Positions 1 to 53,523 of a stretch of 53,523 nt of DNA are shown here, piece by piece. Source of the stretch: a virus; the IMG/VR virus record IMGVR_UViG_3300029825_000389, positions 1 to 53,523 of that record; one strand, written 5' to 3'. Under the pieces are notes generated by a model. It was not told the origin of the DNA. It worked only from the letters and a program-made list of their open reading frames with translations, and made no database searches. Position numbers and translations under genes: made by a program. Each line of letters opens with the position of its first letter. Within the stretch, counting starts at the first letter, position 1.

Positions 1-99
1 GAAGTGATTGAAAAAATATATAAGTTCTATGTAGAAGGTAAGAGCCTGCGAGAAATTGCAAATGAACTAAATAGTACAGGAATTAAAACTAATCGCAAT
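1..99. repeat. Terminal overlap copy 1 (identical to 53425-53523); contig closure of a circular molecule
   Basis: Read base by base: gaagtgattgaaaaaatatataag...aaaactaatcgcaat occurs at both window ends, and an ORF runs across the junction in frame. Confidence 0.9.
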
Positions 100-234
100 A
101 AAGACTGGTCTAAAAGTTCAATAAGATTTATATTATTGAATTCTAAAAATGTAACTAATGAATTTATTGACAAAAGTATGTTTGAACGTACAGTTAAATT
201 ACTGAACGATAAAAAACGCCCTAAACTTGAATAA
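4..234 (+). CDS. 3' part of the wrap-around gene that starts at 53116: coiled-coil plus recombinase-type (large serine recombinase 'Recombinase' domain-like) DNA-binding protein with no catalytic domain
   Basis: The frame is continuous with 53116..53523 through the 99-nt overlap. The motif GKSLREIANELNSTGIKTNRNKDWSKSSIRFILLN resembles the DNA-binding domain of large serine recombinases. No N-terminal resolvase catalytic motif is present. Confidence 0.55.
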   Translation: MIEKIYKFYVEGKSLREIANELNSTGIKTNRNKDWSKSSIRFILLNSKNVTNEFIDKSMFERTVKLLNDKKRPKLE

Positions 235-285
235 ATTTGCTTTTAATGCTATTATTTTAGAAAAGCTATATATCTTAACAAATAT

Positions 286-330
286 AAAATAAAACCTGTA
301 CTCTAAATTAGGGCACAGGTTTTATTTTAT
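286..330 (+). terminator. Intrinsic terminator after the recombinase-like gene
   Basis: Stem aaaataaaacctgt (286-299) pairs with acaggttttatttt (315-328), followed by a T-run. Confidence 0.7.
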
Positions 331-493
331 ACATAAATATTTTCCATAACAGTCTTATTCTAATCTTAAAGTTATTTCTATATATGCTATAATATTATCA
401 AGAGAATAAAGTGTTTTTAGTTAGTCATCTCCCAGGATTTATCTCTTGCAAAGAGGTCGTTGCGGTTAATTTGACAACAGAGGGGGTGACAAC

Positions 494-667
494 ATGAGTG
501 ATTCAGTTGTTATTATAGCAATAGTTGCAATTGTAGCCATTGTAGGGATTATAGCATTGATTTCTTTTCATAAAGATATTTGTATTAATTTCAAAAATAA
601 GAGATCGACTAACATAAGTCAAAATGAAGTAGCTATTACAGTTGAAGATAAAAACTCAAAAAATTAA
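494..667 (+). CDS. 57-aa small membrane peptide (hydrophobic N-terminus, charged tail); type I toxin-like
   Basis: SD agagggggtga lies 6 nt before the ATG. Translation: MSDSVVIIAIVAIVAIVGIIALISFHKDICINFKNKRSTNISQNEVAITVEDKNSKN. A terminator follows directly. Confidence 0.5.
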   Translation: MSDSVVIIAIVAIVAIVGIIALISFHKDICINFKNKRSTNISQNEVAITVEDKNSKN

Positions 668-738
668 AATGCACCCTCGCATAAGTGCATTTTAATTAAC
701 TAAAAACATTTTCACATAAAACCGTAACGGCTTCTTTT
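658..738 (-). ncRNA. Putative antisense RNA overlapping the 3' end of the small-peptide mRNA (candidate type I antitoxin)
   Basis: The minus strand has an extended -10, TGaTATAAT (plus coordinates 745-753). Transcription from it would run through the 666-693 hairpin, which is followed by a U-run on the minus strand. Confidence 0.3.
666..693. terminator. Bidirectional hairpin terminator
   Basis: aaaatgcac (666-674) pairs with gtgcatttt (685-693). T-runs flank it on both strands. Confidence 0.65.
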
Positions 739-786
739 AAATATATTATATCATATTTTATGTTTTTTAATCATATTTTTTTCTAA

Positions 787-903
787 GTAATTGCAGGAAC
801 GTATTTTAAAGATAGACTTGAAATTAAAGGCAAATCTTCAGTTGATAAGTTAACTGAAAATGAAATTTCTATAACTGCTGAAGATAAAAACTCAAAAAAT
901 TAA
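787..903 (+). pseudogene. 5'-truncated remnant of a paralog of the 494..667 peptide
   Basis: The frame opens right after a TAA and has no start codon. VIAGTYFKDRLEIKGKSSVDKLTENEISITAEDKNSKN aligns with the C-terminal half of the 57-aa peptide. The TM segment is missing. Confidence 0.5.
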
Positions 904-976
904 AAATGTACTTTTCCGACAAAGTACATTTTTAAACTAAAATATTTTCACATAAAACCGCAATGGCTTCTTTTAA
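856..976. repeat. Copy B of the duplicated segment; ends exactly where IS element 1 begins
   Basis: Same strings as copy A. Similarity stops after cttcttttaa (967-976). Confidence 0.8.
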
Positions 977-1047
977 CCTGTTCTTGTGTGGAATTCTCCC
1001 ATCCTCTATAGGTGGGAGATGAATAGCACTTGCCGTTAGGCAATATA

Positions 1048-1200
1048 TTACTTATTATACTTTTTCAATATTAATTCAATTGCTTCATCAAGTAACCTTG
1101 ACTGTGGTATTTTAGTTTCTCTTGAAAGTCCTTTAAACTTTTTCAACAATTCAATATCAATTGAATTTGTATAGCGTTCTCTGTTTTTTAAATCACTCAT
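1048..1200 (-). CDS. 50-aa ribbon-helix-helix (CopG/Arc-like) protein, divergent from tnpB
   Basis: ORF below the track cutoff. Translation: MSDLKNRERYTNSIDIELLKKFKGLSRETKIPQSRLLDEAIELILKKYNK. SD gaggtgata. Clear paralog of 24470..24628. Confidence 0.65.
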   Translation of the reverse strand: MSDLKNRERYTNSIDIELLKKFKGLSRETKIPQSRLLDEAIELILKKYNK

Positions 1201-1217
1201 AATATCACCTCAAAAAT

Positions 1218-1269
1218 AGTATATAATATATTTAAACTTATTGCAACTTACGTAAACTTATGATATAAT
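1218..1269. promoter_or_regulatory. Back-to-back promoters sharing one palindromic -35 (TTGCAA, 1241-1246)
   Basis: Plus strand: TTGCAA, 17 nt, TATAAT (1264-1269), driving tnpB. Minus strand: TTGCAA, 17 nt, TATACT (1218-1223), driving the RHH gene. AACTTA boxes at 1234-40, 1245-50 and 1254-60 are spaced about 10 bp apart. Confidence 0.6.
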
Positions 1270-1289
1270 AGTATTAAGAGGTGATAAAT

Positions 1290-2378
1290 ATGTTAAAAGC
1301 TTACAAATACAGGATATATCCAAACAAAGAACAAAGAATATTTCTAGCTAAAACCTTTGGGTGTACTAGATTTATCTATAATCAAATGTTAGCAGATAGA
1401 ATTAAATCTTATCAGGAGAACAAAGAATTGGATATAAAAAAAATAAAATATCCAACACCAGCACTATATAAACAAAAATTTCCTTGGCTAAAAGAAGTAG
1501 ATAGTTTAGCTTTAGCCAATGCACAAATGAATTTGGATAAATCCTATAAAAATTTCTTTAGGGATAAATCTGTAGGATTTCCTAAATTCAAAAGTAAGAA
1601 AACTAATTATAATAGCTATACAACCAATAATCAAAAAGGAACGGTATACATTGAAAACAGTCATGTAAAAGTACCTAAGTTAAAATCTATGATTAAAATA
1701 AAACAACATAGAGAGTTCACAGGCTTGATAAAATCCTGCACTATATCACAAGTACCAAGTGGCAAGTATTATATATCAATTTTAGTAGATAGTGAAAATT
1801 TCGTTCTACCAGTTATAAATAAAAAAATAGGTGTAGATGTTGGACTTAAAGAATTTGCAATATGTTCTGATGGGTATAGAGAACCTAATCCAAAACATCT
1901 TAGAAAATCAGAAAAAAGGCTCATTAAATTCCAAAGGGATTTATCGAGAAAGCAAAAAGGTAGTAACAATAGACGTAAAGCTAGGCTAAAAGTAGCAAAA
2001 CTACATGAAAAAATATCTAATCAAAGAGCAGATTTCTTACATAAGTTATCAATTAAACTAATCAGAGAAAACCAATCTATAGTTATTGAGGACTTAAGAG
2101 TAAATAATATGCTAAAGAATCATAAGTTAGCAAAAGCAATAAGCGAAGCTTCATGGTCAGAATTTAGAAGGATGTTAGAGTATAAGGCTAATTGGTATGG
2201 CAGGGAAATAATAATTGCACCATCTAATTATGCTAGTTCTCAATTATGTTCAGTTTGTGGGTATAAAAATAAAGAAGTAAAAAATCTAGCACTTAGAGAA
2301 TGGATTTGCCCTCAATGTGGTACACACCACGATAGGGATATAAATGCTAGTAAAAATCTACTGAAATTAGTTATATGA
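1290..2378 (+). CDS. tnpB: TnpB (OrfB) RNA-guided nuclease, IS200/IS605 family
   Basis: Canonical N-terminus [15 protein letters not shown]...FGCTRFIYN. RuvC-like D in GVDVGLK. C-terminal zinc ribbon CSVCG...CPQCG. The start is moved to ATG 1290 because GTG 1281 lies inside the SD. Confidence 0.9.
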
Positions 2379-2485
2379 TTTTGGTAATAAACTGAGGTTG
2401 GTTCGACCTTTAGAGCATGGGTAAACTTGCTACAGTAGTAGTATTGACCATGAAGCCATCCACTTCTATAAGTGGTGGTAGTTCA
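2379..2485 (+). ncRNA. Probable 3' part of the omega/right-end guide RNA scaffold of tnpB element 1
   Basis: A GC-richer structured tail lies immediately after the tnpB stop and ends in the right-end hairpin 2456-2478. Established biology of IS605 TnpB places the guide RNA here. The 5' end (probably inside tnpB) and the guide sequence are not determined. Confidence 0.4.
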
Positions 2486-2517
2486 CACATATAATGTATT
2501 GTATTGCATACAAAAAT

Positions 2518-2553
2518 AAAGCCTAGAATAGTGTAAAGGCTATTCTAGGCTTT
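2518..2553. terminator. Bidirectional terminator between tnpB element 1 and the end of the lysis operon
   Basis: aaagcctagaata pairs with tattctaggcttt, a 13-bp stem. Confidence 0.7.
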
Positions 2554-2581
2554 GAATTATTACTAAAATTATATTTTAATT

Positions 2582-3163
2582 CTATGCAGAAGCCGGTACA
2601 TTCTGTTCAGTATTTTGTACAGTAGCAATCTTTTGCTTCAACTGTGCATTTTCATTCTGTACAGCTGCTAGATCTTGTTGAGCTTTCTGTATTTGTGCGT
2701 CCTTTTCTGCTTCTGTAGTTGCCTTTTGTACAGGAGTTATAGTCTCTTTCTGTGATTTTATAGTGTCTACTATATCCGAAACATCTTTACTTGCATCAAA
2801 TGCAGGTGCTAAAATCTGACTACTCTTAACCTCTGAATTTACCTTTCCACAAATAGTTTCCCTGAAGTGGTTTAGTTCTTCCTGAGATATTCCTGGAATC
2901 TTCTCAATTAGCAGCTTATCAAATTCTTTTCTTTTCTGTTCCCCTGCCTGTGGTATAAATTTAAACTGCTGCTCTACTATATAGTAAATGTCTTGTGCAA
3001 TTTTATAATCCTCGTTGTATTTATCTACACCTAGTTGTGTTACAAGAGCTTCCCTTTTCTTTTTAAGATAAGTCACCCCTACTGTTACACCATAAGAAGC
3101 CAAAGCTCCTAAAACACTCAATACTCCACTTGAAATTATATTTGCTGCTTCATTTCCTAACAT
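2582..3163 (-). CDS. Holin-like membrane protein (LL-H holin family-like) with a coiled-coil tail
   Basis: N-terminal TM segment (ISSGVLSVLGALASYGVTVGV). It is the last gene of the lysis cassette, after the amidase. Confidence 0.4.
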   Translation of the reverse strand: MLGNEAANIISSGVLSVLGALASYGVTVGVTYLKKKREALVTQLGVDKYNEDYKIAQDIYYIVEQQFKFIPQAGEQKRKEFDKLLIEKIPGISQEELNHFRETICGKVNSEVKSSQILAPAFDASKDVSDIVDTIKSQKETITPVQKATTEAEKDAQIQKAQQDLAAVQNENAQLKQKIATVQNTEQNVPASA

Positions 3164-3273
3164 ACTTTTTCCTCCTAAAATTTAATTTGTATTTTTGATA
3201 ATTTAAAAAAGGCTATTTTACTAGTCTTATAAAACAAAATTCTCATCATATCTTTTGATTTATAAAATGAGAA

Positions 3274-4035
3274 TTAAAATAATACCTTAGATCCACCCTG
3301 ACCTTTGTTATTGTTATAAACTACCACCGGAGCTCCACCTTTACGAATAGTAATATAATTTCCTCTGTCCAGGTGAATTCCCATATCTCCATCAGCCCTT
3401 GGTTCTATATAAAATTTAGTACCTGGAATCTGAAATACTCCTTCTGGAATAGTTTCAGGATATGTAGGTACTGGTTGTACTACTGGCTTAGGTGCAGTTG
3501 GTTGGTTTGATACTGTTTGTCCTGTAATCCCTTTTACTATAGCTGTTGCTAGCTTCTCAGGATTATACTTGTTACAATCGCTTTTAGTATCACAGAAAAA
3601 TGGTTCTATAAGAATAGCAGTCATGTTTGTATATTTTAATACATAAAGTCCAGTTCTTAATTGGCTGCCTCTGTTTCTAAATTCTAATGCATTAGACATC
3701 TCATTGCATACTCTATCAGCATAAGTTTTACCTGAAGCACTTATATACTCTACTTCACAGCCATTGGCCTTATCTGTTTCATAGGCGTTAACATGCATAC
3801 AAATATGAAGTTGTGAGCCTATAGAATTAGCTTTATTAACCCTATAAGCAAGGCTCTGTCCTAAACTTAAGGCTGGGCTTGCTGGTGGCGTACAATCATA
3901 GCAGGTATGCCCTAGTTGCTGCAACTTTTTAATTGCAAGTGCTCCATATTCCCTGCAGTCATGTTCCTCATTTCTATAGCCGGAAGCTCCACGATCTTCA
4001 CCAGTACCATGTCCAAAATCATAAGTTATTACCAT
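3274..4035 (-). CDS. Endolysin, N-acetylmuramoyl-L-alanine amidase (Amidase_3-type) with a C-terminal binding domain
   Basis: DFGHG...GASG, HICMHVNA and CEVEY motifs. Lies in the lysis cassette. Confidence 0.8.
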   Translation of the reverse strand: MVITYDFGHGTGEDRGASGYRNEEHDCREYGALAIKKLQQLGHTCYDCTPPASPALSLGQSLAYRVNKANSIGSQLHICMHVNAYETDKANGCEVEYISASGKTYADRVCNEMSNALEFRNRGSQLRTGLYVLKYTNMTAILIEPFFCDTKSDCNKYNPEKLATAIVKGITGQTVSNQPTAPKPVVQPVPTYPETIPEGVFQIPGTKFYIEPRADGDMGIHLDRGNYITIRKGGAPVVVYNNNKGQGGSKVLF

Positions 4036-4057
4036 AACATCATTTCCTTTCTATTTC

Positions 4058-4312
4058 TTATCTTTTTAATAAAACTCCTATAACAAAAATAGAGACTGTG
4101 ACAAATATGCCAAGTCCCCATTGCATAGCTGATATAAAATCATCCATTTTTTTTATTAAATTTCTTATGTCAGTTTTATTTTCTCTGTTATCTTGCTTAA
4201 TTGAGCTTATTTCTTCATCATGTTTTTTTAACCAAATTTCATGCTCATCTACCGTATCATTTAATGTTTTGTGTTTTTCTTCACATAATTCAGCATCATA
4301 ATTTTCACTCAT
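4058..4312 (-). CDS. xhlA: XhlA-family haemolysin/holin-associated protein
   Basis: CEEKHKTLNDTVDEHE...coiled coil followed by a C-terminal TM segment. Lies directly upstream of the amidase, as in PBSX. Confidence 0.6.
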   Translation of the reverse strand: MSENYDAELCEEKHKTLNDTVDEHEIWLKKHDEEISSIKQDNRENKTDIRNLIKKMDDFISAMQWGLGIFVTVSIFVIGVLLKR

Positions 4313-4525
4313 ATACTACCTCCTGTTAATTTTTTGTATTAAAAAAGAGCCTTGGATTCTTCCAAAGTTCTTAATACCTTAGTTCGCAAAAATATTCTAA
4401 CATTCTTCTTATCCACTTGTAACCATTGGTATCACTTAGTTTACACTAATACAGATTAATAGTTACTTATGTGACACAATTTTAAGAATGAAAAAAGAGC
4501 CCTATTTGAGCTCTTTGTAAACAAC

Positions 4526-5194
4526 TTATAACATTTCCAAATATTCATATGGCATTATTGGGAAGGTTATATCTTCATTCTTATACTTCTCATTAAAAAT
4601 AATTTTAATATCCTTATTTAATTGTGGAATATATTCACCTGGAACTATAATACATACTATATCGTTTTGTTTAGGAATATCTATATAATAATTACTTCCT
4701 ATAGTTTTTAGTAGTTGCTCATCAATAAACTGAGGTAATATTCTCCATTCATTTTCAGTAAAATACTCTAAATCTTTGCAAAAAAGTTCTAAATTAAATA
4801 AAAACATTTCATCTTTATCACGATATTCTTTATTTCTATCTAAAAATTTATCTTTGATATGTGGAAAATAGTTTTCTATAGCTTTACATAGTCCTGAATT
4901 TTTATCAATATAAATAACTGGCTGAGCGTGATAGAAATGAGCCCACTCCTTCGTCATACCTATACCAAACTTGCCATACTTTTCTGTATGATACTTAATT
5001 TCATGTAATCTAATATCAGTCATACATAAAACTGGCACTTTGGTCTTTAATGATGCTAACTCATCTGGTAACCCTTTTCTTTCTTCTAAACACTCAGTTA
5101 ATCTAAAACCATCTCTTAAAATTTTTAATACTGTATCATAATCTTTAGTAAAATGATACAGAAAATCTTTTTCAGTATTCAAAATATACTTCAC
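4526..5194 (-). CDS. AbiGi-like abortive-infection family protein (moron between the fibre and lysis genes)
   Basis: The N-terminal pattern ...FLYHFTKDYDTVLKILRDGFRLTEC... matches my memory of the AbiGi family. GTG start with SD gaaagaagg. Non-coding DNA lies on both sides. Confidence 0.45.
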   Translation of the reverse strand: MKYILNTEKDFLYHFTKDYDTVLKILRDGFRLTECLEERKGLPDELASLKTKVPVLCMTDIRLHEIKYHTEKYGKFGIGMTKEWAHFYHAQPVIYIDKNSGLCKAIENYFPHIKDKFLDRNKEYRDKDEMFLFNLELFCKDLEYFTENEWRILPQFIDEQLLKTIGSNYYIDIPKQNDIVCIIVPGEYIPQLNKDIKIIFNEKYKNEDITFPIMPYEYLEML

Positions 5195-5393
5195 CTTCTT
5201 TCATCCATATTTTTTAAACTCTGCCAGTACATCTGGTGGAAGTGTAATGTTTATACGTACCGCCTTCTCTCCCAATATAACCACCCCCTTTAGAAATGAT
5301 TATATATCTTTTAATTTTGTCTGTCATTTTTATACATATTAATACACACTTATATATATTTATAAGTATAAATATATACGCAAAAATATTCTA

Positions 5394-5540
5394 TTATGAA
5401 GCAATTGCTGTTAATATTTCTGCCTTTTCAGCATCAGTAAGCTTAGTATATCTTGTAATAATCTCTGTTGCTGTTTTATTCTCCTCTATAATTAATACCT
5501 TTATTGCATTAACGAATATACTTTTCTTCCAAGTTGGCAT
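5394..5540 (-). CDS. 48-aa XkdX-position small protein
   Basis: Start overlaps the upstream stop (TAATG). MPTWKKSIFVNAIKVLIIEENKTATEIITRYTKLTDAEKAEILTAIAS. Called mainly from position after the fibre genes. Confidence 0.4.
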   Translation of the reverse strand: MPTWKKSIFVNAIKVLIIEENKTATEIITRYTKLTDAEKAEILTAIAS

Positions 5541-5809
5541 TAGCTAACACCTCCTACTAAATTAGCCATAGCTACATTTAATGCATCCACTTGGCTTTTT
5601 ATAGATGTAAACTCATCAATCGGAGCTGTTGAAACTAGTTCGAATTTATCTGTCGACCATACGCCGTTTTCAAATTTTCTATAGCTATAAGTATTGTTTT
5701 GGTACTCCTGTTCTGTTATTTCAACAGTGTTCAATGGTTGTTCTAGTACCGAACTTTGTGTTCCGATACATATTTTATTTTCATTCAATGTTGCATAATA
5801 TTTTAACAT
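5540..5809 (-). CDS. Tail-fibre-associated protein (XkdW position)
   Basis: Compact operon position; A-rich coding strand. Confidence 0.5.
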   Translation of the reverse strand: MLKYYATLNENKICIGTQSSVLEQPLNTVEITEQEYQNNTYSYRKFENGVWSTDKFELVSTAPIDEFTSIKSQVDALNVAMANLVGGVS

Positions 5810-5821
5810 AAAATAGACCTC

Positions 5822-6490
5822 CTAATTAAATTCTATTACTTGCCAATGATGTGTAGACAAACCATTATAATCGTATTTAATGATTTTCAGTGTTGTACTA
5901 TTTATTAAAATAACACTCTTCATAGGTACATAAACAGGAGAACTGTTTGTTGAACTATATGAAGAAAAAACCATTGATTTTGAAACATTAACACTAGATA
6001 TTGATATGTTTTGGTCTACATCATCCATACTTGTAGTAACAGTTGTTCCTTTTTGTAATGTTTTAACATTATTGAATTCAATAACTTCCCAATAGATAAC
6101 CCTATAAGCATATCCAGTACTATTACCAATATATAATTTTATTTCAGTCGGAGATGTGATTTCTGCTCTAACTAAATCGTTTTGGTCTGTTGACCTTGAG
6201 CAAAAATGAACCATAACAACCGATTTTGTCAAATCAACACTAGATATACTAATTGACAATCCACTTGAAGTTATAGAGTCACTTGCAACCGAACCTCTTT
6301 GAATACTTTTTATATTACTTCCATACAAACTACTATTAACTTTACTTACCAAATCAGCCATACTATCTGTATCACTAGCACTTACACCTTTTGCAACTAA
6401 AGCACTCTTTAAATCTGCCTTTTGATTTATACCTTCTAAGCTTTGAAGTTCTGTTATTATATCATTTAATTTTGCTGTACTATCTAACAT
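5822..6490 (-). CDS. Tail fibre / receptor-binding accessory protein
   Basis: S/T/N-rich beta-type sequence downstream of the main fibre gene. Confidence 0.5.
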   Translation of the reverse strand: MLDSTAKLNDIITELQSLEGINQKADLKSALVAKGVSASDTDSMADLVSKVNSSLYGSNIKSIQRGSVASDSITSSGLSISISSVDLTKSVVMVHFCSRSTDQNDLVRAEITSPTEIKLYIGNSTGYAYRVIYWEVIEFNNVKTLQKGTTVTTSMDDVDQNISISSVNVSKSMVFSSYSSTNSSPVYVPMKSVILINSTTLKIIKYDYNGLSTHHWQVIEFN

Positions 6491-6502
6491 GCTATTTTCC
6501 TC

Positions 6503-7591
6503 CTATTCTATAGCTATATAATTATAATTTATAGCTGAGATTCCTACAGGTAAAACAACACTTGTTAAGTCTGCCTTTGCAGGTGATTGAAGTTTATATG
6601 AATTTCCAACAATATAATTTGGAGAACCAGAATCATAAATAACTATTATTTTCCCATTATTTGAATTTGAAATAGTAAGGTTATTAGCATCGTTTTTAAA
6701 TACTATAGTAGATTGATTGCCTACCGCTATTAATATACTAGGAATAAAAGTTAATCCTGTTATTGTTATTGTACCAGTTGGATTGGTAGTACCGTCTGAT
6801 CTAGTAAAGCTTTGAGTTGTAGTAACTGATGTAACTGTTCCTATTTTGTATTTTTTATTAGTATTGTTCATGTTATTAATTATGTTTTGTATATCAATCC
6901 ATGAACTAGAACTTGTTAAACTACTTCCTGTACCTGTATTTAATCCTGTAGCAATATTAGTTTTAATAGTAGATTGATTTGCTTCTGCATTATTTGTTAT
7001 GTCTATTAATTGTTGTTTTTGTGTAGCTGATATTCCCCTATTGCGCAAGGTAAAAAAAGTCGCATCAGCTACCACCTCCACAAACCCTTTTTCTAATACT
7101 GTAACTGCATTACCGTCAACGTCTTGTAAAGGCTTTGATGTTGTTCCTCCATCTGTAGATATTGTTATTGCTCCACCTGTTAAATCTGAACTAAGTTGAA
7201 AAAATAATCTATTCGTATTTGAAAGTCTATTTATTCTTATTTGAGTACCACTAATAACAGGTATTTGATACATATAATCTGCCTTATGCGAATCAAAATC
7301 TTCCTTTACATCTTCTAAAGTTGTCCCATTTGATGTCTTTATATCACTTGCAGAAAGAGTAATTGTCCCTGTCTTACTATTTACACTTTGAACTGGAGCC
7401 CCACTAGAAGTTATAAAATTACTATCATTGGTTAAATTACTCGTTTTAGTGGGTACTTCTGTTTTCAAGGCTCTTTTATTTATTTCTGCATCTAGTATTG
7501 TATTATCATCAACTAAATCCTGTCTTTTTAAATATTCATTTCCCTGCCATTGATTAAGTCCAATATTAGGAGTTTTATTTACACTTGGCAT
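6503..7591 (-). CDS. Tail fibre protein
   Basis: N-terminus MPSVNKTPNIGLNQWQGNEY... typical of Firmicutes prophage fibres. S/T/N-rich. Start reset to ATG 7591, preceded by SD aggagtgg. Confidence 0.65.
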   Translation of the reverse strand: MPSVNKTPNIGLNQWQGNEYLKRQDLVDDNTILDAEINKRALKTEVPTKTSNLTNDSNFITSSGAPVQSVNSKTGTITLSASDIKTSNGTTLEDVKEDFDSHKADYMYQIPVISGTQIRINRLSNTNRLFFQLSSDLTGGAITISTDGGTTSKPLQDVDGNAVTVLEKGFVEVVADATFFTLRNRGISATQKQQLIDITNNAEANQSTIKTNIATGLNTGTGSSLTSSSSWIDIQNIINNMNNTNKKYKIGTVTSVTTTQSFTRSDGTTNPTGTITITGLTFIPSILIAVGNQSTIVFKNDANNLTISNSNNGKIIVIYDSGSPNYIVGNSYKLQSPAKADLTSVVLPVGISAINYNYIAIE

Positions 7592-7602
7592 TTTAACCAC
7601 TC

Positions 7603-8151
7603 CTATCTTTTATAAGTTTCAAGTTGGTTCCAAGTTAAATTTAATGCTTCTAACTGATCCCAAGTTAAATTATAGCTTTCAAATTGATCCCAAGTTAAAT
7701 AAGTAAAAATATAATCCAATAATAGATATGCAGGCTTTATTTGTTCTACAGCATTTTGCAAGTCACTTATATTTGGCGGGACACCATAAATATTTGTAAA
7801 TTTAACATGGGTGGTACCATCAAAAGTAACTTGTACATCTCCATTACTAAATGAATCACATACAAGTTTAATCATGGTTGCACTAAATTTTCCGCTTCCC
7901 CTTGATTTTGATTTAATTACACTCCTTCTATAATCTAAATCTTTTGTATAATCTATCGTTATCCCTAAATCTTTTTCATAATAATTCAATCCCCATGTGG
8001 CGGTGTCAATATTTAACTGTAATTTAATATCGTCAAGATTGGCATATGAATTATTAAATTCACTTCCTTCTGCATTTAACAATTCATCAAAAGTTTTTGT
8101 CTCTGTAAGCATTGGCGGCAAATATGACTTTAAAGTATCTTTATATGTCAT
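7603..8151 (-). CDS. Baseplate protein, XkdU/YmfQ (DUF2313-like)
   Basis: YLPPML...F..LL motif. Lies after baseplate J. The C-terminus carries three LTW(D/N)Q repeats. Confidence 0.6.
   Translation of the reverse strand: MTYKDTLKSYLPPMLTETKTFDELLNAEGSEFNNSYANLDDIKLQLNIDTATWGLNYYEKDLGITIDYTKDLDYRRSVIKSKSRGSGKFSATMIKLVCDSFSNGDVQVTFDGTTHVKFTNIYGVPPNISDLQNAVEQIKPAYLLLDYIFTYLTWDQFESYNLTWDQLEALNLTWNQLETYKR
7610..7702. repeat. Three tandem 30-bp repeats encoding LTWDQFESYN / LTWDQLEALN / LTWNQLETYK
   Basis: ccaagttaaat recurs at 30-bp spacing. The repeats are visible in the protein C-terminus. Confidence 0.8.
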
Positions 8152-8172
8152 TTATACCCACCCCTTTTTTAA

Positions 8173-9276
8173 TTATGATATAGTAACCGTATCCAGTATT
8201 GGAATCTCACATAAGGTTGACGTTAAAGATATTGGTATATTTGCAGTTCCACTATTTATAGCTAAATTAGAGTAATCAAGTACCCCGGCACTGGCAAGGA
8301 TTGCGGCACCAACCTTGGCATAAGATACAACTGCATTATCTACAAAAGCTATAGATTTTAAGTAAGCAGTTATACTAGCTTTAACATTTGTATCTCTTTG
8401 TTCATCTGTATAATTAGTATCTTTAATTACTGTAAAACTTACACTTATATTTTTACCTTTAGCACCTTCTATAGTTGTAAAAGCTCCATAAGGTGCGGCG
8501 CCATATCCCTGTCCCCAAATGCCATCACCTAATGGGTCCATATACGTTTGTACTTCATTTACTAAATCTGTGCTGGGAACTTCTTTATTAGAATCTATAA
8601 TTACAAGTTTAACAGTGTTATTGCCATTCCATGTAGGGAAAACCTTGCAATCTCCTACTCCTGTATAATCTTTTGCCAAGCTTTTAAAGTGGGCTATATT
8701 ACCTCCCGTATCTGCTTCCTGAAGTTTTTCATAGTATCTCACAAGTAAAGCTGCATCTGTTTCTTCATCAAATCCATTTTCCGTTGCTGCCAAATTAGTA
8801 ACACTTGTTACCCCAGGTATGGTAACTGGCATTACTGTTATTTGTCCTGCTGGTATATTACCACTACTTCCAGCCACTACTGCCTTAACATTAATTGTCC
8901 CACTTGTAGTTATTGTTTTAGGTTCGGTAGATTTAAATTGTACCCCACTGACTGTTTGAATTAAATCTCCTACTGCTATAGTTGGGTTTCCTGCGATGGT
9001 TAAAACGCCTACAGCATATGTAGCTGGCGTCCTGGTTAAACCAGTTCTTTGATACACCGCGCTTGTTAGTTCATCACCTGTTAGGTTACTAATATCAAAC
9101 TTACTTTTCACTTCATCTAGTGAAGATGATATTTTTGAAAACTCTTTACTTGTTGCGGCTATATTGTCATATACAAAATAACCTTCTGTTTTATCTACAC
9201 TGTCTGATATATTGTTTAACATCCTAGTTCTTATAGTTTCTTCACTTTCGCTATACGTCACTGTATTCCACCCCAC
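8173..9276 (-). CDS. Baseplate J-like protein (XkdT)
   Basis: Size, position and general sequence style of baseplate J proteins. Confidence 0.7.
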   Translation of the reverse strand: MGWNTVTYSESEETIRTRMLNNISDSVDKTEGYFVYDNIAATSKEFSKISSSLDEVKSKFDISNLTGDELTSAVYQRTGLTRTPATYAVGVLTIAGNPTIAVGDLIQTVSGVQFKSTEPKTITTSGTINVKAVVAGSSGNIPAGQITVMPVTIPGVTSVTNLAATENGFDEETDAALLVRYYEKLQEADTGGNIAHFKSLAKDYTGVGDCKVFPTWNGNNTVKLVIIDSNKEVPSTDLVNEVQTYMDPLGDGIWGQGYGAAPYGAFTTIEGAKGKNISVSFTVIKDTNYTDEQRDTNVKASITAYLKSIAFVDNAVVSYAKVGAAILASAGVLDYSNLAINSGTANIPISLTSTLCEIPILDTVTIS

Positions 9277-9685
9277 CCTGATCCGTAATTGCAGTAAAAC
9301 TAACTATCAACTTATCATCTTCACTATTTGAAATAAAGTTTTCTATTCCTGTAATATGAGGATTCACGCTTAAACACTTTTCAACTAATCTTTTTGCTTC
9401 ACTAGCAATTAATGCACTTGATAGCCCTTGACCAACTATACTGTCTAAATCGTGGCCATAATTGTCCGAGTAAATACTATAAGTTAGCCTTGTAGTGTGA
9501 AGTGCTTTCCATATCCAAATTTTTAAAGCTTCTTTTCCTGTAACAATTTGAAATTTACCATCCTTTAATAAAAAATCATTATTCTCAAAATCCCATGCAT
9601 ATTCTTTTGGAATAGTTGAGGTTGCCGATACACTCTGGTCTATTACCGTATCCAAATTTAAAACATAATCAGGAAAAATATTCAT
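9251..9685 (-). CDS. Baseplate protein, XkdS-like (DUF2634-like)
   Basis: Position; motif ...GKEALKIWIWKALHTTRLTYSIYSDNYG. Confidence 0.55.
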   Translation of the reverse strand: MNIFPDYVLNLDTVIDQSVSATSTIPKEYAWDFENNDFLLKDGKFQIVTGKEALKIWIWKALHTTRLTYSIYSDNYGHDLDSIVGQGLSSALIASEAKRLVEKCLSVNPHITGIENFISNSEDDKLIVSFTAITDQGGVEYSDV

Positions 9686-9696
9686 AATTTCACCCC

Positions 9697-10125
9697 TTAG
9701 GACGCAAACTTTTTATATTCTCGTAAACTTAACGTGTATTCTATGTCTCTGCACATTGCAATTTCCTTATGCGTAAAATTTTCTATACTGCAAAGCATAT
9801 TTATAGGTGTATCTGTGATAACCAAACGAATTACAGCTGACCAAAACCTCCAACTATCAATTAATTCTACATAATCATAAGGGTTATCTTTCGGAGTACA
9901 TTCGCAAAAATTATATTTTTGAGCAGGAAATAAGCTACTAATATCAATAGTAGCTAACTTTCTTTTCCCTATAAAACTAATTTCTCCTAAATTTTCAGTA
10001 TTGAAGGTTTCACTAATTGTACCCTTTGTCATTTCTATTGTCCCTGGATTCACTGGGAGTTGAAATATTTGTCTATCATCTAAAGGCATACCGTCTTCTC
10101 TATTATCCATCAACCAAAATTCCAT
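9697..10125 (-). CDS. Putative baseplate/tail protein
   Basis: Operon position only. Confidence 0.45.
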   Translation of the reverse strand: MEFWLMDNREDGMPLDDRQIFQLPVNPGTIEMTKGTISETFNTENLGEISFIGKRKLATIDISSLFPAQKYNFCECTPKDNPYDYVELIDSWRFWSAVIRLVITDTPINMLCSIENFTHKEIAMCRDIEYTLSLREYKKFAS

Positions 10126-10143
10126 ATAAGTCCACTCCTTTAT

Positions 10144-10458
10144 TTATGTTAATTTGTCAAAGACAAAAAGCTTTTGATTGTCTTCTGAAGATATAGCGGC
10201 AACTTTATCCCTTTGTTTCAATCCCTCATGCGTAATAGTTCCACTAACTGTTCCATCTGGTGATGTTAGTGTAAATGGTATTTGATATTCTGTTGCATTT
10301 TTACATACATACAAAGTGTCACCAGTAAAAAGTGCTTTTCCTCCATAAATACTTACAGTTAGAGGATTTATACTTTCTACAATTCCAACTACAGTTCCAA
10401 TATAATCTTTATTATCTCTAAGTTTAAATTCTTTAGCTAATTCTGTATATTGGCTCAT
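10144..10458 (-). CDS. Small baseplate protein (XkdR position)
   Basis: Start reset to ATG 10458 behind SD ggggggtga; operon position. Confidence 0.5.
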   Translation of the reverse strand: MSQYTELAKEFKLRDNKDYIGTVVGIVESINPLTVSIYGGKALFTGDTLYVCKNATEYQIPFTLTSPDGTVSGTITHEGLKQRDKVAAISSEDNQKLFVFDKLT

Positions 10459-10472
10459 AATTTCACCCCCCA

Positions 10473-11864
10473 CTAAATAACTCTTACTACTGCATTACAT
10501 TCATTTGCATAATAGCCACTAAATGTACTTATTTTAACGACATCCCCTGTGTGAGGGCAATGGATAAACTGGTCATTTCCTATATAAATACCAACATGGC
10601 CTGTATTGTCGAAAAATACCATATCGGCAGGTTGTATATCACTCATATTTACTTGTGTACCTTGTTTTATCATGTCCCATGTATATGCTGTAAGGTTGTA
10701 ACCAAAATGGTTAAATACATAAGCTACAAAACTACTACAATCAAAGCTTTTCGGAGGATTACCCCCGCCGCTTACATATGGCACGCCTAAGAATTGCTTT
10801 GCATAAGCAATAATATCACTTGCTTTTCCACTAACACTGCCACTTACACTAGATATAGTTGTTTGACTAGAATTACCCGCTGCTGCAAGCTCTGGAGGGT
10901 CAACAAAGGTTGCACCTGAAAAATCTATGGTTACTGCTATTTTATAAATACCATTATTTAGTGTATGTTGAGCGGACTTTACTTTGTAATAACCTTGTAC
11001 TCCATATTTTGAAACAGATATAGGTATTGACCTTTTCGCCCTAATATTTTCGCAACCTTCTACATCAGTAAGGGTAACAGTTAATTCTCTTTTAGTCGCA
11101 TTGTAATTGTCTAAATATTTATTTGCCACATTTTGAGCTTGGCTTGCATTTGATGCGTCTATGCTTAGTACTTTACTTAACAGTCCAAAAATACCTATAG
11201 TATTATTATCTCTAGCATTGGCATACACACCCTTATCACTTTCCTCACTAGCTATTACAGAAACGTTATTATACATTTCTTCCATACTTCGAGTAACAGA
11301 ATAATCATCATCCATTACATATTTACAATCTGCCTTTAAATTACTTACTTTGTCTATCCAAAGTACATTCCCTCGCATTTCTTTAACAACTTCCTGGCCA
11401 AGTTCTTTCGTACATTGATCCAGGATATCGTCTATAATATCACTTACTGTTTTGCCTTTATAGACTTTATTAATTGTAGTGTTTAACGTCGTTACTGCAC
11501 CGCCTATTCCATACTTTCCAAGTAAACTATATATGGCTTGTTTTGCATTTGCATTATTAAATTGTATTAAATCTTCTTCATTTTTGTTTAAATAGAAAGC
11601 ATAATCTTGTGCAGTGTAGGTGGATATATTCTTTTTATTTTCTTTTTTCGTTACAACTCCCATGAAGATAGGATCTTTATTGCCTTCTCTTTTTAAAATC
11701 AAATGACTTCGTCCTTCGGCTAGATCCAACGCACTATCAAAAGTTAGTGTTACAGCTAAAGTATCAGAATCGCTTGTCCATTGTAAGTTACCTGTTTGAT
11801 TTAATATTTCAGTAGAAACATATCCCTTGCCTATTACATAACTAGAATATAAATACCATGCCAT
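10473..11864 (-). CDS. Tail protein (XkdQ-like) fused to a C-terminal NlpC/P60 endopeptidase
   Basis: The C-terminus ...FDCSSFVAYVF...GHVGIYIG...FIHCP carries the Cys-His NlpC/P60 signature. Confidence 0.7.
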   Translation of the reverse strand: MAWYLYSSYVIGKGYVSTEILNQTGNLQWTSDSDTLAVTLTFDSALDLAEGRSHLILKREGNKDPIFMGVVTKKENKKNISTYTAQDYAFYLNKNEEDLIQFNNANAKQAIYSLLGKYGIGGAVTTLNTTINKVYKGKTVSDIIDDILDQCTKELGQEVVKEMRGNVLWIDKVSNLKADCKYVMDDDYSVTRSMEEMYNNVSVIASEESDKGVYANARDNNTIGIFGLLSKVLSIDASNASQAQNVANKYLDNYNATKRELTVTLTDVEGCENIRAKRSIPISVSKYGVQGYYKVKSAQHTLNNGIYKIAVTIDFSGATFVDPPELAAAGNSSQTTISSVSGSVSGKASDIIAYAKQFLGVPYVSGGGNPPKSFDCSSFVAYVFNHFGYNLTAYTWDMIKQGTQVNMSDIQPADMVFFDNTGHVGIYIGNDQFIHCPHTGDVVKISTFSGYYANECNAVVRVI

Positions 11865-11876
11865 ATAATCACCTTT

Positions 11877-13061
11877 TTACATATTGGCCAATGCAGTTCG
11901 GACTTCTTTTATAATATGTTCACCTGCTTTGTCGAAAAATTCTTTTTCACCTATAGTTAAGCCATTAAAATTAATTATTATATTTATATCTTTTGAATCT
12001 TTTGAGTCTTTTTTATCACCGTTTATATAACTATCTGCTATATCTAAAAGTTGTTGGGAACGAGAATTATTTTTCTTTAAAGGAATGGCGGCTTCAGGAT
12101 ATTGACCTTCACCAAAAATTGATGCCCTATCTGCTATACCACCATTGGCATATCCTAAATAATTTCCTCCACCCATAAGGCCAGGGATGTTGTAAGGATT
12201 TCCACCCCAACTTTCTCTTATTTCTCTTATAGCTGCACGTACAGACATAACAGGATCAAATATTCCCTCGTCTGTACCAAAATAACTCCTAAAAGTTGAA
12301 GGTAGTACTTGCATTAATCCTGTTGCATATTCATTTCCAACACCAACACCATTTACAAGAGTAGGATCACCTGTACCTAACGTGCCAGGATTTCCACTTT
12401 CACGACTTGCTATCATTTCAAGTGGAAGTAACCAACTCATAGGAGCGCCTTCGGCTATCATACCAGCTAAAATCCATTCAGATACATTTCCATTTACAAC
12501 TCCGCCGCTAGATAAACTTCCTAAGCCACCATGAATTAAATTATAAACCATACTGATAATGCCTTTATTGTCACCCTTATCGAACATAGGTTGTAAAATG
12601 CCCCCTATTGCACTTCCTAAACCATTTTGAGTAAGGCTTGACGTATCACCTATCCATTTCTTTATAAATGCCGCCATATCTGTGTCTTGCAATCCAAGTA
12701 TAAATCCTTCTGGAATATGATTTGCGAGTGTACGCATTACAGCAGACGGAGAATGTATCCCAAAAGTAGTTTTAAACTGGTCAATAACTTTATTTCCTAA
12801 GTCACTTACTATTTGAGTAATATTGCTTGTGCTGTCTTGTATTCCTTTTCCAAATTCCTGCATAGCCTGGGTTGCTGAAACATTACTTTTTGTAGTTAAG
12901 TCTGAATATATGTTTTGAACCCCGGTACTCATATTTGTAGTTGGATCGGTTACAAGCTTTGTATTGTTTGTTATCCCAGTTCCGAATGTTTTCATCATAT
13001 CCACTGGATAAGTATCAAAATCACTTACATTTATACCCTCTCTTTCGAGATACTTAAACAC
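11877..13061 (-). CDS. Tape-measure-distal segment with a lytic transglycosylase (SLT) domain; probable downstream exon or partner of the tape measure gene
   Basis: GIHSPS motif and SLT-like EYATGLMQV. The N-terminus DFDTYPVDMMKTFGTGI resembles the sequence that normally follows the HFxxPDxGPL tape-measure motif. The annotated GTG start has no SD. Confidence 0.6.
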   Translation of the reverse strand: MFKYLEREGINVSDFDTYPVDMMKTFGTGITNNTKLVTDPTTNMSTGVQNIYSDLTTKSNVSATQAMQEFGKGIQDSTSNITQIVSDLGNKVIDQFKTTFGIHSPSAVMRTLANHIPEGFILGLQDTDMAAFIKKWIGDTSSLTQNGLGSAIGGILQPMFDKGDNKGIISMVYNLIHGGLGSLSSGGVVNGNVSEWILAGMIAEGAPMSWLLPLEMIASRESGNPGTLGTGDPTLVNGVGVGNEYATGLMQVLPSTFRSYFGTDEGIFDPVMSVRAAIREIRESWGGNPYNIPGLMGGGNYLGYANGGIADRASIFGEGQYPEAAIPLKKNNSRSQQLLDIADSYINGDKKDSKDSKDINIIINFNGLTIGEKEFFDKAGEHIIKEVRTALANM

Positions 13062-14762
13062 TTATTTAAAAGTGGGATTAGACTATCTCACACTCTTTTT
13101 ATAAAGAGTCCATGCACTTCCAAACTATGATTTTCACATAGAATGTACGAGATTTCTCTCTAGTCGTTACACCCGATTAAACTTGGCACGGTATTGCCAT
13201 AATATATAAATATTGTATAAAAAAAGAGCATTATATAATGCTCTTTAATATTTCTTCTATATTATTAAATTTTGTATATGGTATACGAATTAATCTGATA
13301 TTATTTTCTTTACAAAATATATCTTTTATATTATCTCTTTTCTGAACAATTTTAAGCTTGTCTAAATTTTTCTGCTTATTTTTATTAAATCTAAAAGGTT
13401 TATAATGTCCTTCACCATCATACTCTATACACATATTAATATCATCTAAATAAAAATCAAAAGGCAACTCTTTTTTAAATTTACAATTTGGGAATTTAAA
13501 TTGTGGAATATATGAAATATTGTTATCATCTAACCATTGGGATATTTTTTTCTCGCCCTTACTTTCTACACACTTAGGGCATCCACAACCCCTTAATAAA
13601 GTAGAAGGCCTTGCTTTCCATGTATGTCCGCATAAATTGTGCTTTATTAAAATTTTGGTATTTGAATTTTTATACTCACTTAATACTTCATATTCATTCC
13701 CATATTTACTAGAGACTTCTTCTTTAAATATGGTTGTGTTCTTCTTAACATTCCCAGCACATTTAGGACACCTAACCCCTTTTCTTAATGTACTAATAGT
13801 TGTTTCCCAAATGTAATTTCCACAATTAAAAGAATTGTGTTGTAATTTTAATTTAGTGTGTGCATCTTTATACTCATTAAGTAAAGTGTATTCATCTCCT
13901 ACAAGTTTATGTATCTCAGATTTAATTTCTTCGGTATTTTTCTTAGAATTACCACCGCATTTGATACATCCATGTCCTCTTAATAAATTTGTGGGAGTAC
14001 TTAAATATTCATATCCACATTTGTTGTGCCTAATCATAATTTTGGTGTGTGTATTTTTATATTCTCCAAGCACTTCATACTCGCCTTTATATAAATCATA
14101 AATTTCTTGCTTAAATTGCTTCGTAGTTTTTTTAATACATCCTGCACATTTGGGACAACGTTTCCCACTTAAAAAATTACTGGGACGTACTTTATAAATA
14201 TGCCCACACTTATTATGTTTAACTTTTATAAGAGTATTATTGGTTACATAAGCTTCTAAAAAAGTATATTCGTTACCAACTAATTGATATACTTCTTGCA
14301 AAAATTGTTTATTGGTTTTTCTTGCATTGGCTGCACATCTAGGACACCTTTGACTTAAATCTATAAAATTATGTGGCTGCATGTTAAATGTATAACCGCA
14401 TTTATTATGCTTAATTTCAATTTTGGTTTTACTGTTTAAATATTGTCCTAATATCGTATATTCATTGCCTACCTCTTTAAAAACCTCTTTAATAAATTGT
14501 TCATGTGTCTTATTTTTGCACATAATTTTTAAACCTCCGATAGTTTTATTTTTTCCGAGTATTTAACTTTAAATTAAAGGGAAGGAGTCTCGGAAAACTC
14601 TTTTCAATAAGGGTAATTAAGCCTTATCTATCCCTAACTATATTATACCATATTTAAATTTAATATATAATATTTATATACGTTAGGTTTTCACCGTTAG
14701 CAGTATTTTTACATACCACACCCACTATTTAGTGGTTCACATGGTTCTCATAACACATTGCT
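13060..14762 (-). ncRNA. Group I intron (IA-like, with P7.1/P7.2) carrying a homing-endonuclease ORF
   Basis: Coordinates are plus-strand; RNA is read on the minus strand. R-like element GUAACGACUAGA (13159-13170). S-like element GAGAUAGUC (13081-13089). P7 is GACUA/UAGUC. P8 hairpin 13092-13109. GAAA-tetraloop hairpin 13149-13160. Second hairpin 13125-13141. P1-like 8-bp helix CAUAACAU/GUGUUAUG closed by U.G (14763-14770 with 14749-14756). Splice sites are provisional. Confidence 0.6.
13231..14523 (-). CDS. Intron-encoded homing-endonuclease-like protein: five zinc-ribbon repeats plus a C-terminal PD-(D/E)xK (Vsr/DUF559-like) nuclease domain
   Basis: Five repeats of about 65 aa (...KHNKCGxxF...RCPKCAG...). 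The C-terminus reads LPFDFYL...IEYDGEGH. It has its own SD (ggagg). Paralog of 18554..19531. Confidence 0.65.
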   Translation of the reverse strand: MCKNKTHEQFIKEVFKEVGNEYTILGQYLNSKTKIEIKHNKCGYTFNMQPHNFIDLSQRCPRCAANARKTNKQFLQEVYQLVGNEYTFLEAYVTNNTLIKVKHNKCGHIYKVRPSNFLSGKRCPKCAGCIKKTTKQFKQEIYDLYKGEYEVLGEYKNTHTKIMIRHNKCGYEYLSTPTNLLRGHGCIKCGGNSKKNTEEIKSEIHKLVGDEYTLLNEYKDAHTKLKLQHNSFNCGNYIWETTISTLRKGVRCPKCAGNVKKNTTIFKEEVSSKYGNEYEVLSEYKNSNTKILIKHNLCGHTWKARPSTLLRGCGCPKCVESKGEKKISQWLDDNNISYIPQFKFPNCKFKKELPFDFYLDDINMCIEYDGEGHYKPFRFNKNKQKNLDKLKIVQKRDNIKDIFCKENNIRLIRIPYTKFNNIEEILKSII

Positions 14763-14765
14763 ATG

Positions 14766-16985
14766 TTATGCCGCTAAAGTTAACGGCCCTTTGTCTGGTG
14801 CAGTAAAATGTATTAATTCTTTTATCTTGGCAGCCATAAAAGTTGTAGCATCCGTTACAGATTTAGTGTTATCTTTAATTCCTTTTGCCATACCCTCTGG
14901 AATGTCTTGTCCCCACTTAGTAGATTGTGAAGACATAGAACTCATAGAGCTTGAACTATTAGAAAGGTTCATATTAGGCATCTGGTTAGAGTTATTCATC
15001 ATGTTCATTGACTGCCTATTGCTTAAAATTTTGCTTCCTCCTGGGAGCTTTAATACTTCAGGTCCATTTTCACCTACCCAAGTTTCTCCACCTTCAAAAT
15101 AGCTTGTACCTAACGCATTTTTTTTCTTGGGAATGGGTATAGGAATAGACAGCCCAGGTATTGAAGTAGGAGCACTTACCGTTCCTGCATTGTCTTTATA
15201 GCTTTTTATTATATTAATTGTACCTTGGATTGGATGCTTGAAAAAGTCTATTAAACCATTCCAAGCATCTTCTACGTCTTTAATAACTTCATTAATATAA
15301 GTACGGCATCCGCCAAAATTTGTTTTCCATGCTGCATATAATCCCACAATTGCAAGAACAATCAAACTAATAGCTAATACTATAGGATTAGCTTCAAAGA
15401 AAGCTGTAACAGTACCAAATATACTCATCATTCCAGTTGCAACAGTTCTCATTAATCCAAGTAATTTTACTTTAAGAACACTTCCTATAACCCCAACCCA
15501 TAAATTAAAAGTTCCGGAAAAAGTGGTTAAGACTGCCGGTATTGCTTTAAACACTCCAGTAAATCCCAAACCGAATACTTTAGTTGCTGTTAAAATTGTA
15601 CTGAGTTCCGGAACTATATTTTTAAAAATTCCAACTATAGTAGAAATTCCTTTTATTCCTTCTATCCCTAAAAATAAATTCACAAATAATTTTGGATGTG
15701 CTGCCACAAGTTTTATAATAGGTTCTAATACTTTCCCCACGGCTAATAAAGCAGAACCAAACTCTTTCGCAATTTGAAATCCTGCTTTTACATCACTTAT
15801 AAAGGTTTTAAAATTTGATTCATATTCTTTTAGAGTTTTAGGATTATCAAAGGATTTTAAAAATGTTGTTAGTTTTTGACCTCCTTCTGTAGCCAATTGA
15901 CCTATGTCTTTTTGAAGTTGTGAAAAGGCTTTTGAATCTTGTACTTTATTTAACAATGGCATAATTACTTGTAATTGTTGCTTAAAATTATCAAATAGAC
16001 CACCTTTCATAATAGCACCATTAGCATCTATTCCGGCAAGTCCTCTACCCATACCATTGATAGTATCACCTATATTGCTAATCATTCCTCCTGCTGTGCT
16101 TGATTGCCTAGTCATTAACCCACCATATTTTTCTTGCATAATTTTAGTAACCATATCAACGTTCTTTTGCGGGTCTGTTTGCATTAATTCACCTTGTTTG
16201 CTAAATGTAGCACCAGCCTTTTTCCAGTCTGTATTTGATATACCTAAATCTCTAAACATATCTACAGCTATACCATTTTGACCACTTTTTAACTTTGCCA
16301 TAGCTGCCATAGCTTGTTCCAGTGGCTTATTCATGGCTGCTGCTGTATCCCCTAATGGCATTAAATATTTAGTGTAATCCAATCCACTGGTTGCAAGTTG
16401 AGTTACACCGGAAACTACTTCCTTGGCATCAAAAGGCGTTGCTGCTGCTTGATTATAACTCCATTTTAAAGCTTCACTACCTTTTTTATCACTATGCAGC
16501 ACAGTCTGTAATGTACTTAAATACTTTTCATTACTTATTGCATTTCCTAGTGTTAAATCAAAAGCTTCCTTTCCAGTTGCCCCTAAAACAATTCCTGCTG
16601 CCAATGTTTTTAAATTAAAAATGCTATCTCTTATGCCAGTTATAACAGACTTAGTTTTATCCAATGCTGTTATTTCTAGTTGATAATTAGATTTAATTAA
16701 TGTTTCTGCTTTACTTTTAATACGTTCCATGCTTTCTGTGGCCATATCTTTTGCTGCAACAACTATAGCAATATTCTTTTTAAGCTTATTCATACTTGCT
16801 TGTAATTCTGTGATTTGGCCTTGTGATCTTGTAGTATCTATGTTAATTCTAGCTTCAGACAAAGCTCTTATAGAATTTCTTGCAGCTTGAACTTGCCTAT
16901 CAAATTCAGTTAAATTGCCATTAATTCGTTGAAGTTCTACTGACATGCTATCTTCTAAAATTATTCTTGCACGTATCTCTGCCAA
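14766..16985 (-). CDS. Tail tape measure protein
   Basis: Long coiled-coil/TM-rich protein after the chaperones. C-terminal HFTAPDKGPL motif. Start set to TTG 16985 after SD aaggaggtga. Confidence 0.85.
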   Translation of the reverse strand: MAEIRARIILEDSMSVELQRINGNLTEFDRQVQAARNSIRALSEARINIDTTRSQGQITELQASMNKLKKNIAIVVAAKDMATESMERIKSKAETLIKSNYQLEITALDKTKSVITGIRDSIFNLKTLAAGIVLGATGKEAFDLTLGNAISNEKYLSTLQTVLHSDKKGSEALKWSYNQAAATPFDAKEVVSGVTQLATSGLDYTKYLMPLGDTAAAMNKPLEQAMAAMAKLKSGQNGIAVDMFRDLGISNTDWKKAGATFSKQGELMQTDPQKNVDMVTKIMQEKYGGLMTRQSSTAGGMISNIGDTINGMGRGLAGIDANGAIMKGGLFDNFKQQLQVIMPLLNKVQDSKAFSQLQKDIGQLATEGGQKLTTFLKSFDNPKTLKEYESNFKTFISDVKAGFQIAKEFGSALLAVGKVLEPIIKLVAAHPKLFVNLFLGIEGIKGISTIVGIFKNIVPELSTILTATKVFGLGFTGVFKAIPAVLTTFSGTFNLWVGVIGSVLKVKLLGLMRTVATGMMSIFGTVTAFFEANPIVLAISLIVLAIVGLYAAWKTNFGGCRTYINEVIKDVEDAWNGLIDFFKHPIQGTINIIKSYKDNAGTVSAPTSIPGLSIPIPIPKKKNALGTSYFEGGETWVGENGPEVLKLPGGSKILSNRQSMNMMNNSNQMPNMNLSNSSSSMSSMSSQSTKWGQDIPEGMAKGIKDNTKSVTDATTFMAAKIKELIHFTAPDKGPLTLAA

Positions 16986-17054
16986 ACTTCTCACCTCCTT
17001 AAAAAAGGCAAAAATAAAAAGAGGTTGCCCTCTTATATTAATTTTACTTGATTG

Positions 17055-17216
17055 TTATTTAAGATTAACTAATAAAAACATATAAATAATAAATCCACTA
17101 AAGGCAACTAAAGATACCAATTCTAACATCCCTAATATTTTTTTACTTTTATCTATTCTATCCCAATCTTTTTCAGTAAGGTTTTTCTTTTCTTTTCTTT
17201 CTTTAATGGTAGCCAT
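17055..17216 (-). CDS. 53-aa small membrane protein between the chaperone and tape measure genes
   Basis: MATIKERKEKKNLTEKDWDRIDKSKKILGMLELVSLVAFSGFIIYMFLLVNLK; below the track cutoff. Confidence 0.35.
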   Translation of the reverse strand: MATIKERKEKKNLTEKDWDRIDKSKKILGMLELVSLVAFSGFIIYMFLLVNLK

Positions 17217-17266
17217 ATAAAATTCCCTCCTAATATATTATTATAATAATATCATATTCAGAGGGG

Positions 17267-17443
17267 TTATATTACTTCTGTTAAAAATACTGGAACCTTA
17301 TTATTATTTATTTCCCTTCTTCCTTTGTTTCTTTCTTCGATTTTCTTCTCGTAGAACGCTCTTAGGCACAATTTATCTCCTATAGATGCGTTCCAATATT
17401 CAGAAGGAAATTTAATTCTTTTTTCTTTCCAGAGATAGTACAT
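17267..17443 (-). CDS. Second tail-assembly chaperone ORF (XkdN-downstream type; possibly joined by frameshift)
   Basis: A 58-aa ORF starting 6 nt past the stop of the chaperone gene. This is the conserved position of the chaperone pair. Confidence 0.4.
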   Translation of the reverse strand: MYYLWKEKRIKFPSEYWNASIGDKLCLRAFYEKKIEERNKGRREINNNKVPVFLTEVI

Positions 17444-17448
17444 TAAAT

Positions 17449-17871
17449 TTACTTCTGGATCTTCGTCGATGTTTTTTTTAATTCTTTTACCGCATCTTTA
17501 TTGAATCCGCTTAACTTATTTATGATATTAAATAGTCCAGTGATTTCGCCTGGCAAAAAGCAATTGACTACCGCTTCTGTTGCATTTATAGCATCAAATT
17601 TTTCTATTACTTTCATGCTACTAAAGTCAGGATCTCTTACACCCTTAACTACATATTTGGCTTGAATATTTTTTTCAATGTTTATTTCACCATCTGTATT
17701 TGCTGTCAAACTTTCTTGAATCTCTGAAAATTCGTCTCCTGTAATTGATTGTACTGTAACTGTAAAAGTTTCTCCTAATGCTTCCGAAAGCCTTTTTATC
17801 TCAACATCTACTGTAGGTCTAACTAATTTTGTTTTGTCTAATTTTAACAATAAATCCATTGCATTACTCAT
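17449..17871 (-). CDS. Tail assembly chaperone (XkdN-like)
   Basis: Lies between the tube and tape measure genes. Start reset to ATG 17871 behind SD taggagga. Confidence 0.6.
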   Translation of the reverse strand: MSNAMDLLLKLDKTKLVRPTVDVEIKRLSEALGETFTVTVQSITGDEFSEIQESLTANTDGEINIEKNIQAKYVVKGVRDPDFSSMKVIEKFDAINATEAVVNCFLPGEITGLFNIINKLSGFNKDAVKELKKTSTKIQK

Positions 17872-18074
17872 ATATTTTTTCCTCCTAAAATTTAAAAGCA
17901 TCTATTCTTTAATAGATACTAATTATTGTTTTTATAATCCATAAACTTTTAAATGTTCTCTTGCTTTTGAAACTTAAAATTTAGTAATTATTCAAGCAAG
18001 CTAAAGGGTAATAAAAAATACCCACTAAAGGATAATTCGTTCTTTTGTAGAATTATTCCTTAGGAGGTGATATT

Positions 18075-18296
18075 GTGCAAAAACAAGTCACATGTACTTA
18101 TAGACTTCAATGTCCACACTTAAATAAACTTCACGAGATAAATATTACTTATGCTCAAGTTCCTATGTGCGGCACTACTAAAGAAGTCTATAAAAAAGTA
18201 GAATCGTATTGCTCAGAAGATTCAAAATGTAATCTTAAAGATCAATATGGCCGTTGTCCTGTTTATTTAAAGGCTCCTGAACAACCTCATTTTTAG
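18075..18296 (+). CDS. 73-aa Cys-rich protein A1 (unknown family), paralog of 43065..43262
   Basis: SD ggaggtgat followed by GTG. The shared pattern CP..N....INI.Y..V.MCG..K..YKK...YC......CNL....CP.Y.KAP aligns the two copies. Confidence 0.65.
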   Translation: MQKQVTCTYRLQCPHLNKLHEINITYAQVPMCGTTKEVYKKVESYCSEDSKCNLKDQYGRCPVYLKAPEQPHF

Positions 18297-18522
18297 ACAT
18301 CCCTGCTAAATTAGAAAGTTTATAAAATGTAGGCCATGGGTCTACGGCATTTTCACTTGCACTGCAATGGCGGTTACAATCATAGCACGCATTAGGCACG
18401 TTCTCTTTTTTATCCCAATTGGTAAGTATAAATTCTCTTAAGTGCCTAAAAATACATTCAAGTTCATTTTTATTTAACTGCCCTTGAATTTCTTGGGCAG
18501 CTTCTTTTTTATTTTTATTCAT
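18235..18522 (-). CDS. 95-aa Cys-containing protein B1 (unknown family), paralog of 43266..43544; convergent with A1 and overlapping it by 62 nt
   Basis: Shared L.C....L..FI...C..C....C...F..L..L.G pattern with B2. Confidence 0.55.
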   Translation of the reverse strand: MNKNKKEAAQEIQGQLNKNELECIFRHLREFILTNWDKKENVPNACYDCNRHCSASENAVDPWPTFYKLSNLAGMSKNEVVQEPLNKQDNGHIDL

Positions 18523-18553
18523 ATTTTTCCTCCTATATTAAAAAGCCTCCTGG

Positions 18554-19531
18554 TTAAAGGATGCTTAATTGTATTTCTTTGTTTAATTTTTTAAGTTCGT
18601 TATCTAAATATTTCTCTATGTTCTTAACTGTGCAAGGTATTCTTATAAGTGGTATGTTATGTGCTAAACAATAATTTGTTTTTATCGCATCATTATGTTG
18701 CGTTCTTTTAAGAGTTTTTATACCGCCAAAATGTGCTACAGCTTCTTTGTGTTGTTGTCCATCATACTCTATTAAAGCTGTTAGTTTGTTTTTATTAAAT
18801 ATTGCAAAGTCAAAAGGTAATTGTTTCTTATTAACACACCCTTTAATTCTGAACTGTCTTTTAAATTGAATGTTATTATGTTGCAAATATTCAGTTACAA
18901 TACGTTCTCCGTGGCTTTCATCACATTTTGGGCATCTACTATTAAAATATAAAAACCTTTTAGGTGTTACTTCCCATTCTGTACCACATTTATTATGTTT
19001 CATTTTAATCTTTGTAGTATTCTTTATATAACGCCCCATTACTGTATATTCTGTGCCTACTTTTTCAAAAACATCTTTTAAAAAGGTTTCATGAGTTTTT
19101 CTCAATTTTTTACCAATAGCTTGTGGTGCACATTTAGGGCACCTTGCTGATTTCGTAATAAAATCGTTAGGTGTAATATCCCAAATGGTATTACATTTAC
19201 AATGCCTCATAGCAATTTTTTTATGTGCTCCTTTATATTCACCCATGACTTCATATTCGTTGCCTGTAAGGATATATACCTCTTTCTTAAAAGTTTCAAT
19301 GGTTTTCATTTGTCTTTTACGGTCTATTTCAGCCTTGCATATAGGGCATCTTGAAGGATATTTTGATTTTAAAAAATTATTAGGTATTACTTCAAATATA
19401 TTATTACAAATATTATGTTTCATTTTAATTCTTCTTGCAGTGTTTATATATTTACCAATTACCTCATATTCATTACCAACTAAATTGTAAACTTGTTGTA
19501 CAAATTCTTCATGCGTTTTTCTCTTAACCAT
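18554..19531 (-). CDS. Free-standing homing-endonuclease-like protein: three zinc-ribbon repeats plus a PD-(D/E)xK (Vsr/DUF559-like) domain
   Basis: Same repeat type (KHNxCN...RCPxC) and C-terminus (LPFDFAIF...IEYDGQQH) as 13231..14523. Interrupts the tube-chaperone junction. Confidence 0.65.
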   Translation of the reverse strand: MVKRKTHEEFVQQVYNLVGNEYEVIGKYINTARRIKMKHNICNNIFEVIPNNFLKSKYPSRCPICKAEIDRKRQMKTIETFKKEVYILTGNEYEVMGEYKGAHKKIAMRHCKCNTIWDITPNDFITKSARCPKCAPQAIGKKLRKTHETFLKDVFEKVGTEYTVMGRYIKNTTKIKMKHNKCGTEWEVTPKRFLYFNSRCPKCDESHGERIVTEYLQHNNIQFKRQFRIKGCVNKKQLPFDFAIFNKNKLTALIEYDGQQHKEAVAHFGGIKTLKRTQHNDAIKTNYCLAHNIPLIRIPCTVKNIEKYLDNELKKLNKEIQLSIL

Positions 19532-19574
19532 TAATAACCACCCCTTAAATTAATTATACATCATTAGTCATTTA

Positions 19575-19636
19575 CTTTCAAGTACTTGCCTAATTAAATA
19601 AGTTGATTTCATTTACTAATTGTAATATAATATAAT
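19575..19636. promoter_or_regulatory. Divergent consensus promoters for the endonuclease (minus) and the RHH gene (plus)
   Basis: Minus strand: TTGAAA (plus 19575-80), 17 nt, TATAAT. Plus strand: TTGATT (19602-07), 18 nt, TATAAT (19626-31). Confidence 0.5.
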
Positions 19637-19651
19637 AAAGAGGTGATAAAA

Positions 19652-19810
19652 ATGTTAAGTAAAGATAAAGTTCAAATATCTGTTACGCTCCCAAAAGCAG
19701 TAGTTAAATTACTTGATGAACAAGCCAAAAGTCAACTAAGAACTCGCTCAATGGAAGTTGCTAAAATCATAATGGACTATTTTAAAGAGCAAAAAGAAAA
19801 ACAAATATAG
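19652..19810 (+). CDS. 52-aa ribbon-helix-helix protein
   Basis: MLSKDKVQISVTLPKAVVKLLDEQAKSQLRTRSMEVAKIIMDYFKEQKEKQI shows a beta-strand followed by two helices. SD gaggtgata. Confidence 0.6.
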   Translation: MLSKDKVQISVTLPKAVVKLLDEQAKSQLRTRSMEVAKIIMDYFKEQKEKQI

Positions 19811-19829
19811 TTAATCTGTAGTTGTTTTT

Positions 19830-20288
19830 TTATGCTGTTATTGTTGATGGGTCGATAGTATCTAAGGCTTCAGCCGTCTCGAAAGTAAAGGGAATTGATT
19901 CTGTTCCTAGCTTACCACTTGACCAATCAATAAGTGTTAATTCATCAAACTTTACCCCACCTAATTTAATACGTTCTGTTCCCCCATTGCCAGGATCAGT
20001 TAATTTAGATATAAGCGTACACGGTTTCTCTATTCCATTATTCATATTATCCATTAATAGCAAAATAAATCTTGAACTAACTTTATTCGCAACAAGAGTT
20101 CCTGAACCATCCCATCCCACTTTTTTATATTTTTTGGAATTTGTTCCACACATTGGTACTTCAACTTTATTAGCTTTCATTTTAGCTTGGACACTTGTAG
20201 CCTCAAATAATTGCTCATCATCCAGAAAAACCGTACCATTATTACCATAGATCGTCTTTTCTTCATTATAATAGCCTGTTCTATTCAT
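19830..20288 (-). CDS. Tail tube protein (XkdM-like)
   Basis: Position after the sheath gene; size. Confidence 0.7.
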   Translation of the reverse strand: MNRTGYYNEEKTIYGNNGTVFLDDEQLFEATSVQAKMKANKVEVPMCGTNSKKYKKVGWDGSGTLVANKVSSRFILLLMDNMNNGIEKPCTLISKLTDPGNGGTERIKLGGVKFDELTLIDWSSGKLGTESIPFTFETAEALDTIDPSTITA

Positions 20289-20303
20289 GCCTTACACCTC
20301 CTT

Positions 20304-21389
20304 CTAAACTGCCACTGCGAATTGAATGTCTTCCATAGCATCTATTTCCTTAATTGATGCACCTATAAATACTTTTTCATCTGTATCTGCTTCTTTTATT
20401 TCCTGTTCTGTCATTTCATCAACTGTTTTACCGTCTGTAGTTGTATAATTTATAGATTTTAAATAGGCTGTTTGTGCTGCAACGTCTATATACACTTTAC
20501 TTGTATCTTTCTGCAATAGTCCTTGAAGTTCCATTTGCTCAAAATAAATTTGAATTGCACTATTTAAAAGCACTTTATGGTCATAATCATTAGGTATTTT
20601 TCCTATATAACTATCTTCTATAGTGCAAGTTATATCGTATTTTGCTTGATCCATAATATCTATTAATTTTATCTTTTTAAACTTATACCCCTTGGTGTCT
20701 GTGGTAGTTATTAAACTATTTACTGCCTTTGCAATTTTAACTTTTCTACCATCATTTATAACTATTAGCTTACCCTCATCAATGGCAGTGGCTGCATCAG
20801 TTTTTGCTAAATGGTCACAATCAGTTATTTCTGAAAGTGGCGCATAAGTAGCACTAATAGTTAACGGTGTGCTTGCAAGTAAACCCGCAATTCTAGCACA
20901 ATATTGTTTTGCAGTATAAGTATTTCCTCCAACCTTCAAATTAGATGAAGCAAAATTTATTATCCCTTCGTAATCCCCTGCACAGTTTGGTAATACTGAT
21001 TTAACAGGCTTATTTAAGTTATCTCTTAAACTCTTTTCCCATGCTTTAAATACATCTACTTCAGTATCTGCAATATCAGGAAAAGCGAAATAGTTCCATG
21101 ATATCGTCTCTAGATATTTTTGTGCGGCTGTATAATCTGTAGTAGCTGCAGTTACTACATAAGCAATAACTTGTTTTGGCGGCTTTTCATAACCTTCAAA
21201 AGCTAAAGTTAGTTGTTCTTGATTTGCGTCAGTTAATGTTTTCGGTACATCTGTAACAGTATTCATAACAATAGGATTAGTAGTGGGAACAGTGTCCTTT
21301 AATAATACAGCTACTATACCTCTTTCCCCTCTTGCTATTGCAGTAGAACCTAATTGTTGAAATATTATATTCAGCGAAGGCAACCCCAT
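20304..21389 (-). CDS. Contractile tail sheath protein (XkdK-like)
   Basis: Size and position upstream of the tube gene. Confidence 0.8.
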   Translation of the reverse strand: MGLPSLNIIFQQLGSTAIARGERGIVAVLLKDTVPTTNPIVMNTVTDVPKTLTDANQEQLTLAFEGYEKPPKQVIAYVVTAATTDYTAAQKYLETISWNYFAFPDIADTEVDVFKAWEKSLRDNLNKPVKSVLPNCAGDYEGIINFASSNLKVGGNTYTAKQYCARIAGLLASTPLTISATYAPLSEITDCDHLAKTDAATAIDEGKLIVINDGRKVKIAKAVNSLITTTDTKGYKFKKIKLIDIMDQAKYDITCTIEDSYIGKIPNDYDHKVLLNSAIQIYFEQMELQGLLQKDTSKVYIDVAAQTAYLKSINYTTTDGKTVDEMTEQEIKEADTDEKVFIGASIKEIDAMEDIQFAVAV

Positions 21390-21393
21390 AAAA

Positions 21394-21855
21394 TCATCTC
21401 CTTGTTATATTAAAGTTAATTTCACCCATAGTTTTAGTTGGGTGGGTTTCGTCATAATCTTGTCTAGTACCATAAGTTGTATCTAATTTCAATTGAAGAA
21501 ATATATCTTTATCACTTGTATAATCAATATTTGTTTTTAATAAATGTGCAAATTTATCTCCAAATTTAACACCCTGGCTGCACATAAAGGCATGTTTCAA
21601 AGTATCAATAACATTGGCTTGATCTGCTTTATTTGCTATGTTTTCATACTTGTCTAATGGACTAAAATAGTCTATCTGGATTATTGAATCAGTGTTATAG
21701 GTCCATCTATTCATTGGCGTATCCAAATCACTAATTCTGTAAATAAAGAAAGAAGGCCTCTCAAAACCTTCTTTCTCTTCAATTTCATCTATATATATAG
21801 TGTATTCAAATTTACCAGCTATAACTGCGGCTATAGCGTTTATTAGTTCATCCAT
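21394..21855 (-). CDS. Tail completion / terminator-type protein
   Basis: Operon position. Confidence 0.5.
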   Translation of the reverse strand: MDELINAIAAVIAGKFEYTIYIDEIEEKEGFERPSFFIYRISDLDTPMNRWTYNTDSIIQIDYFSPLDKYENIANKADQANVIDTLKHAFMCSQGVKFGDKFAHLLKTNIDYTSDKDIFLQLKLDTTYGTRQDYDETHPTKTMGEINFNITRR

Positions 21856-21858
21856 AAA

Positions 21859-22221
21859 TTACACCCTACTAAATAATTCATCTACCCATCTGTTAATTTC
21901 AGCATCCATTTGTGGCTCTGCGGCTTGAAGCCCCTTTTCCATATAATGCTGGCCTTTTACAAATCCACCATTACGTGTTTTATGTCCATAGTTTACAGCC
22001 TCTGCATAGGGAGCTTCAGCACCCGGTCCTACTTCACTTGTACTTGGATTAATTATTTTATGAGTAATAGATCTTTTTAACGTTCCGGTTAGGACTGGAG
22101 TTACTGATTTTATATTACCTTCAGCTATATTAGTTATTACCTCTAATTCCTTTTCTTTTCCATTATTAAAATCGTCTGCTATTTTTGATAACTTATTCTT
22201 AAATGATTCAAAATCATCCAT
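21859..22221 (-). CDS. HK97 gp10-family head-tail joining protein
   Basis: LTGTLKRSI motif; position. Confidence 0.6.
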   Translation of the reverse strand: MDDFESFKNKLSKIADDFNNGKEKELEVITNIAEGNIKSVTPVLTGTLKRSITHKIINPSTSEVGPGAEAPYAEAVNYGHKTRNGGFVKGQHYMEKGLQAAEPQMDAEINRWVDELFSRV

Positions 22222-22537
22222 TGTCGCCTACTACCTCCTTACACATTAATTCCATATGGTCATCCCATGGTATTATTGCATTAACTAAATAATTTATCTT
22301 TTCAGAATTATCCTTTAACACGCTACCCATTTTTATATTTGTATCCACATCTGTAAAAAGCCTTTTAGTACATTCCTCATCAAGTCCATATTCCTTTTTT
22401 AAAAGTTCTGAAGAATAAGGTTGTATATCTACATTTATATCTTTTACAAAGGCATCTGAACCTTTGACCCATACATTGTTAGTTCCCTTATGCCCTGCTA
22501 TTGTATTCCATAAATCTAAATTTTTATTATAAAACAT
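22214..22537 (-). CDS. Head closure / head-tail adaptor protein
   Basis: Operon position and size. Confidence 0.5.
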   Translation of the reverse strand: MFYNKNLDLWNTIAGHKGTNNVWVKGSDAFVKDINVDIQPYSSELLKKEYGLDEECTKRLFTDVDTNIKMGSVLKDNSEKINYLVNAIIPWDDHMELMCKEVVGDNG

Positions 22538-22538
22538 A

Positions 22539-22865
22539 TCACCCCATCATCCTAACATAAGGCAAAGGTAACAGAGAAGTTACATTCTCACTTAACCCAT
22601 TTTGGGTAGTGCCGTAAGTTATACTTCTTGACCCCTGCGTAAACTGTTTGATACCTTCATTGCCTTTCTTTTGAAACTGCTCCATTACATAGGCAATTAC
22701 CGCATCCGGATAATTTGCTTCAATTGATGCATTATTTAAACCATTATTAAGATATTTTGAAATAGATGTATCTGCTCTACGGATATAAATGTTTAATATA
22801 CCATCCTGAGATATATCATCAATAGGTATATTTTTAAGTGTTTTTATATCATCTAAAACCGCCAT
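22539..22865 (-). CDS. gp6-like head-tail connector protein
   Basis: The N-terminal DDIK..L.I style and position match the connector family. Confidence 0.55.
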   Translation of the reverse strand: MAVLDDIKTLKNIPIDDISQDGILNIYIRRADTSISKYLNNGLNNASIEANYPDAVIAYVMEQFQKKGNEGIKQFTQGSRSITYGTTQNGLSENVTSLLPLPYVRMMG

Positions 22866-22873
22866 AATTTCAC

Positions 22874-23047
22874 CTACTCTACTTCAATAATTTTTTTCGA
22901 TTTAAATTTATCTAAATCTTTATCTGCAATTTCAATACGGTCTCCTACTTTACAAATATCAGTCCCATATTTTATGCACTTTAAAAGTTTATATGTTTTC
23001 TTTTCAACTGGTTTTACTTCTGGATTAGCCTCGGCCATTATAATCAT
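22874..23047 (-). CDS. 57-aa hypothetical protein
   Basis: Short ORF MIIMAEANPEVKPVEKKTYKLLKCIKYGTDICKVGDRIEIADKDLDKFKSKKIIEVE; weak SD. Confidence 0.3.
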   Translation of the reverse strand: MIIMAEANPEVKPVEKKTYKLLKCIKYGTDICKVGDRIEIADKDLDKFKSKKIIEVE

Positions 23048-23218
23048 TCCGTTACGTAAAACTTATAAAACTCTATAAAAACTTTATAAAAGTTAATGTT
23101 CACTTCCTCATTCAATGTGTCCGATTTTACCTAAGCTACTTTCGTTTGCTATAACACTCCAAAGGCATAAATTCGGATGTAAACTCACCCTACATATTAG
23201 TAGTATCTTTTAAAATGA

Positions 23219-24376
23219 TTAAACTACTAATTTATATCTTGATAAATTGATACTTGCTTGAAAATCTCTATCCATAACATTTCCACATTCACATTTATAT
23301 ACTCTATCTGAAAGTTTTAAATCTTTCTTAATAGCTCCACAACATGAACATAGTTTTGATGATGGAAACCACCTATCTGCTTCTACAAATTCAATTCCAT
23401 ATCTTTCAGATTTATATTTAATCATAGTTTTGAATTTATCTAATCCTTGTTGTGCTATTGCTTTAGATAAATGTCGATTTTTCATCATGCCTTTAACGTT
23501 TAGACATTCCATGACTATCCTTGACGGCTTGTTTCTCACTATCTTAGTAGACTCTTCATGTCTATAATTGGTACGAATGTTTGCAAGTTTTATATGCAAT
23601 TTAACAATTTCTTTTTCAAGTTTTATAATATTGCTTGTTTTTACGTAACTTTCTCCTTTCTTATTTTTAATATATTTTCTTGATACTCTGCGTTGCAATC
23701 TACGCATTTTCTTTTCTAATTTCTTAACTCTATGCGTTTTGTTAATATTTTTAGATACAATACCATTGCTACATATTGCTAAATCTTTTACCCCAACGTC
23801 TATTCCAATACTCTCTGTAGTTAATTCAGGCTTAATATCCTCAATCTCAACCCCAACAGATATATACCAATTCATACCGTCAAAACTAACCCTTGGATTG
23901 ATATATTTGACATCTGTAGGTATTCTATTTTTTTCAGAAAGTTTAACCCAATTAAGTTTTTGCTTATTCTTCTTTTTGCTACTTGCAAAACCTTCAAACT
24001 TAACATGAGTTGCAGTAAATTGAATTTTATCAGTATCTTGATAAAATTTAGGTGGTGAATGTTTTTTACTTTTAAATTTTGGTCTTTTAGCTAAACCTTT
24101 AAAAAATCTTTTATAAGCTTCACAAGCATCTTTTATGGCTTGTTTAGACACGTTGTTACTAATATTGTTTAGCCATTTATATTGTTGTTGTTTCTTTAAT
24201 TGAGTAAGTTCTTTTCTTAAATCACCATCATTAATAAACTTCCCACCATTTTTATAATTTTCCTCTTGTTTTGCAAGTGTCCAGTTATAAATAAATCTAG
24301 CTGTACCTGCATATTGAAATAATTTAGTTTTTTGTTTATTGTTAGGCTCTAATCTAACTTTAATCCCCTGTATCAT
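23219..24376 (-). CDS. tnpB: TnpB (OrfB) RNA-guided nuclease, second and divergent copy
   Basis: KVRLEPNNKQKTKLFQYAGTARFIYNW..., GIDVGVK, and the C-terminal CSCCG...CECG zinc ribbon. Confidence 0.9.
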   Translation of the reverse strand: MIQGIKVRLEPNNKQKTKLFQYAGTARFIYNWTLAKQEENYKNGGKFINDGDLRKELTQLKKQQQYKWLNNISNNVSKQAIKDACEAYKRFFKGLAKRPKFKSKKHSPPKFYQDTDKIQFTATHVKFEGFASSKKKNKQKLNWVKLSEKNRIPTDVKYINPRVSFDGMNWYISVGVEIEDIKPELTTESIGIDVGVKDLAICSNGIVSKNINKTHRVKKLEKKMRRLQRRVSRKYIKNKKGESYVKTSNIIKLEKEIVKLHIKLANIRTNYRHEESTKIVRNKPSRIVMECLNVKGMMKNRHLSKAIAQQGLDKFKTMIKYKSERYGIEFVEADRWFPSSKLCSCCGAIKKDLKLSDRVYKCECGNVMDRDFQASINLSRYKLVV

Positions 24377-24400
24377 ATTTACACCTCCCTTTCTAAATTT

Positions 24401-24452
24401 ATTATATCACAATGTCCAAGGACTTGCAAGGACTATTCTAATATAATATACT
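24401..24452. promoter_or_regulatory. Back-to-back promoters sharing a palindromic -35 TTGCAA (24424-24429)
   Basis: Minus strand: TTGCAA, 17 nt, TATAAT (plus 24401-06), driving tnpB. Plus strand: TTGCAA, 17 nt, TATACT (24447-52), driving the RHH gene. Direct repeats AAGGACT at 24418-24 and 24428-34. Confidence 0.6.
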
Positions 24453-24469
24453 ATTTTTGAGGTGATAAC

Positions 24470-24628
24470 ATGGCTAACAAAGATTTAAAAAATAGAACTC
24501 CTTTTTCAAATGCAGTTAATACCGAATTACTCAATAAACTAAAAGTTTATTCTAAAGAAACTGGAATACCAATTTCAAAACTATTAGATAAAGCAATAGA
24601 GTTATTTCTGAAGTCTACTAGAAAATAG
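24470..24628 (+). CDS. 52-aa ribbon-helix-helix protein, paralog of 1048..1200
   Basis: MANKDLKNRTPFSNAVNTELLNKLKVYSKETGIPISKLLDKAIELFLKSTRK. The upstream string atatactatttttgaggtgata is shared with element 1. Confidence 0.65.
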   Translation: MANKDLKNRTPFSNAVNTELLNKLKVYSKETGIPISKLLDKAIELFLKSTRK

Positions 24629-24697
24629 TAGGCTTTTATAATTTCTTATAAGTTTTCTTTAACTGTTACCAGCCTTCCTAAATTAATTAGTCCACTT

Positions 24698-25738
24698 TTA
24701 TGCTATCGTCCCTATAAATACGCTGTCTATTGCTTCAAAACTTGGTAAAGCCACCATTGAAGCTTTTGTTAATACATTTACTGGATCAGTCTTCTTAATG
24801 GTTGTAATTGCGACACCTGTGTTTACAATTTCAACACTTGCGTTACTACCTGCCATAAGATCACTTTCTTCCGGGGTCGTACCATAATAAGTATTACCAA
24901 GATTTCCATCTGGAATAAGTGTGAATGTTTCATCCGGGAAGAATAACGTTGCAACTCCTGCACGAGTGAGGAACTTTTTATTATATACAGCAACATTTAT
25001 ATCAAGTTTGTCAAACAAGTAAGTTTTAAGCATTGCATCAGTAAGGATTATATTCTGACCACTTGTAACATTCATATCAAGTTTAATTTTTTGGTTATGA
25101 AGTAGATAGTTCCAAGTCTTCCTTGTGCATATTCCACCTGTAGGTCTTACTCCTGTATCATCCTCAATTGTATCCTGCCATCTTTTAATGTCTTCAATAG
25201 GATCTGAATTTACATAATCACTCCACTTTGCAGTTGTTAAAAGTATCTCTTTGTGAGAACTTTTAAACTTATAATCATAGTTATAAGCTTGCCTGTTCGC
25301 TGAAATACCAATCAAACCAGTTGAAAGTAACTGCATCCTCATTCTCTCTGCTGTTACATCTGCACTATTAACGAGATTCGCACCATCAGCATATATTCTT
25401 TGGATAATAGGCATAATATAAGCAGCATTTGCGGCACCCATGGCTTTATTAATTTCAATCCTGTCTCTCTCTTTAATAAGAAAACCATCTTTAAAAAATG
25501 GCATTTCGGTTTCTATTTTGTCTACTCCGATTCTGTTTCTTATAGTTGTTTCTGTATCAAATGCTGCAGGACTTAATTCAACTGGCAAACCGTCAGAACC
25601 TTTGAACCAACTAAGATCTATTCCGAGTTGTTTCTGTGGTGGAAATAAAGTTGCGCCTAAATATGGTATTTTGTTTGAACCTACTGTACTCCAATATGTT
25701 GCTATTTCTTTTGGGTTCACTAAATCAAAAACATTCAT
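24698..25738 (-). CDS. Major capsid protein (phage capsid E-like family)
   Basis: The N-terminus MNVFDLVNPKEIATYW...YLGATLFP... is typical of the E-like capsid family; position. Confidence 0.8.
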   Translation of the reverse strand: MNVFDLVNPKEIATYWSTVGSNKIPYLGATLFPPQKQLGIDLSWFKGSDGLPVELSPAAFDTETTIRNRIGVDKIETEMPFFKDGFLIKERDRIEINKAMGAANAAYIMPIIQRIYADGANLVNSADVTAERMRMQLLSTGLIGISANRQAYNYDYKFKSSHKEILLTTAKWSDYVNSDPIEDIKRWQDTIEDDTGVRPTGGICTRKTWNYLLHNQKIKLDMNVTSGQNIILTDAMLKTYLFDKLDINVAVYNKKFLTRAGVATLFFPDETFTLIPDGNLGNTYYGTTPEESDLMAGSNASVEIVNTGVAITTIKKTDPVNVLTKASMVALPSFEAIDSVFIGTIA

Positions 25739-25760
25739 TATTTAATCACTTGCCTTTCAA

Positions 25761-26171
25761 TTATTTTATAAACAGAACTCTGCCTTTTAAAGCCGTAACT
25801 GCATCAGCCACTGGTACAGCTGGTAAATTGTCTAAACCTATAAAACCATGTATAACCATTGACCCACTTGCTGGACCATATGTGACATCAACGTCTTCTA
25901 AAAGCACACCTTCCGCGTCCACTCCTGCACCTGCCGTACCAGTAGCTCCACCTTGAGTATTATGCTCAGTAGCTTTAATAGTGTCATTTGCTAATATAGC
26001 ATTTGCTCCGCCTGTTCCACCTATAATAGTTCCTGCTGATACAATCTTTTTTCCATCTGAATTAGCTGTAATTCCTGTATCATCTACAGTTACACCAATT
26101 GCAACAAAATGGTTAGAAAACTTAAGTATATCCTTTGAACTTAAATAGTTAGTTGTTACAAATTTACTCAT
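25761..26171 (-). CDS. Capsid-associated / head decoration-type protein
   Basis: Lies between the scaffold and capsid genes; G/T/A-rich. Confidence 0.45.
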   Translation of the reverse strand: MSKFVTTNYLSSKDILKFSNHFVAIGVTVDDTGITANSDGKKIVSAGTIIGGTGGANAILANDTIKATEHNTQGGATGTAGAGVDAEGVLLEDVDVTYGPASGSMVIHGFIGLDNLPAVPVADAVTALKGRVLFIK

Positions 26172-26186
26172 TTTATTACCCCCATT

Positions 26187-26822
26187 TTATTTAAAATAAG
26201 ATTCTCTAGCCTGTTCTAAGTTAGTATTCGTTTTTGCCATATTGTCAGCTATCTGTTTTGCATAACCACCAGTTGGCTTGTCTCCGCCATTTGGATCTCC
26301 ACCTGGTGTATACATATTACCCTTAATAAAGTCAGCCTTTAAAGCTTCATCATGTGTCTTAAATATATTTTCAAGTGAAGCCAATGCACTATTGGCTTTA
26401 GTTTCATCTTCATTTACAACAAAGTCTACAAGTTCACTGGGGAGTTTCTTTTCGGTAAGTGTCTTTAACGCTGAACTTTTAACTTTTTCAATTTTTGATT
26501 CTTTCTGCATTTGTGCAAGTTGTTTTGTTAATTTTTCAACCTCGGGATTTTTACTTTCATCTTCTGGATGCTTTTTTAAGTATTCTTCATCAATTAGCTT
26601 TTGCAGATTATCTTTTTTAAAATTTTCTACAGCTGTATTAGCACTCTTTTGCGCAAAATTATTAATAAAGTTTTTACCTTCATCATTTTCAGATAGAAAT
26701 TTTTTAACTCCATCAATTTTTATCTCTGGATCTGTTGGCTTTAACCCCTTGATATAGATTGTAAGAGCATCCCCGCCTTTTGCGGCTTCCGTATTTAATG
26801 CTTGTATTTCTTCACTTGTCAT
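26187..26822 (-). CDS. Scaffolding protein
   Basis: Charged helical protein upstream of the capsid genes. Start reset to ATG 26822 behind SD ggaggt. Confidence 0.6.
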   Translation of the reverse strand: MTSEEIQALNTEAAKGGDALTIYIKGLKPTDPEIKIDGVKKFLSENDEGKNFINNFAQKSANTAVENFKKDNLQKLIDEEYLKKHPEDESKNPEVEKLTKQLAQMQKESKIEKVKSSALKTLTEKKLPSELVDFVVNEDETKANSALASLENIFKTHDEALKADFIKGNMYTPGGDPNGGDKPTGGYAKQIADNMAKTNTNLEQARESYFK

Positions 26823-26872
26823 ATTTTTTACCTCCAATTTTCTACAAAATAAAAAAGCCTTATTCCTAAGAC

Positions 26873-27157
26873 TTATGTATTTGCAATCTCTTTGTTTATT
26901 TTTTCAACTATTTCATCACATACTTTATCAATATCAGTTTCACAATTTATCTGTATGTTATGGTTAAAATTTGGACTTGAATTATCTTCTCTTCCTATAA
27001 TAAAAGCTGAGAAAAAGCCATTACTCTGTTGATATTGGATTTCAACTTTCAATCCTGCATTTTGCATCAGATTTATTAACGTATTTACATTGTTATAGAA
27101 TTCATTCGCTTTATCTAAACTACAATAATTGTGAGCTGTTTGAATTATTTTCCCCAT
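26873..27157 (-). CDS. Hypothetical protein
   Basis: ORF in an operon position. Confidence 0.5.
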   Translation of the reverse strand: MGKIIQTAHNYCSLDKANEFYNNVNTLINLMQNAGLKVEIQYQQSNGFFSAFIIGREDNSSPNFNHNIQINCETDIDKVCDEIVEKINKEIANT

Positions 27158-27159
27158 TA

Positions 27160-28053
27160 TTATTCACCTCCAATACTTCTATCTTTAAGCCATTGGTCAT
27201 AATCCTTATAATCAATTATTTCCTTTGTGGAGTTATCAAGTCTTTTCGCAGGGCTCCATCTATCGCACGGAATATTTATATAACAAGACCTACAATTTGG
27301 ATGTGCTGGAATCTCTGGTTTATTATCGTCGTCAATATTATATATTTTTCCATCATGCTCTTTACAAAACTCTGACGTTTTATTATCAAGTGTTGCTGAA
27401 AATAACACTTTTTTAATCCCGGTACTTCTTCCAATATCTAAACCTGCCTGAGACTGTACCCTTGTAAGCTCTGTAACCATAAGTCTTTTACTTTCATATG
27501 CTGATACATTAAATGTTTTTTGTATCATGCTTCCAGCTTTATCAATAGTAGTATCACCCTTAGTAATCTCAACCAATGACTTATGAAGTTTATCTATCAT
27601 ATCAGCTTTATTTTGCCAAATGCGGTCTGAAAAAAGTTCACCATTGAATTTTGTATTTACTGCAGCATTAACAAGTTTATCATTTAAAACATTAAATTTT
27701 AAATTCACATCAAAGCTCTTATCCATAACAAAAGCATTTTTATAATAAACATCACTATAGGATTTTTTTAATATCTCAGTAACCTTATTTACCTCTGTTT
27801 CCCCTAAATCTTTTCCCATAGCTTTTAACTTAGAATTAATTTCAGCCATTACAGAGACTTTTACAGCCTTTGAAAGGGTTAATAGACCATCTATAGCATA
27901 CTTAATATAAAGAAGTCCTAGAAAGGTATGTAATTCATCAAGATGATATTTTTGATTCTTATATACAGTTTGCATTTGTTGATTGGCAAAATCCTCACCG
28001 TCAGCATTAATTTGCTCAATGGCACTTCTATATTCCTCAGGTACTTTATTCAT
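27160..28053 (-). CDS. Head morphogenesis protein (SPP1 gp7 / Mu F-like)
   Basis: C-terminal PAHPNCRSC motif. Lies after the portal gene. Confidence 0.75.
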   Translation of the reverse strand: MNKVPEEYRSAIEQINADGEDFANQQMQTVYKNQKYHLDELHTFLGLLYIKYAIDGLLTLSKAVKVSVMAEINSKLKAMGKDLGETEVNKVTEILKKSYSDVYYKNAFVMDKSFDVNLKFNVLNDKLVNAAVNTKFNGELFSDRIWQNKADMIDKLHKSLVEITKGDTTIDKAGSMIQKTFNVSAYESKRLMVTELTRVQSQAGLDIGRSTGIKKVLFSATLDNKTSEFCKEHDGKIYNIDDDNKPEIPAHPNCRSCYINIPCDRWSPAKRLDNSTKEIIDYKDYDQWLKDRSIGGE

Positions 28054-29353
28054 TTACAGCACCACCATCACTGGAATCAGAAACACTATTAAAAATTTCT
28101 TGTCCCACTTTATTAGGTTCATTTTCTGCATCACTTTTTTTAACTTCATTTTGTGGGTTAGATATAAAGCTAAATAAACTATACGTTGTTTCTTTTGGGA
28201 AGAAATCAGTACCAACTGCAGCAATCATTTGAGCTGTTGTTAAATCATCCTGCGGAATATTCGGTGTAAATTTAAGCTTTATGTCTCTAAAATCATAAAT
28301 CTCACCTTTTTCAATTTTTAGCCATAAAAAAAGCAATTGTAATCGTGTAATTATACAGTCTGCAATTGCTTTTTGATTGAGTTTACATTTTTCTTCAAGT
28401 GATATTAATCGAGATCTAAGGGCAATGCCTGAAAGATTACTCTGCATTTTTTCATTGTGATTAATATGCGCTGTTAGTTGATACATTTTATCTTCAATGG
28501 TAGTTAAAGTATTTTGTATGAAACTATCATTTATATTTTTAATAAGCCATGAAGCAACGCTTTTTTCTCCTGGAAGATTAATTATACCTAATTCTTTCAT
28601 TTTCGTAATCTGTTCCTTATCAAGCTCACAGCCTGCAAATGTAAGATAAGCATTTCTAAAATCAGATATTTCATTAGATATATCACTTAAATTGGTTTCA
28701 TATGCATCCTGTAAGCCTTTTATTGCATCATAGATAGTTCCATCTATCTTTGCAATTCCTACTGGCACTATACCAAATATATTAACTGTAGGAGGAGCTA
28801 TTTCACCAAATGCAAGGTCACAATGATATATAAATTGTGGTGTATATACATCAATAAAAGTCTTGGCATTAAACTTCTTTTGAAATATATGAAGAAAATA
28901 AGCAACCTTCCCTTTTTCGTCTAAATATGCGTAGCCATGCTGAGGGCTTATAATCTTGCATGAGAATTGATTACTACCCTGCAAATCTTCTTCAATATAA
29001 TAAAGTTCATAAACTATTCCATATTTATACAGCGTTTTACCGAGCTTACTATCATGTGCCGTACTCCAATGAGCCAAACTATAAGTAAGTGCATCTATTA
29101 TATTCTTATCTCCAGAGTTTGAAAGGTAAGCAATTTCATTTCCTAAACTGTAAGAGACTTCTTCATCAATAAATTTTTTTATAAAATTACATTTAGCTTT
29201 GTTGTTTGAACGTTCCGTAATAAGCTTGTAATTTTCCATTGCATCAGTATCACCCTTATAATAATCATGCATTTTATCATACTTAACATTTTTATATTGA
29301 TACTCTAAATAACAATTATGTAATAATGTCAATGTATCTGCGTCAAAAGCCAT
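28046..29353 (-). CDS. Portal protein
   Basis: Size and position directly after TerL. Confidence 0.8.
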   Translation of the reverse strand: MAFDADTLTLLHNCYLEYQYKNVKYDKMHDYYKGDTDAMENYKLITERSNNKAKCNFIKKFIDEEVSYSLGNEIAYLSNSGDKNIIDALTYSLAHWSTAHDSKLGKTLYKYGIVYELYYIEEDLQGSNQFSCKIISPQHGYAYLDEKGKVAYFLHIFQKKFNAKTFIDVYTPQFIYHCDLAFGEIAPPTVNIFGIVPVGIAKIDGTIYDAIKGLQDAYETNLSDISNEISDFRNAYLTFAGCELDKEQITKMKELGIINLPGEKSVASWLIKNINDSFIQNTLTTIEDKMYQLTAHINHNEKMQSNLSGIALRSRLISLEEKCKLNQKAIADCIITRLQLLFLWLKIEKGEIYDFRDIKLKFTPNIPQDDLTTAQMIAAVGTDFFPKETTYSLFSFISNPQNEVKKSDAENEPNKVGQEIFNSVSDSSDGGAVNE

Positions 29354-29370
29354 TATATCACCCCGTTTCC

Positions 29371-31158
29371 TTAAATTCCTAATAACCTTCTATCAAATAA
29401 TTTAACTTTCCGAATAACTTCTATACTTCCAATCCTATTTGCAAACTCTGCTGTTATATCCGGGGCATCATCATGAATTGAAAATTTTTGACCCCTAAAA
29501 TCTAAAATCTGATCAATAAATTCCTGATCCTCTTCAGCAAAAATAATCTGTCCTTTATTCATGTAAGGAATAATCGTGCTGATTTTATCATCCTTATTTT
29601 TTCTCTGCATTTCATTTATAATTTCAATATTTCGTACCCTTAAAACATCATCAGCATTAATTTTATTTTCTAATAAATTAGCATCTGCACCATTAAAAGT
29701 GTTTTTTTCAATATAAATATGAGTAATATCAGGGTATTCCTTTAAAAGCTCAATGCCATGGTCAATGTATTTATCAAAGTCAGTTCTAGCATTTATCCTT
29801 GCAAGTTCTGCTTTACGGGCATATTTTAAGTTGTTTTCACCCTCGGAACCCACTAAATAAGCACTATAATCTGATTTTCCGTTTGCAGTTGAAGCAGGAT
29901 CTATTAAAAGCATTGTTTTTATGAAGCTATGTGTTTCAATTTCTGCCCTTTTTTCTGTAGCAACTGTCTTAAACCACTTTTCGCCTATAGAATCAACATC
30001 ATTTTGCATTTCTTGTTTGTAGCTTGCAGGATTTTCATAATATTTTAATGCTTCATCTAGGCAGTCCCAGAACTCACTCCATAGCATAGGAAACTGCATA
30101 TCTTTTTCATGTTTCCAATAGAATTCTTTAGCATTTTCTAGATGATTTTCATCCTTAAAATTAAAAAGAACCTTATCAAATTCAAGCCATAAGCCTGTAT
30201 TAAAAAGATTGTCTAAGCCATTAACCTTTTCACCTTTCTCATTTATAAAATCATCAATTAAAATACCTTTTTTCTTTATAAATTTCCATGTAGGTTGCTT
30301 TAATAATCTCGAATAGAAACATTCTTTATGCTGCAAGGTTCCAAGAGCTATAAGTGTTGTACCTTTTTTAACTGTCTTGCCATTACGGATTACCGGCTTT
30401 TGAATAGCATACTTAACATCATCACTAAACCTCTTCCATTTTTTCTCTCTGGCTTCTTCTGTCTTAACATCTGGTTCAGATTGATAATCGTCTAATATTA
30501 TTAAGTCTGGTCTATTATTACCATATTTTCTACCTCTCATTGGAGAACTTGAAGAAATAGCTTCTATAAAAGTTTTGTTAGTAAATTCTAGCTGTGTGGA
30601 ATTACAAATATACCTTTTGTCCTTATCATCAAGCAGTTTCCCAAATGCTTTCTCAATATATTTATTTTCAAGAAAAGTATTCTTTATATCCTTGATGAAC
30701 TTTTCAGCAGTTGAGCCTATATCAGAACAAATGAGAGTATATTTTTTTATTCCATAGGCATGACACCAGCAAGTAGGAGCAAAATCAGCAAAAGCACTTT
30801 TACCGGTACCACGAGGTAAAATCCAGCCTCTTTGATTATTTCCGTCACCAATTATACTTTCCTGAATATCTCTCCAAATCTGATAGTGAACATCTGCAAG
30901 TGGAGCCGCAGTGTTATTTTCTTTCGGTAAAAATGTGTCCTGAAGAAAATACATACAAAAAAACTCGAGAGACTTAGCCCCAAGTGCCCACGCCAATCCG
31001 TGATAGTTAAAAAGATTATTAGAATTTTTTAAAATCATTTCTTCGGCTTTTATTTCTGAATTTTCTTCAGCCATTCCTACATCTATAAATATTTTTTGTA
31101 AATATTTATATAATAAAAATATATTTCTTTGATTGTCATTTTCAAATAAATCATCCAT
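29371..31158 (-). CDS. terL: Terminase large subunit
   Basis: Walker A-like LPRGTGKS. DD motif in IILDDYQ. Size of 595 aa. Confidence 0.85.
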   Translation of the reverse strand: MDDLFENDNQRNIFLLYKYLQKIFIDVGMAEENSEIKAEEMILKNSNNLFNYHGLAWALGAKSLEFFCMYFLQDTFLPKENNTAAPLADVHYQIWRDIQESIIGDGNNQRGWILPRGTGKSAFADFAPTCWCHAYGIKKYTLICSDIGSTAEKFIKDIKNTFLENKYIEKAFGKLLDDKDKRYICNSTQLEFTNKTFIEAISSSSPMRGRKYGNNRPDLIILDDYQSEPDVKTEEAREKKWKRFSDDVKYAIQKPVIRNGKTVKKGTTLIALGTLQHKECFYSRLLKQPTWKFIKKKGILIDDFINEKGEKVNGLDNLFNTGLWLEFDKVLFNFKDENHLENAKEFYWKHEKDMQFPMLWSEFWDCLDEALKYYENPASYKQEMQNDVDSIGEKWFKTVATEKRAEIETHSFIKTMLLIDPASTANGKSDYSAYLVGSEGENNLKYARKAELARINARTDFDKYIDHGIELLKEYPDITHIYIEKNTFNGADANLLENKINADDVLRVRNIEIINEMQRKNKDDKISTIIPYMNKGQIIFAEEDQEFIDQILDFRGQKFSIHDDAPDITAEFANRIGSIEVIRKVKLFDRRLLGI

Positions 31159-31171
31159 TCTATCACCTTAG

Positions 31172-32107
31172 TTATTTAGATAATATTTTCCACTTTAATG
31201 GTCTCCCGTTTAACTTTCCACAAGGTTTGTTATTCTTGATATTATTCGAAAGATTACCAAGTGACTTAATACCATAATACAAACAACCTTCTTTCATTGT
31301 ATTAAAAACTTTGCCAGTTGTAATGCAAACAACCTGTTTTGCACGAGGATTATTTTTGCCTTTTGCTATGCCTTTTTCCTTCCTAGTTTTACTTATTTTA
31401 ATTTTAATATCCTCAGAAAGATGTTTTCCTTTAAATGGAGCTACAATTTCACCATTTTTATACTTGTCTTTCATAGTATTGCTTTGTTTTTGTTTTGAAA
31501 TTTCACTTTGATGTTTGCCATAATTATGGTGGCTTCTACCGCAAATGTGTATGCCATACATAGGATTATTTTTGCCTTTTGCTACTTTTTTTAATATTCT
31601 AGTTTGACTAATTTTTCTTTTAATTTCTTCATCTAACATTCGGCCAGTTAAAGCTATACTCATCTTTTTACGAGTTTCAAACGAAAATTTTCTATTCTTT
31701 AAAGCTTTACTTATTTTTATTCTAGTTTCTATTTTTACTTTAGTTCCTAATCTAGCATTTCTAATTTTATTTCTTATAATATCCATTTCTTCGTTTGTTT
31801 TTCCGATAAAGGTATTACCACTATTACCACCGTCAGCAACATTATAATAGTCTTCGCTTTTAATAGCATTATAGTTTTTAATCCAATCTATCTCCAATCT
31901 ATTCAATTCATCAAACGAGTAAGCTATATCAACTATATTCCTATTGAAGTTTTGTCTGCCGTATTTTTTAATTGCTTTTAATAGCACTACTCCACTACCT
32001 AAATAGCTTTTCCATTTACCACTAAATATTTTCTGCCCTATATATCTTTTCCCATTAATCATATTAGTCGTAATATAGATGAAGCCATATGGATTAATTA
32101 TTTGCAT
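31172..32107 (-). CDS. GIY-YIG homing endonuclease with repeated NUMOD3-like DNA-binding motifs
   Basis: GFIYITTN...YIGQ...YLGSG motif. Repeated ...ETRxKIS.../GKNNP(M/R) modules. Start reset to ATG 32107 behind SD aggtggtga. Confidence 0.8.
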   Translation of the reverse strand: MQIINPYGFIYITTNMINGKRYIGQKIFSGKWKSYLGSGVVLLKAIKKYGRQNFNRNIVDIAYSFDELNRLEIDWIKNYNAIKSEDYYNVADGGNSGNTFIGKTNEEMDIIRNKIRNARLGTKVKIETRIKISKALKNRKFSFETRKKMSIALTGRMLDEEIKRKISQTRILKKVAKGKNNPMYGIHICGRSHHNYGKHQSEISKQKQSNTMKDKYKNGEIVAPFKGKHLSEDIKIKISKTRKEKGIAKGKNNPRAKQVVCITTGKVFNTMKEGCLYYGIKSLGNLSNNIKNNKPCGKLNGRPLKWKILSK

Positions 32108-32127
32108 TATAATCACCACCTAATAAT

Positions 32128-32178
32128 ATTATATCACAGTGATATCACTTTGTAAACATTGTGATATTGTGATACAAT
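32128..32178. promoter_or_regulatory. Back-to-back promoters with overlapping -35 hexamers and GTGATAT operator-like boxes
   Basis: Minus strand: TTTACA (plus 32151-56), 17 nt, TATAAT (plus 32128-33), driving the GIY-YIG gene. Plus strand: TTGTAA (32150-55), 17 nt, TACAAT (32173-78), driving the RHH gene. Both spacers contain GTGATAT(C) copies. Confidence 0.6.
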
Positions 32179-32196
32179 ATTATTCGAGGTGATAAC

Positions 32197-32340
32197 ATGG
32201 GTATTTCTAAGGATAATACCAGAACACTAATAACTATGTCTAAAGAGTTAAAGCAAAAATTAGAAGTAAAGGCTAAAGAAGAAAATAGAAGTTTTAATAA
32301 TTTTATAATTACTATATTAAAAAAATATTTAGAGGGATAA
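32197..32340 (+). CDS. 47-aa ribbon-helix-helix protein
   Basis: MGISKDNTRTLITMSKELKQKLEVKAKEENRSFNNFIITILKKYLEG; SD gaggtgata. Confidence 0.55.
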   Translation: MGISKDNTRTLITMSKELKQKLEVKAKEENRSFNNFIITILKKYLEG

Positions 32341-32370
32341 TTTAAAATTATTCCTTTGTTTTGTTCATCT

Positions 32371-32490
32371 TCATTTTGAAACATTATCATCATTTCCTTT
32401 ATTACTGTGGAACCAGTATCCAATAGAATCAGCTAATATAACTAAAACAAAAAATGTCATCCATGGATGCTGCATACACCAGTTATACAT
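32371..32490 (-). CDS. 39-aa putative membrane peptide
   Basis: MYNWCMQHPWMTFFVLVILADSIGYWFHSNKGNDDNVSK. SD aggtgga. Start abuts the upstream stop. Confidence 0.3.
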   Translation of the reverse strand: MYNWCMQHPWMTFFVLVILADSIGYWFHSNKGNDDNVSK

Positions 32491-32491
32491 T

Positions 32492-32650
32492 TTAGTTTCC
32501 ACCTACTTTCTTAACTTCGTGATTCTGAAAATACATAGGAGCTTTAAATCCATCAACTAGAACATGAAGTCCAGGGTAATTACAAGTCATAGTTCCATAG
32601 CCTTTTACGTCCCAAGCCTCTACATAAACTCTTTCTCCTACATCAAACAT
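32492..32650 (-). CDS. 52-aa hypothetical protein
   Basis: Strong SD tagaggtga followed by ATG. MFDVGERVYVEAWDVKGYGTMTCNYPGLHVLVDGFKAPMYFQNHEVKKVGGN. Confidence 0.45.
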   Translation of the reverse strand: MFDVGERVYVEAWDVKGYGTMTCNYPGLHVLVDGFKAPMYFQNHEVKKVGGN

Positions 32651-32920
32651 AAAATCACCTCTACTTTATATATGTCCAACCCATTTGAGCACTGTTAGGA
32701 GGCTTGACTGGATTTTCGGTTTTTAAAATTTATCACAGAAAATATGATGTCCATGACCGGCCTATTTCCATCTTCCCAAATTAGAAGGTACCCTGGGCAG
32801 GAACTCCACCCATCATGCTCTTAAACTATACCATTTTAGTTAACTTCGCTAAATTTTAATTTAACGACGTTCATTAAATTTCTCTCAACCCTAGTCATAC
32901 CAAGGCTTTCAAGCTTGTAT

Positions 32921-33325
32921 TTACTTAATAATTTTCAACTTTTTGAACTTATTTAGCTGCTCTTCGAGCTCATTCTCATTTACATTTCCATTATCTGTGT
33001 TGCTTTCTTCATCAACTACAGCCGTTGGATTTCCATATACTCTATTAAGTAAGTATTGATTAGCACTCAGACATACACGTTTATCGCTCTTATCCTTTGC
33101 TAATGCCTTAATACTATCTATATAAGTGTATACATCCTTTAAGATGTAGTTGTTACCTTGGTTTGCGAGGTCTTGTCTACGCCGGTCAAGCTCAGCCCTA
33201 GCATCATCATTATCTTTCCATGAGTAAATAGTCTGCCTACTTACTCCTATCTTTTTAGCAATATCAGTTATCCTCTCACCTTCAATAAGCATTGTAATCA
33301 TCTTCTCTTGATCTTTAGTAAGCAA
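32921..33325 (-). CDS. terS: Terminase small subunit (HTH)
   Basis: ITDIAKKIGVSRQTIYSWK HTH motif. Position follows the late regulator. TTG start behind SD aaggaggg. Confidence 0.65.
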   Translation of the reverse strand: MLTKDQEKMITMLIEGERITDIAKKIGVSRQTIYSWKDNDDARAELDRRRQDLANQGNNYILKDVYTYIDSIKALAKDKSDKRVCLSANQYLLNRVYGNPTAVVDEESNTDNGNVNENELEEQLNKFKKLKIIK

Positions 33326-33468
33326 CTCTATCCCTCCTTTACACTTAACACAGATAAAGACACCTAGAATTAGCTAAGTGTCTTTCTAAATACTTTCTAT
33401 GATAGTATAATAACACAGATTGTATTATATATATCTAATATAAATCTAATATATTTCTATGATTTTAC

Positions 33469-33882
33469 TTAGACATATATTAGAGGAATAAGTTTCTTTA
33501 TTATTTTACTCTTTAAACAAACACAATACATTTCATTTCTATCAATTATTTGTGCTATTACTTTAAATTGAAGCTTTCTAAAATATCTTAATTCTACTAA
33601 CTTCATTTCATCATCAGATAAAGTTTCTAAAGCATTATCAATCTTTTCTAATTGAACTTTAAGTTTATGTATCCTCTTCTTCAATTGATCTGGTCTCAAT
33701 GTTTCATTTTCAACTACACTATTAAATTTATTTGTAGGTGCTGACTTCTCTTCATAATTTATAGCTTTACATCCCGTACCTTCATTTTCTAACTCTTGTA
33801 ATTCAAGATCTATATTTTTAATTTCAGCCTTTATAGCTTTATAATTATATAAGTTTGATTCTACTCCTTTATAGTATTTCAT
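33469..33882 (-). CDS. ArpU/RinA-like late transcriptional regulator (sigma region-4-like)
   Basis: LYNYKAIKAEI..., ...LSDDEMKLVELRYF... Lies immediately upstream of the packaging genes. Confidence 0.6.
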   Translation of the reverse strand: MKYYKGVESNLYNYKAIKAEIKNIDLELQELENEGTGCKAINYEEKSAPTNKFNSVVENETLRPDQLKKRIHKLKVQLEKIDNALETLSDDEMKLVELRYFRKLQFKVIAQIIDRNEMYCVCLKSKIIKKLIPLIYV

Positions 33883-33910
33883 AGTAAACACCTCTTTTCA
33901 AAATGTCATT

Positions 33911-34051
33911 TTACTCATTCAGTTTCTTTTTACATTCTGCTTTTTCTGCCTGAAGCTTGGCAACTTGCTTAAAATCTTTTCTATTCTCAGCATCTAAAAT
34001 ATCAACTTCAATTTGCTTTATTTTTGTTTTATAAAAATCAGTAATTTCCAA
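33911..34051 (-). CDS. 46-aa coiled-coil hypothetical protein
   Basis: SD gaggtga followed by TTG; EITDFYKTKIKQIEVDILDAENRKDFKQVAKLQAEKAECKKKLNE. Confidence 0.3.
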   Translation of the reverse strand: MEITDFYKTKIKQIEVDILDAENRKDFKQVAKLQAEKAECKKKLNE

Positions 34052-34174
34052 TTTAGCTCACCTCATTTTGTTTACATTTAATTGAATTAATTGTTTTAAA
34101 TAACTTGTAATTAGTCCCATGTAATATTTTTACACAATATTTTTATATAAAATCGCTTATTTTTTAAATTTATC

Positions 34175-34556
34175 TGTAACCCTTTATAAACGTTGGCATC
34201 ACAATATTTATAAGCATTTTTACACCTCAAGGTTACTCTTTTGGTTACCCTTTTGAGTAACCTCTAAATCCTAGTGTTTTCAACAGTTTAAGGTATATTT
34301 TTTATGGTTACCCTTTTTGAAAAATAATGTGTGTATGTAATATATGTGTGACTATATTTCTCACGTAGAAGATATATATTTATATTTTGAGTAACTTATA
34401 TATATTGATATATATAAAGCATTGGAAACACTGGAATTAAGGCGGTTACCCAAAAGTAACTTTTGAATATTCATAATATTTTTAAAATAACCTTTAACCT
34501 ATGTAATGCCAATGCTTTTATATGGTTACTAAAAAGTTACTCTTAGGTTACCTTTT
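34175..34556. repeat. Iteron field (at least 9 copies of GGTTAC/GTAACC, often as GGTTACCCTTTT) around an AT/TA-rich block; probable phage replication origin
   Basis: Copies seen near 34178, 34231, 34243, 34254 (inverted), 34306, 34391, 34444/34455 (inverted pair), 34524, 34536 and 34546. A TATATA-rich core spans 34340-34420. Lies directly upstream of the primase-helicase gene. Confidence 0.6.
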
Positions 34557-37181
34557 TTATTTAAATGGAATTATGTTATCTTCCAATTCAGTAACATCCT
34601 CAAGCTCAGGTGGAACTATAGAATTTACTTTTAACTTTCTAAGTAATTCTTTATCATAAGTATCAAATTTAATTCCTTTATTATTAATTTTTATAACTTT
34701 ATTTGATACACTTTTTAAGTACCCGGCCTTCATTGCCTGTTTTCTAAAGTCCTTAATCCCCAAAGGTATTATGTCAATATTTCCAACTTTATTTATATAT
34801 TCATTTATTTGATTTATCATTTCAGTAGTTTTTATAAAGATTCCATCACCTCTATATCTAACTACATTTTCACAGTTATAAGCTCGGCCATCTTCTATCA
34901 AGTCATTATATAAATTAATCATACTTTCCACTGCTGAATATGTCTCAACTCCATTTTCCAGTACCTCCGTTTTAATATTTTCCATAACATAATCCACATA
35001 ATTACCTATTGGAGTTATATCATTTTTTTTAAGTAAGATATTAAATATCTCTATGCCGCAGCATATATTTACTGCAGTATTTGAAGGTCTGTCTTTTAAT
35101 CCTTTAATGAGAGGAATAACTTTTTTTCTAATCTCCCTATATTCCTCTACCGTTAAACTTAAAATGGTATCAATTAAGCTCCTTCCAAACTTATTTAAAA
35201 TATCTTCATGCTCAATGATCCACTCCATGGCCTGGGTATGTTTTTCAGTTCGTTCCCTTTTCCCTAAATAAACTATGCAGCTTCTTTCAATTAAAGCTTT
35301 TTCCTGATTAGGATAGCTTTCTTCTCCTGCAATTATCACAGGTCTATTTAATTGGTAATACTCTACATTTAAAGACTTATTTCCTCTGGAAACTGTATCT
35401 CTATCATATAGATTCCTTAAAATATCCGATATTCTCAATATCTTATACCTGTCCATTCTTGAAGGTTTAAATTCATCATATATTTTAGGGTAATTTCCTA
35501 GACTCAATCCCTTTATCATTCCGAAAGGGCTTGCGGCACCTATAGCCTCTTTAGCATTTTTAGGATAATTTAGAATTGGAATTATAACATTTTCCACTAT
35601 AGTAGATTTACCACTCCCTGATTCTCCAACAATTAATAAGTGATGTAGCTTTTGCTTTATCTGTTGGTTTTGATAAACTGCTAAATCATTTATTACAGTT
35701 CCAATTATGGGAATTGTTTTATCTGGAGTAGCAAACTTAAAAATATGTTTTTTTATATCTTTCAATTCTTCTTTGCTTATAGGATCTATTTCTATTATGT
35801 TTACATTGTCTTTTCCATTAGACTTTATATTTTTAAATACTTTTCCATTTCCTATAGCCCCGTCATTAGTTATAAAAATAATCTCTCCATTTTTCTCGGT
35901 GAATTTAACTCCTTGGTGGATTTGTTCTAATTCCAGGGAAAAATATTTATTTATCCAATCCTTTAGGTCCACTAATTCCTCAACTCTGCCCTTAAAACTC
36001 AGATCCAACGTTCCTAAGAAATTTCTGAAACTTCTTACATCATCAAACACTGTCGAGGGTCCTATTTTTTCTATTAAATGCCCTGTAGGAGATTTCAGAA
36101 CTAATTTAACTCCCTCTTGATCTTCATCTTCAAACATGATTCTAGTTGCTTCAACTAAATTGAAATTAGTTAAATATTTTTTATACTTTTCAGCATCTTC
36201 ACCCTTGCCTTTATATGCAATTTTATATACTCCACCTTTATTTTGTTGAAGTTCATATTCAGACTTTAAATCTAAGCTTCTTTCAAACGCATTTAATAAA
36301 TCATTTTTGTCATGACCAGCTTCCAGCCAGTCAGTAACATCTTTGTTATCTCCTAGATTTTTTATCCCAGGTAAATTTATAAATTTGAATGACTTAGCTG
36401 CGCGGAATAGCTTTTTATATATTGACCACTTATATTTTTCTCCGGCTTCTCCAGTATCACCACAAATGTATAAGTATGCATTTTCATACATATACAAATC
36501 TTTTACATTTTTAACACTGGTAGCAACATAATCACTTCTTTTAAGTACAGAGTTAATGTTATTTACATCTTTTTCACCTTCACATATAATTAGTACCTTA
36601 TCTTTTTTAATACCTTCTATAGCGTTATACAGGTTATATGGAAGTTCCTCGGAGCCACGTTTATTAATTACCTTGTCGTTCTCTATATGATAGTAAGAAA
36701 GTCGTTTTTCTCCACTCCCGTTCCTGAATTTAGCTTTAAAATATACTATTTCGTCTTTATCGTTCACAAACGGGAATAGTCCTATAAGCTGCTCATTTTG
36801 CCTGAACTTAGATATTTCCCACTCTATATATCCTTTTACCTTTTCAACTTGTTGCTCTTGGATACTTTTTTCAACTGTAATCCCTAAGTATTCTCTAGCT
36901 TCGTTATATTTCATATTCTTAAGCTTTATTATGAAGTCAATAGCATCTCCAGACTCACCGCAGCCAAAACATTTAAACCTTTCTTTGTTTATATCTGGAT
37001 AAAATTTTACTGCCAGGGAAGGTGTTTTTTCGTTATGGAAAGGGCACTTAATGTACCCCTGTCTATTAAAATGTTCTCCTGTTTCTCTTTCTATTAAATC
37101 TCTTAAGTCAATATCTTGCAGTTCCACCTTCTCACCTCTTTTCCAAAGTACCAATTCTATTTGTTTGCTAACAATTCTCAA
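34557..37181 (-). CDS. Bifunctional primase-helicase (CHC2 zinc finger, Toprim, P4/D5-type helicase)
   Basis: CPFHNEKTPSL...CFGCG zinc finger. ICEGEKD Toprim motif. Walker A GESGSGKST. Confidence 0.85.
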   Translation of the reverse strand: MRIVSKQIELVLWKRGEKVELQDIDLRDLIERETGEHFNRQGYIKCPFHNEKTPSLAVKFYPDINKERFKCFGCGESGDAIDFIIKLKNMKYNEAREYLGITVEKSIQEQQVEKVKGYIEWEISKFRQNEQLIGLFPFVNDKDEIVYFKAKFRNGSGEKRLSYYHIENDKVINKRGSEELPYNLYNAIEGIKKDKVLIICEGEKDVNNINSVLKRSDYVATSVKNVKDLYMYENAYLYICGDTGEAGEKYKWSIYKKLFRAAKSFKFINLPGIKNLGDNKDVTDWLEAGHDKNDLLNAFERSLDLKSEYELQQNKGGVYKIAYKGKGEDAEKYKKYLTNFNLVEATRIMFEDEDQEGVKLVLKSPTGHLIEKIGPSTVFDDVRSFRNFLGTLDLSFKGRVEELVDLKDWINKYFSLELEQIHQGVKFTEKNGEIIFITNDGAIGNGKVFKNIKSNGKDNVNIIEIDPISKEELKDIKKHIFKFATPDKTIPIIGTVINDLAVYQNQQIKQKLHHLLIVGESGSGKSTIVENVIIPILNYPKNAKEAIGAASPFGMIKGLSLGNYPKIYDEFKPSRMDRYKILRISDILRNLYDRDTVSRGNKSLNVEYYQLNRPVIIAGEESYPNQEKALIERSCIVYLGKRERTEKHTQAMEWIIEHEDILNKFGRSLIDTILSLTVEEYREIRKKVIPLIKGLKDRPSNTAVNICCGIEIFNILLKKNDITPIGNYVDYVMENIKTEVLENGVETYSAVESMINLYNDLIEDGRAYNCENVVRYRGDGIFIKTTEMINQINEYINKVGNIDIIPLGIKDFRKQAMKAGYLKSVSNKVIKINNKGIKFDTYDKELLRKLKVNSIVPPELEDVTELEDNIIPFK

Positions 37182-37758
37182 CCTCTGGACTTATATCTGC
37201 ATCCAATTCCTTTAAAAAGTTCCTAACGCTGTAGTAAAGTTTCCTATATATCTCAAAACCAGCATCTTTTCTATCTACAAAAAGCGTGTCATGTAAATAC
37301 AAATCCTGTATGCTGCTTAACCTACCCAAGAAAGCTTTAGGCAGGTACAAGCTTCTGTACTCGCCTGCCTTTATATGCTTCATAGCATCTTTATCCTCGA
37401 TTATTAAATATATCTTAACCCCCTTTGCCTTTGCTCTTTGAAGTTCACGTATGAGCCTTATATCATCATGTGTGTCGGTTTTTTCTGAAAGATTTCCTGC
37501 CAGTTCATCAACTGAATTTTTCCTCTCAATGGCTACTGGGAAATATATATCTCTGTATATCCCCATTTCAGGCCTTTTGGTTATTATTGCAGTATAATCA
37601 CCCTCGTCAATTTTCTTTCTTTTATAAGGCACTTTTACACTGTCAAAGTAGGCTAATATATGGCTGTTTTGCTGTTCACGAGTATCAAAAATTATTTCAA
37701 AATTTTCCTTTAGGAGCTTCTTAATCTCTGTTTCTGAAAATTTATAATGTATTTGCAT
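37168..37758 (-). CDS. ERCC4-type (Mus81/Hef-like) structure-specific nuclease
   Basis: FDTREQ...GDY...VAIERKNSVDELAGNL matches the ERK nuclease motif. Confidence 0.6.
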   Translation of the reverse strand: MQIHYKFSETEIKKLLKENFEIIFDTREQQNSHILAYFDSVKVPYKRKKIDEGDYTAIITKRPEMGIYRDIYFPVAIERKNSVDELAGNLSEKTDTHDDIRLIRELQRAKAKGVKIYLIIEDKDAMKHIKAGEYRSLYLPKAFLGRLSSIQDLYLHDTLFVDRKDAGFEIYRKLYYSVRNFLKELDADISPEVENC

Positions 37759-37770
37759 TTAATCACCTGC

Positions 37771-37926
37771 TTAACTTTCTTTTTCGTTAAAATAATCTTC
37801 AAACAATCTTTCAAAGAAATGTAATTGCTCTAATAATTGTTCATCTGTCATTTTTTTATAGTCCGGTCCATGTCCTGGGGTAAATTTATATTGAGATAAT
37901 TTTTCTAAAATTTCCTTTCTATTCAT
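37771..37926 (-). CDS. 51-aa hypothetical protein
   Basis: SD agggag followed by ATG; MNRKEILEKLSQYKFTPGHGPDYKKMTDEQLLEQLHFFERLFEDYFNEKES. Confidence 0.4.
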   Translation of the reverse strand: MNRKEILEKLSQYKFTPGHGPDYKKMTDEQLLEQLHFFERLFEDYFNEKES

Positions 37927-37952
37927 TTAATTGCTCCCTTATTGCCCTTTTA

Positions 37953-38396
37953 TTAAGCAGCTTGACTAACTGCTATTTTAAAAGGGATGTCGTCCCCGTC
38001 GTCTATTTCCGTATACCCTTCATTACTATTATTTTGCTGTGTATTTTGATTGGAGCTGTAGTTGTTATTGTCATTTCCTTTATCTTGCATAAACTCAAAA
38101 TCACTTACAACAACATCAGTACTCCATCTATTATTACCGTCCTTATCAACGTACTTATTAATTTGTAACCGTCCAACAACACCAAATCTATGTCCTTTTT
38201 GAACATAATTTGCTATTGCTTCAGCTCTCTTCCCAAAACATACACAATTTATAAAATCTGCCTCCTGGGGCTTGTTTTTATCAAATCGTGGCCTATTTAC
38301 TGCAAGAGTAAATTTTGTTATTGCAAGGCCATTGCCAGGAGTATATGAAAGCTCTGGATCACGTGTTAGTCTGCCTACAAGCTGTATATTATTCAT
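37953..38396 (-). CDS. ssb: Single-stranded DNA-binding protein
   Basis: MNNIQLVGRLTRDPEL... OB fold and an acidic C-terminal DDIPF tail. Confidence 0.9.
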   Translation of the reverse strand: MNNIQLVGRLTRDPELSYTPGNGLAITKFTLAVNRPRFDKNKPQEADFINCVCFGKRAEAIANYVQKGHRFGVVGRLQINKYVDKDGNNRWSTDVVVSDFEFMQDKGNDNNNYSSNQNTQQNNSNEGYTEIDDGDDIPFKIAVSQAA

Positions 38397-38411
38397 ATTG
38401 CAATCACTCTC

Positions 38412-39020
38412 CTATGATTTAAGTTTCATTTGCTTTGAATTTTCACCTGGTTCTAAATGTACCTCTAATAAATAACTTGTTTCCATGTCTGCTGTGTAAA
38501 GTGCAACTGCTGCTGGAAATATACTATAGGTGTTATTTAAATTCATTTGCATTTCTTTAGGCTCTGAAGCTCCCATATGCCACCTTATTAAAAATATTTC
38601 TTCTCTAGTCAACCTTATAAAATTTTGTAACATGATTACTGACTTCTCACCATGCCCTATAGGGAAATTGTCTTGTACTTTATAACCTTGGTAACTTTCC
38701 CATCTATTACTATCATTTTTCCTCCAGCATGTTTGTTTATTGTAGAAATTAATTTTACAAAAATCATGTAATAAAGAAGCTATAATTACCGTTTCTTCAG
38801 ATAGTCCTAGATCAAATCTCTTATTCTTTTCTGAAAACAGTGTATAAACATTTAAACTATGCTCTGCTAATCCTCCATCATAATTTCCATGATATTTAGT
38901 TGAGGCAGGGGCTTCAAAGAAGTCACTGTCCTCCATATACTTAACTACTCTCTCTATGCCTTTCCTACTAGTATTTATCAGTAAATCAATTATTTTATCT
39001 TTAATTTCTTCTGGTTTCAT
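38412..39020 (-). CDS. HD-domain phosphohydrolase
   Basis: H...HD pattern (KYHGN...LLHDFCK). Confidence 0.65.
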   Translation of the reverse strand: MKPEEIKDKIIDLLINTSRKGIERVVKYMEDSDFFEAPASTKYHGNYDGGLAEHSLNVYTLFSEKNKRFDLGLSEETVIIASLLHDFCKINFYNKQTCWRKNDSNRWESYQGYKVQDNFPIGHGEKSVIMLQNFIRLTREEIFLIRWHMGASEPKEMQMNLNNTYSIFPAAVALYTADMETSYLLEVHLEPGENSKQMKLKS

Positions 39021-39029
39021 ATTCTCCTC

Positions 39030-39806
39030 CTATAGGTCCATATAAAATATGGTTCTTTCTAATTTCTTTGTAGCTCTGCAATAGTCACATTCTTCACAAC
39101 GTACAGGCCGTTCTCTGCCTTGCCAAACAGCCTTTACTCTATCCATAAGTATTTCAGTTTCAAGAAGCTTGCATTCTATGAATTCCGTACCTAAAAGTAT
39201 AACTGCTTTGTCAGGTATATCCTCCTTAGAAACGGCTATTATATGAGGTTGGAAATAATCATCTGCTTTACGATTTATACGGTCAATTTCACAGTAAATA
39301 GCCATCTGAAGCAGGTAATCATAGTGAGTTATAAAATTTTCATTTCCGTTGAATTTTGAATGAATATTTTTTGTAGTTTTTAAATCGACAATAACTTTTT
39401 TATCAGGGTTATATATATCAAACATGGCTTTCCATGGAATTCCAAACAGTTCCGCAGTTTGAATAACTTCTTTTTGCCCTTCTCTAGCTTGTTTAACTAA
39501 TTCATCATCCTTTAGAGTGTCAATCATCCTATCTGCAATTAAGAAAGTGGATTTTAATTTACCTTTAGTAGCTCCTCTAGATGAATACATTTCTGGATGT
39601 TCGGATTTGAATTCTTCCAGTGTTCCTTCACTCCATGCGTGAACATAACTTCCTAATAAAAGAGCGTCTTTGTTATCGTCTTCCCATTCACTATTAAGCC
39701 TTGCTATTGCTTTGGCTTCACACTTTTTAAAAGATTTAAACAAGCTTACAGACATATATTCTTTGTCATTATCAGGTGTAAAATAATTTTCCTTAGTTAC
39801 TGGCAT
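39030..39806 (-). CDS. PD-(D/E)xK recombination exonuclease (Cas4/YqaJ-like) with a C-terminal Cys cluster
   Basis: IVDLKT motif and CEECDYC. Adjacent to recT. Confidence 0.65.
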   Translation of the reverse strand: MPVTKENYFTPDNDKEYMSVSLFKSFKKCEAKAIARLNSEWEDDNKDALLLGSYVHAWSEGTLEEFKSEHPEMYSSRGATKGKLKSTFLIADRMIDTLKDDELVKQAREGQKEVIQTAELFGIPWKAMFDIYNPDKKVIVDLKTTKNIHSKFNGNENFITHYDYLLQMAIYCEIDRINRKADDYFQPHIIAVSKEDIPDKAVILLGTEFIECKLLETEILMDRVKAVWQGRERPVRCEECDYCRATKKLERTIFYMDL

Positions 39807-40607
39807 TTACTCACCATCCTCAGAAACATTGCTTTCAATATCTTCCTCAACCTCTGCATCAGCTTCAGCTATTTTATTCTCGTCAATGTCTTTTTTATCA
39901 AAGTTTGAAACCTCATGCTTAGGCTCATCCTCAAACTCAAAATTGGAAGTTTCTTGATATGTTTTTTTGGTTTCAACACTGTCAAAATCAAGTTCAATTA
40001 GTTTACATAAACGCCTAAGAACGGTTTTCTTGTACATTTCACCAGGGGTCTTTGTCCATGCCGGACTATTTGGAGCTTTGGAAAAATTCTTTCTTGTGCT
40101 TTCAATTTCTTGCTTGGCCATTGTTTCATACAGCATACTTCCATCTTGGAAGAGGCACACCGCAAATGCCCCTATAATCTCACCATTATTAAATGGTACT
40201 GGTGTAAAATTTATGGTTTGTTGGCCATTAACAATAGCCTCTTGAAAATCGTCATCCTGCCTTACTATTTTGGCGTATATATCCTTTATAGGATTAAAAC
40301 TGTACTTCTTCGCAAGTTTAATCTCGCCCTTATAATCTGTTTGAAATTGCAAATTATCTTTGTATGGTATTGCATAACATTCCTTATTAAAGAAATCTAA
40401 GCCTAGAAATGCGCCCTTTAGCATTGTCCTTGCTACAGTTATAGGCTGACATTGTTCAATTCCCTTAGTGTCCTGTAAAACTGTCATACAGTTTTGTAAG
40501 AACCTTGCTTTGTTGAAATCCTTTGGTAATGCCTCCTGCTTAGTTTCTAGCAGTTTATTTAACATTGTGTGGCTTTCACTTAAAATCACCATTTTTTTAT
40601 CTGCCAT
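39807..40607 (-). CDS. recT: RecT-family single-strand annealing protein
   Basis: Typical RecT core (...CYAIPY...QFQTDYKG...) with an acidic tail. Confidence 0.8.
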   Translation of the reverse strand: MADKKMVILSESHTMLNKLLETKQEALPKDFNKARFLQNCMTVLQDTKGIEQCQPITVARTMLKGAFLGLDFFNKECYAIPYKDNLQFQTDYKGEIKLAKKYSFNPIKDIYAKIVRQDDDFQEAIVNGQQTINFTPVPFNNGEIIGAFAVCLFQDGSMLYETMAKQEIESTRKNFSKAPNSPAWTKTPGEMYKKTVLRRLCKLIELDFDSVETKKTYQETSNFEFEDEPKHEVSNFDKKDIDENKIAEADAEVEEDIESNVSEDGE

Positions 40608-40617
40608 ATTATCCCTC

Positions 40618-40824
40618 CTAAATTATTTCTCCTTCTTTTATGTCCTTTCCAACTGTTTCTAAATAGCGATCTTTTAATGTGTTTCTTATAAAATCTCTAT
40701 CGCCTATAGAAAGAGTGGGTATACTTATTTCAAAAACCTCGCCATCCTTTAGACATTCAGCTGTGATGTAAGTTACATCTGAATGTCGTGTGATGTGTAA
40801 TATCTTAAATTTCAAGTCATCCAT
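40618..40824 (-). CDS. Hypothetical protein
   Basis: ORF in the early operon. Confidence 0.5.
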   Translation of the reverse strand: MDDLKFKILHITRHSDVTYITAECLKDGEVFEISIPTLSIGDRDFIRNTLKDRYLETVGKDIKEGEII

Positions 40825-40831
40825 ACTTATA

Positions 40832-41020
40832 TCAATCCTCCTTGCAAGTAAATTTCAATTCGTCGTCTTGAGGATCATAAGTAACTTTTTCAATGTAATA
40901 TTCAGGATTCTCAGCATCATAAAGTTTATATCCCGTGTCATTTAACATTTGAATTTGATTATTAATTGTTGCTACCAATGCCTTAAATGGTCTGTTTATC
41001 TCATTTATTGGCTTGCTCAT
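40832..41020 (-). CDS. Hypothetical protein (start reset to MSKPINE)
   Basis: SD gggaggt followed by ATG 41020. Start overlaps the end of the upstream gene. Confidence 0.45.
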   Translation of the reverse strand: MSKPINEINRPFKALVATINNQIQMLNDTGYKLYDAENPEYYIEKVTYDPQDDELKFTCKED

Positions 41021-41246
41021 TCTTTTCAACCTCCCTAGGTATTTCGTACCCTGTAGGAGTAATTTCCAGTTCTTCATCACCTAAAAGCTCTATAGATAAA
41101 TTTAACCTTACAGGATAGTCTTTGTAATTCTTTAGCTCAGGAAGGTTATTCCTAACGAGTTTACCTAAGTCTATACTGTTTATGCTTGCGCCATAATCAT
41201 TTACCTCTAACAAACAATTTTCTGATTTTATATTTAATTTTTTCAT
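41001..41246 (-). CDS. Hypothetical protein
   Basis: SD ggagga followed by ATG. Confidence 0.5.
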   Translation of the reverse strand: MKKLNIKSENCLLEVNDYGASINSIDLGKLVRNNLPELKNYKDYPVRLNLSIELLGDEELEITPTGYEIPREVEKNEQANK

Positions 41247-41310
41247 TTTTAATCCTCCATTGACTTATTTCACAATCTAATATAGAATGTGATTAGATTG
41301 TTAAATTTCT

Positions 41311-41475
41311 CTAGTCCTTATGGTAAGGACTTTCTTTTTTTACTTCAAGCCTAAGATTGCAGGCTCTATTCGTGCTTTTACAGGCATTAGGACATTTTTT
41401 ATTCTTCGTGCAGTAAATGCAGCATAAAGCTTCTTTTAAATCAACTGGACATTTGCCAACCTTACAGTAAATCAA
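41311..41475 (-). CDS. 54-aa protein with 10 Cys (putative metal-binding)
   Basis: The TTG start overlaps the stop of the upstream gene (GTTGA) and follows SD gggtgg. (M)IYCKVGKCPVDLKEALCCIYCTKNKKCPNACKSTNRACNLRLEVKKESPYHKD. A hairpin covers the stop codon. Confidence 0.4.
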   Translation of the reverse strand: MIYCKVGKCPVDLKEALCCIYCTKNKKCPNACKSTNRACNLRLEVKKESPYHKD

Positions 41476-41660
41476 CTTACCACCACCCTTTTTATTACTT
41501 TATAAGCTCTTAACGCTATAAGAGATGCTTCATTTAAGTTTGTCCTTTTACCAAATTTAATGCGGTTTTCCCTTATATCATCTGTTGTAATCTGCGAGAC
41601 TTCCTTAAACTCCTGGTCATTTTTTTCAATACCTCCCTCTTTAAATAATTTTCTTAACAC
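41472..41660 (-). CDS. Hypothetical protein
   Basis: ORF overlapping the end of the sigma gene. Confidence 0.5.
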   Translation of the reverse strand: MLRKLFKEGGIEKNDQEFKEVSQITTDDIRENRIKFGKRTNLNEASLIALRAYKVIKRVVVS

Positions 41661-42192
41661 ACTATCATCTCCCTTCTCAAAATTTCAAATGCTTCTCTTT
41701 TACGTTTATATAGTGTACCTTTAGGTATATTTATTGTCTTTGAGATTTCCTCCCACGTAAATTCATAAAAGTACTTCATTAAAATAATTTTTCTTAAAAA
41801 TTTAGGTAACTTATTTAGTGCTATCTTTAAATCCAAATTACTATATTCCGATACATCACCCATTATTAAATCCACCATTGGAGTACCTTCTTGATTCCCC
41901 ACTAATTTATCAAGTGAAACCGGGGCATATGACTCTTTTGTTCTGTCTTTTACCCTTTTAGCAATATACCAACTATCATTTCGTGCAAGATTAATTACGT
42001 GTCCTTCAACATATTTATAGGCATAATTAAGAAAACTGGGACCTTCAGACTTATTAAAATTCTTAGCAGCCTTCATTAGACCTACACAACCTGCCTGAAA
42101 CATATCATCATAGCTATATCTATATTTGAATTTTGCATATTGCTTACGGGTAATTTGTGTACCATTGGAATATAGTCCTCTACGTTAATCAA
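41654..42192 (-). CDS. Sigma-70-family (ECF/late-gene type) RNA polymerase sigma factor; the reading frame needs a -1 shift at 42154-42156
   Basis: Region 2.2 DDMFQAGCVGLMKAAKNF and region 4 LRKIILMKYFYEFTWEEISKTINIPKGTLYKRKREA. SD ggggagg plus TTG 42192 opens a frame reading INVEDYIPMVHK (region 2.1-like). The main frame then continues ITRKQYAKF... with no start codon of its own. Confidence 0.6.
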
Positions 42193-42380
42193 CTCTTTTT
42201 CCTCCCCTCAATCTCTGTCTTAACTGCTGCAATCCTTGCTTTAACTTTCTGTCCTTCTCTTTCTTCTTTTACTAAACTACCTAGCAGCATATACAGTCTA
42301 AAAAGCTTGGTCTCCTTTAGACCTGTTTTAAACTCTTCACTGCCTATTGGCTGCCTGTACCATGGCTTGTCCTTATTCAT
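42189..42380 (-). CDS. Hypothetical protein
   Basis: ORF whose stop overlaps the sigma TTG start (TTGA). Confidence 0.45.
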   Translation of the reverse strand: MNKDKPWYRQPIGSEEFKTGLKETKLFRLYMLLGSLVKEEREGQKVKARIAAVKTEIEGRKKS

Positions 42381-42394
42381 TTAATTCACCTTCC

Positions 42395-42748
42395 CTATTT
42401 AAATATTAGAAATGCAATAATTGTTAAAAGTATAAATGCAATAATCACAAGTAACCGTCTATCATTCTTTAACACCCTGCAAGACTGTATGAGTTCTATA
42501 TTGTTTTTTCCTGAAGCCTTTAATAAATTCTCATAGCTAAAGCATAATTTTTTCCATTCTGAACAAGTTGTTTGTATTAGTCCTGCTAAAGCTGCCATAT
42601 AACTCTCATTAAGTCTCTTATATTCCTCTAGAAATTCAAGTCTAGATTCCTGGCTTGTTTCATTTTCAATACGTACACTAATTTTCTTTATATCACTATA
42701 TAGTGCATCACATTTTCTATAGCTTTCTATATCACCTGCGTTGCTCAT
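42395..42748 (-). CDS. Hypothetical protein with a C-terminal TM anchor
   Basis: Strong SD ggggggaggagg. C-terminus LLVIIAFILLTIIAFLIF. Confidence 0.55.
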   Translation of the reverse strand: MSNAGDIESYRKCDALYSDIKKISVRIENETSQESRLEFLEEYKRLNESYMAALAGLIQTTCSEWKKLCFSYENLLKASGKNNIELIQSCRVLKNDRRLLVIIAFILLTIIAFLIFK

Positions 42749-42810
42749 TATTCTATATAACCTCCTCCCCCCACCTTATTTATTTGAATATTCTGTCAAA
42801 TAAGTATATA

Positions 42811-42981
42811 TTAATTAAAAGTAACTTCTATCATGTCTATTAATTTGTCATTAATTTCTATCTTATCTCTCAGCTGCCTATTCTTTGATTGCAAATCACT
42901 TATCATTGAATGTTTAACATCATCACTAAAATTACTAAAGTAATTATTAATGAATTCTCCTTCTCTGCCTGTTGTGTTCAT
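42811..42981 (-). CDS. 56-aa hypothetical protein
   Basis: MNTTGREGEFINNYFSNFSDDVKHSMISDLQSKNRQLRDKIEINDKLIDMIEVTFN. Confidence 0.4.
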   Translation of the reverse strand: MNTTGREGEFINNYFSNFSDDVKHSMISDLQSKNRQLRDKIEINDKLIDMIEVTFN

Positions 42982-43064
42982 TTAATTCAGCCCCTTACAT
43001 ATATTTCTAAAGGTTTTTATTCTTATTTTGCAGAACTCTATCATCACTGAAAGGTGGTGATATT

Positions 43065-43262
43065 ATGCAAAAGATTGTCTCTGGTTACTGCCCAAAATAT
43101 AATATTAAGAGTTCCATTAACATTGAATATGAAGAAGTGCGAATGTGTGGACACCCCAAAATTTATTATAAAAAAGGTGGCTTTTATTGTGAAAAATCTA
43201 ATTGTCAAGGATGTAATTTAGATCCTTGTCCTATTTATTCAAAAGCTCCAAATAGTCTTTAA
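43065..43262 (+). CDS. 65-aa Cys-rich protein A2, paralog of 18075..18296
   Basis: SD aaggtggtgat followed by ATG. Conserved Cys pattern. The upstream region is also similar (ttcttattttgcagaac versus ttcttttgtagaat). Confidence 0.65.
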   Translation: MQKIVSGYCPKYNIKSSINIEYEEVRMCGHPKIYYKKGGFYCEKSNCQGCNLDPCPIYSKAPNSL

Positions 43263-43265
43263 CTG

Positions 43266-43544
43266 TTATTCTCTTTTATTGAAACCAAACAAGCCATTTT
43301 TTCTGGCATATTTAAGAGGACTAAATTTTACGCCAGTTAACTTTGTTAATGTTTCAAAATGACTATAGGCATCAAAATGGTCATTTTTCCAACATTGTTT
43401 TTGATATTTGCAAGTTTCACATGGAGTTGCGAAGCTTGCAACCTTTTTCTCCTTCATATCCTCTATAAAATTAGTTAAATGCCATGCTGCACAAAATAAA
43501 TCTTTCTGTTCCTTTTCTCCTAATTCAATTGCTTTCTTACTCAT
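43266..43544 (-). CDS. 92-aa Cys-containing protein B2, paralog of 18235..18522; convergent with A2
   Basis: Aligned CxxC...C core and F..L..L.G motif. Confidence 0.55.
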   Translation of the reverse strand: MSKKAIELGEKEQKDLFCAAWHLTNFIEDMKEKKVASFATPCETCKYQKQCWKNDHFDAYSHFETLTKLTGVKFSPLKYARKNGLFGFNKRE

Positions 43545-43571
43545 TCATTTCACCTTCTTTCATAGCTTGTA

Positions 43572-44399
43572 CTATTTTGCTTCCATCTTGTCATGCAAAC
43601 TTTTAAGTCTTTCCATCCCGGGTAAATCAAAAATACTTGCACTGTCAGCTAATATATCTTTTTCTAATATATCTTTTAATACTGGAACTACAGATTCATA
43701 GTACCTAAATGTTTCAACTTCTTTGCTGGAATACTGGGACTTATCATGAAACAGTTTTCCATATTGTTCAGTTTTTAAATTGTGTTCATTTGCTATCCTG
43801 CCTACTTTATTAGCAGAGATACCTAACACCTTCCCTATCTCTCCAGCTGAATATGTTTTTTCTTCTGCAACTGGTAATGGTATTAATGGCTTGTCTGCTA
43901 TTATTTCACTTGCATAAGAGAAAAGTACCTGCTTATAATTGTTGCTTAGGCTAGGGTTATCTGCTATTTTAAAAAGTATGTTTGCTTCTCTTGCTTTTGC
44001 GTTTCTTAAGCGTGCCTCTGCAAGTTGTTGTTTAGATTCAGATGTTGGCAGTTGTTTTTTTGGTTTTTTTAAGGCTTGTTCCATTTGGTTAAATCTTTCA
44101 ATGTATTTTGCCGTAAATAAAATTCCTTTCTCTCCTGTAAACTTATTTGCTATAAATTCACAGCCCATTTTAGTAAATAGATAACATGAATTAGTTTTAC
44201 CACTTTTATCCTTATATGAAGATTTGATAAAATAATCACTGACACCCAATTGGGCTTTAGCTAATGTAGGAATAATTCCTACATGTGTTGAATCACCTTC
44301 AAGCTTTCTTATTAATTTTGAATGAGTTATTTCTCCCATTTCTGCAATCTCTCTACTGTCTAATGTCATTACTTTACTAGTTTTTACTAAGTTACTCAC
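43572..44399 (-). CDS. Rha-family phage regulatory protein / antirepressor
   Basis: N-terminus ...MTLDSREIAEM...HSKLIRK is typical of the Rha family. Lies in the early operon after cro. Confidence 0.65.
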   Translation of the reverse strand: MSNLVKTSKVMTLDSREIAEMGEITHSKLIRKLEGDSTHVGIIPTLAKAQLGVSDYFIKSSYKDKSGKTNSCYLFTKMGCEFIANKFTGEKGILFTAKYIERFNQMEQALKKPKKQLPTSESKQQLAEARLRNAKAREANILFKIADNPSLSNNYKQVLFSYASEIIADKPLIPLPVAEEKTYSAGEIGKVLGISANKVGRIANEHNLKTEQYGKLFHDKSQYSSKEVETFRYYESVVPVLKDILEKDILADSASIFDLPGMERLKSLHDKMEAK

Positions 44400-44496
44400 T
44401 TTCTTATCTTCCTTCCTTTCCTGAGCTACCCATTACTTATGAGTAGCTTTTTTCTTTTCTCTTTCTTTAATGTCTTTCAGGATTATCCTAAGTTGT

Positions 44497-44751
44497 TCAT
44501 TGGATAACTCTTTTGTTAGTTCTAATAACTTTTTTTTCATTTTGTTCATCTCCTTTTAAGCTTGAAAAAATTGCTTCTCCTAATTCCATTTCCGTACATT
44601 TATAAACCTCAATCATTTTTTTCAATACCCATTTTTTTGGGATTCTACCCTTATTTTCATATCTACATATAGATTGGAAGTTAACTCCAATTTCATTGGC
44701 CGCAGCCCTCAGACTTAAATTCTGTCTCCTCCTTAGTGCTTTAAAGTTCAT
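44497..44751 (-). CDS. Cro-like XRE-family HTH regulator
   Basis: LSLRAAANEIGVNFQSICRYENKGR HTH motif. Divergent from the CI-like gene. Confidence 0.7.
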   Translation of the reverse strand: MNFKALRRRQNLSLRAAANEIGVNFQSICRYENKGRIPKKWVLKKMIEVYKCTEMELGEAIFSSLKGDEQNEKKVIRTNKRVIQ

Positions 44752-44776
44752 TTTTTTTAACCTCCTTTCTTATTTA

Positions 44777-44929
44777 ATTTTATCTCCTTATTGGAGATTT
44801 TTCAAATATAAAAAAAGAGCTTATCTAACTATAAGGCCAAATAAACTCGCTATACCTAGCTATATCTTTGTAGTTCTCCATAATGGAGATATTTTAAAAC
44901 TTGATACTAGTCTCCAATTTGGGTATAAT
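44777..44929. promoter_or_regulatory. Lysis-lysogeny switch region: divergent promoters with TCTCC-N5-GGAGA operators
   Basis: O1 is atctccttattggagat (44782-98), inside the spacer of the minus promoter TTGAAA-17-TAAAAT. O2 is tctccataatggaga (44875-89). A half-site tctccaattt (44911-20) lies inside the plus promoter TTGATA (44901-06)-17-TATAAT (44924-29). Confidence 0.65.
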
Positions 44930-44954
44930 GAATATTGTTGGAGGTGATGATAAA

Positions 44955-45287
44955 TTGGAGCAACCAGAAATATTACTTAAATTAAGAAAAGAAAAAGAAC
45001 TTACATTAGAAAAACTTTCTGAAAAAACTGGATTGAGCAGAAATATGTTGTGGCATTTAGAAAAAGGAGATAGAACAGGAACAGTTGAAACACTTCAAAA
45101 ACTTTCTCAATTCTATGGGGTATCATTAGACTACATTACAAATAATGCCGAAAGAGCAGGATTAATTGATGAATTTATTAAAGGTCTTGTTAGAGACGGA
45201 ATATTAGAGAATGAAAACAATATTCCGTCTGATGTAGAAAAACAAATATTAAATTTAGTAAAATTAAAAATCAAAAATCTTACTTAA
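44955..45287 (+). CDS. CI-like XRE-family repressor
   Basis: LTLEKLSEKTGLSRNMLWHLEKG HTH motif. TTG start behind SD ggaggtgatg, downstream of the consensus promoter. Confidence 0.7.
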   Translation: MEQPEILLKLRKEKELTLEKLSEKTGLSRNMLWHLEKGDRTGTVETLQKLSQFYGVSLDYITNNAERAGLIDEFIKGLVRDGILENENNIPSDVEKQILNLVKLKIKNLT

Positions 45288-45444
45288 CTTTAAGGGAGGC
45301 TGAAATGTCTCTCTTTGTTTCTTTTAATAATATTTTTAATTTTTCAGTTGGAATTTTTGAAGTAATTTTATTTATTTTATCATTCATTTTTATTACCTTG
45401 TTATTTATTTCTTGTTTCTCTAATATTTCACTATTGGTCATCAT
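45280..45444 (-). CDS. 54-aa coiled-coil hypothetical protein
   Basis: SD gggggaaag followed by ATG on the purine-rich strand. It competes with the T-rich plus-strand ORF 45305..45490. Confidence 0.3.
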   Translation of the reverse strand: MMTNSEILEKQEINNKVIKMNDKINKITSKIPTEKLKILLKETKRDISASLKVK

Positions 45445-45659
45445 ATCTTTCCCCCTAGAAATTCTAATAAGTTATCTATATAAAAACTAACACGTGTTTG
45501 TTTGTTTTTGATTCACATATTTTTCACACAATTTATTATATAGTAGCACAAATAATATTCATAGGAGGAATACCGTTCGACTATTTATTCAATTTACCAT
45601 GTTTTTCTTGTTTAAATTTAGAATATTTTGTCGTAAAATGTAATATTGGGGTGATTTCC

Positions 45660-45899
45660 TTGCTAAAAAATATACGAAAAAAACTGGGAATGTCTCAAGA
45701 ACAATTTTCTCAAAGACTTGGCATAAGCCAAAGTTATCTAAGCAAACTAGAAAACAATTCTGTTTATAATCCAAACTATATAAGTATGCCCTTAATGAAT
45801 AAAATATGTGAAGAATTTATGATATGCCCGATATCAGTATTCCTACATTTTTATAAAAGACAATATTATTGTCCTTTTTGTTTTAAAAAGAAAAAATAA
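45660..45899 (+). CDS. XRE-family HTH protein with a Cys-rich tail
   Basis: LGMSQEQFSQRLGISQSYLSKLEN. Start reset to TTG 45660 behind SD ggggtga. Confidence 0.6.
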   Translation: MLKNIRKKLGMSQEQFSQRLGISQSYLSKLENNSVYNPNYISMPLMNKICEEFMICPISVFLHFYKRQYYCPFCFKKKK

Positions 45900-45969
45900 C
45901 TTGAATTACAACGATTATTTCTCCTACTATTATAGACTTGAACTTATATACTAGATTAGGAGGAAATAT

Positions 45970-46254
45970 ATGTTTGGGGATAGATTGAAAGAATTAAGGG
46001 AAGAAAAAAAGCTAACCCAGGAGCAGTTAGGTAAAATGATAAATGTTTCTAGACAATCTATTTCCGGTTACGAATCGCAGGATATTCAGCCTAGTTTAAG
46101 TAATTTGGTTAAACTAGCTGATATATTTGATGTGAGTCTAGATTACTTTCTTTGTAGGACAAAAGAAAAATATAATTTAAATTTAAAAAATAATGAGGAT
46201 AGAAACTTTATAATAGAGCTTGCTAAGATGATAGAAAAACATTATAAAAAATAA
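45970..46254 (+). CDS. XRE-family HTH regulator
   Basis: KLTQEQLGKMINVSRQSISGYES HTH motif. Confidence 0.75.
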   Translation: MFGDRLKELREEKKLTQEQLGKMINVSRQSISGYESQDIQPSLSNLVKLADIFDVSLDYFLCRTKEKYNLNLKNNEDRNFIIELAKMIEKHYKK

Positions 46255-46287
46255 TCCAATTTATTTATATTGGATTATTTTTTTTGA
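46250..46287 (+). terminator. Intrinsic terminator
   Basis: aataatccaat pairs with attggattatt, followed by a T-run. Confidence 0.7.
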
Positions 46288-46406
46288 GACTTGATATAAT
46301 ATAGAATGTTAACTTTACACTAGTTCTTCTTATCCCTTGTATCATTTTCTAGAGTGGTGCAGGGGATTTCCAATTCAATAAATTTCCATTACATATATAT
46401 GGTAAG

Positions 46407-46620
46407 TTGTATTTATTGGGTTGTATTTATTTGGGTGACCCCTCTGTCGTTTTTAATCTGATATAATTTTCGCATTAAAAGTAACTTAATTGTCGCATTA
46501 ACTAAATCAAGGCTTATTGTATTGTATTGATATGTAAAATATGTTAAATATTTATATAAATATCGTTAAATAAATCCAATGAAATTGTATTGAATTTGAA
46601 TTACAAATTTATACAACTAA
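46407..46620. repeat. TTGTATT(T) iterons in AT-rich DNA downstream of the Rep-like gene; candidate plasmid-type origin
   Basis: Tandem gttgtatttattggg / ttgtatttatttggg (46407-46435), attgtattgtattga (about 46516) and attgtattgaatttgaatt (about 46585). Confidence 0.4.
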
Positions 46621-46639
46621 AAAAAGGCGACTCTAATAA

Positions 46640-46750
46640 GCCACCTTAATGTATTTTTTCAAAATTTTTAGTTTACAATATAAATATTGGTTTTCGTATT
46701 TTTTATATTAGTCCTTTAGATATCTTAACATGATATCTTGAGGCCTTTTA
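46640..46750 (+). repeat. Unit 1 of a paralogous non-coding pair (small-RNA-like; ends in a hairpin at 46712-46748)
   Basis: Aligns by eye with 47533-47668 through shared blocks ccttaatgtatttt, aaattttt, aatataaata, tagtcct and atatctta. Confidence 0.5.
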
Positions 46751-46752
46751 AT

Positions 46753-47199
46753 TTATTCTTTTAGCTTTTCTGAATCATAATCCATGTTGCCAAGAAGCAT
46801 ATCTTCTAAATTATTAAAATTATACTTTCTTTGAGTGAAATTATTAAAGGTATTTGATTTAGATTTGGAGTAATTCTTTTTTACTTCATCTATTGTATTT
46901 TTTATTTTATCTACTTCTTTGGGTGTATTCTTTAGAACTACTTTTTTCAGGATATAGTATATATTACTTATAGAACCCCTGCGCTTAACTTTAATTAGCC
47001 CAGCTTGTACTAGCTCTTTTATAGCTCTTTGCACGGTTCTAACACTGACATGGAGTTGTTCTGATATGTATTTTTGACTTGGGAAACAACAGTCTTTGTC
47101 TCCAAAACACATAGAATTTAAGAAACTGAACATTCTATATGCTGTATTTTTTATATTTGATGTTATTATACTATTTTGTATTGATGTAAAATTTTCCAT
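46753..47199 (-). CDS. Winged-helix DNA-binding protein, replication-initiator-like (DnaD/Rep N-terminal style)
   Basis: ...FPSQKYISEQLHVSVRTVQRAIKELVQAGLIKVKRRG... is typical of Firmicutes plasmid/phage initiator HTH domains. Flanked by iterons and small-RNA-like units. Confidence 0.5.
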   Translation of the reverse strand: MENFTSIQNSIITSNIKNTAYRMFSFLNSMCFGDKDCCFPSQKYISEQLHVSVRTVQRAIKELVQAGLIKVKRRGSISNIYYILKKVVLKNTPKEVDKIKNTIDEVKKNYSKSKSNTFNNFTQRKYNFNNLEDMLLGNMDYDSEKLKE

Positions 47200-47272
47200 T
47201 TAAAAATACTCCCCTCATCCTAAAAAAGCAATCAAGGAGGCTAAATTTTGTTTTTTTATGTTGTCATAGATG

Positions 47273-47301
47273 TTGACTATAATTAAATATTATACTATAA
47301 T
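47273..47301 (+). promoter_or_regulatory. Consensus sigma-A promoter TTGACT-17-TATAAT
   Basis: -35 at 47273-78 and -10 at 47296-301. It overlaps a divergent minus-strand promoter (TTGTTT-16-TATAAT, -10 at plus 47289-94) that would serve the Rep-like gene. Confidence 0.6.
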
Positions 47302-47307
47302 AACCCT

Positions 47308-47408
47308 ATGAAACAAAAAAAACAAAGTAGCGTTTAGCTTCTTGGTAACCGTAAAATCTTAGCCTGAGAAACTTTGGATTTTACGGTTTCTTGCTTTTTT
47401 GTTTTTTT
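47308..47408 (+). ncRNA. Predicted small RNA of about 100 nt (consensus promoter to intrinsic terminator)
   Basis: A 12-bp stem aaccgtaaaatc/gattttacggtt (47347-58 with 47386-97) sits inside a longer A/T stem and is followed by cttgcttttttgttttttt. No ORF is present. Confidence 0.5.
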
Positions 47409-47532
47409 ATATATTTAATCTCGAATTAATTTCATGTTTATGTAATTAATGTTATATCAAATTAGAATATTTTGCAATAAAAAGTTTAGAATATTTCGTA
47501 CTATAGAATACATAATTTCACAAAGTCTCCTT

Positions 47533-47668
47533 AAGTCTCCTTAATGTATTTTGGTGAAATTTTTGGCATATAATATAAATACAACGTACTTGCATTGTAT
47601 TTATTCTAATCTTCATATTTTTCGTAATAGTCCTGAAAATATCTTATCACTATATTTTCAGGACTATT
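47533..47668 (+). repeat. Unit 2 of the paralogous non-coding pair; ends in a perfect 15-bp hairpin
   Basis: tagtcctgaaaatat pairs with atattttcaggacta (47627-47665). A TATAAT lies at 47569-74. Confidence 0.5.
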
Positions 47669-47816
47669 TATTAATTGAAAGTTTTTCAGGTATACATACA
47701 AAATACATAATTTTCTTTTAAGATATATTTTATATAAATAAATCCTTCACAAAATCCTTTTAATAAAAAATATAGAAAGAGGGCATGATTCCTAACCCGT
47801 CATGCTCTCTTTTCAT

Positions 47817-48083
47817 TCATACTGGTCTGCGCTTTAATACAGCAATGTCGACTTCATGCCTTCCTAGCATTTCTTTCATTACATCTATGTTTTCATCTAT
47901 ATTTTTTAAATGACCTTCTATGTGAGCAATATCATTATTCATTTTGTCATGCTCAGCTTTATTTACTTCTGAGCTATGTTCCAATGCCTTTAATATTTCA
48001 GTATTTTCCTGAAGCTGTGATTTTATAGGTTCAAGTTTTGCATCTAATAGATCTGCTATAGCTTTTAAATCTTCGGTATTCAT
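47817..48083 (-). CDS. Coiled-coil hypothetical protein
   Basis: ORF with an SD, downstream of the par genes. Confidence 0.5.
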   Translation of the reverse strand: MNTEDLKAIADLLDAKLEPIKSQLQENTEILKALEHSSEVNKAEHDKMNNDIAHIEGHLKNIDENIDVMKEMLGRHEVDIAVLKRRPV

Positions 48084-48170
48084 TTTTTCACCTTCTTAAA
48101 AAAAGTATAGTTTATTATAACACATTCTTCTGCGTTTAGTAATTAATTAGTAAACTATTTTCTTTTTAGT

Positions 48171-48482
48171 TTAATCATCATCAATGTCTATATCATCAGA
48201 GAGATCTTCCAAGTCAATATTTTCATTAATTTCCTTCTTGGAAATATCTAAATTGTTATCAAGCAATAGTGTAGTTACTCTTTCATCCACAATTTTTTCT
48301 ATCTCTTCTTTGGTAACAATTTTATTTATATTATCTTTACTCTTTTCATAAAACCGAATGGCTTCACATACATAATCGTTTTGGTTGAATGTTTCATCAC
48401 ATTTTTTCTCGTTCAATATTTTTAAAACATCTAAATTCTTTTTAGAGAAGGAAATACTGATTGCATCATACCCAGTAGCCAT
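48171..48482 (-). CDS. parR: ParR-like centromere-binding adaptor (acidic tail)
   Basis: Small gene immediately after the parM-like gene. The N-terminus has an RHH-like strand (ISISFSKKNLDVLK) and the tail is acidic (DLSDDIDIDDD). Confidence 0.45.
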   Translation of the reverse strand: MATGYDAISISFSKKNLDVLKILNEKKCDETFNQNDYVCEAIRFYEKSKDNINKIVTKEEIEKIVDERVTTLLLDNNLDISKKEINENIDLEDLSDDIDIDDD

Positions 48483-48484
48483 AA

Positions 48485-49474
48485 TTATCCCTCTTTTTTC
48501 ATCTTTGTATATTTAGCAAAAGCTACTTTATATAATCCCTCTGCTGTAGACCATTGCGAATTTGCAGGGATATAAGCGTTAGGGACTTTTTTTAATAGAA
48601 TATCTTTTAGTTTAATAGTAGTTCCCCCAACAAATACAGGTGAGTCTACTTCGTCTATATGAATATTGTGTCTTGCAATTACATCAAGAGCGTGACTTAC
48701 AAACTTTTCCTTACCATATTTTACAGCTTCGATAGTTTCGGGGATAGGGCTACTATTTTTAGTCATATATCCAACGTCTAAGGCATTTTCGGCTTGTTCA
48801 ACACTTACTATATTGCCATTTTTACATTTAATCAATTCAGTTCTTATGAATTCAGTTAGTGCATCAGATCCAAGCTCTTCAGGAAACCTGTCAGAGGGTT
48901 TACAAACTTTATTTCTATATAAAGCTAAGCCCATATTTAAGCCTCCAAAGTCAGTAACTAGCACTGTTTTATTTTTAAATCTTTCAGGTTCGGTATAAAC
49001 TAAGCCAGATCCTTCGGCTTTTATAGTTATAGCTTCTATTTCAAAATTATAATTTTTTTCATTTACAATAATATTTATTGGACCATCATTTTTTATAAAA
49101 TCTTTGTATTGTTCCTTAGCTGTTTCAACTTTTAGCACGCTTATAGGGCAAGCAAGAGTTAAATATATTTTATTATTTTCAGTGTCTGGTGTTAAAAATT
49201 GAGTAATAGCAGTATATGCTGCTAATTTATGCAATAAATTTGTCTTAGACGTTTCATAGGATTTAGTTTCTCCTTGATCGCCTATAATGTAATTATTTTT
49301 ATCATAAGAGATTTTATAAGAATTTCCTTCTAGATCAACATATCCATTTTTTAAATCATATAACTTTGTTTTAAAGTGTACTCTCCTTATACTTTCAGTG
49401 GTGTCGGATGCGCATCTTCCAATAGCCTTTGTTTCATACTTGCCAACATCTAATGAAATTATATAATCGTTCAT
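48485..49474 (-). CDS. parM: ParM/StbA-like actin-fold partition ATPase
   Basis: N-terminal phosphate-1 motif SLDVGKYETK, then DFGGLN and VGGT motifs. Upstream iteron centromere. Confidence 0.65.
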   Translation of the reverse strand: MNDYIISLDVGKYETKAIGRCASDTTESIRRVHFKTKLYDLKNGYVDLEGNSYKISYDKNNYIIGDQGETKSYETSKTNLLHKLAAYTAITQFLTPDTENNKIYLTLACPISVLKVETAKEQYKDFIKNDGPINIIVNEKNYNFEIEAITIKAEGSGLVYTEPERFKNKTVLVTDFGGLNMGLALYRNKVCKPSDRFPEELGSDALTEFIRTELIKCKNGNIVSVEQAENALDVGYMTKNSSPIPETIEAVKYGKEKFVSHALDVIARHNIHIDEVDSPVFVGGTTIKLKDILLKKVPNAYIPANSQWSTAEGLYKVAFAKYTKMKKEG

Positions 49475-49497
49475 ATGTTACCCTCCATTTTTTATTC

Positions 49498-49594
49498 TTT
49501 ATATAAAGTTTATATAAGTTTTATATAAATGTCAATACTTTTATGAAAAATTATCCAATTATTTATATAAAGTTTATATAAGTTTTATATAAAT
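49498..49594. repeat. parC-like centromere: two 33-bp units, each made of three TTTATATAA(A)G sub-repeats
   Basis: tttatataaagtttatataagttttatataaat occurs at 49498-49530 and again at 49562-49594, directly upstream of the parM-like gene. Confidence 0.7.
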
Positions 49595-49691
49595 ATGTAG
49601 TATATAATAATAAAATTCCACATATATACATAAATTCCTTTAATTTTATATAGAAATAGGAGGAATTTTATAAATAAAGATAGAATTTATA

Positions 49692-49709
49692 TTGTGACAA
49701 CTGTCACAA
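49692..49709. promoter_or_regulatory. Perfect inverted repeat TTGTGACA-AC-TGTCACAA (operator-like)
   Basis: Lies just before the SD of 49724..50308. A further tgtcacaaa copy lies near 50015. Confidence 0.5.
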
Positions 49710-49723
49710 AGGAGGATTTTAAA

Positions 49724-50308
49724 ATGGATAGGAAACAATTTGATAGTTTAAGCATAGATAAACAAATAGAATATATTAATGAAGAACTTAAAAACAGTTC
49801 TTCATTAACTAAAATATGCACTGAAATAGGAATAGATAGAAGTACTATAAGAAAAAGAGCTAAAAAAGTAGGACAAGAATATGACGGTTGTACCAATCAA
49901 TATATAAGTGACAATAGTAAGACATCTGTAACATATGATGAAAGTAAGGCAAATACAATAAATGATATTTGTCAGACAATAGTCCCAAAAGATATCATTA
50001 AAGAAGAGACACTTGTCACAAACAAAGAAGTATTAAAAAATTTATTAAATTTATCTGATAAGTATGATAAGATTATGGAAGTAGTTTCATGGTTTGAGAG
50101 TGACGTAAACAAGACAAATGTCATAGAAGTTAGAGAAGGGATTAAGATAGATTTACCAGAAGAAATAGATCTAGGATTTAGAAAAACAATTAGAATAAAT
50201 AGTGTCGTCTGGCATAAGTTCGCAGAGTTTTGTAAAAAACATAAAGAGTTTAAAGAAAAAGACCTGATTAGTCAGGCCTTACTGGAATACATAAAAAAAT
50301 ATAGTTAA
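49724..50308 (+). CDS. DNA-binding protein with an N-terminal HTH and a C-terminal RHH-like segment
   Basis: SLTKICTEIGIDRSTIRKRAKKVG and IRINSVVWHKFAEFCKKHKEFKEKDLISQALLEYI. Start reset to ATG 49724 behind SD aaggagga. Confidence 0.55.
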   Translation: MDRKQFDSLSIDKQIEYINEELKNSSSLTKICTEIGIDRSTIRKRAKKVGQEYDGCTNQYISDNSKTSVTYDESKANTINDICQTIVPKDIIKEETLVTNKEVLKNLLNLSDKYDKIMEVVSWFESDVNKTNVIEVREGIKIDLPEEIDLGFRKTIRINSVVWHKFAEFCKKHKEFKEKDLISQALLEYIKKYS

Positions 50309-51225
50309 AAATAATTTTTTACCACCACATCAAGCCTGCTGTGGCCAAGGTTCTCGGATGTTATTCTGAGAGCCTTTTTATTATACCTTCGACCTGATCC
50401 ATCTCTGCATATATAGTCAAGGTTTTTTTCTTCTAATCCTTGAAGGGCTTCAATATATTTATGCTGTGCATAATATCTTCTGCAACTATGAACATCCATG
50501 GCATGATGTATTTTTTTAAATACAGTAGCTTGTCCTGCCTTCTCTGCCTTTTCCTTGGCTTTAAGAATAATATTATATGTGCCATGTAAAGGATGTATGA
50601 ACCTCCCGCGGCCGTTCTTAGTCATAACGCGGTATTCCTTCTTAGATTTAAAATCTAAGATCACATTTCCTTTTATATCTTTTTTTATCTGTTCTGGTTT
50701 AATTTGAGCTGTTTCACTTCTTCTCAATCCTGTAGCGTCGCAAAAATCCATTAAATCTTTATTATTTTCCTTAGAAAAATGCTTGTCATATGATACTTCA
50801 TTTCGACTTCTTTTAATTTTAGGTCTATCATTCCTTTTACTGGGCAATTTTATTCCAAAGTCATAAGTATGACAGTACATTATTTTAGCTAATGAAGCTG
50901 CTTTAAGACGTATAGTGTATCCACTTTCTCCTTTGTCTATGCTCTCTTTTAGCCATTCTCCTATATGTTCATTGGGTATATTAGTAAGTATTTTAAATTC
51001 TTTTTCAGGGTGTTTTTTTCTTTCCCATGTAGCAAAATTTAAAGCGTGTTTTTTATAGTTATCACATGTACTTTTACTATAAATGCCTGGAGCTCTTAGA
51101 GAATTTTCTTTTATTCCTAATAATAAATCCATTTCCTTTTGCTCCTTTTGAGCCTGTTTTTTTGATTGGCCAAAATTTTTTAATGAATCTATCCTTTTAA
51201 GAATTTGAAATTTTAAACTAGCCAT
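50305..51225 (-). CDS. Tyrosine recombinase / integrase-family protein
   Basis: GLRRSE (Arg), HSCRRYY (HxxR) and LGHSRLDVVVKNY (His...Tyr). Confidence 0.6.
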   Translation of the reverse strand: MASLKFQILKRIDSLKNFGQSKKQAQKEQKEMDLLLGIKENSLRAPGIYSKSTCDNYKKHALNFATWERKKHPEKEFKILTNIPNEHIGEWLKESIDKGESGYTIRLKAASLAKIMYCHTYDFGIKLPSKRNDRPKIKRSRNEVSYDKHFSKENNKDLMDFCDATGLRRSETAQIKPEQIKKDIKGNVILDFKSKKEYRVMTKNGRGRFIHPLHGTYNIILKAKEKAEKAGQATVFKKIHHAMDVHSCRRYYAQHKYIEALQGLEEKNLDYICRDGSGRRYNKKALRITSENLGHSRLDVVVKNYF

Positions 51226-51530
51226 TATACCAACCTCCTAAAATGAATTGCTTGTAGAGACCAGACCCCTTTATACTCATTTACATTTTTTATGTAAAGA
51301 GTTGCAGTATTCAGGGTACCTTTCTCAAGAGTATCCATCTGCAATAAAATTTGACTTAGGTTATTGGTATAGATCCGTATCAAGTTTTCACTTCTCTGTG
51401 CCTAAGTACCAACATACCATATCTAATATTCAAGTTTATCTATGTGAACGGTGATATAAAAAAGTCTTGTACTAAGCAGTGTGCGTACAAGTCCACCCCA
51501 TCACCGGGATTCTGTTTTAAAATTTGGGTT

Positions 51531-51576
51531 ACTGCGGTTTACTCCCACATTTTTTCATGCGGGAGTAAACCGCAGT
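51531..51576. other. Perfect 16-bp inverted repeat (GC-containing) of unknown role
   Basis: actgcggtttactccc pairs with gggagtaaaccgcagt across a 14-nt loop. Confidence 0.6.
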
Positions 51577-51606
51577 TTTATGTCTAAAGTATTGTGTGAT
51601 TTTGAA

Positions 51607-51645
51607 ATACGGACTACATATTTGCAATTGTTATGTAGTCCGTAT
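51607..51645 (-). terminator. Hairpin terminator after the Xer-like recombinase gene
   Basis: atacggactacata pairs with tatgtagtccgtat, a 14-bp stem, 6 nt from the stop codon. Confidence 0.6.
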
Positions 51646-51650
51646 AAAAA

Positions 51651-52652
51651 TTATTGATTTAACTTTTTGAATTCAGATTTTACGTCTTCATTATTTACAT
51701 CAACATAGATCATCGTTGTGTCAAGATTTGAATGGCCGAGAATTTTTTGGATAGATGTAATTTTCATACCTTGTGCTAGAGCCATAGTCGCGGAGCTATG
51801 TCTTAATTTATGAGGAAACACAGGTATATTAATACCTGCTGCCTTTGCTATTTTAGATATTTCTTTTTCAACAGATCTGTTACTAAGTCGTTTGAATGGA
51901 TATTTTGAAGAAATAAAAAGAGCATTGTTTATAATACCCTTTTTCTCTCTTTCTTTTAAATATTTCTTTATATATAATTTTGATTTTGGATTTAAATAAA
52001 CAGTCCGTTCCTTAGAACCTTTCCCTATAACATTTAGCTCAGATTTATCAAATTTAATATCTTCAATATTTACATTTACCATTTCACTTAATCTGCACGC
52101 TGTACTAAATAGAAACTCCAAGATGCAACGTTGGCGTGTCGTCTTACATGCATCTCGTAATAGCTCTAATTGATCTTGCGTAAGAGATTTTCTAAGATGT
52201 TTGTCTACTTTAATATTTTTAATCTTTTTCATGGGATTTTTAACTATCATTTCTTCATTTTTTAACCATCCAAAAAATGATTTTAATATACTTATTTTAT
52301 TGCTTAACGTAGTTTTTTTAACTCCAGTATTTGTTACAGCCGCAAGGTACATTCTTATATCTACAGTTGTTATAGAATTTATTGGTCCATGGCAAAAACT
52401 TGCAAATTTTAATAATTGTAATTTGTAATTATTAATTGTCAGAGGACTTGCGCCATCTAACTCTTTTACAGCTAGAAAATATTGAATTTTTTCTTCAATA
52501 TCTGAAGCTACAAGAGATTTTTCGACTGGATGAATTTCGTAGTTGACTAAAACTTCATCTATCAAATTCCTGATCTTGATTTGATCTAATTCTGGTAATT
52601 CTAAAGATAATTTCCCTACCAATTTGATTGTTACTTCCTCATTACTGTTCAT
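51651..52652 (-). CDS. XerC/XerD-like tyrosine recombinase
   Basis: N-terminal SAM-like domain. ACRLSE, HKLRHSSAT and LGHSNLDTTMIY catalytic motifs. Confidence 0.85.
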   Translation of the reverse strand: MNSNEEVTIKLVGKLSLELPELDQIKIRNLIDEVLVNYEIHPVEKSLVASDIEEKIQYFLAVKELDGASPLTINNYKLQLLKFASFCHGPINSITTVDIRMYLAAVTNTGVKKTTLSNKISILKSFFGWLKNEEMIVKNPMKKIKNIKVDKHLRKSLTQDQLELLRDACKTTRQRCILEFLFSTACRLSEMVNVNIEDIKFDKSELNVIGKGSKERTVYLNPKSKLYIKKYLKEREKKGIINNALFISSKYPFKRLSNRSVEKEISKIAKAAGINIPVFPHKLRHSSATMALAQGMKITSIQKILGHSNLDTTMIYVDVNNEDVKSEFKKLNQ

Positions 52653-52676
52653 TTTTACCTCCCTGGCCTGCAGAAA

Positions 52677-52713
52677 TAGAATATATCCCTGCCAGCCAGG
52701 GTAGTATATTCTA
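52677..52713. promoter_or_regulatory. Nested palindrome TAGAATATA-T-CCCTG-CCAGC-CAGGG-TAG-TATATTCTA upstream of the Xer-like gene
   Basis: Read directly. It is a GC island in AT-rich DNA. Confidence 0.5.
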
Positions 52714-53115
52714 CCCTGTAGGCATTTTTAATTTTTTTATTTTGTTAGTCTACTAAAACCAATATTTTGTTTGTTACTTTATTTTTAAAGCAAAATATTT
52801 TATTTACTCATTTCTATTGTGTAATCTTTTTGCATAAAAATTTTATTTATAAAAAATATTTTTTATATTTTTTATAAATGTTAGCCCAAAAGCCAAAACA
52901 AAATGTTATCTAAATAGACATTAACTAAATTCTTTTTCATACATATATTATGTGATGTTTTTATTATTTTGAGTTCACATTGACACATGGGAAAAAATTT
53001 AAAATGTTTATATCTCTTTTTTTGGTTTAGTAATTAATTATTGAACTATATCAAAATGTAAGATATACTTAAAATAATGCGGTTTATGAATTAATTGATA
53101 AACGGAGGTAATAAC

Positions 53116-53523
53116 ATGCCAAGGGTAACAATAAAGTCGCTTGAACAGAAAATAGAAGATTTAAAATTTATTAGTGAATATCAAAGTAACGAAATAAATA
53201 AACTTAATACTGAGATAGATACTTTAAAAGATAGTAAAAATGTAGTTTCTGTAGAAGAATATAATTTTCTACTTAAGCAGCTGGAAGTGCAAAAGCAAAG
53301 TACTGCTGAATATAAAAAGTTATATGAAGATCTAAAAGAGAAATATAGTAAGAAATGCTATATAGATAGTTCAGAAATAAAACTGAACGCAAGAAATGCA
53401 GGTAGGAAGATGTATTCTAACAAAGAAGTGATTGAAAAAATATATAAGTTCTATGTAGAAGGTAAGAGCCTGCGAGAAATTGCAAATGAACTAAATAGTA
53501 CAGGAATTAAAACTAATCGCAAT
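53116..53523 (+). CDS. 5' part of the wrap-around recombinase-domain gene (continues at 100..234; about 180 aa in total)
   Basis: SD acggaggt followed by ATG 53116. Coiled-coil N-terminus. In frame with 4..234 through the overlap. Confidence 0.55.
   Translation, partial: MPRVTIKSLEQKIEDLKFISEYQSNEINKLNTEIDTLKDSKNVVSVEEYNFLLKQLEVQKQSTAEYKKLYEDLKEKYSKKCYIDSSEIKLNARNAGRKMYSNKEVIEKIYKFYVEGKSLREIANELNSTGIKTNRN
53425..53523. repeat. Terminal overlap copy 2 (identical to 1-99)
   Basis: Exact 99-nt identity. Confidence 0.9.

Follow-up and report, generated by a model that had tools for sequence, protein, structure and literature searches.

A complete IS200/IS605-family element without a transposase gene, carrying a predicted repressor cassette opposite tnpB, in an uncultured phage genome

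Cas12 descends from TnpB nucleases, which also serve as compact genome editors; the natural restraint of TnpB expression is for this reason of both practical and evolutionary interest. Arc-like ribbon-helix-helix (RHH) genes in IS605 elements were described by Zedaveinyte et al. (2023, bioRxiv 10.1101/2023.11.20.567912). According to a later preprint (Moon, Zedaveinyte, Wiegand & Sternberg, 28 Sep 2026, bioRxiv 10.64898/2026.09.24.754181), the Arc protein of IS605-family elements binds and represses the tnpB promoter, including in elements made of arc and tnpB only. The evidence reported there consists of ChIP-seq, RFP reporters and mutants; the homologues tested came from P. xylanilyticum and C. 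botulinum, residues N5, N7 and T9 are given as contact residues, and some homologues displayed no specific binding. The transposon-associated Arc clade counts 362 members. In archaea, RHH/MazE–TnpB pairs were described in which the RHH gene lies upstream of tnpB in the same orientation, TnpB is immobile with a rearranged catalytic site, and a toxin–antitoxin function was proposed (Altae-Tran et al. 2023, PMC10691335).

Here, we analysed a 53,523-nt stretch of viral DNA from fermentation samples (IMG/VR record IMGVR_UViG_3300029825_000389, hereafter ‘the window’), in which an earlier note, made from the sequence alone, had pointed out a tnpB element with a divergent RHH gene as a possible built-in transcriptional governor. 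The note knew of no described role for such a partner; this role had in fact been published in 2023 and 2026 (Zedaveinyte et al.; Moon et al.). The governor idea is therefore not new and, its central point being already published, the RHH–tnpB element studied here adds to it incrementally.

Positions 978–2486 of the window constitute a complete 1.5-kb element of the IS200/IS605 family, devoid of a transposase gene. Its components follow each other in a simple order: the TTTAAC target, the left end (LE) with a bulged hairpin, the leftward RHH gene, a back-to-back promoter, tnpB, the omega RNA and the right-end (RE) hairpin (table 1). Since no empty site was found, the boundaries rest on the comparison of independent insertions. 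Homology among these copies begins at 978, and every copy reaching the right terminus finishes in GTAGTTCAC, where homology ceases, the last bases of the element being GTTCAC, ending at 2486. Thus, the element delimited at 977–2485 in the earlier note is real, with coordinates off by one base.

Table 1. Features of the element and its immediate flanks (positions in the window; a point marks features assigned to neither strand).
Feature	Position	Strand	Remarks
TTTAAC, conserved target	972..977	+	outside the element, abuts the left end; presumed TnpB TAM
left end (LE)	978..1043	+	bulged sub-terminal hairpin 995-1019 and second small hairpin 1030-1043
RHH cassette (gene, bidirectional promoter and operator)	1044..1277	.	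234 bp; fills the Y1 tnpA interval of the closest autonomous relative
arc-like RHH gene, predicted repressor	1048..1200	-	50 aa; Pfam RHH_3 PF12651, E 1e-17
-10 TATACT of the leftward RHH promoter	1218..1223	-	17 nt from TTGCAA; position kept in relatives
predicted operator, three AACTT half-sites (1235-1239, 1245-1249, 1255-1259)	1235..1260	.	10-bp phasing; over the -35 and both spacers
TTGCAA, palindromic -35 common to both divergent promoters	1241..1246	.	read from the sequence; layout kept in relatives
extended -10 TGaTATAAT of the tnpB promoter	1261..1269	+	10/12 matches, TG present; TATAAT at 1264-1269, 17-nt spacer from TTGCAA; kept in relatives
tnpB, RNA-guided nuclease gene	1290..2378	+	362 aa from ATG at 1290; three Pfam TnpB domains
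structured 3' part of the omega RNA scaffold and RE	2394..2486	+	RE hairpin 2456-2478
flank 3' of the right end	2487..2506	+	predicted guide portion of the omega RNA; sequence different in every insertion context

Directly 5' of the element, TTAAC is found in all distinct insertion contexts (9/9) and the full TTTAAC in 8/9; the latter is also present at the closest autonomous relative, locus L111 of Clostridium algifaecis. By analogy with IS200/IS605 biology, this hexamer would act as the TAM of TnpB. The 3' flanks of the nine contexts are unrelated to one another and display no repeat of the target, indicating insertion 3' of a fixed target with no target-site duplication; judging from the position of the guide in IS200/IS605 TnpB systems, this flank may provide the guide portion of the omega RNA. 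The two sub-terminal hairpins already noticed at 995–1019 and 2456–2478 both fold on the + strand as imperfect stems closed by a CTAT loop, a single T being bulged out of the 5' arm (z of -3.5 and -2.6, respectively, for the DNA fold), and both are kept in relatives; the ends are free from terminal inverted repeats. When the flanks were rejoined in silico, for the window site (expected empty junction GGCTTCTTTTAAC|ACATATAATG) and for a second site (L005), an exact search of viral contigs for such empty-site alleles gave no match, nor did the L005 empty site match metagenome contigs, and all contigs with the neighbouring 193-aa gene also have the element (9/9). An IStron reading was discarded: even at E-values up to 1, no match to Intron_gpI or any other Rfam family was obtained between 900 and 2650, and the LE boundary is separated from the RHH stop codon by only 70 nt.

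Both genes of the pair announced in the earlier note are recognized by Pfam. The tnpB product (HTH_OrfB_IS605, OrfB_IS605 and Cas12f1-like_TNB domains) matches the solved ISDra2 TnpB structures 8bf8, 8exa and 8h1j at an E-value of 4e-90, and alignment to ISDra2-type structures reveals that it keeps GVDVG, IEDL and HDRD, i.e. a RuvC-like D-E-D site, as well as the CxxC...CxxC zinc ribbon. A structured omega RNA extends over the tnpB 3' end and the RE, its 5' limit being probably located inside tnpB; in an alignment of 21 homologues, compensatory changes affect 14 of the 24 predicted pairs, and the RNA matched no Rfam family.

The earlier note had also stated that neither a Y1 nor a serine tnpA exists in the replicon. 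Indeed, tblastn searches of the circularised window gave no match to a Y1 transposase or to a large serine recombinase, and in the sole ‘Recombinase’ ORF nothing matched the catalytic half of the latter. As no Y1 HUH TnpA is present within it, the element is a non-autonomous member of its family, like those of the tnpB-only IS1341-type group. It nevertheless spreads as a unit: copies approximately 78% identical are found in five or more unrelated contexts, in phages or plasmids, over the same exact interval, 978–2486, and the RHH gene consequently belongs to the element. The note had made its reading depend on the IS boundaries including this gene, and in at least five contexts they do.

The relatives of the element illustrate how the cassette is positioned. 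In C. algifaecis L111, the same ends and tnpB surround a Y1 tnpA in place of the 234-bp cassette, and positions 995–1043 are 92% identical to the LE of this tnpA-bearing locus. Homology of the element to L111 and to phage c-st is limited to 995–1043 and 1278–2486, and with respect to both the cassette has taken the place of tnpA; the LE hairpin is common to c-st, of which, in a search of the phage collection, only tnpB and the RE matched the window (81%). When positions 2500–12000 were used as query, no near-identical phage was retrieved from this collection; the source phage is of clostridial type. The genome collection was scanned with TnpB as query, and among the 57 close TnpB relatives found in cellular genomes only four were accompanied by an RHH gene, so that the partnership is optional, while a Y1 gene was present in 38 (alone in 35, with RHH in three). 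The suggestion that the RHH gene sits in the tnpA slot thus holds with respect to L111, where Y1 occupies this place, but not for the L127, L138 and L157 lineages: there, RHH adjoins an intact tnpA instead of replacing it, and must therefore have its own left-end slot.

The RHH protein has 32 homologues in our searches, all affiliated to RHH_3, and no solved-structure relative was detected by sequence even at E-values up to 10. Its gene is transcribed, according to the promoter prediction, from a -35 hexamer shared with tnpB. A promoter-like match is by itself not significant in such AT-rich DNA (13 sites versus 10.6 expected), and the support for these promoters hence comes from conservation: of 46 related loci, 24 have both divergent -10s at a distance of 16–18 nt from a single TTGCAA-like hexamer, compared with 0.19 in shuffles. 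The back-to-back promoters with a shared TTGCAA and 17-nt spacers, first seen in the window, are thus a layout kept across the RHH family, together with three half-sites approximately 10 bp apart. At the L009 locus, the segment corresponding to 972–1284 is joined to another gene (254 aa).

The phased AACTTA triple (1235–1240, 1245–1250 and 1255–1260) is unique in the 53.5-kb window, where chance alone would give 0.04. Its designation as the predicted operator is owing to the fact that the half-site sequence changes together with the β-strand of the RHH protein, the observed pairs being AACTT with RERYTNS, AACTAC with RKTISNA, AGTGG with RERIGSA and AGTCC with RTPFSNA. The presence and phasing of three boxes over TTGCAA, reported in the earlier note, were retained, but a reading as strictly direct repeats was not: in relatives the third site is inverted to AAGTT, which creates the palindrome AACTTACGTAAGTT, and quasi-palindromic AA(C/G)TT half-sites are preferred for this reason.

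We consider it very probable that 978–2486 is a non-autonomous IS200/IS605-family element of the ISDra2/IS608-like lineage, in which tnpA was replaced by a self-contained repressor cassette governing both genes. The governor proposed in the earlier note is supported by the conserved promoter, by the covariation of half-sites and β-strand and by the match to the published Arc experiments. In this scheme, the 50-aa RHH protein (‘Arc’ in the sense of the Sternberg laboratory) would bind as dimers to three AACTT half-sites situated one helical turn apart, which would cover the single TTGCAA -35 of the rightward tnpB and leftward RHH promoters. Occupancy of this shared hexamer would repress both genes, so that the RHH protein would limit its own level and tnpB expression would be held low. 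The 3' end of the element would be the source of the omega RNA, and TnpB with this RNA could cut TTTAAC-flanked empty sites matching the right-end flank, which would favour the retention of the element and its homing, between co-infecting phages for instance. To reach new sites, the element would need autonomous relatives in the clostridial host to provide a Y1 TnpA in trans; the end hairpins of these relatives are nearly identical to its own. The RHH protein is a candidate member of the Arc clade seeded by WP_003367503.1 and WP_094548610.1, as the shared Pfam family and the partner spectrum (TnpB and homing endonucleases) argue; the reported Arc contact residues N5, N7 and T9 find no match in its β-strand.

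Several other roles of the RHH protein can be weighed against this one. It could be mere cargo, controlling phage or host genes in the manner of P22 Arc or Mnt, with tnpB as an incidental neighbour. In temperate phages of clostridia and Bacillus, its relatives bear the annotation ‘Arc-like repressor’, and for 9 of 73 viral relatives the gene opposite is a small HTH gene of the Cro/CI type. However, mobile nucleases make up about 45 of these 73 partners, the phased operator pattern is confined to the RHH gene's own promoter across the whole 53.5-kb genome, and RHH and tnpB travel as one unit into unrelated contexts, which makes such a role improbable.

Slimmer still are the chances of a toxin–antitoxin-like pair, in which the RHH protein would neutralize TnpB by protein contact, making the nuclease an addiction toxin. 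In the archaeal clade for which this was proposed (Altae-Tran et al. 2023, PMC10691335) the RuvC site is rearranged, whereas the TnpB of the element displays canonical motifs. A weak Pfam Antitox_RHH match does exist (E 0.04, under the cut-off), yet the Pfam RHH_3 match spans residues 6–49 of the 50-aa protein, which is a bare RHH domain without the toxin-binding extension of type II antitoxins, and the two genes are divergent rather than arranged in an operon. Moreover, RHH proteins very like this one, their promoters laid out in the same way, are in phages divergent partners not only of TnpB but of HNH, LAGLIDADG and GIY-YIG homing endonucleases; with nucleases this diverse, the shared feature is the DNA site and not a protein partner. 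We give equally little credence to a transposition cofactor, binding the ends or the omega RNA region and helping or blocking excision and integration by a TnpA in trans instead of affecting transcription: 29 nt separate the RHH gene from the left-end hairpin, and Moon et al. list transposon-end or TnpB binding as starting hypotheses, but the half-site array is repeated neither at the LE nor at the RE, the same cassette serves homing endonuclease genes devoid of transposon ends, and the published ChIP-seq peaks are on the promoter (Moon et al. 2026).

A second RHH–tnpB pair, of the IS607 type (RAGATH-18) and with AGTCC sites, is located at 23.2–24.6 kb of the window, with its RHH gene at 24470..24628, and is one of the cases in which half-sites and β-strand covary. 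Beyond the repressor cassette of a single element, the odds appear balanced for a broader reading: the RHH gene with its promoter/operator (approx. 230 bp) would be an exchangeable control module placed in front of at least four unrelated selfish nucleases in phages (TnpB, HNH, LAGLIDADG and GIY-YIG), whose β-strands and half-sites have co-diversified into non-cross-reacting specificities. The element described here would then result from a clean swap of tnpA in the interval from the LE hairpin region to the ribosome-binding site of tnpB, yielding a self-limited TnpB element with transposase in trans, which behaves like a regulated homing endonuclease gene. If so, one 53-kb phage could keep two separately governed TnpB elements (AACTT IS605-type and AGTCC IS607-type) by virtue of specificities that do not cross-react. 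That the same cassette guards classical homing endonuclease genes supports a homing-endonuclease-like role of TnpB in phages. The Arc control layer is cleanly exemplified in nature by this locus, with its minimal arc and tnpB content, sharp ends and several independent insertions, and the phage genome holds another copy of this design with a different specificity. The comparative data also provide testable operator predictions for several RHH specificity classes.

Compared with known systems, the element shares with the archaeal RHH/MazE–TnpB pairs (PMC10691335) a small RHH protein gene adjoining tnpB, but differs from them in its divergent genes, canonical nuclease motifs and mobility as a unit. 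Like the classical RHH repressors (P22 Arc and Mnt, CopG, omega of pSM19035, MetJ), its RHH protein has the same fold and is predicted to autoregulate and to place β-ribbon dimers on repeats spaced by approximately one helical turn over promoters; unlike them, it belongs to Pfam RHH_3, has no solved-structure match and would use three half-sites in a divergent promoter with a shared hexamer. In the CvkR system, a transposon-encoded regulator likewise represses the gene for the RNA-guided effector of the element, CvkR being however of the MerR-type winged-helix class, not RHH, and belonging to another type of element. The resemblance to ISDra2/IS608 extends to TnpB itself (ISDra2, as aligned above), the bulged sub-terminal hairpins on one strand, the omega RNA at the right end and insertion on the 3' side of a fixed short target that is not duplicated, whereas the lack of tnpA in cis, the TTTAAC target (versus TTGAT or TTAC) and the additional repressor cassette set the element apart.

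Among the closest counterparts are the Arc-carrying IS605-family transposons of the two preprints. In their common layout, arc shares a strand with tnpA and tnpB lies on the opposite one, whereas in the present element tnpB is faced by arc alone, as is tnpA–tnpB in relatives of the element. The β-strand and half-sites also differ from those of the tested P. xylanilyticum protein, the present copy resides in an uncultured phage genome, and a single shared palindromic -35 hexamer goes unmentioned in the accessible text of the Arc preprint. In both cases, a small RHH gene lies within the IS boundaries and adjoins tnpB and/or tnpA, a bidirectional intergenic promoter bears repeated motifs (predicted here) over the promoter elements, an arc and tnpB-only architecture occurs, and the RHH family is also found beside homing endonucleases.

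The gene for the 50-aa ribbon-helix-helix (RHH) protein, a predicted repressor, lies within a mobile element that carries tnpB. An RHH that is 90% identical to that of the window (P0003) occurs on dozens of metagenomic contigs. Among the 10 P0003 places shown, six contain the same divergent RHH–tnpB pair, two (L010 and L011) lie on contigs that end inside tnpB, one (L004) holds a disrupted version with a nested tnpA–tnpB element, and in one (L009) a different gene is attached to the left end, RHH and promoter. Intact copies of the element were found in at least four unrelated neighbourhoods: one is plasmid-like, with genes for ParM and for a serine recombinase, two are phage replication modules that differ from each other, and one is a further phage region. 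The neighbourhood of the disrupted copy L004, adjoining a phage lysis and tail region, is a fifth. The interval 971/972–2487 is the only part common to the window and these copies (blastn). TTAAC stands directly 5′ of every copy (TTTAAC in eight of nine distinct sites), CTGYTCTTGTG begins every copy (window 978), GGTAGTTCAC closes every copy reaching the right end (window 2486), and the sequence past that end is unrelated, with no target duplication. As read from the sequence, these flanks and boundaries are a signature of IS200/IS605 transposition; together with the shared interval, they place the RHH gene inside the element, as the earlier note had proposed. Folding of the plus strand likewise recovered both end hairpins that it had described (see table). 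Exact searches for rejoined flanks (window and L005 sites in viral contigs, L005 site also in metagenome contigs) recovered no empty-site allele.

Features of the two RHH–tnpB pairs (window coordinates)
Feature	Position	Strand	Remarks
Left-end hairpin	995–1019	+	CTAT loop; single bulged T in 5′ arm; z −3.5
Small GC hairpin TTGCCGTTAGGCAA	1030–1043		between left-end hairpin and RHH stop codon
RHH ORF, 50 aa	1048..1200	−	Pfam RHH_3 over whole length, E 1e-17
TATACT, −10 for RHH gene	1223–1218	−	17 nt after TTGCAA
TTGCAA, shared −35	1241–1246	both	
TATAAT, −10 for tnpB	1264–1269	+	17 nt after TTGCAA; TG in front
TnpB, 362 aa	1290..2378	+	all three diagnostic Pfam domains
Right-end hairpin	2456–2478	+	CTAT loop; single bulged T in 5′ arm; z −2.6
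RAGATH-18	23165..23104	−	Rfam match, 69 bits; just 3′ of second tnpB
Second tnpB, 385 aa	24376..23219	−	32% identical to first TnpB
Second RHH, 52 aa	24470..24628	+	57% identical to first RHH

Relatives keep the small GC hairpin, with loops of differing sequence (GCCGGTAGGC, GCCGACAGGC); it may be a terminator insulating the element from outside transcription, or that of the RHH gene. In L004 (1648–4229), the left end, RHH and promoter are followed by a different N-terminal coding stretch, into which a complete IS605-type element is nested; this has a left-end hairpin of its own, a Y1 tnpA and a tnpB of 381 aa. Beyond it, the final 320 nt of the original tnpB and right end remain. A Y1 transposase is thus present in the same phage population.

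In this lineage, the RHH gene and its promoter occupy the place of tnpA. We scanned genomes, one per species, for close TnpB relatives, which yielded 57 loci with upstream DNA: a co-directional Y1 tnpA was present in 35, neither tnpA nor RHH in 18, a divergent RHH followed by tnpA–tnpB in three (L127, L138 and L157), and RHH only in one (L151). The best match, L111 of Clostridium algifaecis, shares 88% identity in TnpB and also carries the TTTAAC target. Its left end matches window 995–1043 at 92% identity; next comes a Y1 tnpA, after which the stretch of tnpB and right end runs from the equivalent of window 1278. Thus, window 1044–1277, with the RHH gene and promoter, sits exactly where this autonomous relative has its tnpA, as the earlier note had claimed for the RHH gene, the right-hand junction of the swap being the tnpB ribosome-binding site. 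In phage c-st, tnpB and the right end are 81% identical to the window element and the left-end hairpin is homologous; between left end and tnpB lies a remnant of a co-directional Y1 tnpA, with no RHH. Finally, in L009 (1574–2664) the left end, RHH and promoter (window 972–1284) drive a different 254-aa gene, whose product has no significant Pfam match. The RHH–promoter unit is therefore a swappable cassette. The L009 left-end hairpin is now a perfect palindrome.

The divergent promoters sharing one palindromic −35 hexamer with 17-nt spacers are all present as first described. An intergenic alignment of relatives revealed a conserved scaffold, with a TTGCAA-like hexamer, 17 nt and TGnTATAAT toward the nuclease gene, and a TATAMT hexamer 17 nt away on the other side, toward the RHH gene; both −10 hexamers flank one same hexamer in 24 of 46 loci, versus 0.19 in shuffled controls (maximum 2). 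Three AACTTA boxes (1235, 1245 and 1255) had also been reported, and this phased triple is indeed unique in the window, versus 0.04 expected by chance. Their reading as direct repeats, however, gives way to one as quasi-palindromic half-sites, since AA(C/G)TT is self-complementary apart from its centre base. The scaffold interior holds three short half-sites approximately 10 bp apart, the second and third usually forming an inverted repeat in relatives (e.g. AACTTACGTAAGTT); the third is AAACTT in the window. Half-site sequence varies with the RHH beta-strand: RERYTNS goes with AACTT or AAGTT, RKTISNA and related strands with AACTAC..GTAGTT, RERIGSA with AGTGG..CACT, RTPIGSA with AACTGA..TCAGTT, RVPLGSA with AAGTCA..TGACTT, and RTPFSNA, from the second RHH of the window, with AGTCC, AGTCC and GGACA in identical positions. 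Such co-variation within a fixed promoter frame should be expected of an operator–repressor pair, and is the main computational evidence that the half-sites would form an operator.

The best-supported mechanism is repression of both genes: RHH dimers would sit on the three half-sites, covering the −35 hexamer common to the two promoters and both spacers, and repress tnpB as well as their own gene (negative autoregulation). On entry into an RHH-free cell, both promoters would fire briefly and then shut down; TnpB–omega RNA would cut TTTAAC-flanked empty alleles matching the right flank, favouring retention and homing, and transposition would rely on a Y1 TnpA carried by the host, encoded by autonomous relatives (such as L111) whose hairpins are nearly identical. 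Set beside this mechanism, readings of the RHH as half of a toxin–antitoxin pair, as a hitch-hiking phage regulator or as a transposition cofactor all rank well below it.

The nuclease itself appears complete. TnpB is close to the solved ISDra2 structures 8bf8, 8exa and 8h1j (E 4e-90), and alignment to the best structure match, a designed nuclease that is ISDra2-like and equal in length and register, shows that the GVDVG, IEDL and HDRD motifs, which hold the catalytic D-E-D triad of ISDra2 TnpB, and the zinc-ribbon cysteines are kept. The region that starts just past the tnpB stop codon and extends to the right end is kept in 21 homologues, with compensatory changes in 14 of 24 predicted pairs, and every copy long enough to include the end closes with GTAGTTCAC. 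These data fit a functional omega RNA that would take its guide from the adjacent flank. No Rfam family covers this region, and an IStron was ruled out, a group I intron being absent (Rfam).

The RHH family is found with diverse partners. Of the 78 relatives in IMG/VR, 73 face a divergent ORF no more than 450 bp away: TnpB in 15 of these 73, HNH-type proteins in about 26 (three sequence clusters), small Cro/CI-type HTH proteins in nine, LAGLIDADG in three, GIY-YIG in one, and a few others. In phage contigs, RHH proteins 68–78% identical to that of the first pair stand divergent to HNH endonuclease genes, and theirs is often the sole gene on its strand. A Clostridium botulinum phage-like plasmid carries an annotated RHH–TnpB pair that is arranged in the same way and flanked by tail genes. 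At L039/L040 (2642–3650), a 254-aa LAGLIDADG protein partners a 70%-identical RHH. On bacterial chromosomes (L012–L016), another 70%-identical RHH (P0025) faces a small HNH_3-like gene and a second RHH gene, in apparent defence islands with ThsB-TIR, AbiH and a type I restriction-modification S subunit nearby, which suggests that the cassette also resides in cellular defence or mobile islands.

The 53.5-kb AT-rich window is a phage-like genome; its last 99 nt (53425–53523) are identical to 1–99, hence its circular assembly. Contigs carrying it come from fermentation and other metagenomes, and a phage collection searched with window 2500–12000 gave no close relative. Across the junction runs an ORF (about 52970..53523, continued at 100..234) for a protein of approximately 185 aa; its sole domain is ‘Recombinase’ (PF07508), without the resolvase catalytic domain, so that it is probably what is left of a large serine integrase. 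Nearby are two genes for tyrosine recombinases (50305..51225 and 51651..52652, both minus strand). A segmental direct repeat (610–740 and 846–976; period 236 bp, 83–87% identity) takes in the 3′ end of the membrane ORF at 494..667 (57 aa), the terminator of this ORF and a TTTTCACATAAAACCG..GGCTTCTTTTAA motif; its second copy stops exactly at the element's TTTAAC target, and the first has an unoccupied TTTAAA at the equivalent place. A second, different RHH–tnpB pair (23100–24700) lies between the major capsid and head-completion genes, with the same layout (TTGCAA, 17 nt, TGaTATAAT; TATACT in the opposite direction). A serine TnpA is absent; RAGATH-18-derived RNAs are published guides of IS607-type TnpBs (Cell Res 2024, PMC11061315).

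The observation of the earlier note is thus confirmed and its interpretation supported. It knew of no described role for such a partner; one was in fact published in 2023 and 2026. In the published Arc text available to us, we did not find stated that the cassette cleanly replaces tnpA, nor the single palindromic −35 common to both promoters as a family-wide feature, the beta-strand/half-site classes, or two differently specified RHH–TnpB elements in one phage genome. The toxin–antitoxin role proposed by Altae-Tran et al. (2023, PMC10691335) concerns an archaeal RHH/MazE–TnpB pairing that differs from the Arc pairing. Zedaveinyte et al. (bioRxiv 2023, 10.1101/2023.11.20.567912) described IStrons and IS elements that carry an Arc-like RHH ORF, with hundreds of homologues beside TnpB, homing endonucleases, other mobile elements and toxin–antitoxin systems. 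In the work of Moon, Zedaveinyte, Wiegand and Sternberg (bioRxiv, 28 Sep 2026, 10.64898/2026.09.24.754181), ChIP-seq placed Arc of IS605-family elements, including those with arc and tnpB only, at the intergenic promoter, its motifs overlapping the divergent promoters' −35 and −10 elements; Arc repressed a tnpB-promoter reporter, and beta-strand and operator mutations relieved this repression. The idea of the earlier note therefore rediscovers, independently, a system that had already been described.

What the first reader, a model, noticed from the sequence alone, without database searches (positions are those of the whole stretch)
1048..32340. Recurrent cassette: every free-standing selfish nuclease gene has its own divergent RHH gene (four of four)
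The four pairs are:
- tnpB-1 with RHH 1048..1200
- tnpB-2 with RHH 24470..24628
- zinc-ribbon/PD-(D/E)xK endonuclease 18554..19531 with RHH 19652..19810
- GIY-YIG 31172..32107 with RHH 32197..32340

Each nuclease gene carries a near-consensus TTGxxx-17-TATAAT promoter of its own, although it sits inside phage operons. Each RHH gene also has a near-consensus promoter firing the opposite way. In three pairs the -35 hexamers coincide or overlap by 5 nt.

The only nuclease ORF without an RHH partner is the intron-encoded one (13231..14523).

Three unrelated nuclease folds share the same regulatory partner type. This suggests a general control module for selfish nucleases carried on a phage-plasmid, analogous to C-proteins of restriction-modification systems. 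Such a module could keep the nuclease off in the carrier state or time it to infection.
Basis: inference. Interest (0 to 1): 0.8.

Follow-up and report, generated by a model that had tools for sequence, protein, structure and literature searches.

The report
Arc-like repressor modules beside selfish nucleases
Four selfish nuclease genes in this Clostridium phage each sit back-to-back with a tiny ribbon-helix-helix repressor gene and a shared two-way promoter. The pattern is real, but it is a new example of the recently described "Arc" brake of IS605/TnpB transposons, not a new kind of system.

Summary
Four small ORFs of 47-52 aa are genuine ribbon-helix-helix (RHH) genes under purifying selection. 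Each is divergent from a selfish nuclease gene: two TnpB, one CapR/DUF2726 homing endonuclease and one GIY-YIG. Each pair shares a compact intergenic region of 77-120 bp with two near-consensus sigma-70-type promoters and repeated operator-like sites.

Both TnpB-linked RHH genes lie inside their IS boundaries. The two homing-endonuclease pairs are absent from the closest related phages I could fetch.

In public viral and genomic data, relatives of these RHHs sit divergently next to TnpB, HNH, GIY-YIG or LAGLIDADG nucleases far more often than chance (22/34 loci against 7/222 other ORFs). The roughly 260-bp unit of promoter, operator and RHH gene is shared at 73-80% nucleotide identity between cassettes carrying unrelated nucleases.

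The reverse does not hold. Nearly all homologues of the two homing endonucleases lack these RHH families, and they also lack a strong promoter of their own.

The interpretation, a repressor that restrains the nuclease, matches published work. Zedaveinyte et al. (2023) noted the association of Arc-like RHH genes with TnpB and homing endonucleases. Moon et al. (bioRxiv 2026) showed that Arc represses the tnpB promoter. Verdict: real, well supported, a new member of a known kind, of moderate interest.

The parts
980..2487 (+). IS605-family non-autonomous element 1, in order: left end (LE), arc-like RHH1, bidirectional promoter, tnpB-1, omega-RNA region and right end (RE).
   Evidence: blastn to L026 covers 972-2487 at 78% identity. 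Three independent insertions (window, L026, L025) share the junction TTTAAC(C)|CTGYTCTTGTG and the right end ...GGTAGTTCACA, with unrelated flanks. The phage c-st copy shares only 1278-2486 and has a TnpA remnant upstream instead of an RHH.
980..1047 (+). Left end of element 1, with GC-rich hairpins (ctcccatcctctataggtgggag and ttgccgttaggcaa).
   Evidence: Read from the sequence. Conserved in L025 and L026. No T-run follows the hairpins, so they are not intrinsic terminators.
1048..1200 (-). RHH1, an Arc-like repressor gene of 50 aa.
   Evidence: Pfam RHH_3 at 1.1e-17 and PHROG Arc-like repressor at 5.9e-16. Shine-Dalgarno GAGGTGATA. dN/dS 0.10 against L026.
1201..1289 (.). Bidirectional promoter and operator of pair 1. 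The shared -35 TTGCAA is at 1241-1246. The tnpB -10 TGaTATAAT is at 1261-1269. The RHH1 -10 TATACT is at 1223-1218. Three AACTTA repeats in 10-bp phase lie at 1235, 1245 and 1255.
1290..2378 (+). tnpB-1 (362 aa), with D/E/D-type RuvC motifs and a zinc finger present.
   Evidence: Pfam OrfB_IS605, Cas12f1-like_TNB and HTH_OrfB. Motifs GVDVG, IVIEDL and RDINAS.
2379..2487 (+). 3' region of element 1, taken to be the omega-RNA scaffold and right end.
   Evidence: Conserved with L026 and c-st up to 2486/2487, then divergent. The omega-RNA function is inferred from TnpB biology.
13231..14523 (-). Second CapR/DUF4379/DUF2726 endonuclease. It sits between the two halves of the tape-measure gene and is the only selfish nuclease here without an RHH.
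   Evidence: No RHH nearby. No Rfam intron hit.
17902..19829 (-). Inserted cassette between the tail-tube gene and the tail-chaperone gene. It contains RHH3, the endonuclease and a 95-aa ORF.
   Evidence: In the closest relative, L150 (tube protein 73% identical), the tube gene is followed directly by the chaperone gene.
18235..18522 (-). 95-aa ORF of unknown function, co-oriented downstream of the endonuclease inside the insertion.
   Evidence: Only phrog_1664 (unknown function) matches, and Pfam gives no hit.
18554..19531 (-).
   Evidence: Pfam CapR at 1e-10 and DUF2726 at 1e-5; phrog_559 at 3.5e-84. The PD-(D/E)xK assignment of DUF2726 was not tested here.
19532..19651 (.). Intergenic control region of pair 3. 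The endonuclease promoter is TTGAAA (19581-19576), 17 nt, TATAAT (19558-19553). The RHH3 promoter is TTGATT (19603-19608), 17 nt, TATAAT (19626-19631). TCATTTACT repeats lie at 19568 and 19609.
   Evidence: The region is 86% conserved in L146 and L149, although the coding sequence has diverged.
19652..19810 (+). RHH3 (52 aa), a rare RHH lineage.
   Evidence: Pfam RHH_5 at 1.5e-5. AlphaFold2 pLDDT 86, with Foldseek top hits Arc and CopG. Only 3 clusters were found in the search of 5.8 billion proteins; the 75%-identical relative is again divergent from a CapR endonuclease. dN/dS 0.37.
23050..24667 (-). TnpB element 2, in order: left end, RHH2, bidirectional promoter, tnpB-2, omega-RNA region and right end.
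   Evidence: blastn to L030 covers 23067-24667 at 73% identity, with different flanking genes in L030 and L023.
23104..23165 (-). RAGATH-18 RNA motif just 3' of tnpB-2, probably part of the guide (omega) RNA.
   Evidence: Rfam RF03064, 69 bits against a gathering score of 44.9, E 8.7e-12.
23219..24376 (-). tnpB-2 (385 aa).
   Evidence: Pfam. Motifs GIDVG, VMECL and DRDFQAS.
24377..24469 (.). Bidirectional promoter and operator of pair 2. The shared -35 TTGCAA is at 24424-24429. The tnpB -10 is at 24406-24401. The RHH2 -10 TATACT is at 24447-24452. The operator reads GTCCaaGGAC-TTGCAA-GGAC (24414-24433).
24470..24628 (+). RHH2, an Arc-like repressor gene of 52 aa, with a terminator-like hairpin at 24610-24636.
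   Evidence: Pfam RHH_3 at 2.1e-19. dN/dS 0.05-0.20. Hairpin.
31172..32107 (-). Free-standing GIY-YIG (SegE-type) homing endonuclease with NUMOD3 motifs, upstream of the large terminase gene.
   Evidence: The closest terminase relatives lack it.
32108..32196 (.). Control region of pair 4. The GIY-YIG promoter is TTTACA (32156-32151), 17 nt, TGaTATAAT (32136-32128). The RHH4 promoter is TTGTAA (32150-32155), 17 nt, TGaTACAAT. There are five TATCACA/GTGATAY heptads: 32131-37, 32139-45, 32142-48, 32161-67 and 32169-75.
32197..32340 (+). RHH4 (47 aa), an Arc-like repressor gene.
   Evidence: phrog_582 Arc-like repressor at 3.6e-10. The family profile hits PDB RHH proteins EndoAI, ORF56, Arc, Mnt and CopG. 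60% identical to an unannotated RHH divergent from tnpB CST113 of phage c-st. dN/dS 0.11-0.36.

Best explanation
Each RHH gene, together with its intergenic region, forms a compact and portable module of promoter, operator and repressor.

The module supplies a strong promoter of the host sigma-A type to the adjacent selfish nuclease gene, and a divergent promoter to the RHH gene itself. The RHH dimer, probably as two or more dimers on phased sub-sites, binds repeats that overlap the shared -35 in the RHH_3 family. In the RHH4 family the repeats overlap the two -10 elements. Binding represses both promoters at once. The outcome is negative autoregulation of the RHH and a low, buffered level of the nuclease.

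Shown here:
- the fold;
- coding constraint on the RHH ORFs;
- a conserved divergent architecture;
- RHH genes lying inside the mobile units;
- operator-like repeats whose sequence covaries with the RHH beta-strand;
- enrichment next to nucleases;
- exchange of the module between unrelated nuclease genes.

Shown by others for homologous IS605 Arc proteins: binding to the promoter and repression of tnpB.

Inferred only: the phage late operons appear to depend on phage-encoded sigma factors. The cassettes would therefore be the only constitutively active promoters in the structural region during the plasmid or prophage carrier state, and the RHH would keep the nucleases low there. A burst of nuclease expression would be possible on entry into a cell that has no repressor.
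For: RHH identity.

Real genes: Shine-Dalgarno GAGGTGATA before all four, and dN/dS of 0.05-0.37.

Promoters. Only 24 sites of this quality exist in the 53.5-kb window, and four of them sit directly upstream of the four nuclease genes.

Operators:
- In the RHH_3 family the layout is [X'X'X'X' nn XXXX] TTGCAA [XXXX]. The tetramer covaries between lineages (GGAC, TCAG, TAAG, GTAG), and the beta-strand changes in parallel: SNAVNT, GSAIDN, TNSIDI.
- In the RHH4 family an inverted repeat over the nuclease -10 covaries: ATATCAC/GTGATAT, ATACCA/TGGTAT, GTAACAC/GTGGTAAC.
- Each operator occurs only in its own cassette in the window.

RHH genes inside the mobile units.

Association outside this genome:
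- The divergent upstream neighbour is a nuclease in 22 of 34 non-redundant viral loci, against 7 of 222 other ORFs (odds ratio 56, p = 2e-17). Two more of these neighbours turned out to be nuclease-like (L017; L011).
- In genomes the closest relatives sit beside TnpB, Y1 TnpA and homing endonucleases.

Module exchange:
- Window 24377-24642 is 80% identical to modules beside an HNH gene (L032), a NUMOD3-motif endonuclease related to the window's GIY-YIG (L031) and an unknown gene (L034).
- Window 32105-32322 is 73-79% identical to modules beside TnpB (L003, L006), a methylase (L004) and an unknown gene (L005).
- Homology ends at the nuclease start codon.

Promoter and repressor travel together: 76% of RHH-linked nuclease genes have a promoter scoring at least 10 of 12, against 15-17% of RHH-less homologues.

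Published experiments: Arc ChIP-seq peaks at the bidirectional IS605 promoter, including a C. botulinum element. Arc repressed an RFP reporter driven by the tnpB promoter, and mutations in the beta-strand or the operator relieved the repression (10.64898/2026.09.24.754181).

Phage-encoded sigma factors.
Against: - No binding or expression data exist for these four proteins.
- I could not test whether they fall in the clade assayed by Moon et al., because those sequences are not held. That paper also reports that some Arc homologues showed no detectable binding.
- The beta-strand/operator correspondence is not one-to-one. L036 has the SNAVNT strand but a GTAG operator.
- The operator for RHH3 is only a pair of 9-bp direct repeats, which occur at near-chance frequency in the window (3 found, 1.3 expected).
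- Late-operon read-through would express three of the four nucleases regardless of the RHH, so the benefit is confined to states in which the late operon is silent. That is inference.
- Most homologues of the homing endonucleases manage without any such RHH.
Confidence: 0.8

Rival explanations
1. Toxin-antitoxin logic. The RHH would be an antitoxin that neutralises the nuclease by direct protein-protein binding, as proposed for archaeal RHH/MazE-TnpB pairs. Loss of the cassette would then kill the cell or phage.
For: RHH domains are common antitoxins. The family profile's best PDB hit is the EndoAI antitoxin. Altae-Tran et al. 2023 (PMC10691335) proposed a toxin-antitoxin role for archaeal RHH-TnpB pairs.
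Against: - The proteins are 47-52 aa, a bare RHH domain with no C-terminal toxin-binding extension.
- The genes are divergent, not co-transcribed with the RHH first.
- One RHH family pairs with at least four unrelated nuclease folds, and near-identical modules sit beside different nucleases. A specific protein interface could not accommodate that.
- The archaeal case involves TnpBs with rearranged catalytic sites located downstream of the RHH, which is a different architecture.
Confidence: 0.05
2. The RHH is an activator, or a dual activator-repressor like many R-M C-proteins or AmrZ, that is needed to switch the nuclease promoter on.
For: Some RHH proteins activate transcription (AlgZ/AmrZ, cited). 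AmrZ is among the structural matches. Divergent promoters with several sub-sites can give dual control.
Against: The nuclease promoters are already near consensus with extended -10 elements, so they need no activator. The candidate operators overlap the -35 or -10 hexamers, a position that blocks transcription. Homologous Arc proteins repress.
Confidence: 0.07
3. The RHH serves mobility rather than expression. It would be an architectural or targeting cofactor that binds the element to assist transposition or homing, or to shield the element's own DNA from cleavage.
For: The RHH genes lie inside the mobile units next to the left end. Moon et al. list interaction with TnpA, TnpB or the omega-RNA as hypotheses they considered.
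Against: The same module serves RNA-guided TnpB elements and protein-guided homing endonucleases, which move by unrelated mechanisms. The conserved repeats lie on the promoter hexamers, not at element ends. The module also occurs beside a methylase gene.
Confidence: 0.05
4. The RHH genes are ordinary resident phage regulators, and the nucleases merely inserted next to them. The adjacency would be an insertion-site preference, not a functional unit.
For: A few related loci keep the RHH module without a recognisable nuclease: L034, L036, L037, and L035 beside a small terminase subunit. Intergenic promoter regions are common landing sites for homing endonuclease genes.
Against: RHH1 and RHH2 lie within IS boundaries defined by independent insertions. 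RHH3 is absent from the closest phage relative together with its endonuclease. RHH4 and the GIY-YIG gene were not detected at the terminase locus of the closest relatives. The nearest DNA relatives of the RHH4 and RHH2 modules lie in other cassettes, not in related phage backbones.
Confidence: 0.03

Closest known systems
Arc of IS605-family transposons (Moon, Zedaveinyte, Wiegand and Sternberg, bioRxiv 2026, 10.64898/2026.09.24.754181). First noted as the 'Arc-like ORF' of IStrons and TnpB elements in Zedaveinyte et al. 2023 (10.1101/2023.11.20.567912).
   Same: - A small RHH gene of about 50 aa inside the transposon.
- Divergent from tnpB across a bidirectional promoter.
- Binding motifs over the -35 and -10 elements.
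- A Clostridium setting, and an 'arc + tnpB only' class of elements.
- Both papers also record homing endonucleases as frequent neighbours of arc.
   Different: - Here the same genome carries four apparently orthogonal copies: two on TnpB elements without tnpA and two on free-standing homing endonucleases. One of these is a CapR/DUF2726 type not named in those papers' text.
- No experiment exists for any RHH-homing endonuclease pair.
- Sequence membership in the assayed clade could not be checked.
Controller (C) proteins of restriction-modification systems.
   Same: A small autoregulated DNA-binding protein sets the level and timing of a potentially lethal nuclease carried by a mobile element.
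   Different: C-proteins are Xre-type helix-turn-helix proteins. They are usually co-transcribed upstream of the nuclease gene and act first as activators and then as repressors. Here the fold is RHH, the genes are divergent, and the promoters need no activation.
Plasmid RHH repressors CopG (pMV158) and omega (pSM19035).
   Same: A bare RHH domain binds several phased sub-sites over promoter hexamers and autoregulates. The RHH4 operator consists of heptads that fit the omega consensus WATCACW as I recall it from the literature. CopG is a structural match.
   Different: They control plasmid copy number and partition, not nucleases. No significant sequence similarity to omega was found.
RHH antitoxins of type II toxin-antitoxin systems, including the proposed archaeal RHH/MazE-TnpB pairs (PMC10691335).
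   Same: An RHH DNA-binding domain sits next to a nuclease-type gene, and autoregulation is common.
   Different: Antitoxins carry a toxin-binding tail and are co-transcribed with the toxin. These proteins have no tail and are divergent.
Autorepression by the homing endonuclease I-TevI, and translational control of T4-type free-standing endonuclease genes (from my own knowledge of that literature).
   Same: Expression of a phage homing endonuclease is restrained so that the host phage is not harmed.
   Different: In those cases the endonuclease itself or RNA structure does the restraining. Here a separate repressor gene travels with the endonuclease gene.

Membership tests
Ribbon-helix-helix (Arc/MetJ/CopG) superfamily | A domain of about 45 residues with an N-terminal beta-strand followed by two helices. 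| tested here: met
   Pfam RHH_3 at 1e-17 and 2e-19 for RHH1 and RHH2. RHH_5, Arc and HicB hits for RHH3 and RHH4. PHROG Arc-like repressor. Profile hits to Arc, Mnt, CopG and ORF56 in the PDB. The AlphaFold2 model of RHH3 has an extended N-terminus and helices at 15-27 and 32-50, and its top Foldseek hits are all RHH proteins.
Ribbon-helix-helix (Arc/MetJ/CopG) superfamily | Dimerises and reads DNA with the paired beta-strands on repeated sub-sites. | not testable with these tools
   Only indirect evidence: phased repeats over the promoters that covary with beta-strand residues.
IS605-family Arc (Moon et al. 2026) | The arc gene lies within the transposon ends. | tested here: met
   Element 1 spans 980-2487 and element 2 about 23050-24667. 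Both are defined by homology with independent insertions that have unrelated flanks.
IS605-family Arc (Moon et al. 2026) | Divergent from tnpB, with a bidirectional promoter in the intergenic space. | tested here: met
IS605-family Arc (Moon et al. 2026) | Arc binds motifs overlapping the promoter and represses tnpB. | not testable with these tools
   Candidate motifs are present. Binding and repression need an experiment.
IS605-family Arc (Moon et al. 2026) | Sequence falls in the transposon-associated Arc clade (seeds WP_003367503.1 and WP_094548610.1). | not tested
A close relative of RHH4 is WP_003377448.1 of C. botulinum.
IS605-family Arc (Moon et al. 2026) | Association with the Y1 transposase TnpA (autonomous element). 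| tested here: not met
   There is no tnpA in either element of the window. Relatives with TnpA exist (L251, L252, L260, L262). The paper also treats 'arc + tnpB alone' elements as members.
R-M controller (C) proteins | Xre-type helix-turn-helix fold. | tested here: not met
   The fold is RHH.
R-M controller (C) proteins | Located upstream of, and co-oriented with, the nuclease gene it controls. | tested here: not met
   All four pairs are divergent.
Type II toxin-antitoxin RHH antitoxins | A C-terminal toxin-binding extension beyond the RHH domain. | tested here: not met
   The proteins are 47-52 aa and the RHH domain fills each one.
Type II toxin-antitoxin RHH antitoxins | Antitoxin and toxin are co-transcribed in one operon. 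| tested here: not met
   Orientation is divergent in the window and in nearly all related loci.
omega repressor family (inc18 plasmids) | Recognises arrays of WATCACW heptads. | tested here: inconclusive
   The RHH4 control region has five heptads that fit TATCACA. No sequence similarity to omega appeared in the PDB search. The consensus itself is recalled from the literature, not retrieved here.

The most novel reading that the evidence does not exclude
The unit that evolves and moves may be the module of about 260 bp, not the nuclease gene. The module comprises the bidirectional promoter, the operator, the RHH gene and its terminator. It would act as a plug-in expression controller that is repeatedly recombined onto unrelated selfish nuclease genes (TnpB, HNH, GIY-YIG, LAGLIDADG, CapR/DUF2726), and occasionally onto other cargo such as methylases.

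Its operator specificity would be readily re-programmed through a few beta-strand residues. That would allow several orthogonal copies to coexist in one phage-plasmid without cross-talk. It would let host-promoter-driven nucleases ride silently through the carrier state and fire on entry into a naive cell.
Probability: 0.4. Interest if true: 0.55.

Novelty: new member of a known kind. Interest (0 to 1): 0.35.

Why it matters
The window supports a recently published idea: small RHH 'Arc' repressors are a common brake on mobile-element nucleases. It extends that idea, by sequence evidence only, to free-standing phage homing endonucleases.

One 53-kb phage-plasmid carries four such modules with four different candidate operators. 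That makes a compact natural test set for several questions:
- repressor-operator orthogonality;
- the recognition code linking RHH beta-strand to DNA;
- whether selfish nucleases are silenced in the carrier state.

The link between having a strong private promoter and having an RHH gives a simple rule for annotating these unannotated micro-genes. It also gives a rule for predicting which homing endonucleases are expressed independently of their host operon.

Tried and rejected
- **Close phage relatives.** I looked in the GenBank phage collection to define cassette edges. Only the tnpB genes matched, to phage c-st, so I used IMG/VR loci instead.
- **Intron around 13231-14523.** Rfam at the gathering threshold, and at E up to 1, found nothing there. 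The 'intron-encoded' label therefore stays unproven.
- **Further RHH genes in the window.** A six-frame HMM/phmmer scan found none of these families.
- **RHH3 relatives in viral contigs.** None were found. The large protein search found only three clusters.
- **Reverse test, nuclease to RHH.** Among 17 homologues of the 18554 endonuclease, 80 GIY-YIG homologues and 79 terminase-site loci, only one truncated RHH appeared. This rejects the claim that the partnership is general for homing endonucleases. RHH families too distant for my two HMMs could have been missed.
- **Operator copies elsewhere in the window.** I searched for these as a sign that the RHHs regulate phage genes. There were none beyond chance.
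- **Sequences of the experimentally tested Arc proteins.** I tried to obtain them for a direct membership test. No supplementary text is held.
- **Profile-profile comparison of the two RHH families.** This gave only a weak link (hhalign probability 21%), so I treat them as two families of one fold.
- **Toxin-antitoxin reading.** Considered and rejected on protein size, gene orientation and the range of partners.

Full report
**1. What is in the sequence**

The window is an AT-rich (about 31% GC) Clostridium-type phage or phage-plasmid. Almost every gene from 2.6 to 44.7 kb runs on the minus strand.

Four small ORFs break that pattern or sit at its edge:
- RHH1, 1048-1200 (minus strand);
- RHH3, 19652-19810 (plus);
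- RHH2, 24470-24628 (plus);
- RHH4, 32197-32340 (plus).

All four are ribbon-helix-helix proteins.
- RHH1 and RHH2 hit Pfam RHH_3 at 1e-17 and 2e-19, and the PHROG 'Arc-like repressor' family.
- RHH4 hits an Arc-like PHROG at 3.6e-10.
- A profile of the RHH3/RHH4 family finds EndoAI antitoxin, ORF56, Arc, Mnt and CopG in the PDB.
- RHH3 is borderline by sequence. Its AlphaFold2 model (pLDDT 86) has an extended N-terminus and two helices, and its best structural matches are Arc, CopG and AmrZ.

Each ORF is preceded by the Shine-Dalgarno sequence GAGGTGATA. dN/dS against the nearest relatives is 0.05-0.37. They are therefore real coding genes. A six-frame search finds no other member of these families in the window.

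**2. The partners and the control regions**

The partner genes are:
- two TnpB genes, 1290-2378 (plus) and 23219-24376 (minus), both with D/E/D-type motifs present;
- a CapR/DUF2726 homing endonuclease, 18554-19531 (minus);
- a SegE-type GIY-YIG endonuclease with NUMOD3 motifs, 31172-32107 (minus).

Every pair is divergent across 77-120 bp.

- In the two TnpB pairs, a palindromic TTGCAA serves as the -35 for both strands.
- In the GIY-YIG pair, the two -35 hexamers overlap by 5 nt.
- In the pair at 18554, they lie 21 bp apart.

Promoter-like matches in general are no more frequent than in shuffled sequence. Sites with at least 10 of 12 matches and a 17-nt spacer number only 24 in the whole window. 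Four of them lie just upstream of the four nuclease genes.

A fifth selfish nuclease, 13231-14523, has no RHH. It lies between the two halves of the tape-measure gene. Rfam detects no intron there.

Other nuclease-fold genes are ordinary recombination genes without RHH partners: ERCC4, and DUF3799 next to RecT.

**3. The RHH genes belong to the mobile units**

For tnpB-1:
- Homology to an IMG/VR locus (L026) runs from 972 to 2487.
- Three independent insertions share the junction TTTAAC(C)|CTGYTCTTGTG and the right end GGTAGTTCACA, with unrelated flanks.
- The element is therefore about 980-2487 and includes RHH1 and a hairpin-rich left end.
- The copy in phage c-st shares only the tnpB part and has a TnpA remnant where RHH1 sits here.

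For tnpB-2:
- Homology to L030 spans 23067-24667, again including the RHH.
- A RAGATH-18 RNA motif lies just 3' of tnpB-2, at 23104-23165.

For the homing endonucleases:
- In the closest relative phage (tube protein 73% identical), the tail-tube gene is followed directly by the chaperone gene. The whole of 17902-19829 is therefore an insertion, containing RHH3, the endonuclease and a 95-aa ORF.
- The gap between the small and large terminase genes is a cargo hot spot. The closest terminase relatives carry other genes there, and neither the GIY-YIG gene nor RHH4 was detected.

**4. Conserved architecture and candidate operators**

I fetched forty viral loci encoding relatives of these RHHs. In nearly all of them the upstream neighbour is divergent and 40-140 bp away.

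Aligning the intergenic regions shows one architecture per RHH family, whatever the partner gene is.

In the RHH_3 family (RHH1 and RHH2):
- The shared TTGCAA is flanked by an inverted and a direct copy of a tetramer.
- The tetramer differs between lineages (GGAC, TCAG, TAAG, GTAG).
- It changes together with the beta-strand: SNAVNT, GSAIDN, TNSIDI.
- One exception exists, L036.

In the RHH4 family:
- An inverted repeat over the nuclease -10 covaries in the same way.
- In the window the sites are five TATCACA/GTGATAY heptads, covering both -10 regions.

For RHH3, the intergenic region is 86% conserved in the only two relatives, more than the coding sequence.

Each candidate operator occurs only in its own cassette. 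This argues for four local circuits without cross-talk.

**5. Association beyond this genome**

Counted from the RHH side:
- The divergent neighbour is a TnpB, HNH/NUMOD4, GIY-YIG/NUMOD3 or LAGLIDADG nuclease in 22 of 34 non-redundant viral loci.
- The comparison figure is 7 of 222 other ORFs of at least 100 aa in the same loci (odds ratio 56, p = 2e-17).
- Two further neighbours proved nuclease-like.
- The loci are not phylogenetically independent, so the p-value is indicative only.

In species-representative genomes, the closest RHH_3 relatives (Clostridia and Bacilli) sit beside TnpB, Y1 TnpA or homing endonucleases. Distant relatives in Oscillospiraceae lie in other contexts.

Counted from the nuclease side, the link is weak:
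- none of 17 homologues of the 18554 endonuclease carries these RHH families;
- 1 of 80 GIY-YIG homologues does;
- none of 79 terminase-site loci does.

The RHH tracks the presence of a private promoter. 76% of RHH-linked nuclease genes have a promoter scoring at least 10 of 12, against 15-17% of RHH-less homologues.

**6. Module exchange**

- Window 24377-24642 comprises the tnpB-2 5' region, both promoters, RHH2 and its terminator. It is 80% identical at the DNA level to modules beside an HNH gene, a NUMOD3-motif endonuclease related to the window's GIY-YIG, and an unknown gene.
- Window 32105-32322 is 73-79% identical to modules beside TnpB genes and a methylase.
- In both cases homology stops at the start codon of the partner gene.
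- Conversely, a close TnpB-2 homologue (L023) carries an RHH of the other family. The nearest GIY-YIG homologue (L060) has a truncated RHH_3-type ORF rather than an RHH4 type.

The promoter-operator-repressor unit is thus exchanged between unrelated nuclease genes.

**7. Mechanism**

The best-supported reading is an Arc-like autoregulated repressor. It binds phased sub-sites over the promoter hexamers and holds down both its own gene and the nuclease gene.

The phage encodes two sigma-factor-like proteins. The late operons probably use a phage-specific sigma factor. The cassette promoters would then be read by the host sigma-A at all times, including the carrier state. That would explain why a brake travels with them.

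Partition genes (an actin-like ATPase at 48485-49474) and recombinases fit a phage-plasmid.

The carrier-state and entry-burst ideas are inference.

The toxin-antitoxin, activator, mobility-cofactor and resident-regulator readings are each contradicted by protein size, gene orientation, promoter strength, operator position or cassette boundaries.

**8. What is already known**

- Zedaveinyte et al. (10.1101/2023.11.20.567912) described an Arc-like RHH ORF in Clostridium IStrons. They reported hundreds of homologues associated with TnpB, homing endonucleases, other mobile elements and toxin-antitoxin systems.
- Moon et al. (10.64898/2026.09.24.754181) showed by ChIP-seq, reporter assays and mutagenesis that IS605 Arc binds the bidirectional promoter and represses tnpB, including for a C. 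botulinum element. They again list homing endonucleases as frequent neighbours of arc.
- Altae-Tran et al. (PMC10691335) proposed a toxin-antitoxin role for a different, archaeal RHH-TnpB arrangement.

What this window adds:
- four apparently orthogonal modules in one replicon;
- a CapR/DUF2726 partner with a very rare RHH lineage (three clusters in 5.8 billion proteins);
- DNA-level evidence for module exchange;
- operator/beta-strand covariation;
- the link between a private promoter and an RHH.

**9. Verdict**

Its core is right, its claim of generality is overstated, and the timing role is untested.
- The novelty class is a new member of a known kind.
- Interest is moderate, at 0.35.

Noticed in passing
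window 11877-16994 (minus strand): The tape-measure gene is split into an N-terminal ORF (14766-16994) and a C-terminal ORF (11877-13061), with a 430-aa CapR/DUF4379 endonuclease gene between them. The flanks 14524-14765 and 13062-13230 look structured, but Rfam finds no group I or group II intron even at E up to 1. This is either an intron type Rfam misses or a genuinely split tape-measure gene.
   Followed up: partly
window 23104-23165 (minus strand): A RAGATH-18 RNA (Rfam RF03064, 69 bits) lies immediately 3' of tnpB-2. This fits the motif being part of the TnpB guide (omega) RNA. It was the only Rfam hit in the window.
   Followed up: partly
window 640-740 and 870-990: The 3' end of ORF 494-667, its terminator hairpin and about 60 bp downstream are duplicated in tandem (diverged copies) just left of the tnpB-1 element. 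The second copy ends at the TTTAAC target of the IS.
   Followed up: no
window 49505-49520 and 49569-49584: Two copies of AACTTATATAAACTTT, 64 bp apart, lie upstream of the actin-like partition ATPase gene (48485-49474) and a small downstream gene (48171-48482). They may be centromere (parC-like) repeats of a plasmid partition system.
   Followed up: no
window 41654-42103 and 33469-33891 (minus strand): Two phage-encoded sigma-factor-like proteins. The first has sigma-70 regions 2 and 4. The second has region 4 only and sits just upstream of the small terminase gene. This suggests that late genes use a phage-specific sigma factor.
   Followed up: no
window 4526-5194 (minus strand): An AbiGi-family protein (abortive-infection 'antitoxin' domain, Pfam 1.8e-16) is encoded between the lysis genes and the tail-fibre genes. 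It may be a defence or counter-defence cargo gene.
   Followed up: no
window 18235-18522 (minus strand): A 95-aa cysteine-containing ORF of unknown function lies inside the endonuclease/RHH3 insertion, co-oriented downstream of the endonuclease. It is absent from the closest relative phage.
   Followed up: partly
L017, L019, L020 at 2453-4027 (large c-st-like phage contigs of 160-197 kb): A 524-aa divergent TnpB-family protein (NCBIfam guided_TnpB at 3.7e-15, weak C2c8 similarity, no Pfam hit). Its start overlaps the divergent RHH gene by 27 nt.
   Followed up: partly
L156-L234, region upstream of the large terminase gene: The gap between the small and large terminase genes ranges from about 0.25 to 2.9 kb across 79 related phages. 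It holds different cargo: a GIY-YIG endonuclease, a methylase-like gene and unknown ORFs. It is an insertion hot spot.
   Followed up: partly
L002 4197-4346 (phage c-st, AP008983.1 about 102734-102883): An unannotated 49-aa RHH gene lies divergent from the tnpB gene CST113 in the reference c-st genome. It is 60% identical to RHH4. Such micro-genes are missed by standard annotation.
   Followed up: yes

Follow-up and report, generated by a model that had tools for sequence, protein, structure and literature searches.

The window analysed here, a stretch of viral DNA of 53,523 nt, carries two minus-strand ORFs (16994..14766 and 13061..11877) on either side of an endonuclease gene. The question is whether these ORFs are two genes or the halves of one and, in the latter case, how the halves are joined. 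A first, sequence-only reading of the locus had recognised a group I intron at the junction of the tape-measure and transglycosylase ORFs, and had left the splice outcome unclear. The analysis below points very strongly to one tail tape-measure gene with a C-terminal lytic-transglycosylase domain, split by a mobile IA-type group I intron. The phage that bears it is of the Clostridium type and contractile-tailed.

The interrupted gene and the limits of the intron

Exon 1 of the tape-measure gene (14783..16994, minus strand) was delimited from the ORF list and its translation, which is 100% identical to P0001. As listed, the ORF reads on into the intron, where it ends with ...HFTAPDKGPLTLAA and a TAA stop codon at 14768-14766 (minus strand); database gene calls place its start at 16985. 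Exon 2 (11877..13027, minus strand) starts with UAAGUGAUUUUGAU and carries the SLT lytic-transglycosylase domain (Pfam), and its frame contains DFDTYPVDMMKTFGTGI. Both exon products align in order along one and the same homologous protein, and homologues of 980-1250 aa span both parts together. In total, 18 homologues with the SLT domain were found (954-1342 aa), and the whole fused query is covered (100%) by P0002, P0003, P0006, P0010, P0012 and P0019. Annotated tape-measure genes were matched in 69 phage records by tblastn. The motif at the junction, IHF[ST]xPDKGPL[SA]D[FA]DTY, is unbroken in 10 uninterrupted homologues, nine of which come from the 18 SLT-domain matches (P0002-P0016, P0019) and one of which (P0022) is more distant. 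Between GPL and DFDTY these homologues carry exactly one residue, either S or A. With such continuous homologues and a gapless alignment over the junction, the earlier claim that the intron splits what relatives encode as one gene is borne out. The nearest intron-less allele has 55% protein identity, none closer to this phage having been found, and a degenerate junction pattern gave no match when searched in metagenome contigs.

From the uninterrupted homologues, the U.G pair of P1 and the invariant terminal G, the intron was placed at 14782..13028 (minus strand). It is 1,755 nt long and in phase 1 (after codon base 1), and extends from U14782 to the omega-G, G13028, whose column does not vary in family alignment A1 (eight sequences). 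The 5' splice site is placed after U14783, 15 nt ahead of the TAA stop, and the 3' splice site after AAAUG. The sequence UAA is repeated, and a single register satisfies both the U at the 5' site and the G at the 3' site. The stop codon of the upstream ORF thus falls inside the intron, as nucleotides 15-17, and would be removed by splicing. The exon end GCCGU (14787-14783) forms P1 with the guide GCGGC (14774-14770), as seen in the sequence (14770..14787) and in the single-sequence minimum-energy fold. The wobble at the splice site is U14783.G14774, a U.G that is invariant in all eight aligned relatives, and the helix is prolonged by U14782-A14775 and A14781-U14776 around the loop ACUU. From the sequence, UUUA (14775..14778) is the putative guide half of P10 and would pair with the first four bases of exon 2, UAAG (13027-13024).

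The ligated exons amount to 3,363 nt and are in frame, with the terminal stop as the only one. The predicted ligation is CCG-UUA-AGU-GAU, i.e. ...PDKGPLSDFDTYPVDMMK..., in a single 1,120-aa frame without internal stop; GGGCCGU would be joined to UAAGUGAU in the RNA, giving the peptide region ...APDKGPLSDFDTYPVDMMK. At the DNA level, the ligated GGGCCGT plus TAAGTGATTTTGAT can be set against GGACCATTAAGCGATTTTGAC in the intron-less L001. The predicted junction peptide, GPLSDFDTY, is identical to that of three intron-less homologues (P0002, P0003 and P0010), and on this prediction the splice outcome is no longer unclear. Across the junction, the predicted spliced protein shares 59% identity with P0002 over 169 aa with 0 gaps (E 4e-69).

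RNA anatomy and class of the intron

All RNA elements lie on the minus strand. Downstream of P1 follows the P2 hairpin (C)AUAACAU / GUGUUAU(G) (14749..14770; RNAalifold columns 22-41), in which 8/8 pairs show compensatory changes among 8 sequences. The 5' strand of P3, CCAUG(U) (14739..14744), pairs over a long range with 13115-13110; the helix was obtained both with RNAalifold, with compensatory changes in 4/6 pairs, and in the single-sequence fold. Two extra hairpins occupy J3/4 (14703..14735), namely CCAC...GUGG at 14735-14722 and GUAU...AUAC at 14716-14703. Both covary in relatives; the pair is also present in Staphylococcus phage PT1-1 and is missing from the L021-type relatives. The P4 5' strand ACGGUG (14692..14697, in the 'P' element CUAACGGUGAAAA) is invariant in the family alignment and pairs with UACCGU (13193-13188), thereby bridging the ORF insertion. 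In P5 (within 14669..14687), CC 14687-14686 pairs with GG 13198-13197, and these pairs covary in relatives. The 13-bp P5a, formed by GUAUAUAAAUAUU (14681-14669) with 13214-13202, is evident from the sequence, from the ORF-deleted fold and from covariation in relatives. It shuts the terminal loop (14668-13215) that holds the endonuclease gene. A local hairpin, CCUAAC/GUUAGG (14687-14682/14638-14633), competes with the long-range P5/P5a pairing.

The 3' catalytic core (13079..13195) was located by the covariance model R1 and by family covariation. It opens with the 'Q' element AAUACCGUGCCAAG (13195-13182), which includes the P4 3' strand. P6 (GCC 13187-13185 with GGU 13173-13171) consists of 3 bp, without the P6a extension of most relatives; that of L054 is equally short. 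The R element GUAACGACUAGA (13170-13159) and the S element GAGAUAGUC (13089-13081) supply P7, GACUA 13165-13161 with UAGUC 13085-13081, which crosses P3 (14744-14739/13115-13110) to make a pseudoknot. Between the R and S elements lie P7.1, the GAAA-tetraloop hairpin GAGA-GAAA-UCUC (13160-13149), P7.2, the hairpin CUAUG...CAUAG (13141-13125), the P3 3' strand (13115-13110) and the 7-bp P8, ACUCUUU/AAAGAGU (13109-13092). The sequence-only reading had already placed R, S, P7, P7.1, P7.2 and P8 correctly. In the P9 domain and 3' end (13028..13078; RNAalifold pairs 386-388/424-426 and 412-415/420-423), CCC 13076-13074 pairs with GGG 13038-13036, and a hairpin at 13074-13059 is followed by the GAAA hairpin UCUC-GAAA-GAGA at 13050-13039. 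The suspicion that this last hairpin belongs to P9 and moves the 3' site downstream proved right: it is followed by UAUAAAU and then by the last intron base, G13028.

The R1 model was built from 20 other loci from viral contigs, with the window left out, and covers P6, P7, P7.1, P7.2 and P8. It matches 13195..13079 (minus strand) over its full length with 82.5 bits (E 4.5e-17), while the next-best match in the window has an E of 0.5; other family members score 43.6-122 bits. The Q-to-R motif occurs in 68 viral contigs, and in its R, S, P and Q elements the intron agrees exactly with the family consensus. Among 58 distinct members, pairing extends to 93.4% of the cells; the corresponding figures are 66% for shuffles and 32-42% for slid controls. 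In 24/29 pairs both sides are altered (4/4 in P7.1 and 5/5 in P7.2). When RNAalifold was given the ORF-deleted intron and seven relatives, P1, P2, P3, P4, P5, P5a, P6, P7.1, P9 and P9.1 were recovered, with compensatory changes in 31/59 predicted pairs. The single-sequence fold of the ORF-deleted intron, which includes P1, P2 and the long-range P3, reaches z = -5.97 relative to shuffles. The locus thus displays the hallmarks of a group I intron: a P1 with U.G, an omega-G with a putative P10, and a core of P4-P6, P3-P8 and P7 with P/Q/R/S elements. As had been proposed, the architecture is of the IA type, with P7.1 and P7.2 between the P7 5' strand and the P3 3' strand. No match to the Rfam group I model RF00028 was obtained in the intron, whether at the gathering score or with E relaxed to 10. 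With an E cutoff of 1, the model likewise overlooks the relative L006, which has no ORF, and the terminase inserts of staphylococcal phages (L007-L009), presumed introns of the same family, so the negative result mainly reflects how poorly the model copes with this lineage and with large ORF inserts.

The stretch that runs from P7' over P9 to the 3' site is 81-87% identical to the same part of HNH-gene inserts that interrupt the terminase large-subunit gene of staphylococcal phages that are Twort-like or related to these (S2G3, PT1-1, vB_SscM-1) and of SPO1-like Bacillus phages. These inserts, which the database records do not label as introns, are read here as group I introns of the same family. 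They differ from the tape-measure intron in their host gene and in their HNH endonuclease genes. The PT1-1 insert is alike in its whole layout, including the two J3/4 hairpins and the GUAACGACUA and AUAGUC elements; its ORF, however, follows P4' in the P6 region, whereas here the ORF lies in P5. In the T4 td intron (IA2), P7.1, P7.2 and a peripheral-loop endonuclease ORF are present as well; that ORF, I-TevI (GIY-YIG), is located in P6a, and the td intron is not known to have J3/4 hairpins. Its P/Q elements, ACGGGG...AAUCCCGUGCUAAAU, resemble ACGGUG...AAUACCGUGCCAAGU of the present intron.

The intron-encoded endonuclease

The 430-aa ORF in the P5a loop (13231..14523, minus strand) has its own Shine-Dalgarno sequence, GGAGG at 14538-14534, in agreement with the earlier description of an ORF with its own SD in a peripheral loop. 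It matches DUF4379 and CapR in Pfam and phrog_559, phrog_9084 and phrog_7140 among the PHROGs, families annotated as 'homing endonuclease' and 'intron encoded nuclease'. The AlphaFold2 model (mean pLDDT 86) shows a module repeated five times, followed by a C-terminal domain with pLDDT >90. The first 315 residues of the protein are taken up by these five zinc-ribbon modules (DUF4379/CapR), which have CxxC motifs, in place of the NUMOD/helix-turn-helix N-terminal region expected of the EDxHD family, whose Vsr-like nuclease domain is marked by conserved Glu, Asp, His and Asp residues. A Foldseek comparison of the C-terminal domain gave Vsr (PDB 1cw0 and 1vsr) at a probability of 1.0 and a target TM-score of 0.58-0.59; 3r3p is not among the top 50 matches. 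Neither single-sequence nor profile comparison of the endonuclease with 3r3p or Vsr detected sequence similarity. Vsr, DUF559, DUF2726 and 3r3p form one PD-(D/E)XK group (Steczkiewicz et al., PMC3424549). Residues E324, D356, E367, H373, D397 and K400 are invariant across the aligned homologues; all of the invariant residues are kept here, and the ORF is undamaged.

The prototype of the EDxHD family, I-Bth0305I, is encoded by a group I intron in recA of Bacillus thuringiensis phage 0305phi8-36 (PMC3239194). There, too, the endonuclease ORF interrupts P5; the nuclease domain has a Vsr-like fold, which is predicted for the present protein as well, and Asp and His are spaced by 17 residues (D196/H213, compared with D356/H373 here) (PMC3239194). 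The N-terminal DNA-binding part of I-Bth0305I is of the NUMOD/helix-turn-helix kind, in contrast to the five zinc-ribbon modules of the present protein. A free-standing paralogue in the same window (19531-18554, minus strand) has three modules instead of five. Database relatives number more than 5,700 and reach lengths of about 740 aa, which suggests more modules per array.

Alternative readings and proposed splicing

An 8-bp helix, CAUAACAU/GUGUUAUG (14770-14763/14756-14749), had been taken for P1, which would put the 5' splice site 3 nt past the TAA, or at one of three listed alternatives, and yield two polypeptides, with the stop retained or a UUG restart created. The helix itself is real and its loop-closing pair is a U.G, but in the eight aligned members its counterpart is P2: 8/8 of its pairs covary, and the invariant U.G of the genuine P1 is found upstream of it. 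It was rejected as P1, and with it a splice site 3 nt beyond the stop; the true 5' site is 20 nt upstream of that position. The junctions proposed with it retain T-L-A-A and the stop, which no homologue has, and none of the three candidates is the junction supported by the homologues, whereas the true P1 and P10 yield the gapless match. Two polypeptides by this route are therefore highly improbable.

Somewhat less remote, though still unlikely, is a decayed or splicing-dead intron that leaves the gene permanently split into a 742-aa exon 1 protein and an exon 2 that either is translated separately, from GTG at 13061, or stays untranslated. The short P6, the missing Rfam match and a terminator-like hairpin inside the intron speak for it. 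This hairpin (13223..13246, minus strand), found by a consensus scan, has a U7 run after it and spans the stop codon of the endonuclease ORF, ahead of the 3' half of the core; if it were efficient, the full ribozyme could not form. On the other hand, all core helices are intact, the R1 score over the full length falls within the family range, the four sequence elements (R, S, P, Q) are those of the consensus, the exons are undamaged and in frame over the predicted junction, and the endonuclease ORF is intact with its homologue-invariant residues. The GTG at 13061, moreover, lacks a Shine-Dalgarno sequence and falls within P9. There is next to no chance that the endonuclease is simply a free-standing gene between two ordinary adjacent genes, without any intron. 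The free-standing paralogue in the window would fit such an arrangement, as would endonuclease homologues in L004 and L005 that are found without this intron core, but the homologues of the flanking ORFs are one continuous protein across the insertion point and a complete group I core flanks the endonuclease ORF on both sides. The split tape-measure gene with an apparently intact and, judged from its sequence, apparently self-splicing intron is the preferred reading.

On the anatomy, family membership, covariation and junction described above, a scheme of catalysis, homing and expression timing may be proposed. By analogy with the family, the exon end GCCGU would pair with the guide GCGGC in P1, and an exogenous guanosine would attack after U14783. 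Exon 2 would be aligned by P10 (UUUA with UAAG), and the freed exon 1 would then attack after G13028. The resulting mRNA would encode one protein of 1,120 aa, ...HFTAPDKGPL-S-DFDTYPVDMMK.... Because of the TAA at intron nucleotides 15-17, ribosomes on unspliced RNA would halt early, and production of the transglycosylase half would depend on splicing. Homing would presumably be driven by the endonuclease, through cleavage of intron-less alleles at the conserved motif.

Tape-measure genes with group I introns have been described before, and the present case adds one. In Bacillus cereus-group prophages, TMP-IVS1, -IVS2 and -IVS3 occupy three tape-measure sites, Lactobacillus phage JCL1032 also has a tape-measure intron, and some of these introns are reported to be similar in sequence to those of Twort and other staphylococcal phages (Tourasse & Kolsto 2008, PMC2504315). 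They share with the present intron the type of host gene, the IA class of phage introns, insertion in the most conserved motifs, a stop codon within the first intron nucleotides and, in some, a homing-endonuclease gene (PMC2504315). Their endonucleases are GIY-YIG or H-N-H proteins, in contrast to the zinc-ribbon and Vsr-like protein found here. The host lineage also differs and is here a myophage of the Clostridium type, recovered from a fermentation metagenome; the present insertion site is HFxxPDKGPL/SDFDTY (the slash marks the intron).

As a lesser possibility, the two covarying J3/4 hairpins could mark a structural subclass among phage IA introns that has yet to be described. Tentatively, the intron ORF and its paralogue could belong to a large, experimentally uncharacterised lineage of homing endonucleases in which a variable zinc-ribbon array is fused to a Vsr-like nuclease. 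The modules are of the treble-clef type, and each might read a few base pairs. If so, the lineage would differ from I-Bth0305I in offering a nuclease whose DNA targeting is modular by nature.

Exon products and their predicted ligation

The locus holds three consecutive ORFs on the minus strand. ORF 1 (16994..14766, 742 aa) ends in IHFTAPDKGPLTLAA and a stop codon, ORF 2 (14523..13231, 430 aa) is preceded by GGAGG at 14538-14534, and ORF 3 (13061..11877, 394 aa from a GTG) contains SDFDTYPVDMMKTFGTGI together with an SLT transglycosylase domain. In the public gene calls for the source contig, these appear as three separate proteins. When a provisional fusion of both exon products was used as query, 18 SLT-domain homologues of 954-1342 aa were found, six of which span the full query (100% coverage): P0002 (55% identity), P0003 (from Clostridium scatologenes), P0006, P0010, P0012 and P0019. 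The sole split match was the window's own 739-aa exon-1 product (P0001). Annotated tape-measure genes were matched in 69 phage records by tblastn with a junction-centred query, in a single aligned piece per match in all 40 records listed. The motif IHF[ST]xPDKGPL[SA]D[FA]DTY is unbroken in 10 homologues, and in these a single residue separates GPL from D[FA]DTY. As judged from these homologues, the exon products are predicted to belong to one gene, not two. The whole 5.1-kb locus had no megablast match among phage genomes, and a close intron-less allele was not recovered with a degenerate ligated-junction pattern (0 matches in metagenome contigs).

Exon 1 ends in ...GGG CCG U/UA ACU UUA GCG GCA UAA and the intron in GGGUAUAAAUG/UAAGUGAUUUUGAU (slashes mark the boundaries). 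Because UAA follows both boundaries, four registers yield an identical ligated sequence; only one of them has the 5' site preceded by U and the 3' site by G. The predicted end of exon 1 is U14783 and that of the intron G13028. P1 is formed by the exon end GCCGU (14787-14783) and GCGGC (14774-14770), with U14783.G14774 as the wobble pair. A putative P10 could form between the exon-2 start UAAG and UUUA (14778-14775), the four bases directly 5' of this guide. Ligation at CAGACAAAGGGCCGT/TAAGTGATTTTGATAC results in CCG UUA AGU GAU UUU GAU (P-L-S-D-F-D) and in a 3,363-nt reading frame of 1,120 aa with a single stop at its end, which reads TAPDKGPLSDFDTYPVDMMK. The predicted junction peptide is APDKGPLSDFDTYPVDMMK. 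The junction sequence GPLSDFDTY is identical to that of P0002, P0003 and P0010, and the ligated product aligns with P0002 across the junction over 169 aa (59% identity, 0 gaps, E 4e-69). At the same point, the DNA of the intron-less comparison locus L001 reads GGACCATTAAGCGATTTTGAC; an intron-less version of the window's own site would read ACCAGACAAAGGGCCGTTAAGTGATTTTGATACTTATCC.

The sequence-only reading had taken an 8-bp helix, CAUAACAU/GUGUUAUG, as P1. This helix is present, as is the GAAA hairpin at 13050-13039, but it is in fact P2, all eight pairs of which covary in the RNAalifold alignment with seven relatives. The 5' splice site lies 20 nt further upstream than had been proposed, and none of the three candidate junctions is the supported one; the apparent oddity of a splice site behind a stop codon came from the mis-assigned P1. 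With the correct splice sites, the TAA at 14768-14766 becomes intron nt 15-17 and would therefore be removed by splicing. The introns of Bacillus prophages are reported to contain such early in-frame stops as a rule (PMC2504315).

RNA structure and intron family

P7 (13165-13161 with 13085-13081) and P3 (14744-14739 with 13115-13110) cross each other, forming the group I pseudoknot, and P7.1 and P7.2 occupy the stretch that separates P7 from the P3 3' strand. Hairpins in that position are a hallmark of the IA class. The R and S elements, P7, the GAAA hairpin and second hairpin between them, and the 7-bp P8 were all found where the sequence-only reading had placed them. The RNA is very probably a group I intron of IA-type architecture with the boundaries 14782 and 13028. 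The main caveats to this reading are the short P6 and a terminator-like hairpin with U7 upstream of the 3' core.

For RNAalifold, the window intron (P5a loop replaced by GAAA) was aligned with seven ORF-less relatives. The prediction recovers P1, P2, the long-range P3, two hairpins in J3/4, P4, P5, P5a, P6, P7.1, P9 and P9.1, with compensatory changes in 31 of 59 predicted pairs and an invariant U.G pair in P1. Folded as a single sequence, the ORF-deleted intron has a z of -5.97 and contains P1, P2 and P3. A covariance model of the core (Q element, P6, P7, P7.1, P7.2, P8 and S element), built from 20 other loci with the window excluded, matched the window over its full length at 13195-13079 (82.5 bits, E 4.5e-17; next window match E 0.5). 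A 3'-half alignment (A3) in which L029 was misaligned was dropped, and a core alignment (A4) was used instead. Across 58 distinct family members, standard pairs occupy 93.4% of cells, compared to 66% in shuffles and 32-42% in slid controls; the alignment was fitted to the model and thus favours the structure, though both the slid controls and the separate RNAalifold prediction are consistent with that structure. Both sides have changed in 24 of 29 pairs, and the P7 pairs are nearly invariant. In each of the contigs L016, L019, L028, L051 and L072 the model matches twice; therefore, some phages carry two introns of the family within a few kb.

The two small J3/4 hairpins (14703-14735, minus strand) both covary. 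Their assignment as P4/P5 or as P2.1 was ruled out, as relatives without them keep the P3-UGAA-...-ACGGUG frame. They occur in one sub-lineage, to which Staphylococcus phage PT1-1 belongs, and were noted in L034, L022, L029, L026 and L008; in L021-type relatives, P3-UGAAA runs straight into P4. No description of such an insertion was found in the searchable literature. A local CCUAAC/GUUAGG hairpin was likewise considered as P5, but the long-range P5/P5a is preferred, since the ORF-less relatives pair the equivalent positions.

Rfam gave no group I match, neither in the window at the gathering score nor in 12800-15000 at E up to 10. Because the ORF-less relative L006 and the inserts L007-L009 are also unmatched (E up to 1), this null says little and is attributed to the limits of the model; it is not counted against the intron. 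In L007-L009, inserts carrying an HNH gene split the terminase genes of staphylococcal phages; the records have no intron annotation, and the inserts are read as introns of the same family. By blastn, 68 phage records match the 3' non-coding part of the intron. In Twort-like and SPO1-like phages, the interval that separates the HNH gene from the second exon of the terminase gene shares 81-87% identity with the stretch of this intron running from P7' over P9 up to the 3' splice site. The 5' non-coding part had no blastn match among phages; conservation at this level is limited to the 3' part only. A pattern running from the Q to the R element occurs in 68 viral contigs, most with a compact P4-P5 and no ORF. 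An ORF-less copy of the same architecture is found in L006/L034, in L006 upstream of an endonuclease relative, which made L006 usable for comparing the RNA. Two further ORF-less introns of the family interrupt other phage tape-measure genes, at IAD/KLNEVD (L022:163-450, minus strand) and at KLNEVD/NNYAVTT (L029:719-1044, plus strand). These sites lie six codons apart in the motif ...AEDSxxIADKLNEVDNNYAVTT..., and the guide sequences are adapted to the respective sites.

The intron-encoded endonuclease and its expression

The 430-aa ORF lies between the two strands of P4 (14697-14692 with 13193-13188), in a 1,454-nt loop that is closed by P5 (CC with GG) and the 13-bp P5a (14681-14669 with 13214-13202); the ORF of I-Bth0305I likewise interrupts P5 (PMC3239194). 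The protein matches DUF4379 (treble-clef zinc finger) and CapR in Pfam, as well as PHROGs families labelled 'HNH endonuclease', 'homing endonuclease' and 'intron encoded nuclease'. Its homologues number more than 5,700, mainly in Bacillota, some of them named 'DUF2726 domain-containing' or 'PDDEXK family nuclease'. Two endonuclease relatives, L004 and L005, were set aside as RNA comparators, since no intron of this family surrounds them. No relevant literature was found on CapR or treble clefs combined with an endonuclease.

The AlphaFold2 model (33 sequences, mean pLDDT 85.9) contains five repeats of a helix/three-strand/helix module followed by a C-terminal alpha/beta domain (pLDDT >90). In Foldseek, this domain matches the Vsr endonuclease (1cw0, 1vsr) with probability 1.0 and a target TM-score of 0.58-0.59. 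It also matches mitoribosomal proteins, presumably through RAP/FASTK-type Vsr-like domains. The residues E324, D356, E367, G370, H373, D397 and K400 are invariant, and the D-to-H spacing of 17 residues is the same as for D196/H213 of I-Bth0305I (PMC3239194). The N-terminal region differs from that of I-Bth0305I, and neither 3r3p nor Vsr was matched by PDB sequence search, with a single sequence or a profile; Vsr was found by fold search only. Membership of the EDxHD family is not claimed, and the modelled enzyme is called Vsr-like.

A free-standing 325-aa paralogue (18554-19531, minus strand) is flanked by the tail-tube gene (20288-19830) and the gene for the tail-assembly chaperone (17901-17449). 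Three zinc-ribbon modules and a DUF2726/Vsr-like nuclease were recognised in it on inspection of the sequence; no intron core was found nearby with the covariance model. At its position, the intron-less L001 carries a different endonuclease-like ORF (DUF723).

Three further elements of the minus strand lie inside the intron. The terminator-like hairpin (13223-13246) is a 10-bp palindrome, AAAGAGCAUUAUAUAAUGCUCUUU, with a U7 run behind it; it extends across the stop codon of the endonuclease gene, upstream of the ribozyme 3' half. If it terminates, it would compete with splicing and with exon 2 expression; alternatively, its role might be to stabilise the endonuclease mRNA or to delimit it. An extended -10-like motif, TGGTATAAT (14642-14650), is situated in the P5 loop, some 120 nt before the ATG of the endonuclease gene, and could give this gene a promoter of its own; having no -35 match, it is absent from the consensus-scan list. 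Just upstream of the GGAGG, a 9-bp stem noted by inspection (UUUUCCGAG/CUCGGAAAA, 14551-14597) with CUCC in its loop may sequester the ribosome-binding site. Such sequestering is described for some phage intron endonuclease genes.

Alongside the observed anatomy, family, covariation and junction, a mechanism can be proposed. Splicing would proceed by guanosine-initiated two-step transesterification, and the transglycosylase half would be translated from the spliced mRNA only. The endonuclease would drive homing into the conserved PDKGPL/SDFDTY motif.

Related systems and significance

Group I introns in tape-measure genes are known from three sites in Bacillus cereus-group prophages and from Lactobacillus phage JCL1032 (PMC2504315), and introns in other phage structural genes have been documented (PMC3706429, PMC4299906). 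The structural module of this phage also holds a TnpB/OrfB_IS605 (Cas12f-like) ORF (about 24376-23219, minus strand), inserted among head and connector genes, with a RAGATH-18 RNA 54 nt downstream (23104-23165, minus strand; 69 bits, above the Rfam gathering score). Together these look like an IS605-family element with a guide-type RNA.

For annotation, it is proposed that the ORFs at 16994..14766 and 13061..11877 be merged into a single 1,120-aa tape-measure/transglycosylase protein and that the middle ORF be labelled an intron-encoded endonuclease; the intron was overlooked by gene callers as well as by Rfam. The current understanding of group I introns is unchanged by this locus. The tape-measure intron record gains a Clostridium-type phage and a new insertion motif, another instance of the documented habit of these introns to target the most conserved parts of tape-measure genes. 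The intron is now linked to an abundant, unstudied family of zinc-ribbon plus Vsr-like nucleases, which is the least-explored element of the locus.

Follow-up and report, generated by a model that had tools for sequence, protein, structure and literature searches.

Many temperate phages of Clostridia and Bacillus inherit a tail-to-tail pair of small cysteine-rich protein genes as one unit

Two small genes, termed A and B, face each other tail to tail on opposite strands at two places in the window (the whole stretch of 53,523 nt of viral DNA analysed here). Many temperate phages of Clostridia and Bacillus carry this pair and pass it on as a unit. The best explanation of the results described below is that the two genes make up an autonomous module, which temperate phages and phage-plasmids of Bacillota inherit as one piece. 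Judged from its sequences, A is a previously undescribed protein family, often left unannotated. It is widespread among phage-plasmids and temperate phages of Bacillota, both clostridial and from the gut, and it is tied to a single partner family, with which it keeps a fixed convergent arrangement beside the immunity region. This layout suggests a possible switch of two antagonists between lysogeny and lytic growth. If the pair acts as a lysogeny lock, as a toxin with its antidote or as a defence/anti-defence system, it would be a new component of the lysis-lysogeny or phage-phage conflict toolkit. The organisms that carry it matter in their own right and include the C. botulinum C/D phage-plasmids, the C. 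butyricum probiotic CBM588 and gut Lachnospiraceae. As some cultured strains carry the pair, and so does the cultured phage BalMu-1, the function of the pair is directly testable.

Copy 1 consists of A1 (18075..18296, plus strand), a small Cys-rich protein of 73 aa with a GTG start, and B1 (18235..18522, minus strand), a helical protein of 95 aa with four Cys that falls in PHROG 1664. Copy 2 consists of A2 (43065..43262, plus strand; 65 aa), a paralogue of A1, and B2 (43266..43544, minus strand; 92 aa), also of PHROG 1664. The ORF lists place all four reading frames at the coordinates of the original prediction, and the overlap of 62 nt that it gave for A1 and B1 is exact. The same convergent geometry had been proposed for copy 2; A2 and B2 are indeed convergent, but they do not overlap and are separated by a gap of 3 nt. 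A1 had been credited with eight Cys. The count is six, of which four are conserved in the family, and the Cys of the 'MCG' element in the proposed pattern is not conserved across the alignment of the A family. A2 also has six Cys, and B1 and B2 have four each.

In pairwise comparison A1 and A2 are 43% identical over 60 aa (E=6e-12), and B1 and B2 are 26% identical (E=0.004). The homology of the B proteins is real because each of them matches phrog_1664 independently. That the pair is present twice was correctly recognized, but the copies are not a recent internal duplication, because they fall in different subfamilies by the similarity groups of both A and B. Each B protein is closer to proteins of other genomes than to its counterpart in the window: Clostridium prophages encode proteins that are 60-77% identical to B2, and the nearest relatives of B1 are of the type found at loci L034 and L018 of our collection.

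The window resembles a PBSX-type myovirus and also looks plasmid-like. Its structural genes include those for an XkdN chaperone (17449..17901) and the tail tube (19830..20288), and a tail sheath gene is also among them. Regulatory genes are those for an ECF-like sigma factor (41654..42103) and a Rha antirepressor (43572..44399), together with cro-like and cI-like HTH genes, and an actin-like segregation protein (48485..49474) is encoded as on plasmids. A Xer-type recombinase, a TnpB/IS605 OrfB and an amidase are also present in the window. Copy 1 lies within a stretch of about 1.9 kb between the tail-tube and XkdN chaperone genes. It shares this stretch with the gene for a homing-endonuclease-like protein of 325 aa (18554..19531, minus strand), which has three CapR/treble-clef repeats and a DUF2726 nuclease-like domain and whose DNA is similar in blastn to homing-endonuclease genes of Staphylococcus phages. 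Copy 2 is part of the early operon, where B2 is the next gene after the Rha antirepressor. By the gene order of the window B reads with the phage operons, as had been predicted. Plasmids gave no match in megablast to positions 28600..53523, the right half of the window, and distant blastn of both cassette regions against phages gave matches to the neighbouring genes only.

The A family was revealed by exhaustive HMMER search and not by word-indexed protein search, in which A2 matched only itself and the A profile found eight proteins. When 1.84 billion representatives were searched exhaustively with the A1/A2 profile, the family comprised at least 148 clusters at E<=1e-3. Almost all of these are 59-91 aa long, typically about 65-75 aa. 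Four Cys are invariant, which in A1 are C13-P, C46, C52 and C61-P, and the alignment follows the pattern G-x-C-P ... I-x-[VI]-x-Y ... Y-K-K-x-x-[FY]-x-C-x5-C ... C-P-[ILV]-[YF]-x-x-A-P. At the sequence level A is under purifying selection, with pairwise dN/dS values of 0.11-0.37 wherever dS was unsaturated. Synonymous sites in these comparisons were near saturation. A confident model of A1 (pLDDT 86.5) was obtained from AlphaFold2 with the family alignment, and the predicted fold has three long beta-strands, a Cys-tied C-terminal loop and a short helix. Through its four Cys, A very probably binds Zn.

Searches of reference collections were carried out with single members as well as with the family. 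A1 and A2 had no match in Pfam-A at E<=1 and none in NCBIfam or PADLOC (PADLOC-DB 2.0), and 138 members of the family taken one by one gave only scattered single matches in Pfam and NCBIfam. The best match of A among the PHROGs had E=0.19, and A is in no PHROG. Foldseek with the A1 model gave nothing significant, the best E being 0.59 for the PDB and 0.12 for BFVD, and sequence-profile searches of the PDB with A gave sub-threshold matches only. Among 50,697 deposited phages, tblastn with A1 and A2 found nothing, being too insensitive here; the A gene of Bacillus phage BalMu-1, which tblastn had missed, was found by HMM scan.

B is placed by the PHROGs. B1 matched phrog_1664, a profile of 80 positions annotated as of unknown function, at E=7.4e-7 over positions 7-70, and B2 matched it at E=1.7e-13 over positions 1-77. 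The partner of A at locus L005 gave a PHROG match at E=5e-13, and where A is a distant homologue its partner falls in phrog_1664 or phrog_24653. The Cys are C23 and C46-x2-C49-x3-C53 in B1 and C18-x23-C42-x2-C45-x5-C51 in B2. The core of the family is made up of a helix with the first Cys (often C-x3-H), C-x2-C-x(3 or 5)-C, and a helix ending in ...L-T-G-[VI], and the envelope of the iterated B HMM extends to the end of the ORF. Through its four Cys, B very probably binds metal, as Zn or as an Fe-S cluster. The relatives of B2 at 60-77% identity, in Clostridium beijerinckii, C. puniceum and others, are labelled 'hypothetical protein'. The AlphaFold2 model of B2 has three helices at moderate pLDDT (71.6), and it had no significant Foldseek match in the PDB. 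No Pfam or NCBIfam family was found for B. In PADLOC, B2 gave only a sub-threshold match to the Cys motif of Cas4 (C-terminal HMM, E=0.007), and B1 and the neighbouring nuclease-like protein gave none. The original prediction could assign neither protein to a well-known family, and the searches bear this out: Pfam, NCBIfam, PADLOC and the PDB, and for A also BFVD, were without a significant match, and B is found only in a PHROG without function. In the searchable literature there was no description of the A family, of a function for PHROG 1664 or of the A-B pair.

A loci were collected by look-ups of exact proteins, by a peptide pattern derived from the profile, by a degenerate DNA pattern and by tblastn in plasmids, and each locus was scanned in six frames with the A and B HMMs. 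The DNA pattern, for YKKxx[FY]xC...CP[ILV][YF]xxA, was scanned over viral, genome and metagenome collections, in which true A genes accounted for 13/13 hits in viral contigs, 8/17 hits in genomes and 26/35 hits in metagenomes. Among 30 distinct A loci on unrelated contigs, A faces a B-family gene on the opposite strand, tail to tail, at 28, in a sample biased by the DNA pattern towards genes with YKK..[FY].C and CP[ILV][YF]..A. The exceptions are L026, where the partner is different, and L078, a short contig in which a host-like gene follows A. This pairing is far beyond chance. The A-A and B-B similarity matrices are correlated (Pearson r=0.65, Mantel p=2e-4), a co-variation that could reflect physical linkage alone, and the nearest-neighbour groups are the same for A and B. 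The view that the pair has been retained as a unit is thus upheld by the pairing and the co-variation; instead of being unlinked in most genomes, A and B stand together at nearly all of the loci sampled.

The distance between the two stop codons was measured. Where there is a gap it is at most 8 nt, and the overlap is up to 146 nt. Overlap was seen in 18 of 23 measured pairs (median 26 nt, maximum about 125-146 nt). The conserved feature is tight tail-to-tail abutment and not a fixed overlap, and as the stop codons abut there is no room for an intergenic terminator. Where B extends far into A, the tail of B is a mirror translation of the conserved C-terminus of A. The last 20 or so codons of B1 overlap A1 in this manner, and the sequence '...KQDNGHIDL' of B1 recurs in P0161, P0164 and L085.

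The pair was found in cultured phages and strains as well as in metagenomes. In Bacillus phage BalMu-1, A lies unannotated in a 226-bp 'gap' and overlaps the B gene, gp03, by about 83 nt. The circular C. botulinum C/D plasmid p2CbBKT12695 (52.5 kb) carries a pair in which A is again unannotated. In the megaplasmid prophage of C. butyricum CBM588, A is WP_003432559.1, a 'hypothetical protein'. A C. beijerinckii prophage has the pair, and further pairs were found in Lachnospiraceae, Tyzzerella, Emergencia and Eubacterium MAGs. The pair also shows that phage annotation systematically overlooks small genes on the antisense strand of an operon.

The linkage is asymmetric. A is almost never found without B, and B occurs also without A, as in the two cases that were checked. 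In the tail module of phage phiCD119 and its relatives there are two B paralogues in tandem, ORF21 and ORF22, but these phages lack A, and in a C. puniceum prophage the gene that comes after a B2-like gene is unrelated and has the same orientation, again with no A. At many loci two or three B paralogues surround a single A, or a tandem double-B protein is encoded.

The signals around A were compared between loci; the promoter, terminator and sigma-H assignments given here are predictions from motifs and consensus sequences. Gene calls and GenBank records place A as a lone gene against the early operon, one to four genes from the cro/antirepressor/repressor region, and B usually stands in second to fourth place behind cro or the antirepressor. 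A therefore reads against the phage operons, as originally predicted, and is a real gene with a predicted promoter and an SD of its own. The SD of A1, GGAGGTG (18063..18069, plus strand), is 5 nt before the GTG start. A1 and A2 have the ribosome-binding layout GG(A/T)GGTG-ATATT-(G/A)TG in common, and the SD layout is found at other A loci also. At nearly every A locus a near-perfect -10 box, often TGnTATAAT, lies 30-55 nt before the start. In place of this box, the loci of the Clostridium type (A1, A2, L018, L034 and L085) share the motif AAAGG(A/T)WWW-N11-12-G(T/C)(A/C)GAA(T/C), which is kept although their A proteins are only about 40-50% identical. The promoter-like element upstream of A1 is AAAGGATAA-N11-GTAGAATTA (18027..18055, plus strand), and the one upstream of A2, AAAGGTTTT-N12-GCAGAACTC (43009..43038, plus strand), is a degenerate form of it. 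The consensus for sigma-H is RNAGGAWWW-N11-12-RNNGAATWW, which we take the motif of A1 and of the other Clostridium-type loci to fit. A relaxed regular expression for the motif had four matches across the window, where 0.8 would be expected. The sites upstream of A1 and A2 are among these, and the other two form a divergent pair before the actin-like segregation operon.

A terminator-like hairpin (CTGCCC...GGGCAG) with a T-run lies on the A1 strand at 18478..18512 (plus strand), antisense to the first codons of B1 and +208 nt from the A1 stop (dG -12.2 kcal/mol). On the A2 strand, the hairpin GTTGCGAAGCTTGCAAC followed by CTTTTTCTCC (43426..43452, plus strand) lies inside B2, in antisense. Such hairpins within B or at its start are present on the A strand at 13/25 loci, compared with 4/25 on the opposite strand. 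With these predicted terminators inside B, the A mRNA would carry a 3' UTR of about 190-210 nt complementary to B, and in the case of the element at 18478..18512 the 3' UTR of A1 would be complementary to the whole B1 ORF.

We tentatively favour, as one possible mechanism, that the A locus restrains B in the lysogen or carrier state and that B is an early-lytic effector. The timing of expression, the contact between A and B and the direction of the antagonism in this scheme, like the binding of metal by both proteins, are what we infer. Judged from its orientation and promoter, A would be made in the lysogen or carrier state, with B off, and after induction B would be switched on with the lytic operon and A switched off. 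Expression of the two genes would be reciprocal because convergent abutment without an intergenic terminator gives mutual antisense: the A promoter would send polymerase and antisense RNA into B and on into the early genes upstream, and transcription of the early operon would run antisense through A. The 3' UTR of the A mRNA may act as a cis-antisense RNA on B and the A protein as a cognate binder of B. Together, the antisense RNA and the A protein would silence a potentially harmful early-lytic B in the lysogen. B from a superinfecting phage of the same type would incidentally be blocked.

Several of the results are consistent with restraint of B by A. A tail-to-tail B is present at 28/30 A loci with a gap never >8 nt, and the two similarity matrices correlate (r=0.65, Mantel p=2e-4). 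The 148 clusters, the four invariant Cys, the dN/dS of 0.11-0.37 and the confident AlphaFold2 model mark A as a real gene. Nearly every A locus has a near-consensus -10 or the promoter-like motif with a strong SD, and A stands alone against the early operon beside the cro/antirepressor/repressor region. Terminator-like hairpins are on the A strand at 13/25 loci against 4/25, and both copies in the window have them. B is found without A and in multiple copies, and A almost never without B. The module is portable, being seen in an early region, in a tail module by the homing-endonuclease-like gene and in a Mu-like phage, which argues for a self-contained function. However, no match of fold or family assigns a biochemical activity to either protein, and the same wiring also fits a scheme in which B neutralises A. 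The location of B1 in a late (tail) operon and of the phiCD119 B paralogues in the tail module is a poor fit with an early effector. The co-variation of A and B could come from physical linkage alone, and the promoter and terminator calls are predictions from consensus.

In a bolder version, which is improbable as a whole, A and B would make up a new bistable phage module. A would be a lysogen-expressed, beta-rich C4 metalloprotein of new fold and B a helical early protein with Fe-S or Zn, the two being antagonistic at the level of both RNA and protein, and sigma-H would read the A promoter in Clostridium. If true, this would tie the silencing of prophages and phage-plasmids (or defence) to stationary phase and the onset of sporulation, and possibly also to redox or metal status.

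The main rival to restraint of B by A, and a close one although we consider it unlikely, is defence with self-immunity. Here A would be an effector expressed in the lysogen that blocks infecting phages or aborts the infection, and B, made very early from the lytic operon, would be its cognate antidote, which allows the lytic cycle of the prophage itself to go ahead; genes for B alone and B arrays elsewhere would serve as counter-defence against A-bearing lysogens. The asymmetry of the linkage is like that of an effector and its immunity protein, as A is almost never without B and B is found alone, multiplied or tandemly fused. The phages with B only and the B arrays are well accounted for. The subfamilies of A and B co-vary as if matched in specificity, and A has its own promoter and the orientation of genes expressed in lysogeny, with B near the start of the early operon. 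The portability of the module, which adjoins a mobile endonuclease-like gene, is also in keeping with defence. On the other hand, PADLOC gave no match to A or B beyond the sub-threshold Cys motif of Cas4, and A has no recognizable effector domain or membrane segment. The A transcript, apparently antisense over B, would lower the antidote rather than help it, and the copies of B in late or tail operons would come too late as early antidotes.

A third reading, a purely cis-regulatory one, has a small probability. The promoter and transcript of A would act as a device of convergent antisense and transcription interference on the early operon, much as lambda OOP RNA acts on cII, and the A protein would be separate from B, for example a host-directed moron product. 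All pairs abut tail to tail without an intergenic terminator, the predicted A terminators lie inside B, and the position is just downstream of cro or the antirepressor, all of which favours such a device. The partner is nevertheless of the B family at 28/30 loci despite the mosaic gene content of early regions. This speaks against an effect in cis only, because an antisense device would be indifferent to the gene that it overlaps. The co-variation of the A and B subfamilies and the presence of the pair in a tail module, away from early promoters, point in the same direction.

Still less probable is that A and B are subunits of one metal- or redox-dependent factor, such as an accessory of transcription or replication, with the convergent layout only tuning the A:B stoichiometry. 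Both are co-inherited four-Cys proteins, and the hosts are mostly anaerobes. The spacing C-x23-C-x2-C-x5-C of B2 is that of the Fe-S 'staple' motif, and the weak match to the Cas4 C-terminus (E=0.007) would go with it. But subunits of a complex are normally co-transcribed, and the wiring here opposes simultaneous expression. B also functions without A in several phages, and two or three B paralogues occur with a single A.

The possibility that A is not a gene, being a chance antisense ORF whose recurrence reflects conserved DNA rather than protein, might be raised from its lack of annotation in the GenBank records of BalMu-1 and the C. botulinum C/D plasmid, but it has next to no probability and is ruled out by the 148 clusters of uniform length with four invariant Cys, the dN/dS of 0.11-0.37 with synonymous sites near saturation, the strong SD and promoter at each A locus, the confident AlphaFold2 model and the location of most of A in otherwise non-coding DNA between genes.

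The architecture of the pair appears to resemble known kinds of system, namely lambda cII/OOP control and toxin-antitoxin or defence/immunity pairs, and its proteins are in none of those families. The nearest catalogued entry is PHROG 1664/24653. B1 and B2 match phrog_1664 over nearly the whole profile; no function is attached to it, nothing is said of a convergent partner, and A is absent. In phage lambda, the early gene cII lies shortly downstream of cro and its 3' end is overlapped by the convergent OOP transcript, which starts from a promoter of its own. The early gene is thereby damped during one of the developmental states. B is likewise usually an early gene shortly after cro, whose 3' end is faced by a convergent (predicted) A transcript. 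OOP, however, is a non-coding RNA of 77 nt, whereas A is protein-coding and, by its sequences, under purifying selection. Lambda CII has no Cys cluster. B was rejected as a relative of CII, with an hhalign probability of 0.04, and the Foldseek match to CII (E=5.7) was noise.

Type II toxin-antitoxin systems, BstA-aba and gp29/gp30 of mycobacteriophage Phrann are similar to A/B in that the genes are small, adjacent and co-inherited, with an asymmetric dependence and a specificity-like co-variation, on mobile elements near immunity regions. A and B differ from them in being convergent at every locus, mostly with an overlap, and not in an operon. No toxin, antitoxin or defence domain was found in A or B in Pfam, PADLOC or the PDB. 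Of the marks of a type II system, adjacent co-inherited small genes are thus seen (28/30), and a bicistronic operon and a known domain are not.

The C-x(n)-C-x2-C-x5-C arrangement of B2-type proteins on a small helical scaffold is reminiscent of Wbl proteins and of the Fe-S 'staple' of Cas4/AddB. B1 and many of its relatives have C-x2-C-x3-C instead, and the hosts of B are Bacillota and not Actinobacteria as for Wbl. B was rejected as a Wbl protein on the absence of a match to Pfam Whib (PF02467) and of a conserved GVWGG (G[VI]WGG) turn in the alignment. Against a WhiB1 sequence, hhalign gave a probability of 0.4%, with nothing in common beyond the Cys triplet.

For A, the C-terminal zinc domain of FusB/Far1 is only a lead to a relative. 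The matches, by hmmsearch (E of about 0.5) and by Foldseek (4adn_A, E=1.6, probability 0.12, TM 0.30), are both below significance, and FusB has CxxC where A has C-P, with the fourth ligand elsewhere. The A profile aligns to residues of about 151-200 of FusB, and the aligned stretch contains G-[YF]-C, a beta-strand and Y-x-K-K-x-x-[YF]-x-C-x5-C.

Sigma-H-like sites are confined in the window to those upstream of the A genes of the two cassettes (A1 and A2) and to one further pair. This pair consists of two divergent strict matches to AGGAWWW-N11-12-RNNGAATWW, at 49641 on the minus strand and at 49659 on the plus strand, and is intergenic, flanked by the actin-like (ALP/ParM-type) segregation gene (48485..49474, minus strand) and a gene for a 204-aa protein (49694..50308). 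The phage also encodes a sigma factor of its own, a 149-aa protein comprising regions 2 and 4 only (41654..42103, minus strand). The sigma factor gene belongs to the operon of cassette 2 and lies about 1 kb further downstream.

In one subfamily of A, represented by the loci L040, L012, L029, L044, L005, L054, L065 and L036, a conserved hairpin, ACAGGCTG-loop-CAGCCGAGTA, opens the leader, within the 25-30 nt that follow the -10 box. Compensatory changes were seen in the stem (GGCTG/CAGCC, GGGTG/CACCC and GGCTC/GAGCC), along with a G.U pair in GGCCA/TGGTC. RNAalifold predicted five pairs from the eight sequences, three of them with double-sided changes. The hairpin could serve as a 5′ mRNA stabiliser or as an operator. 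Neither of the window copies, A1 and A2, has it.

Two lineages show an expansion of the B family (PHROG 1664). In an abundant gut-phage lineage, the gene order is B - A (convergent) - B′ - B″, giving three B-domain genes for a single A; this arrangement is found at 10790..12260 of the contig L027 and in some 20 human-gut contigs resembling it (L015, L022-L025, L047-L068). In another lineage, the partner of A is a protein of 169-195 aa carrying two tandem B domains. B-family expansion is also seen at L018, L019 and L058. B is found without A as well. In Clostridium phage phiCD119 (L080), which lacks an A gene, the tandem B paralogues ORF21 and ORF22 (2908..3479, plus strand) are flanked by xkdP and xkdQ of the tail module. 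The same is true of phiCDHM19 and CD1801.

Several B-side ORFs end in a near-identical C-terminal tail, ...(L)NKQD(N/S)(G/D)H(I/V/T)(D/H/Y)L. The tail is present in the window at 18235..18296 (minus strand, the end of B1), in the B-side ORFs P0161 and P0164, in the partner of the A homologue at L085 and at 526..687 of the locus L078. It is the conserved end of A, ...YGRCPVYLKAP, read on the reverse strand. The tails therefore resemble one another as a consequence of the A sequence and not of any function of B.

Two A homologues preceded by strong SD sites carry no annotation in the public records. One is in Bacillus phage BalMu-1 (L081, NC_030945; about 2289..2514, minus strand), where it occupies what looks like an intergenic gap of 226 bp separating gp03 from gp04; the other is at 3501..3719 (plus strand) of L085 (CM003332.1).

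Beside cassette 1, a 325-aa protein is encoded at 18554..19531 (minus strand), having three CapR/treble-clef zinc-finger repeats of about 60 aa and, at the C terminus, a DUF2726 nuclease-like domain. At the DNA level, the gene is about 73% identical to 'VSR/HNH homing endonuclease' genes from Kayvirus phages of Staphylococcus. Together with A1/B1 it makes up an apparent insertion of about 1.9 kb that separates the tail-tube gene from the XkdN chaperone gene.

The TnpB/IS605 OrfB with a Cas12f-like TNB domain (1281..2378, plus strand), the actin-like segregation protein and a Xer-type tyrosine recombinase (51651..52652, minus strand), along with the complete myovirus gene set, suggest that the window is a phage-plasmid and not an integrated prophage. 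An A-B pair is also carried by the circular 52.5-kb C. botulinum C/D plasmid p2CbBKT12695, inside a phage-type early region with repressor/antirepressor, RecT and replisome organiser genes.

The only Rfam match found in the window was a RAGATH-18 RNA (RF03064, 69 bits, E=9e-12) at 23104..23165 on the minus strand. It is situated downstream of the ORF at 23219..24376, in the presumed head-gene region.
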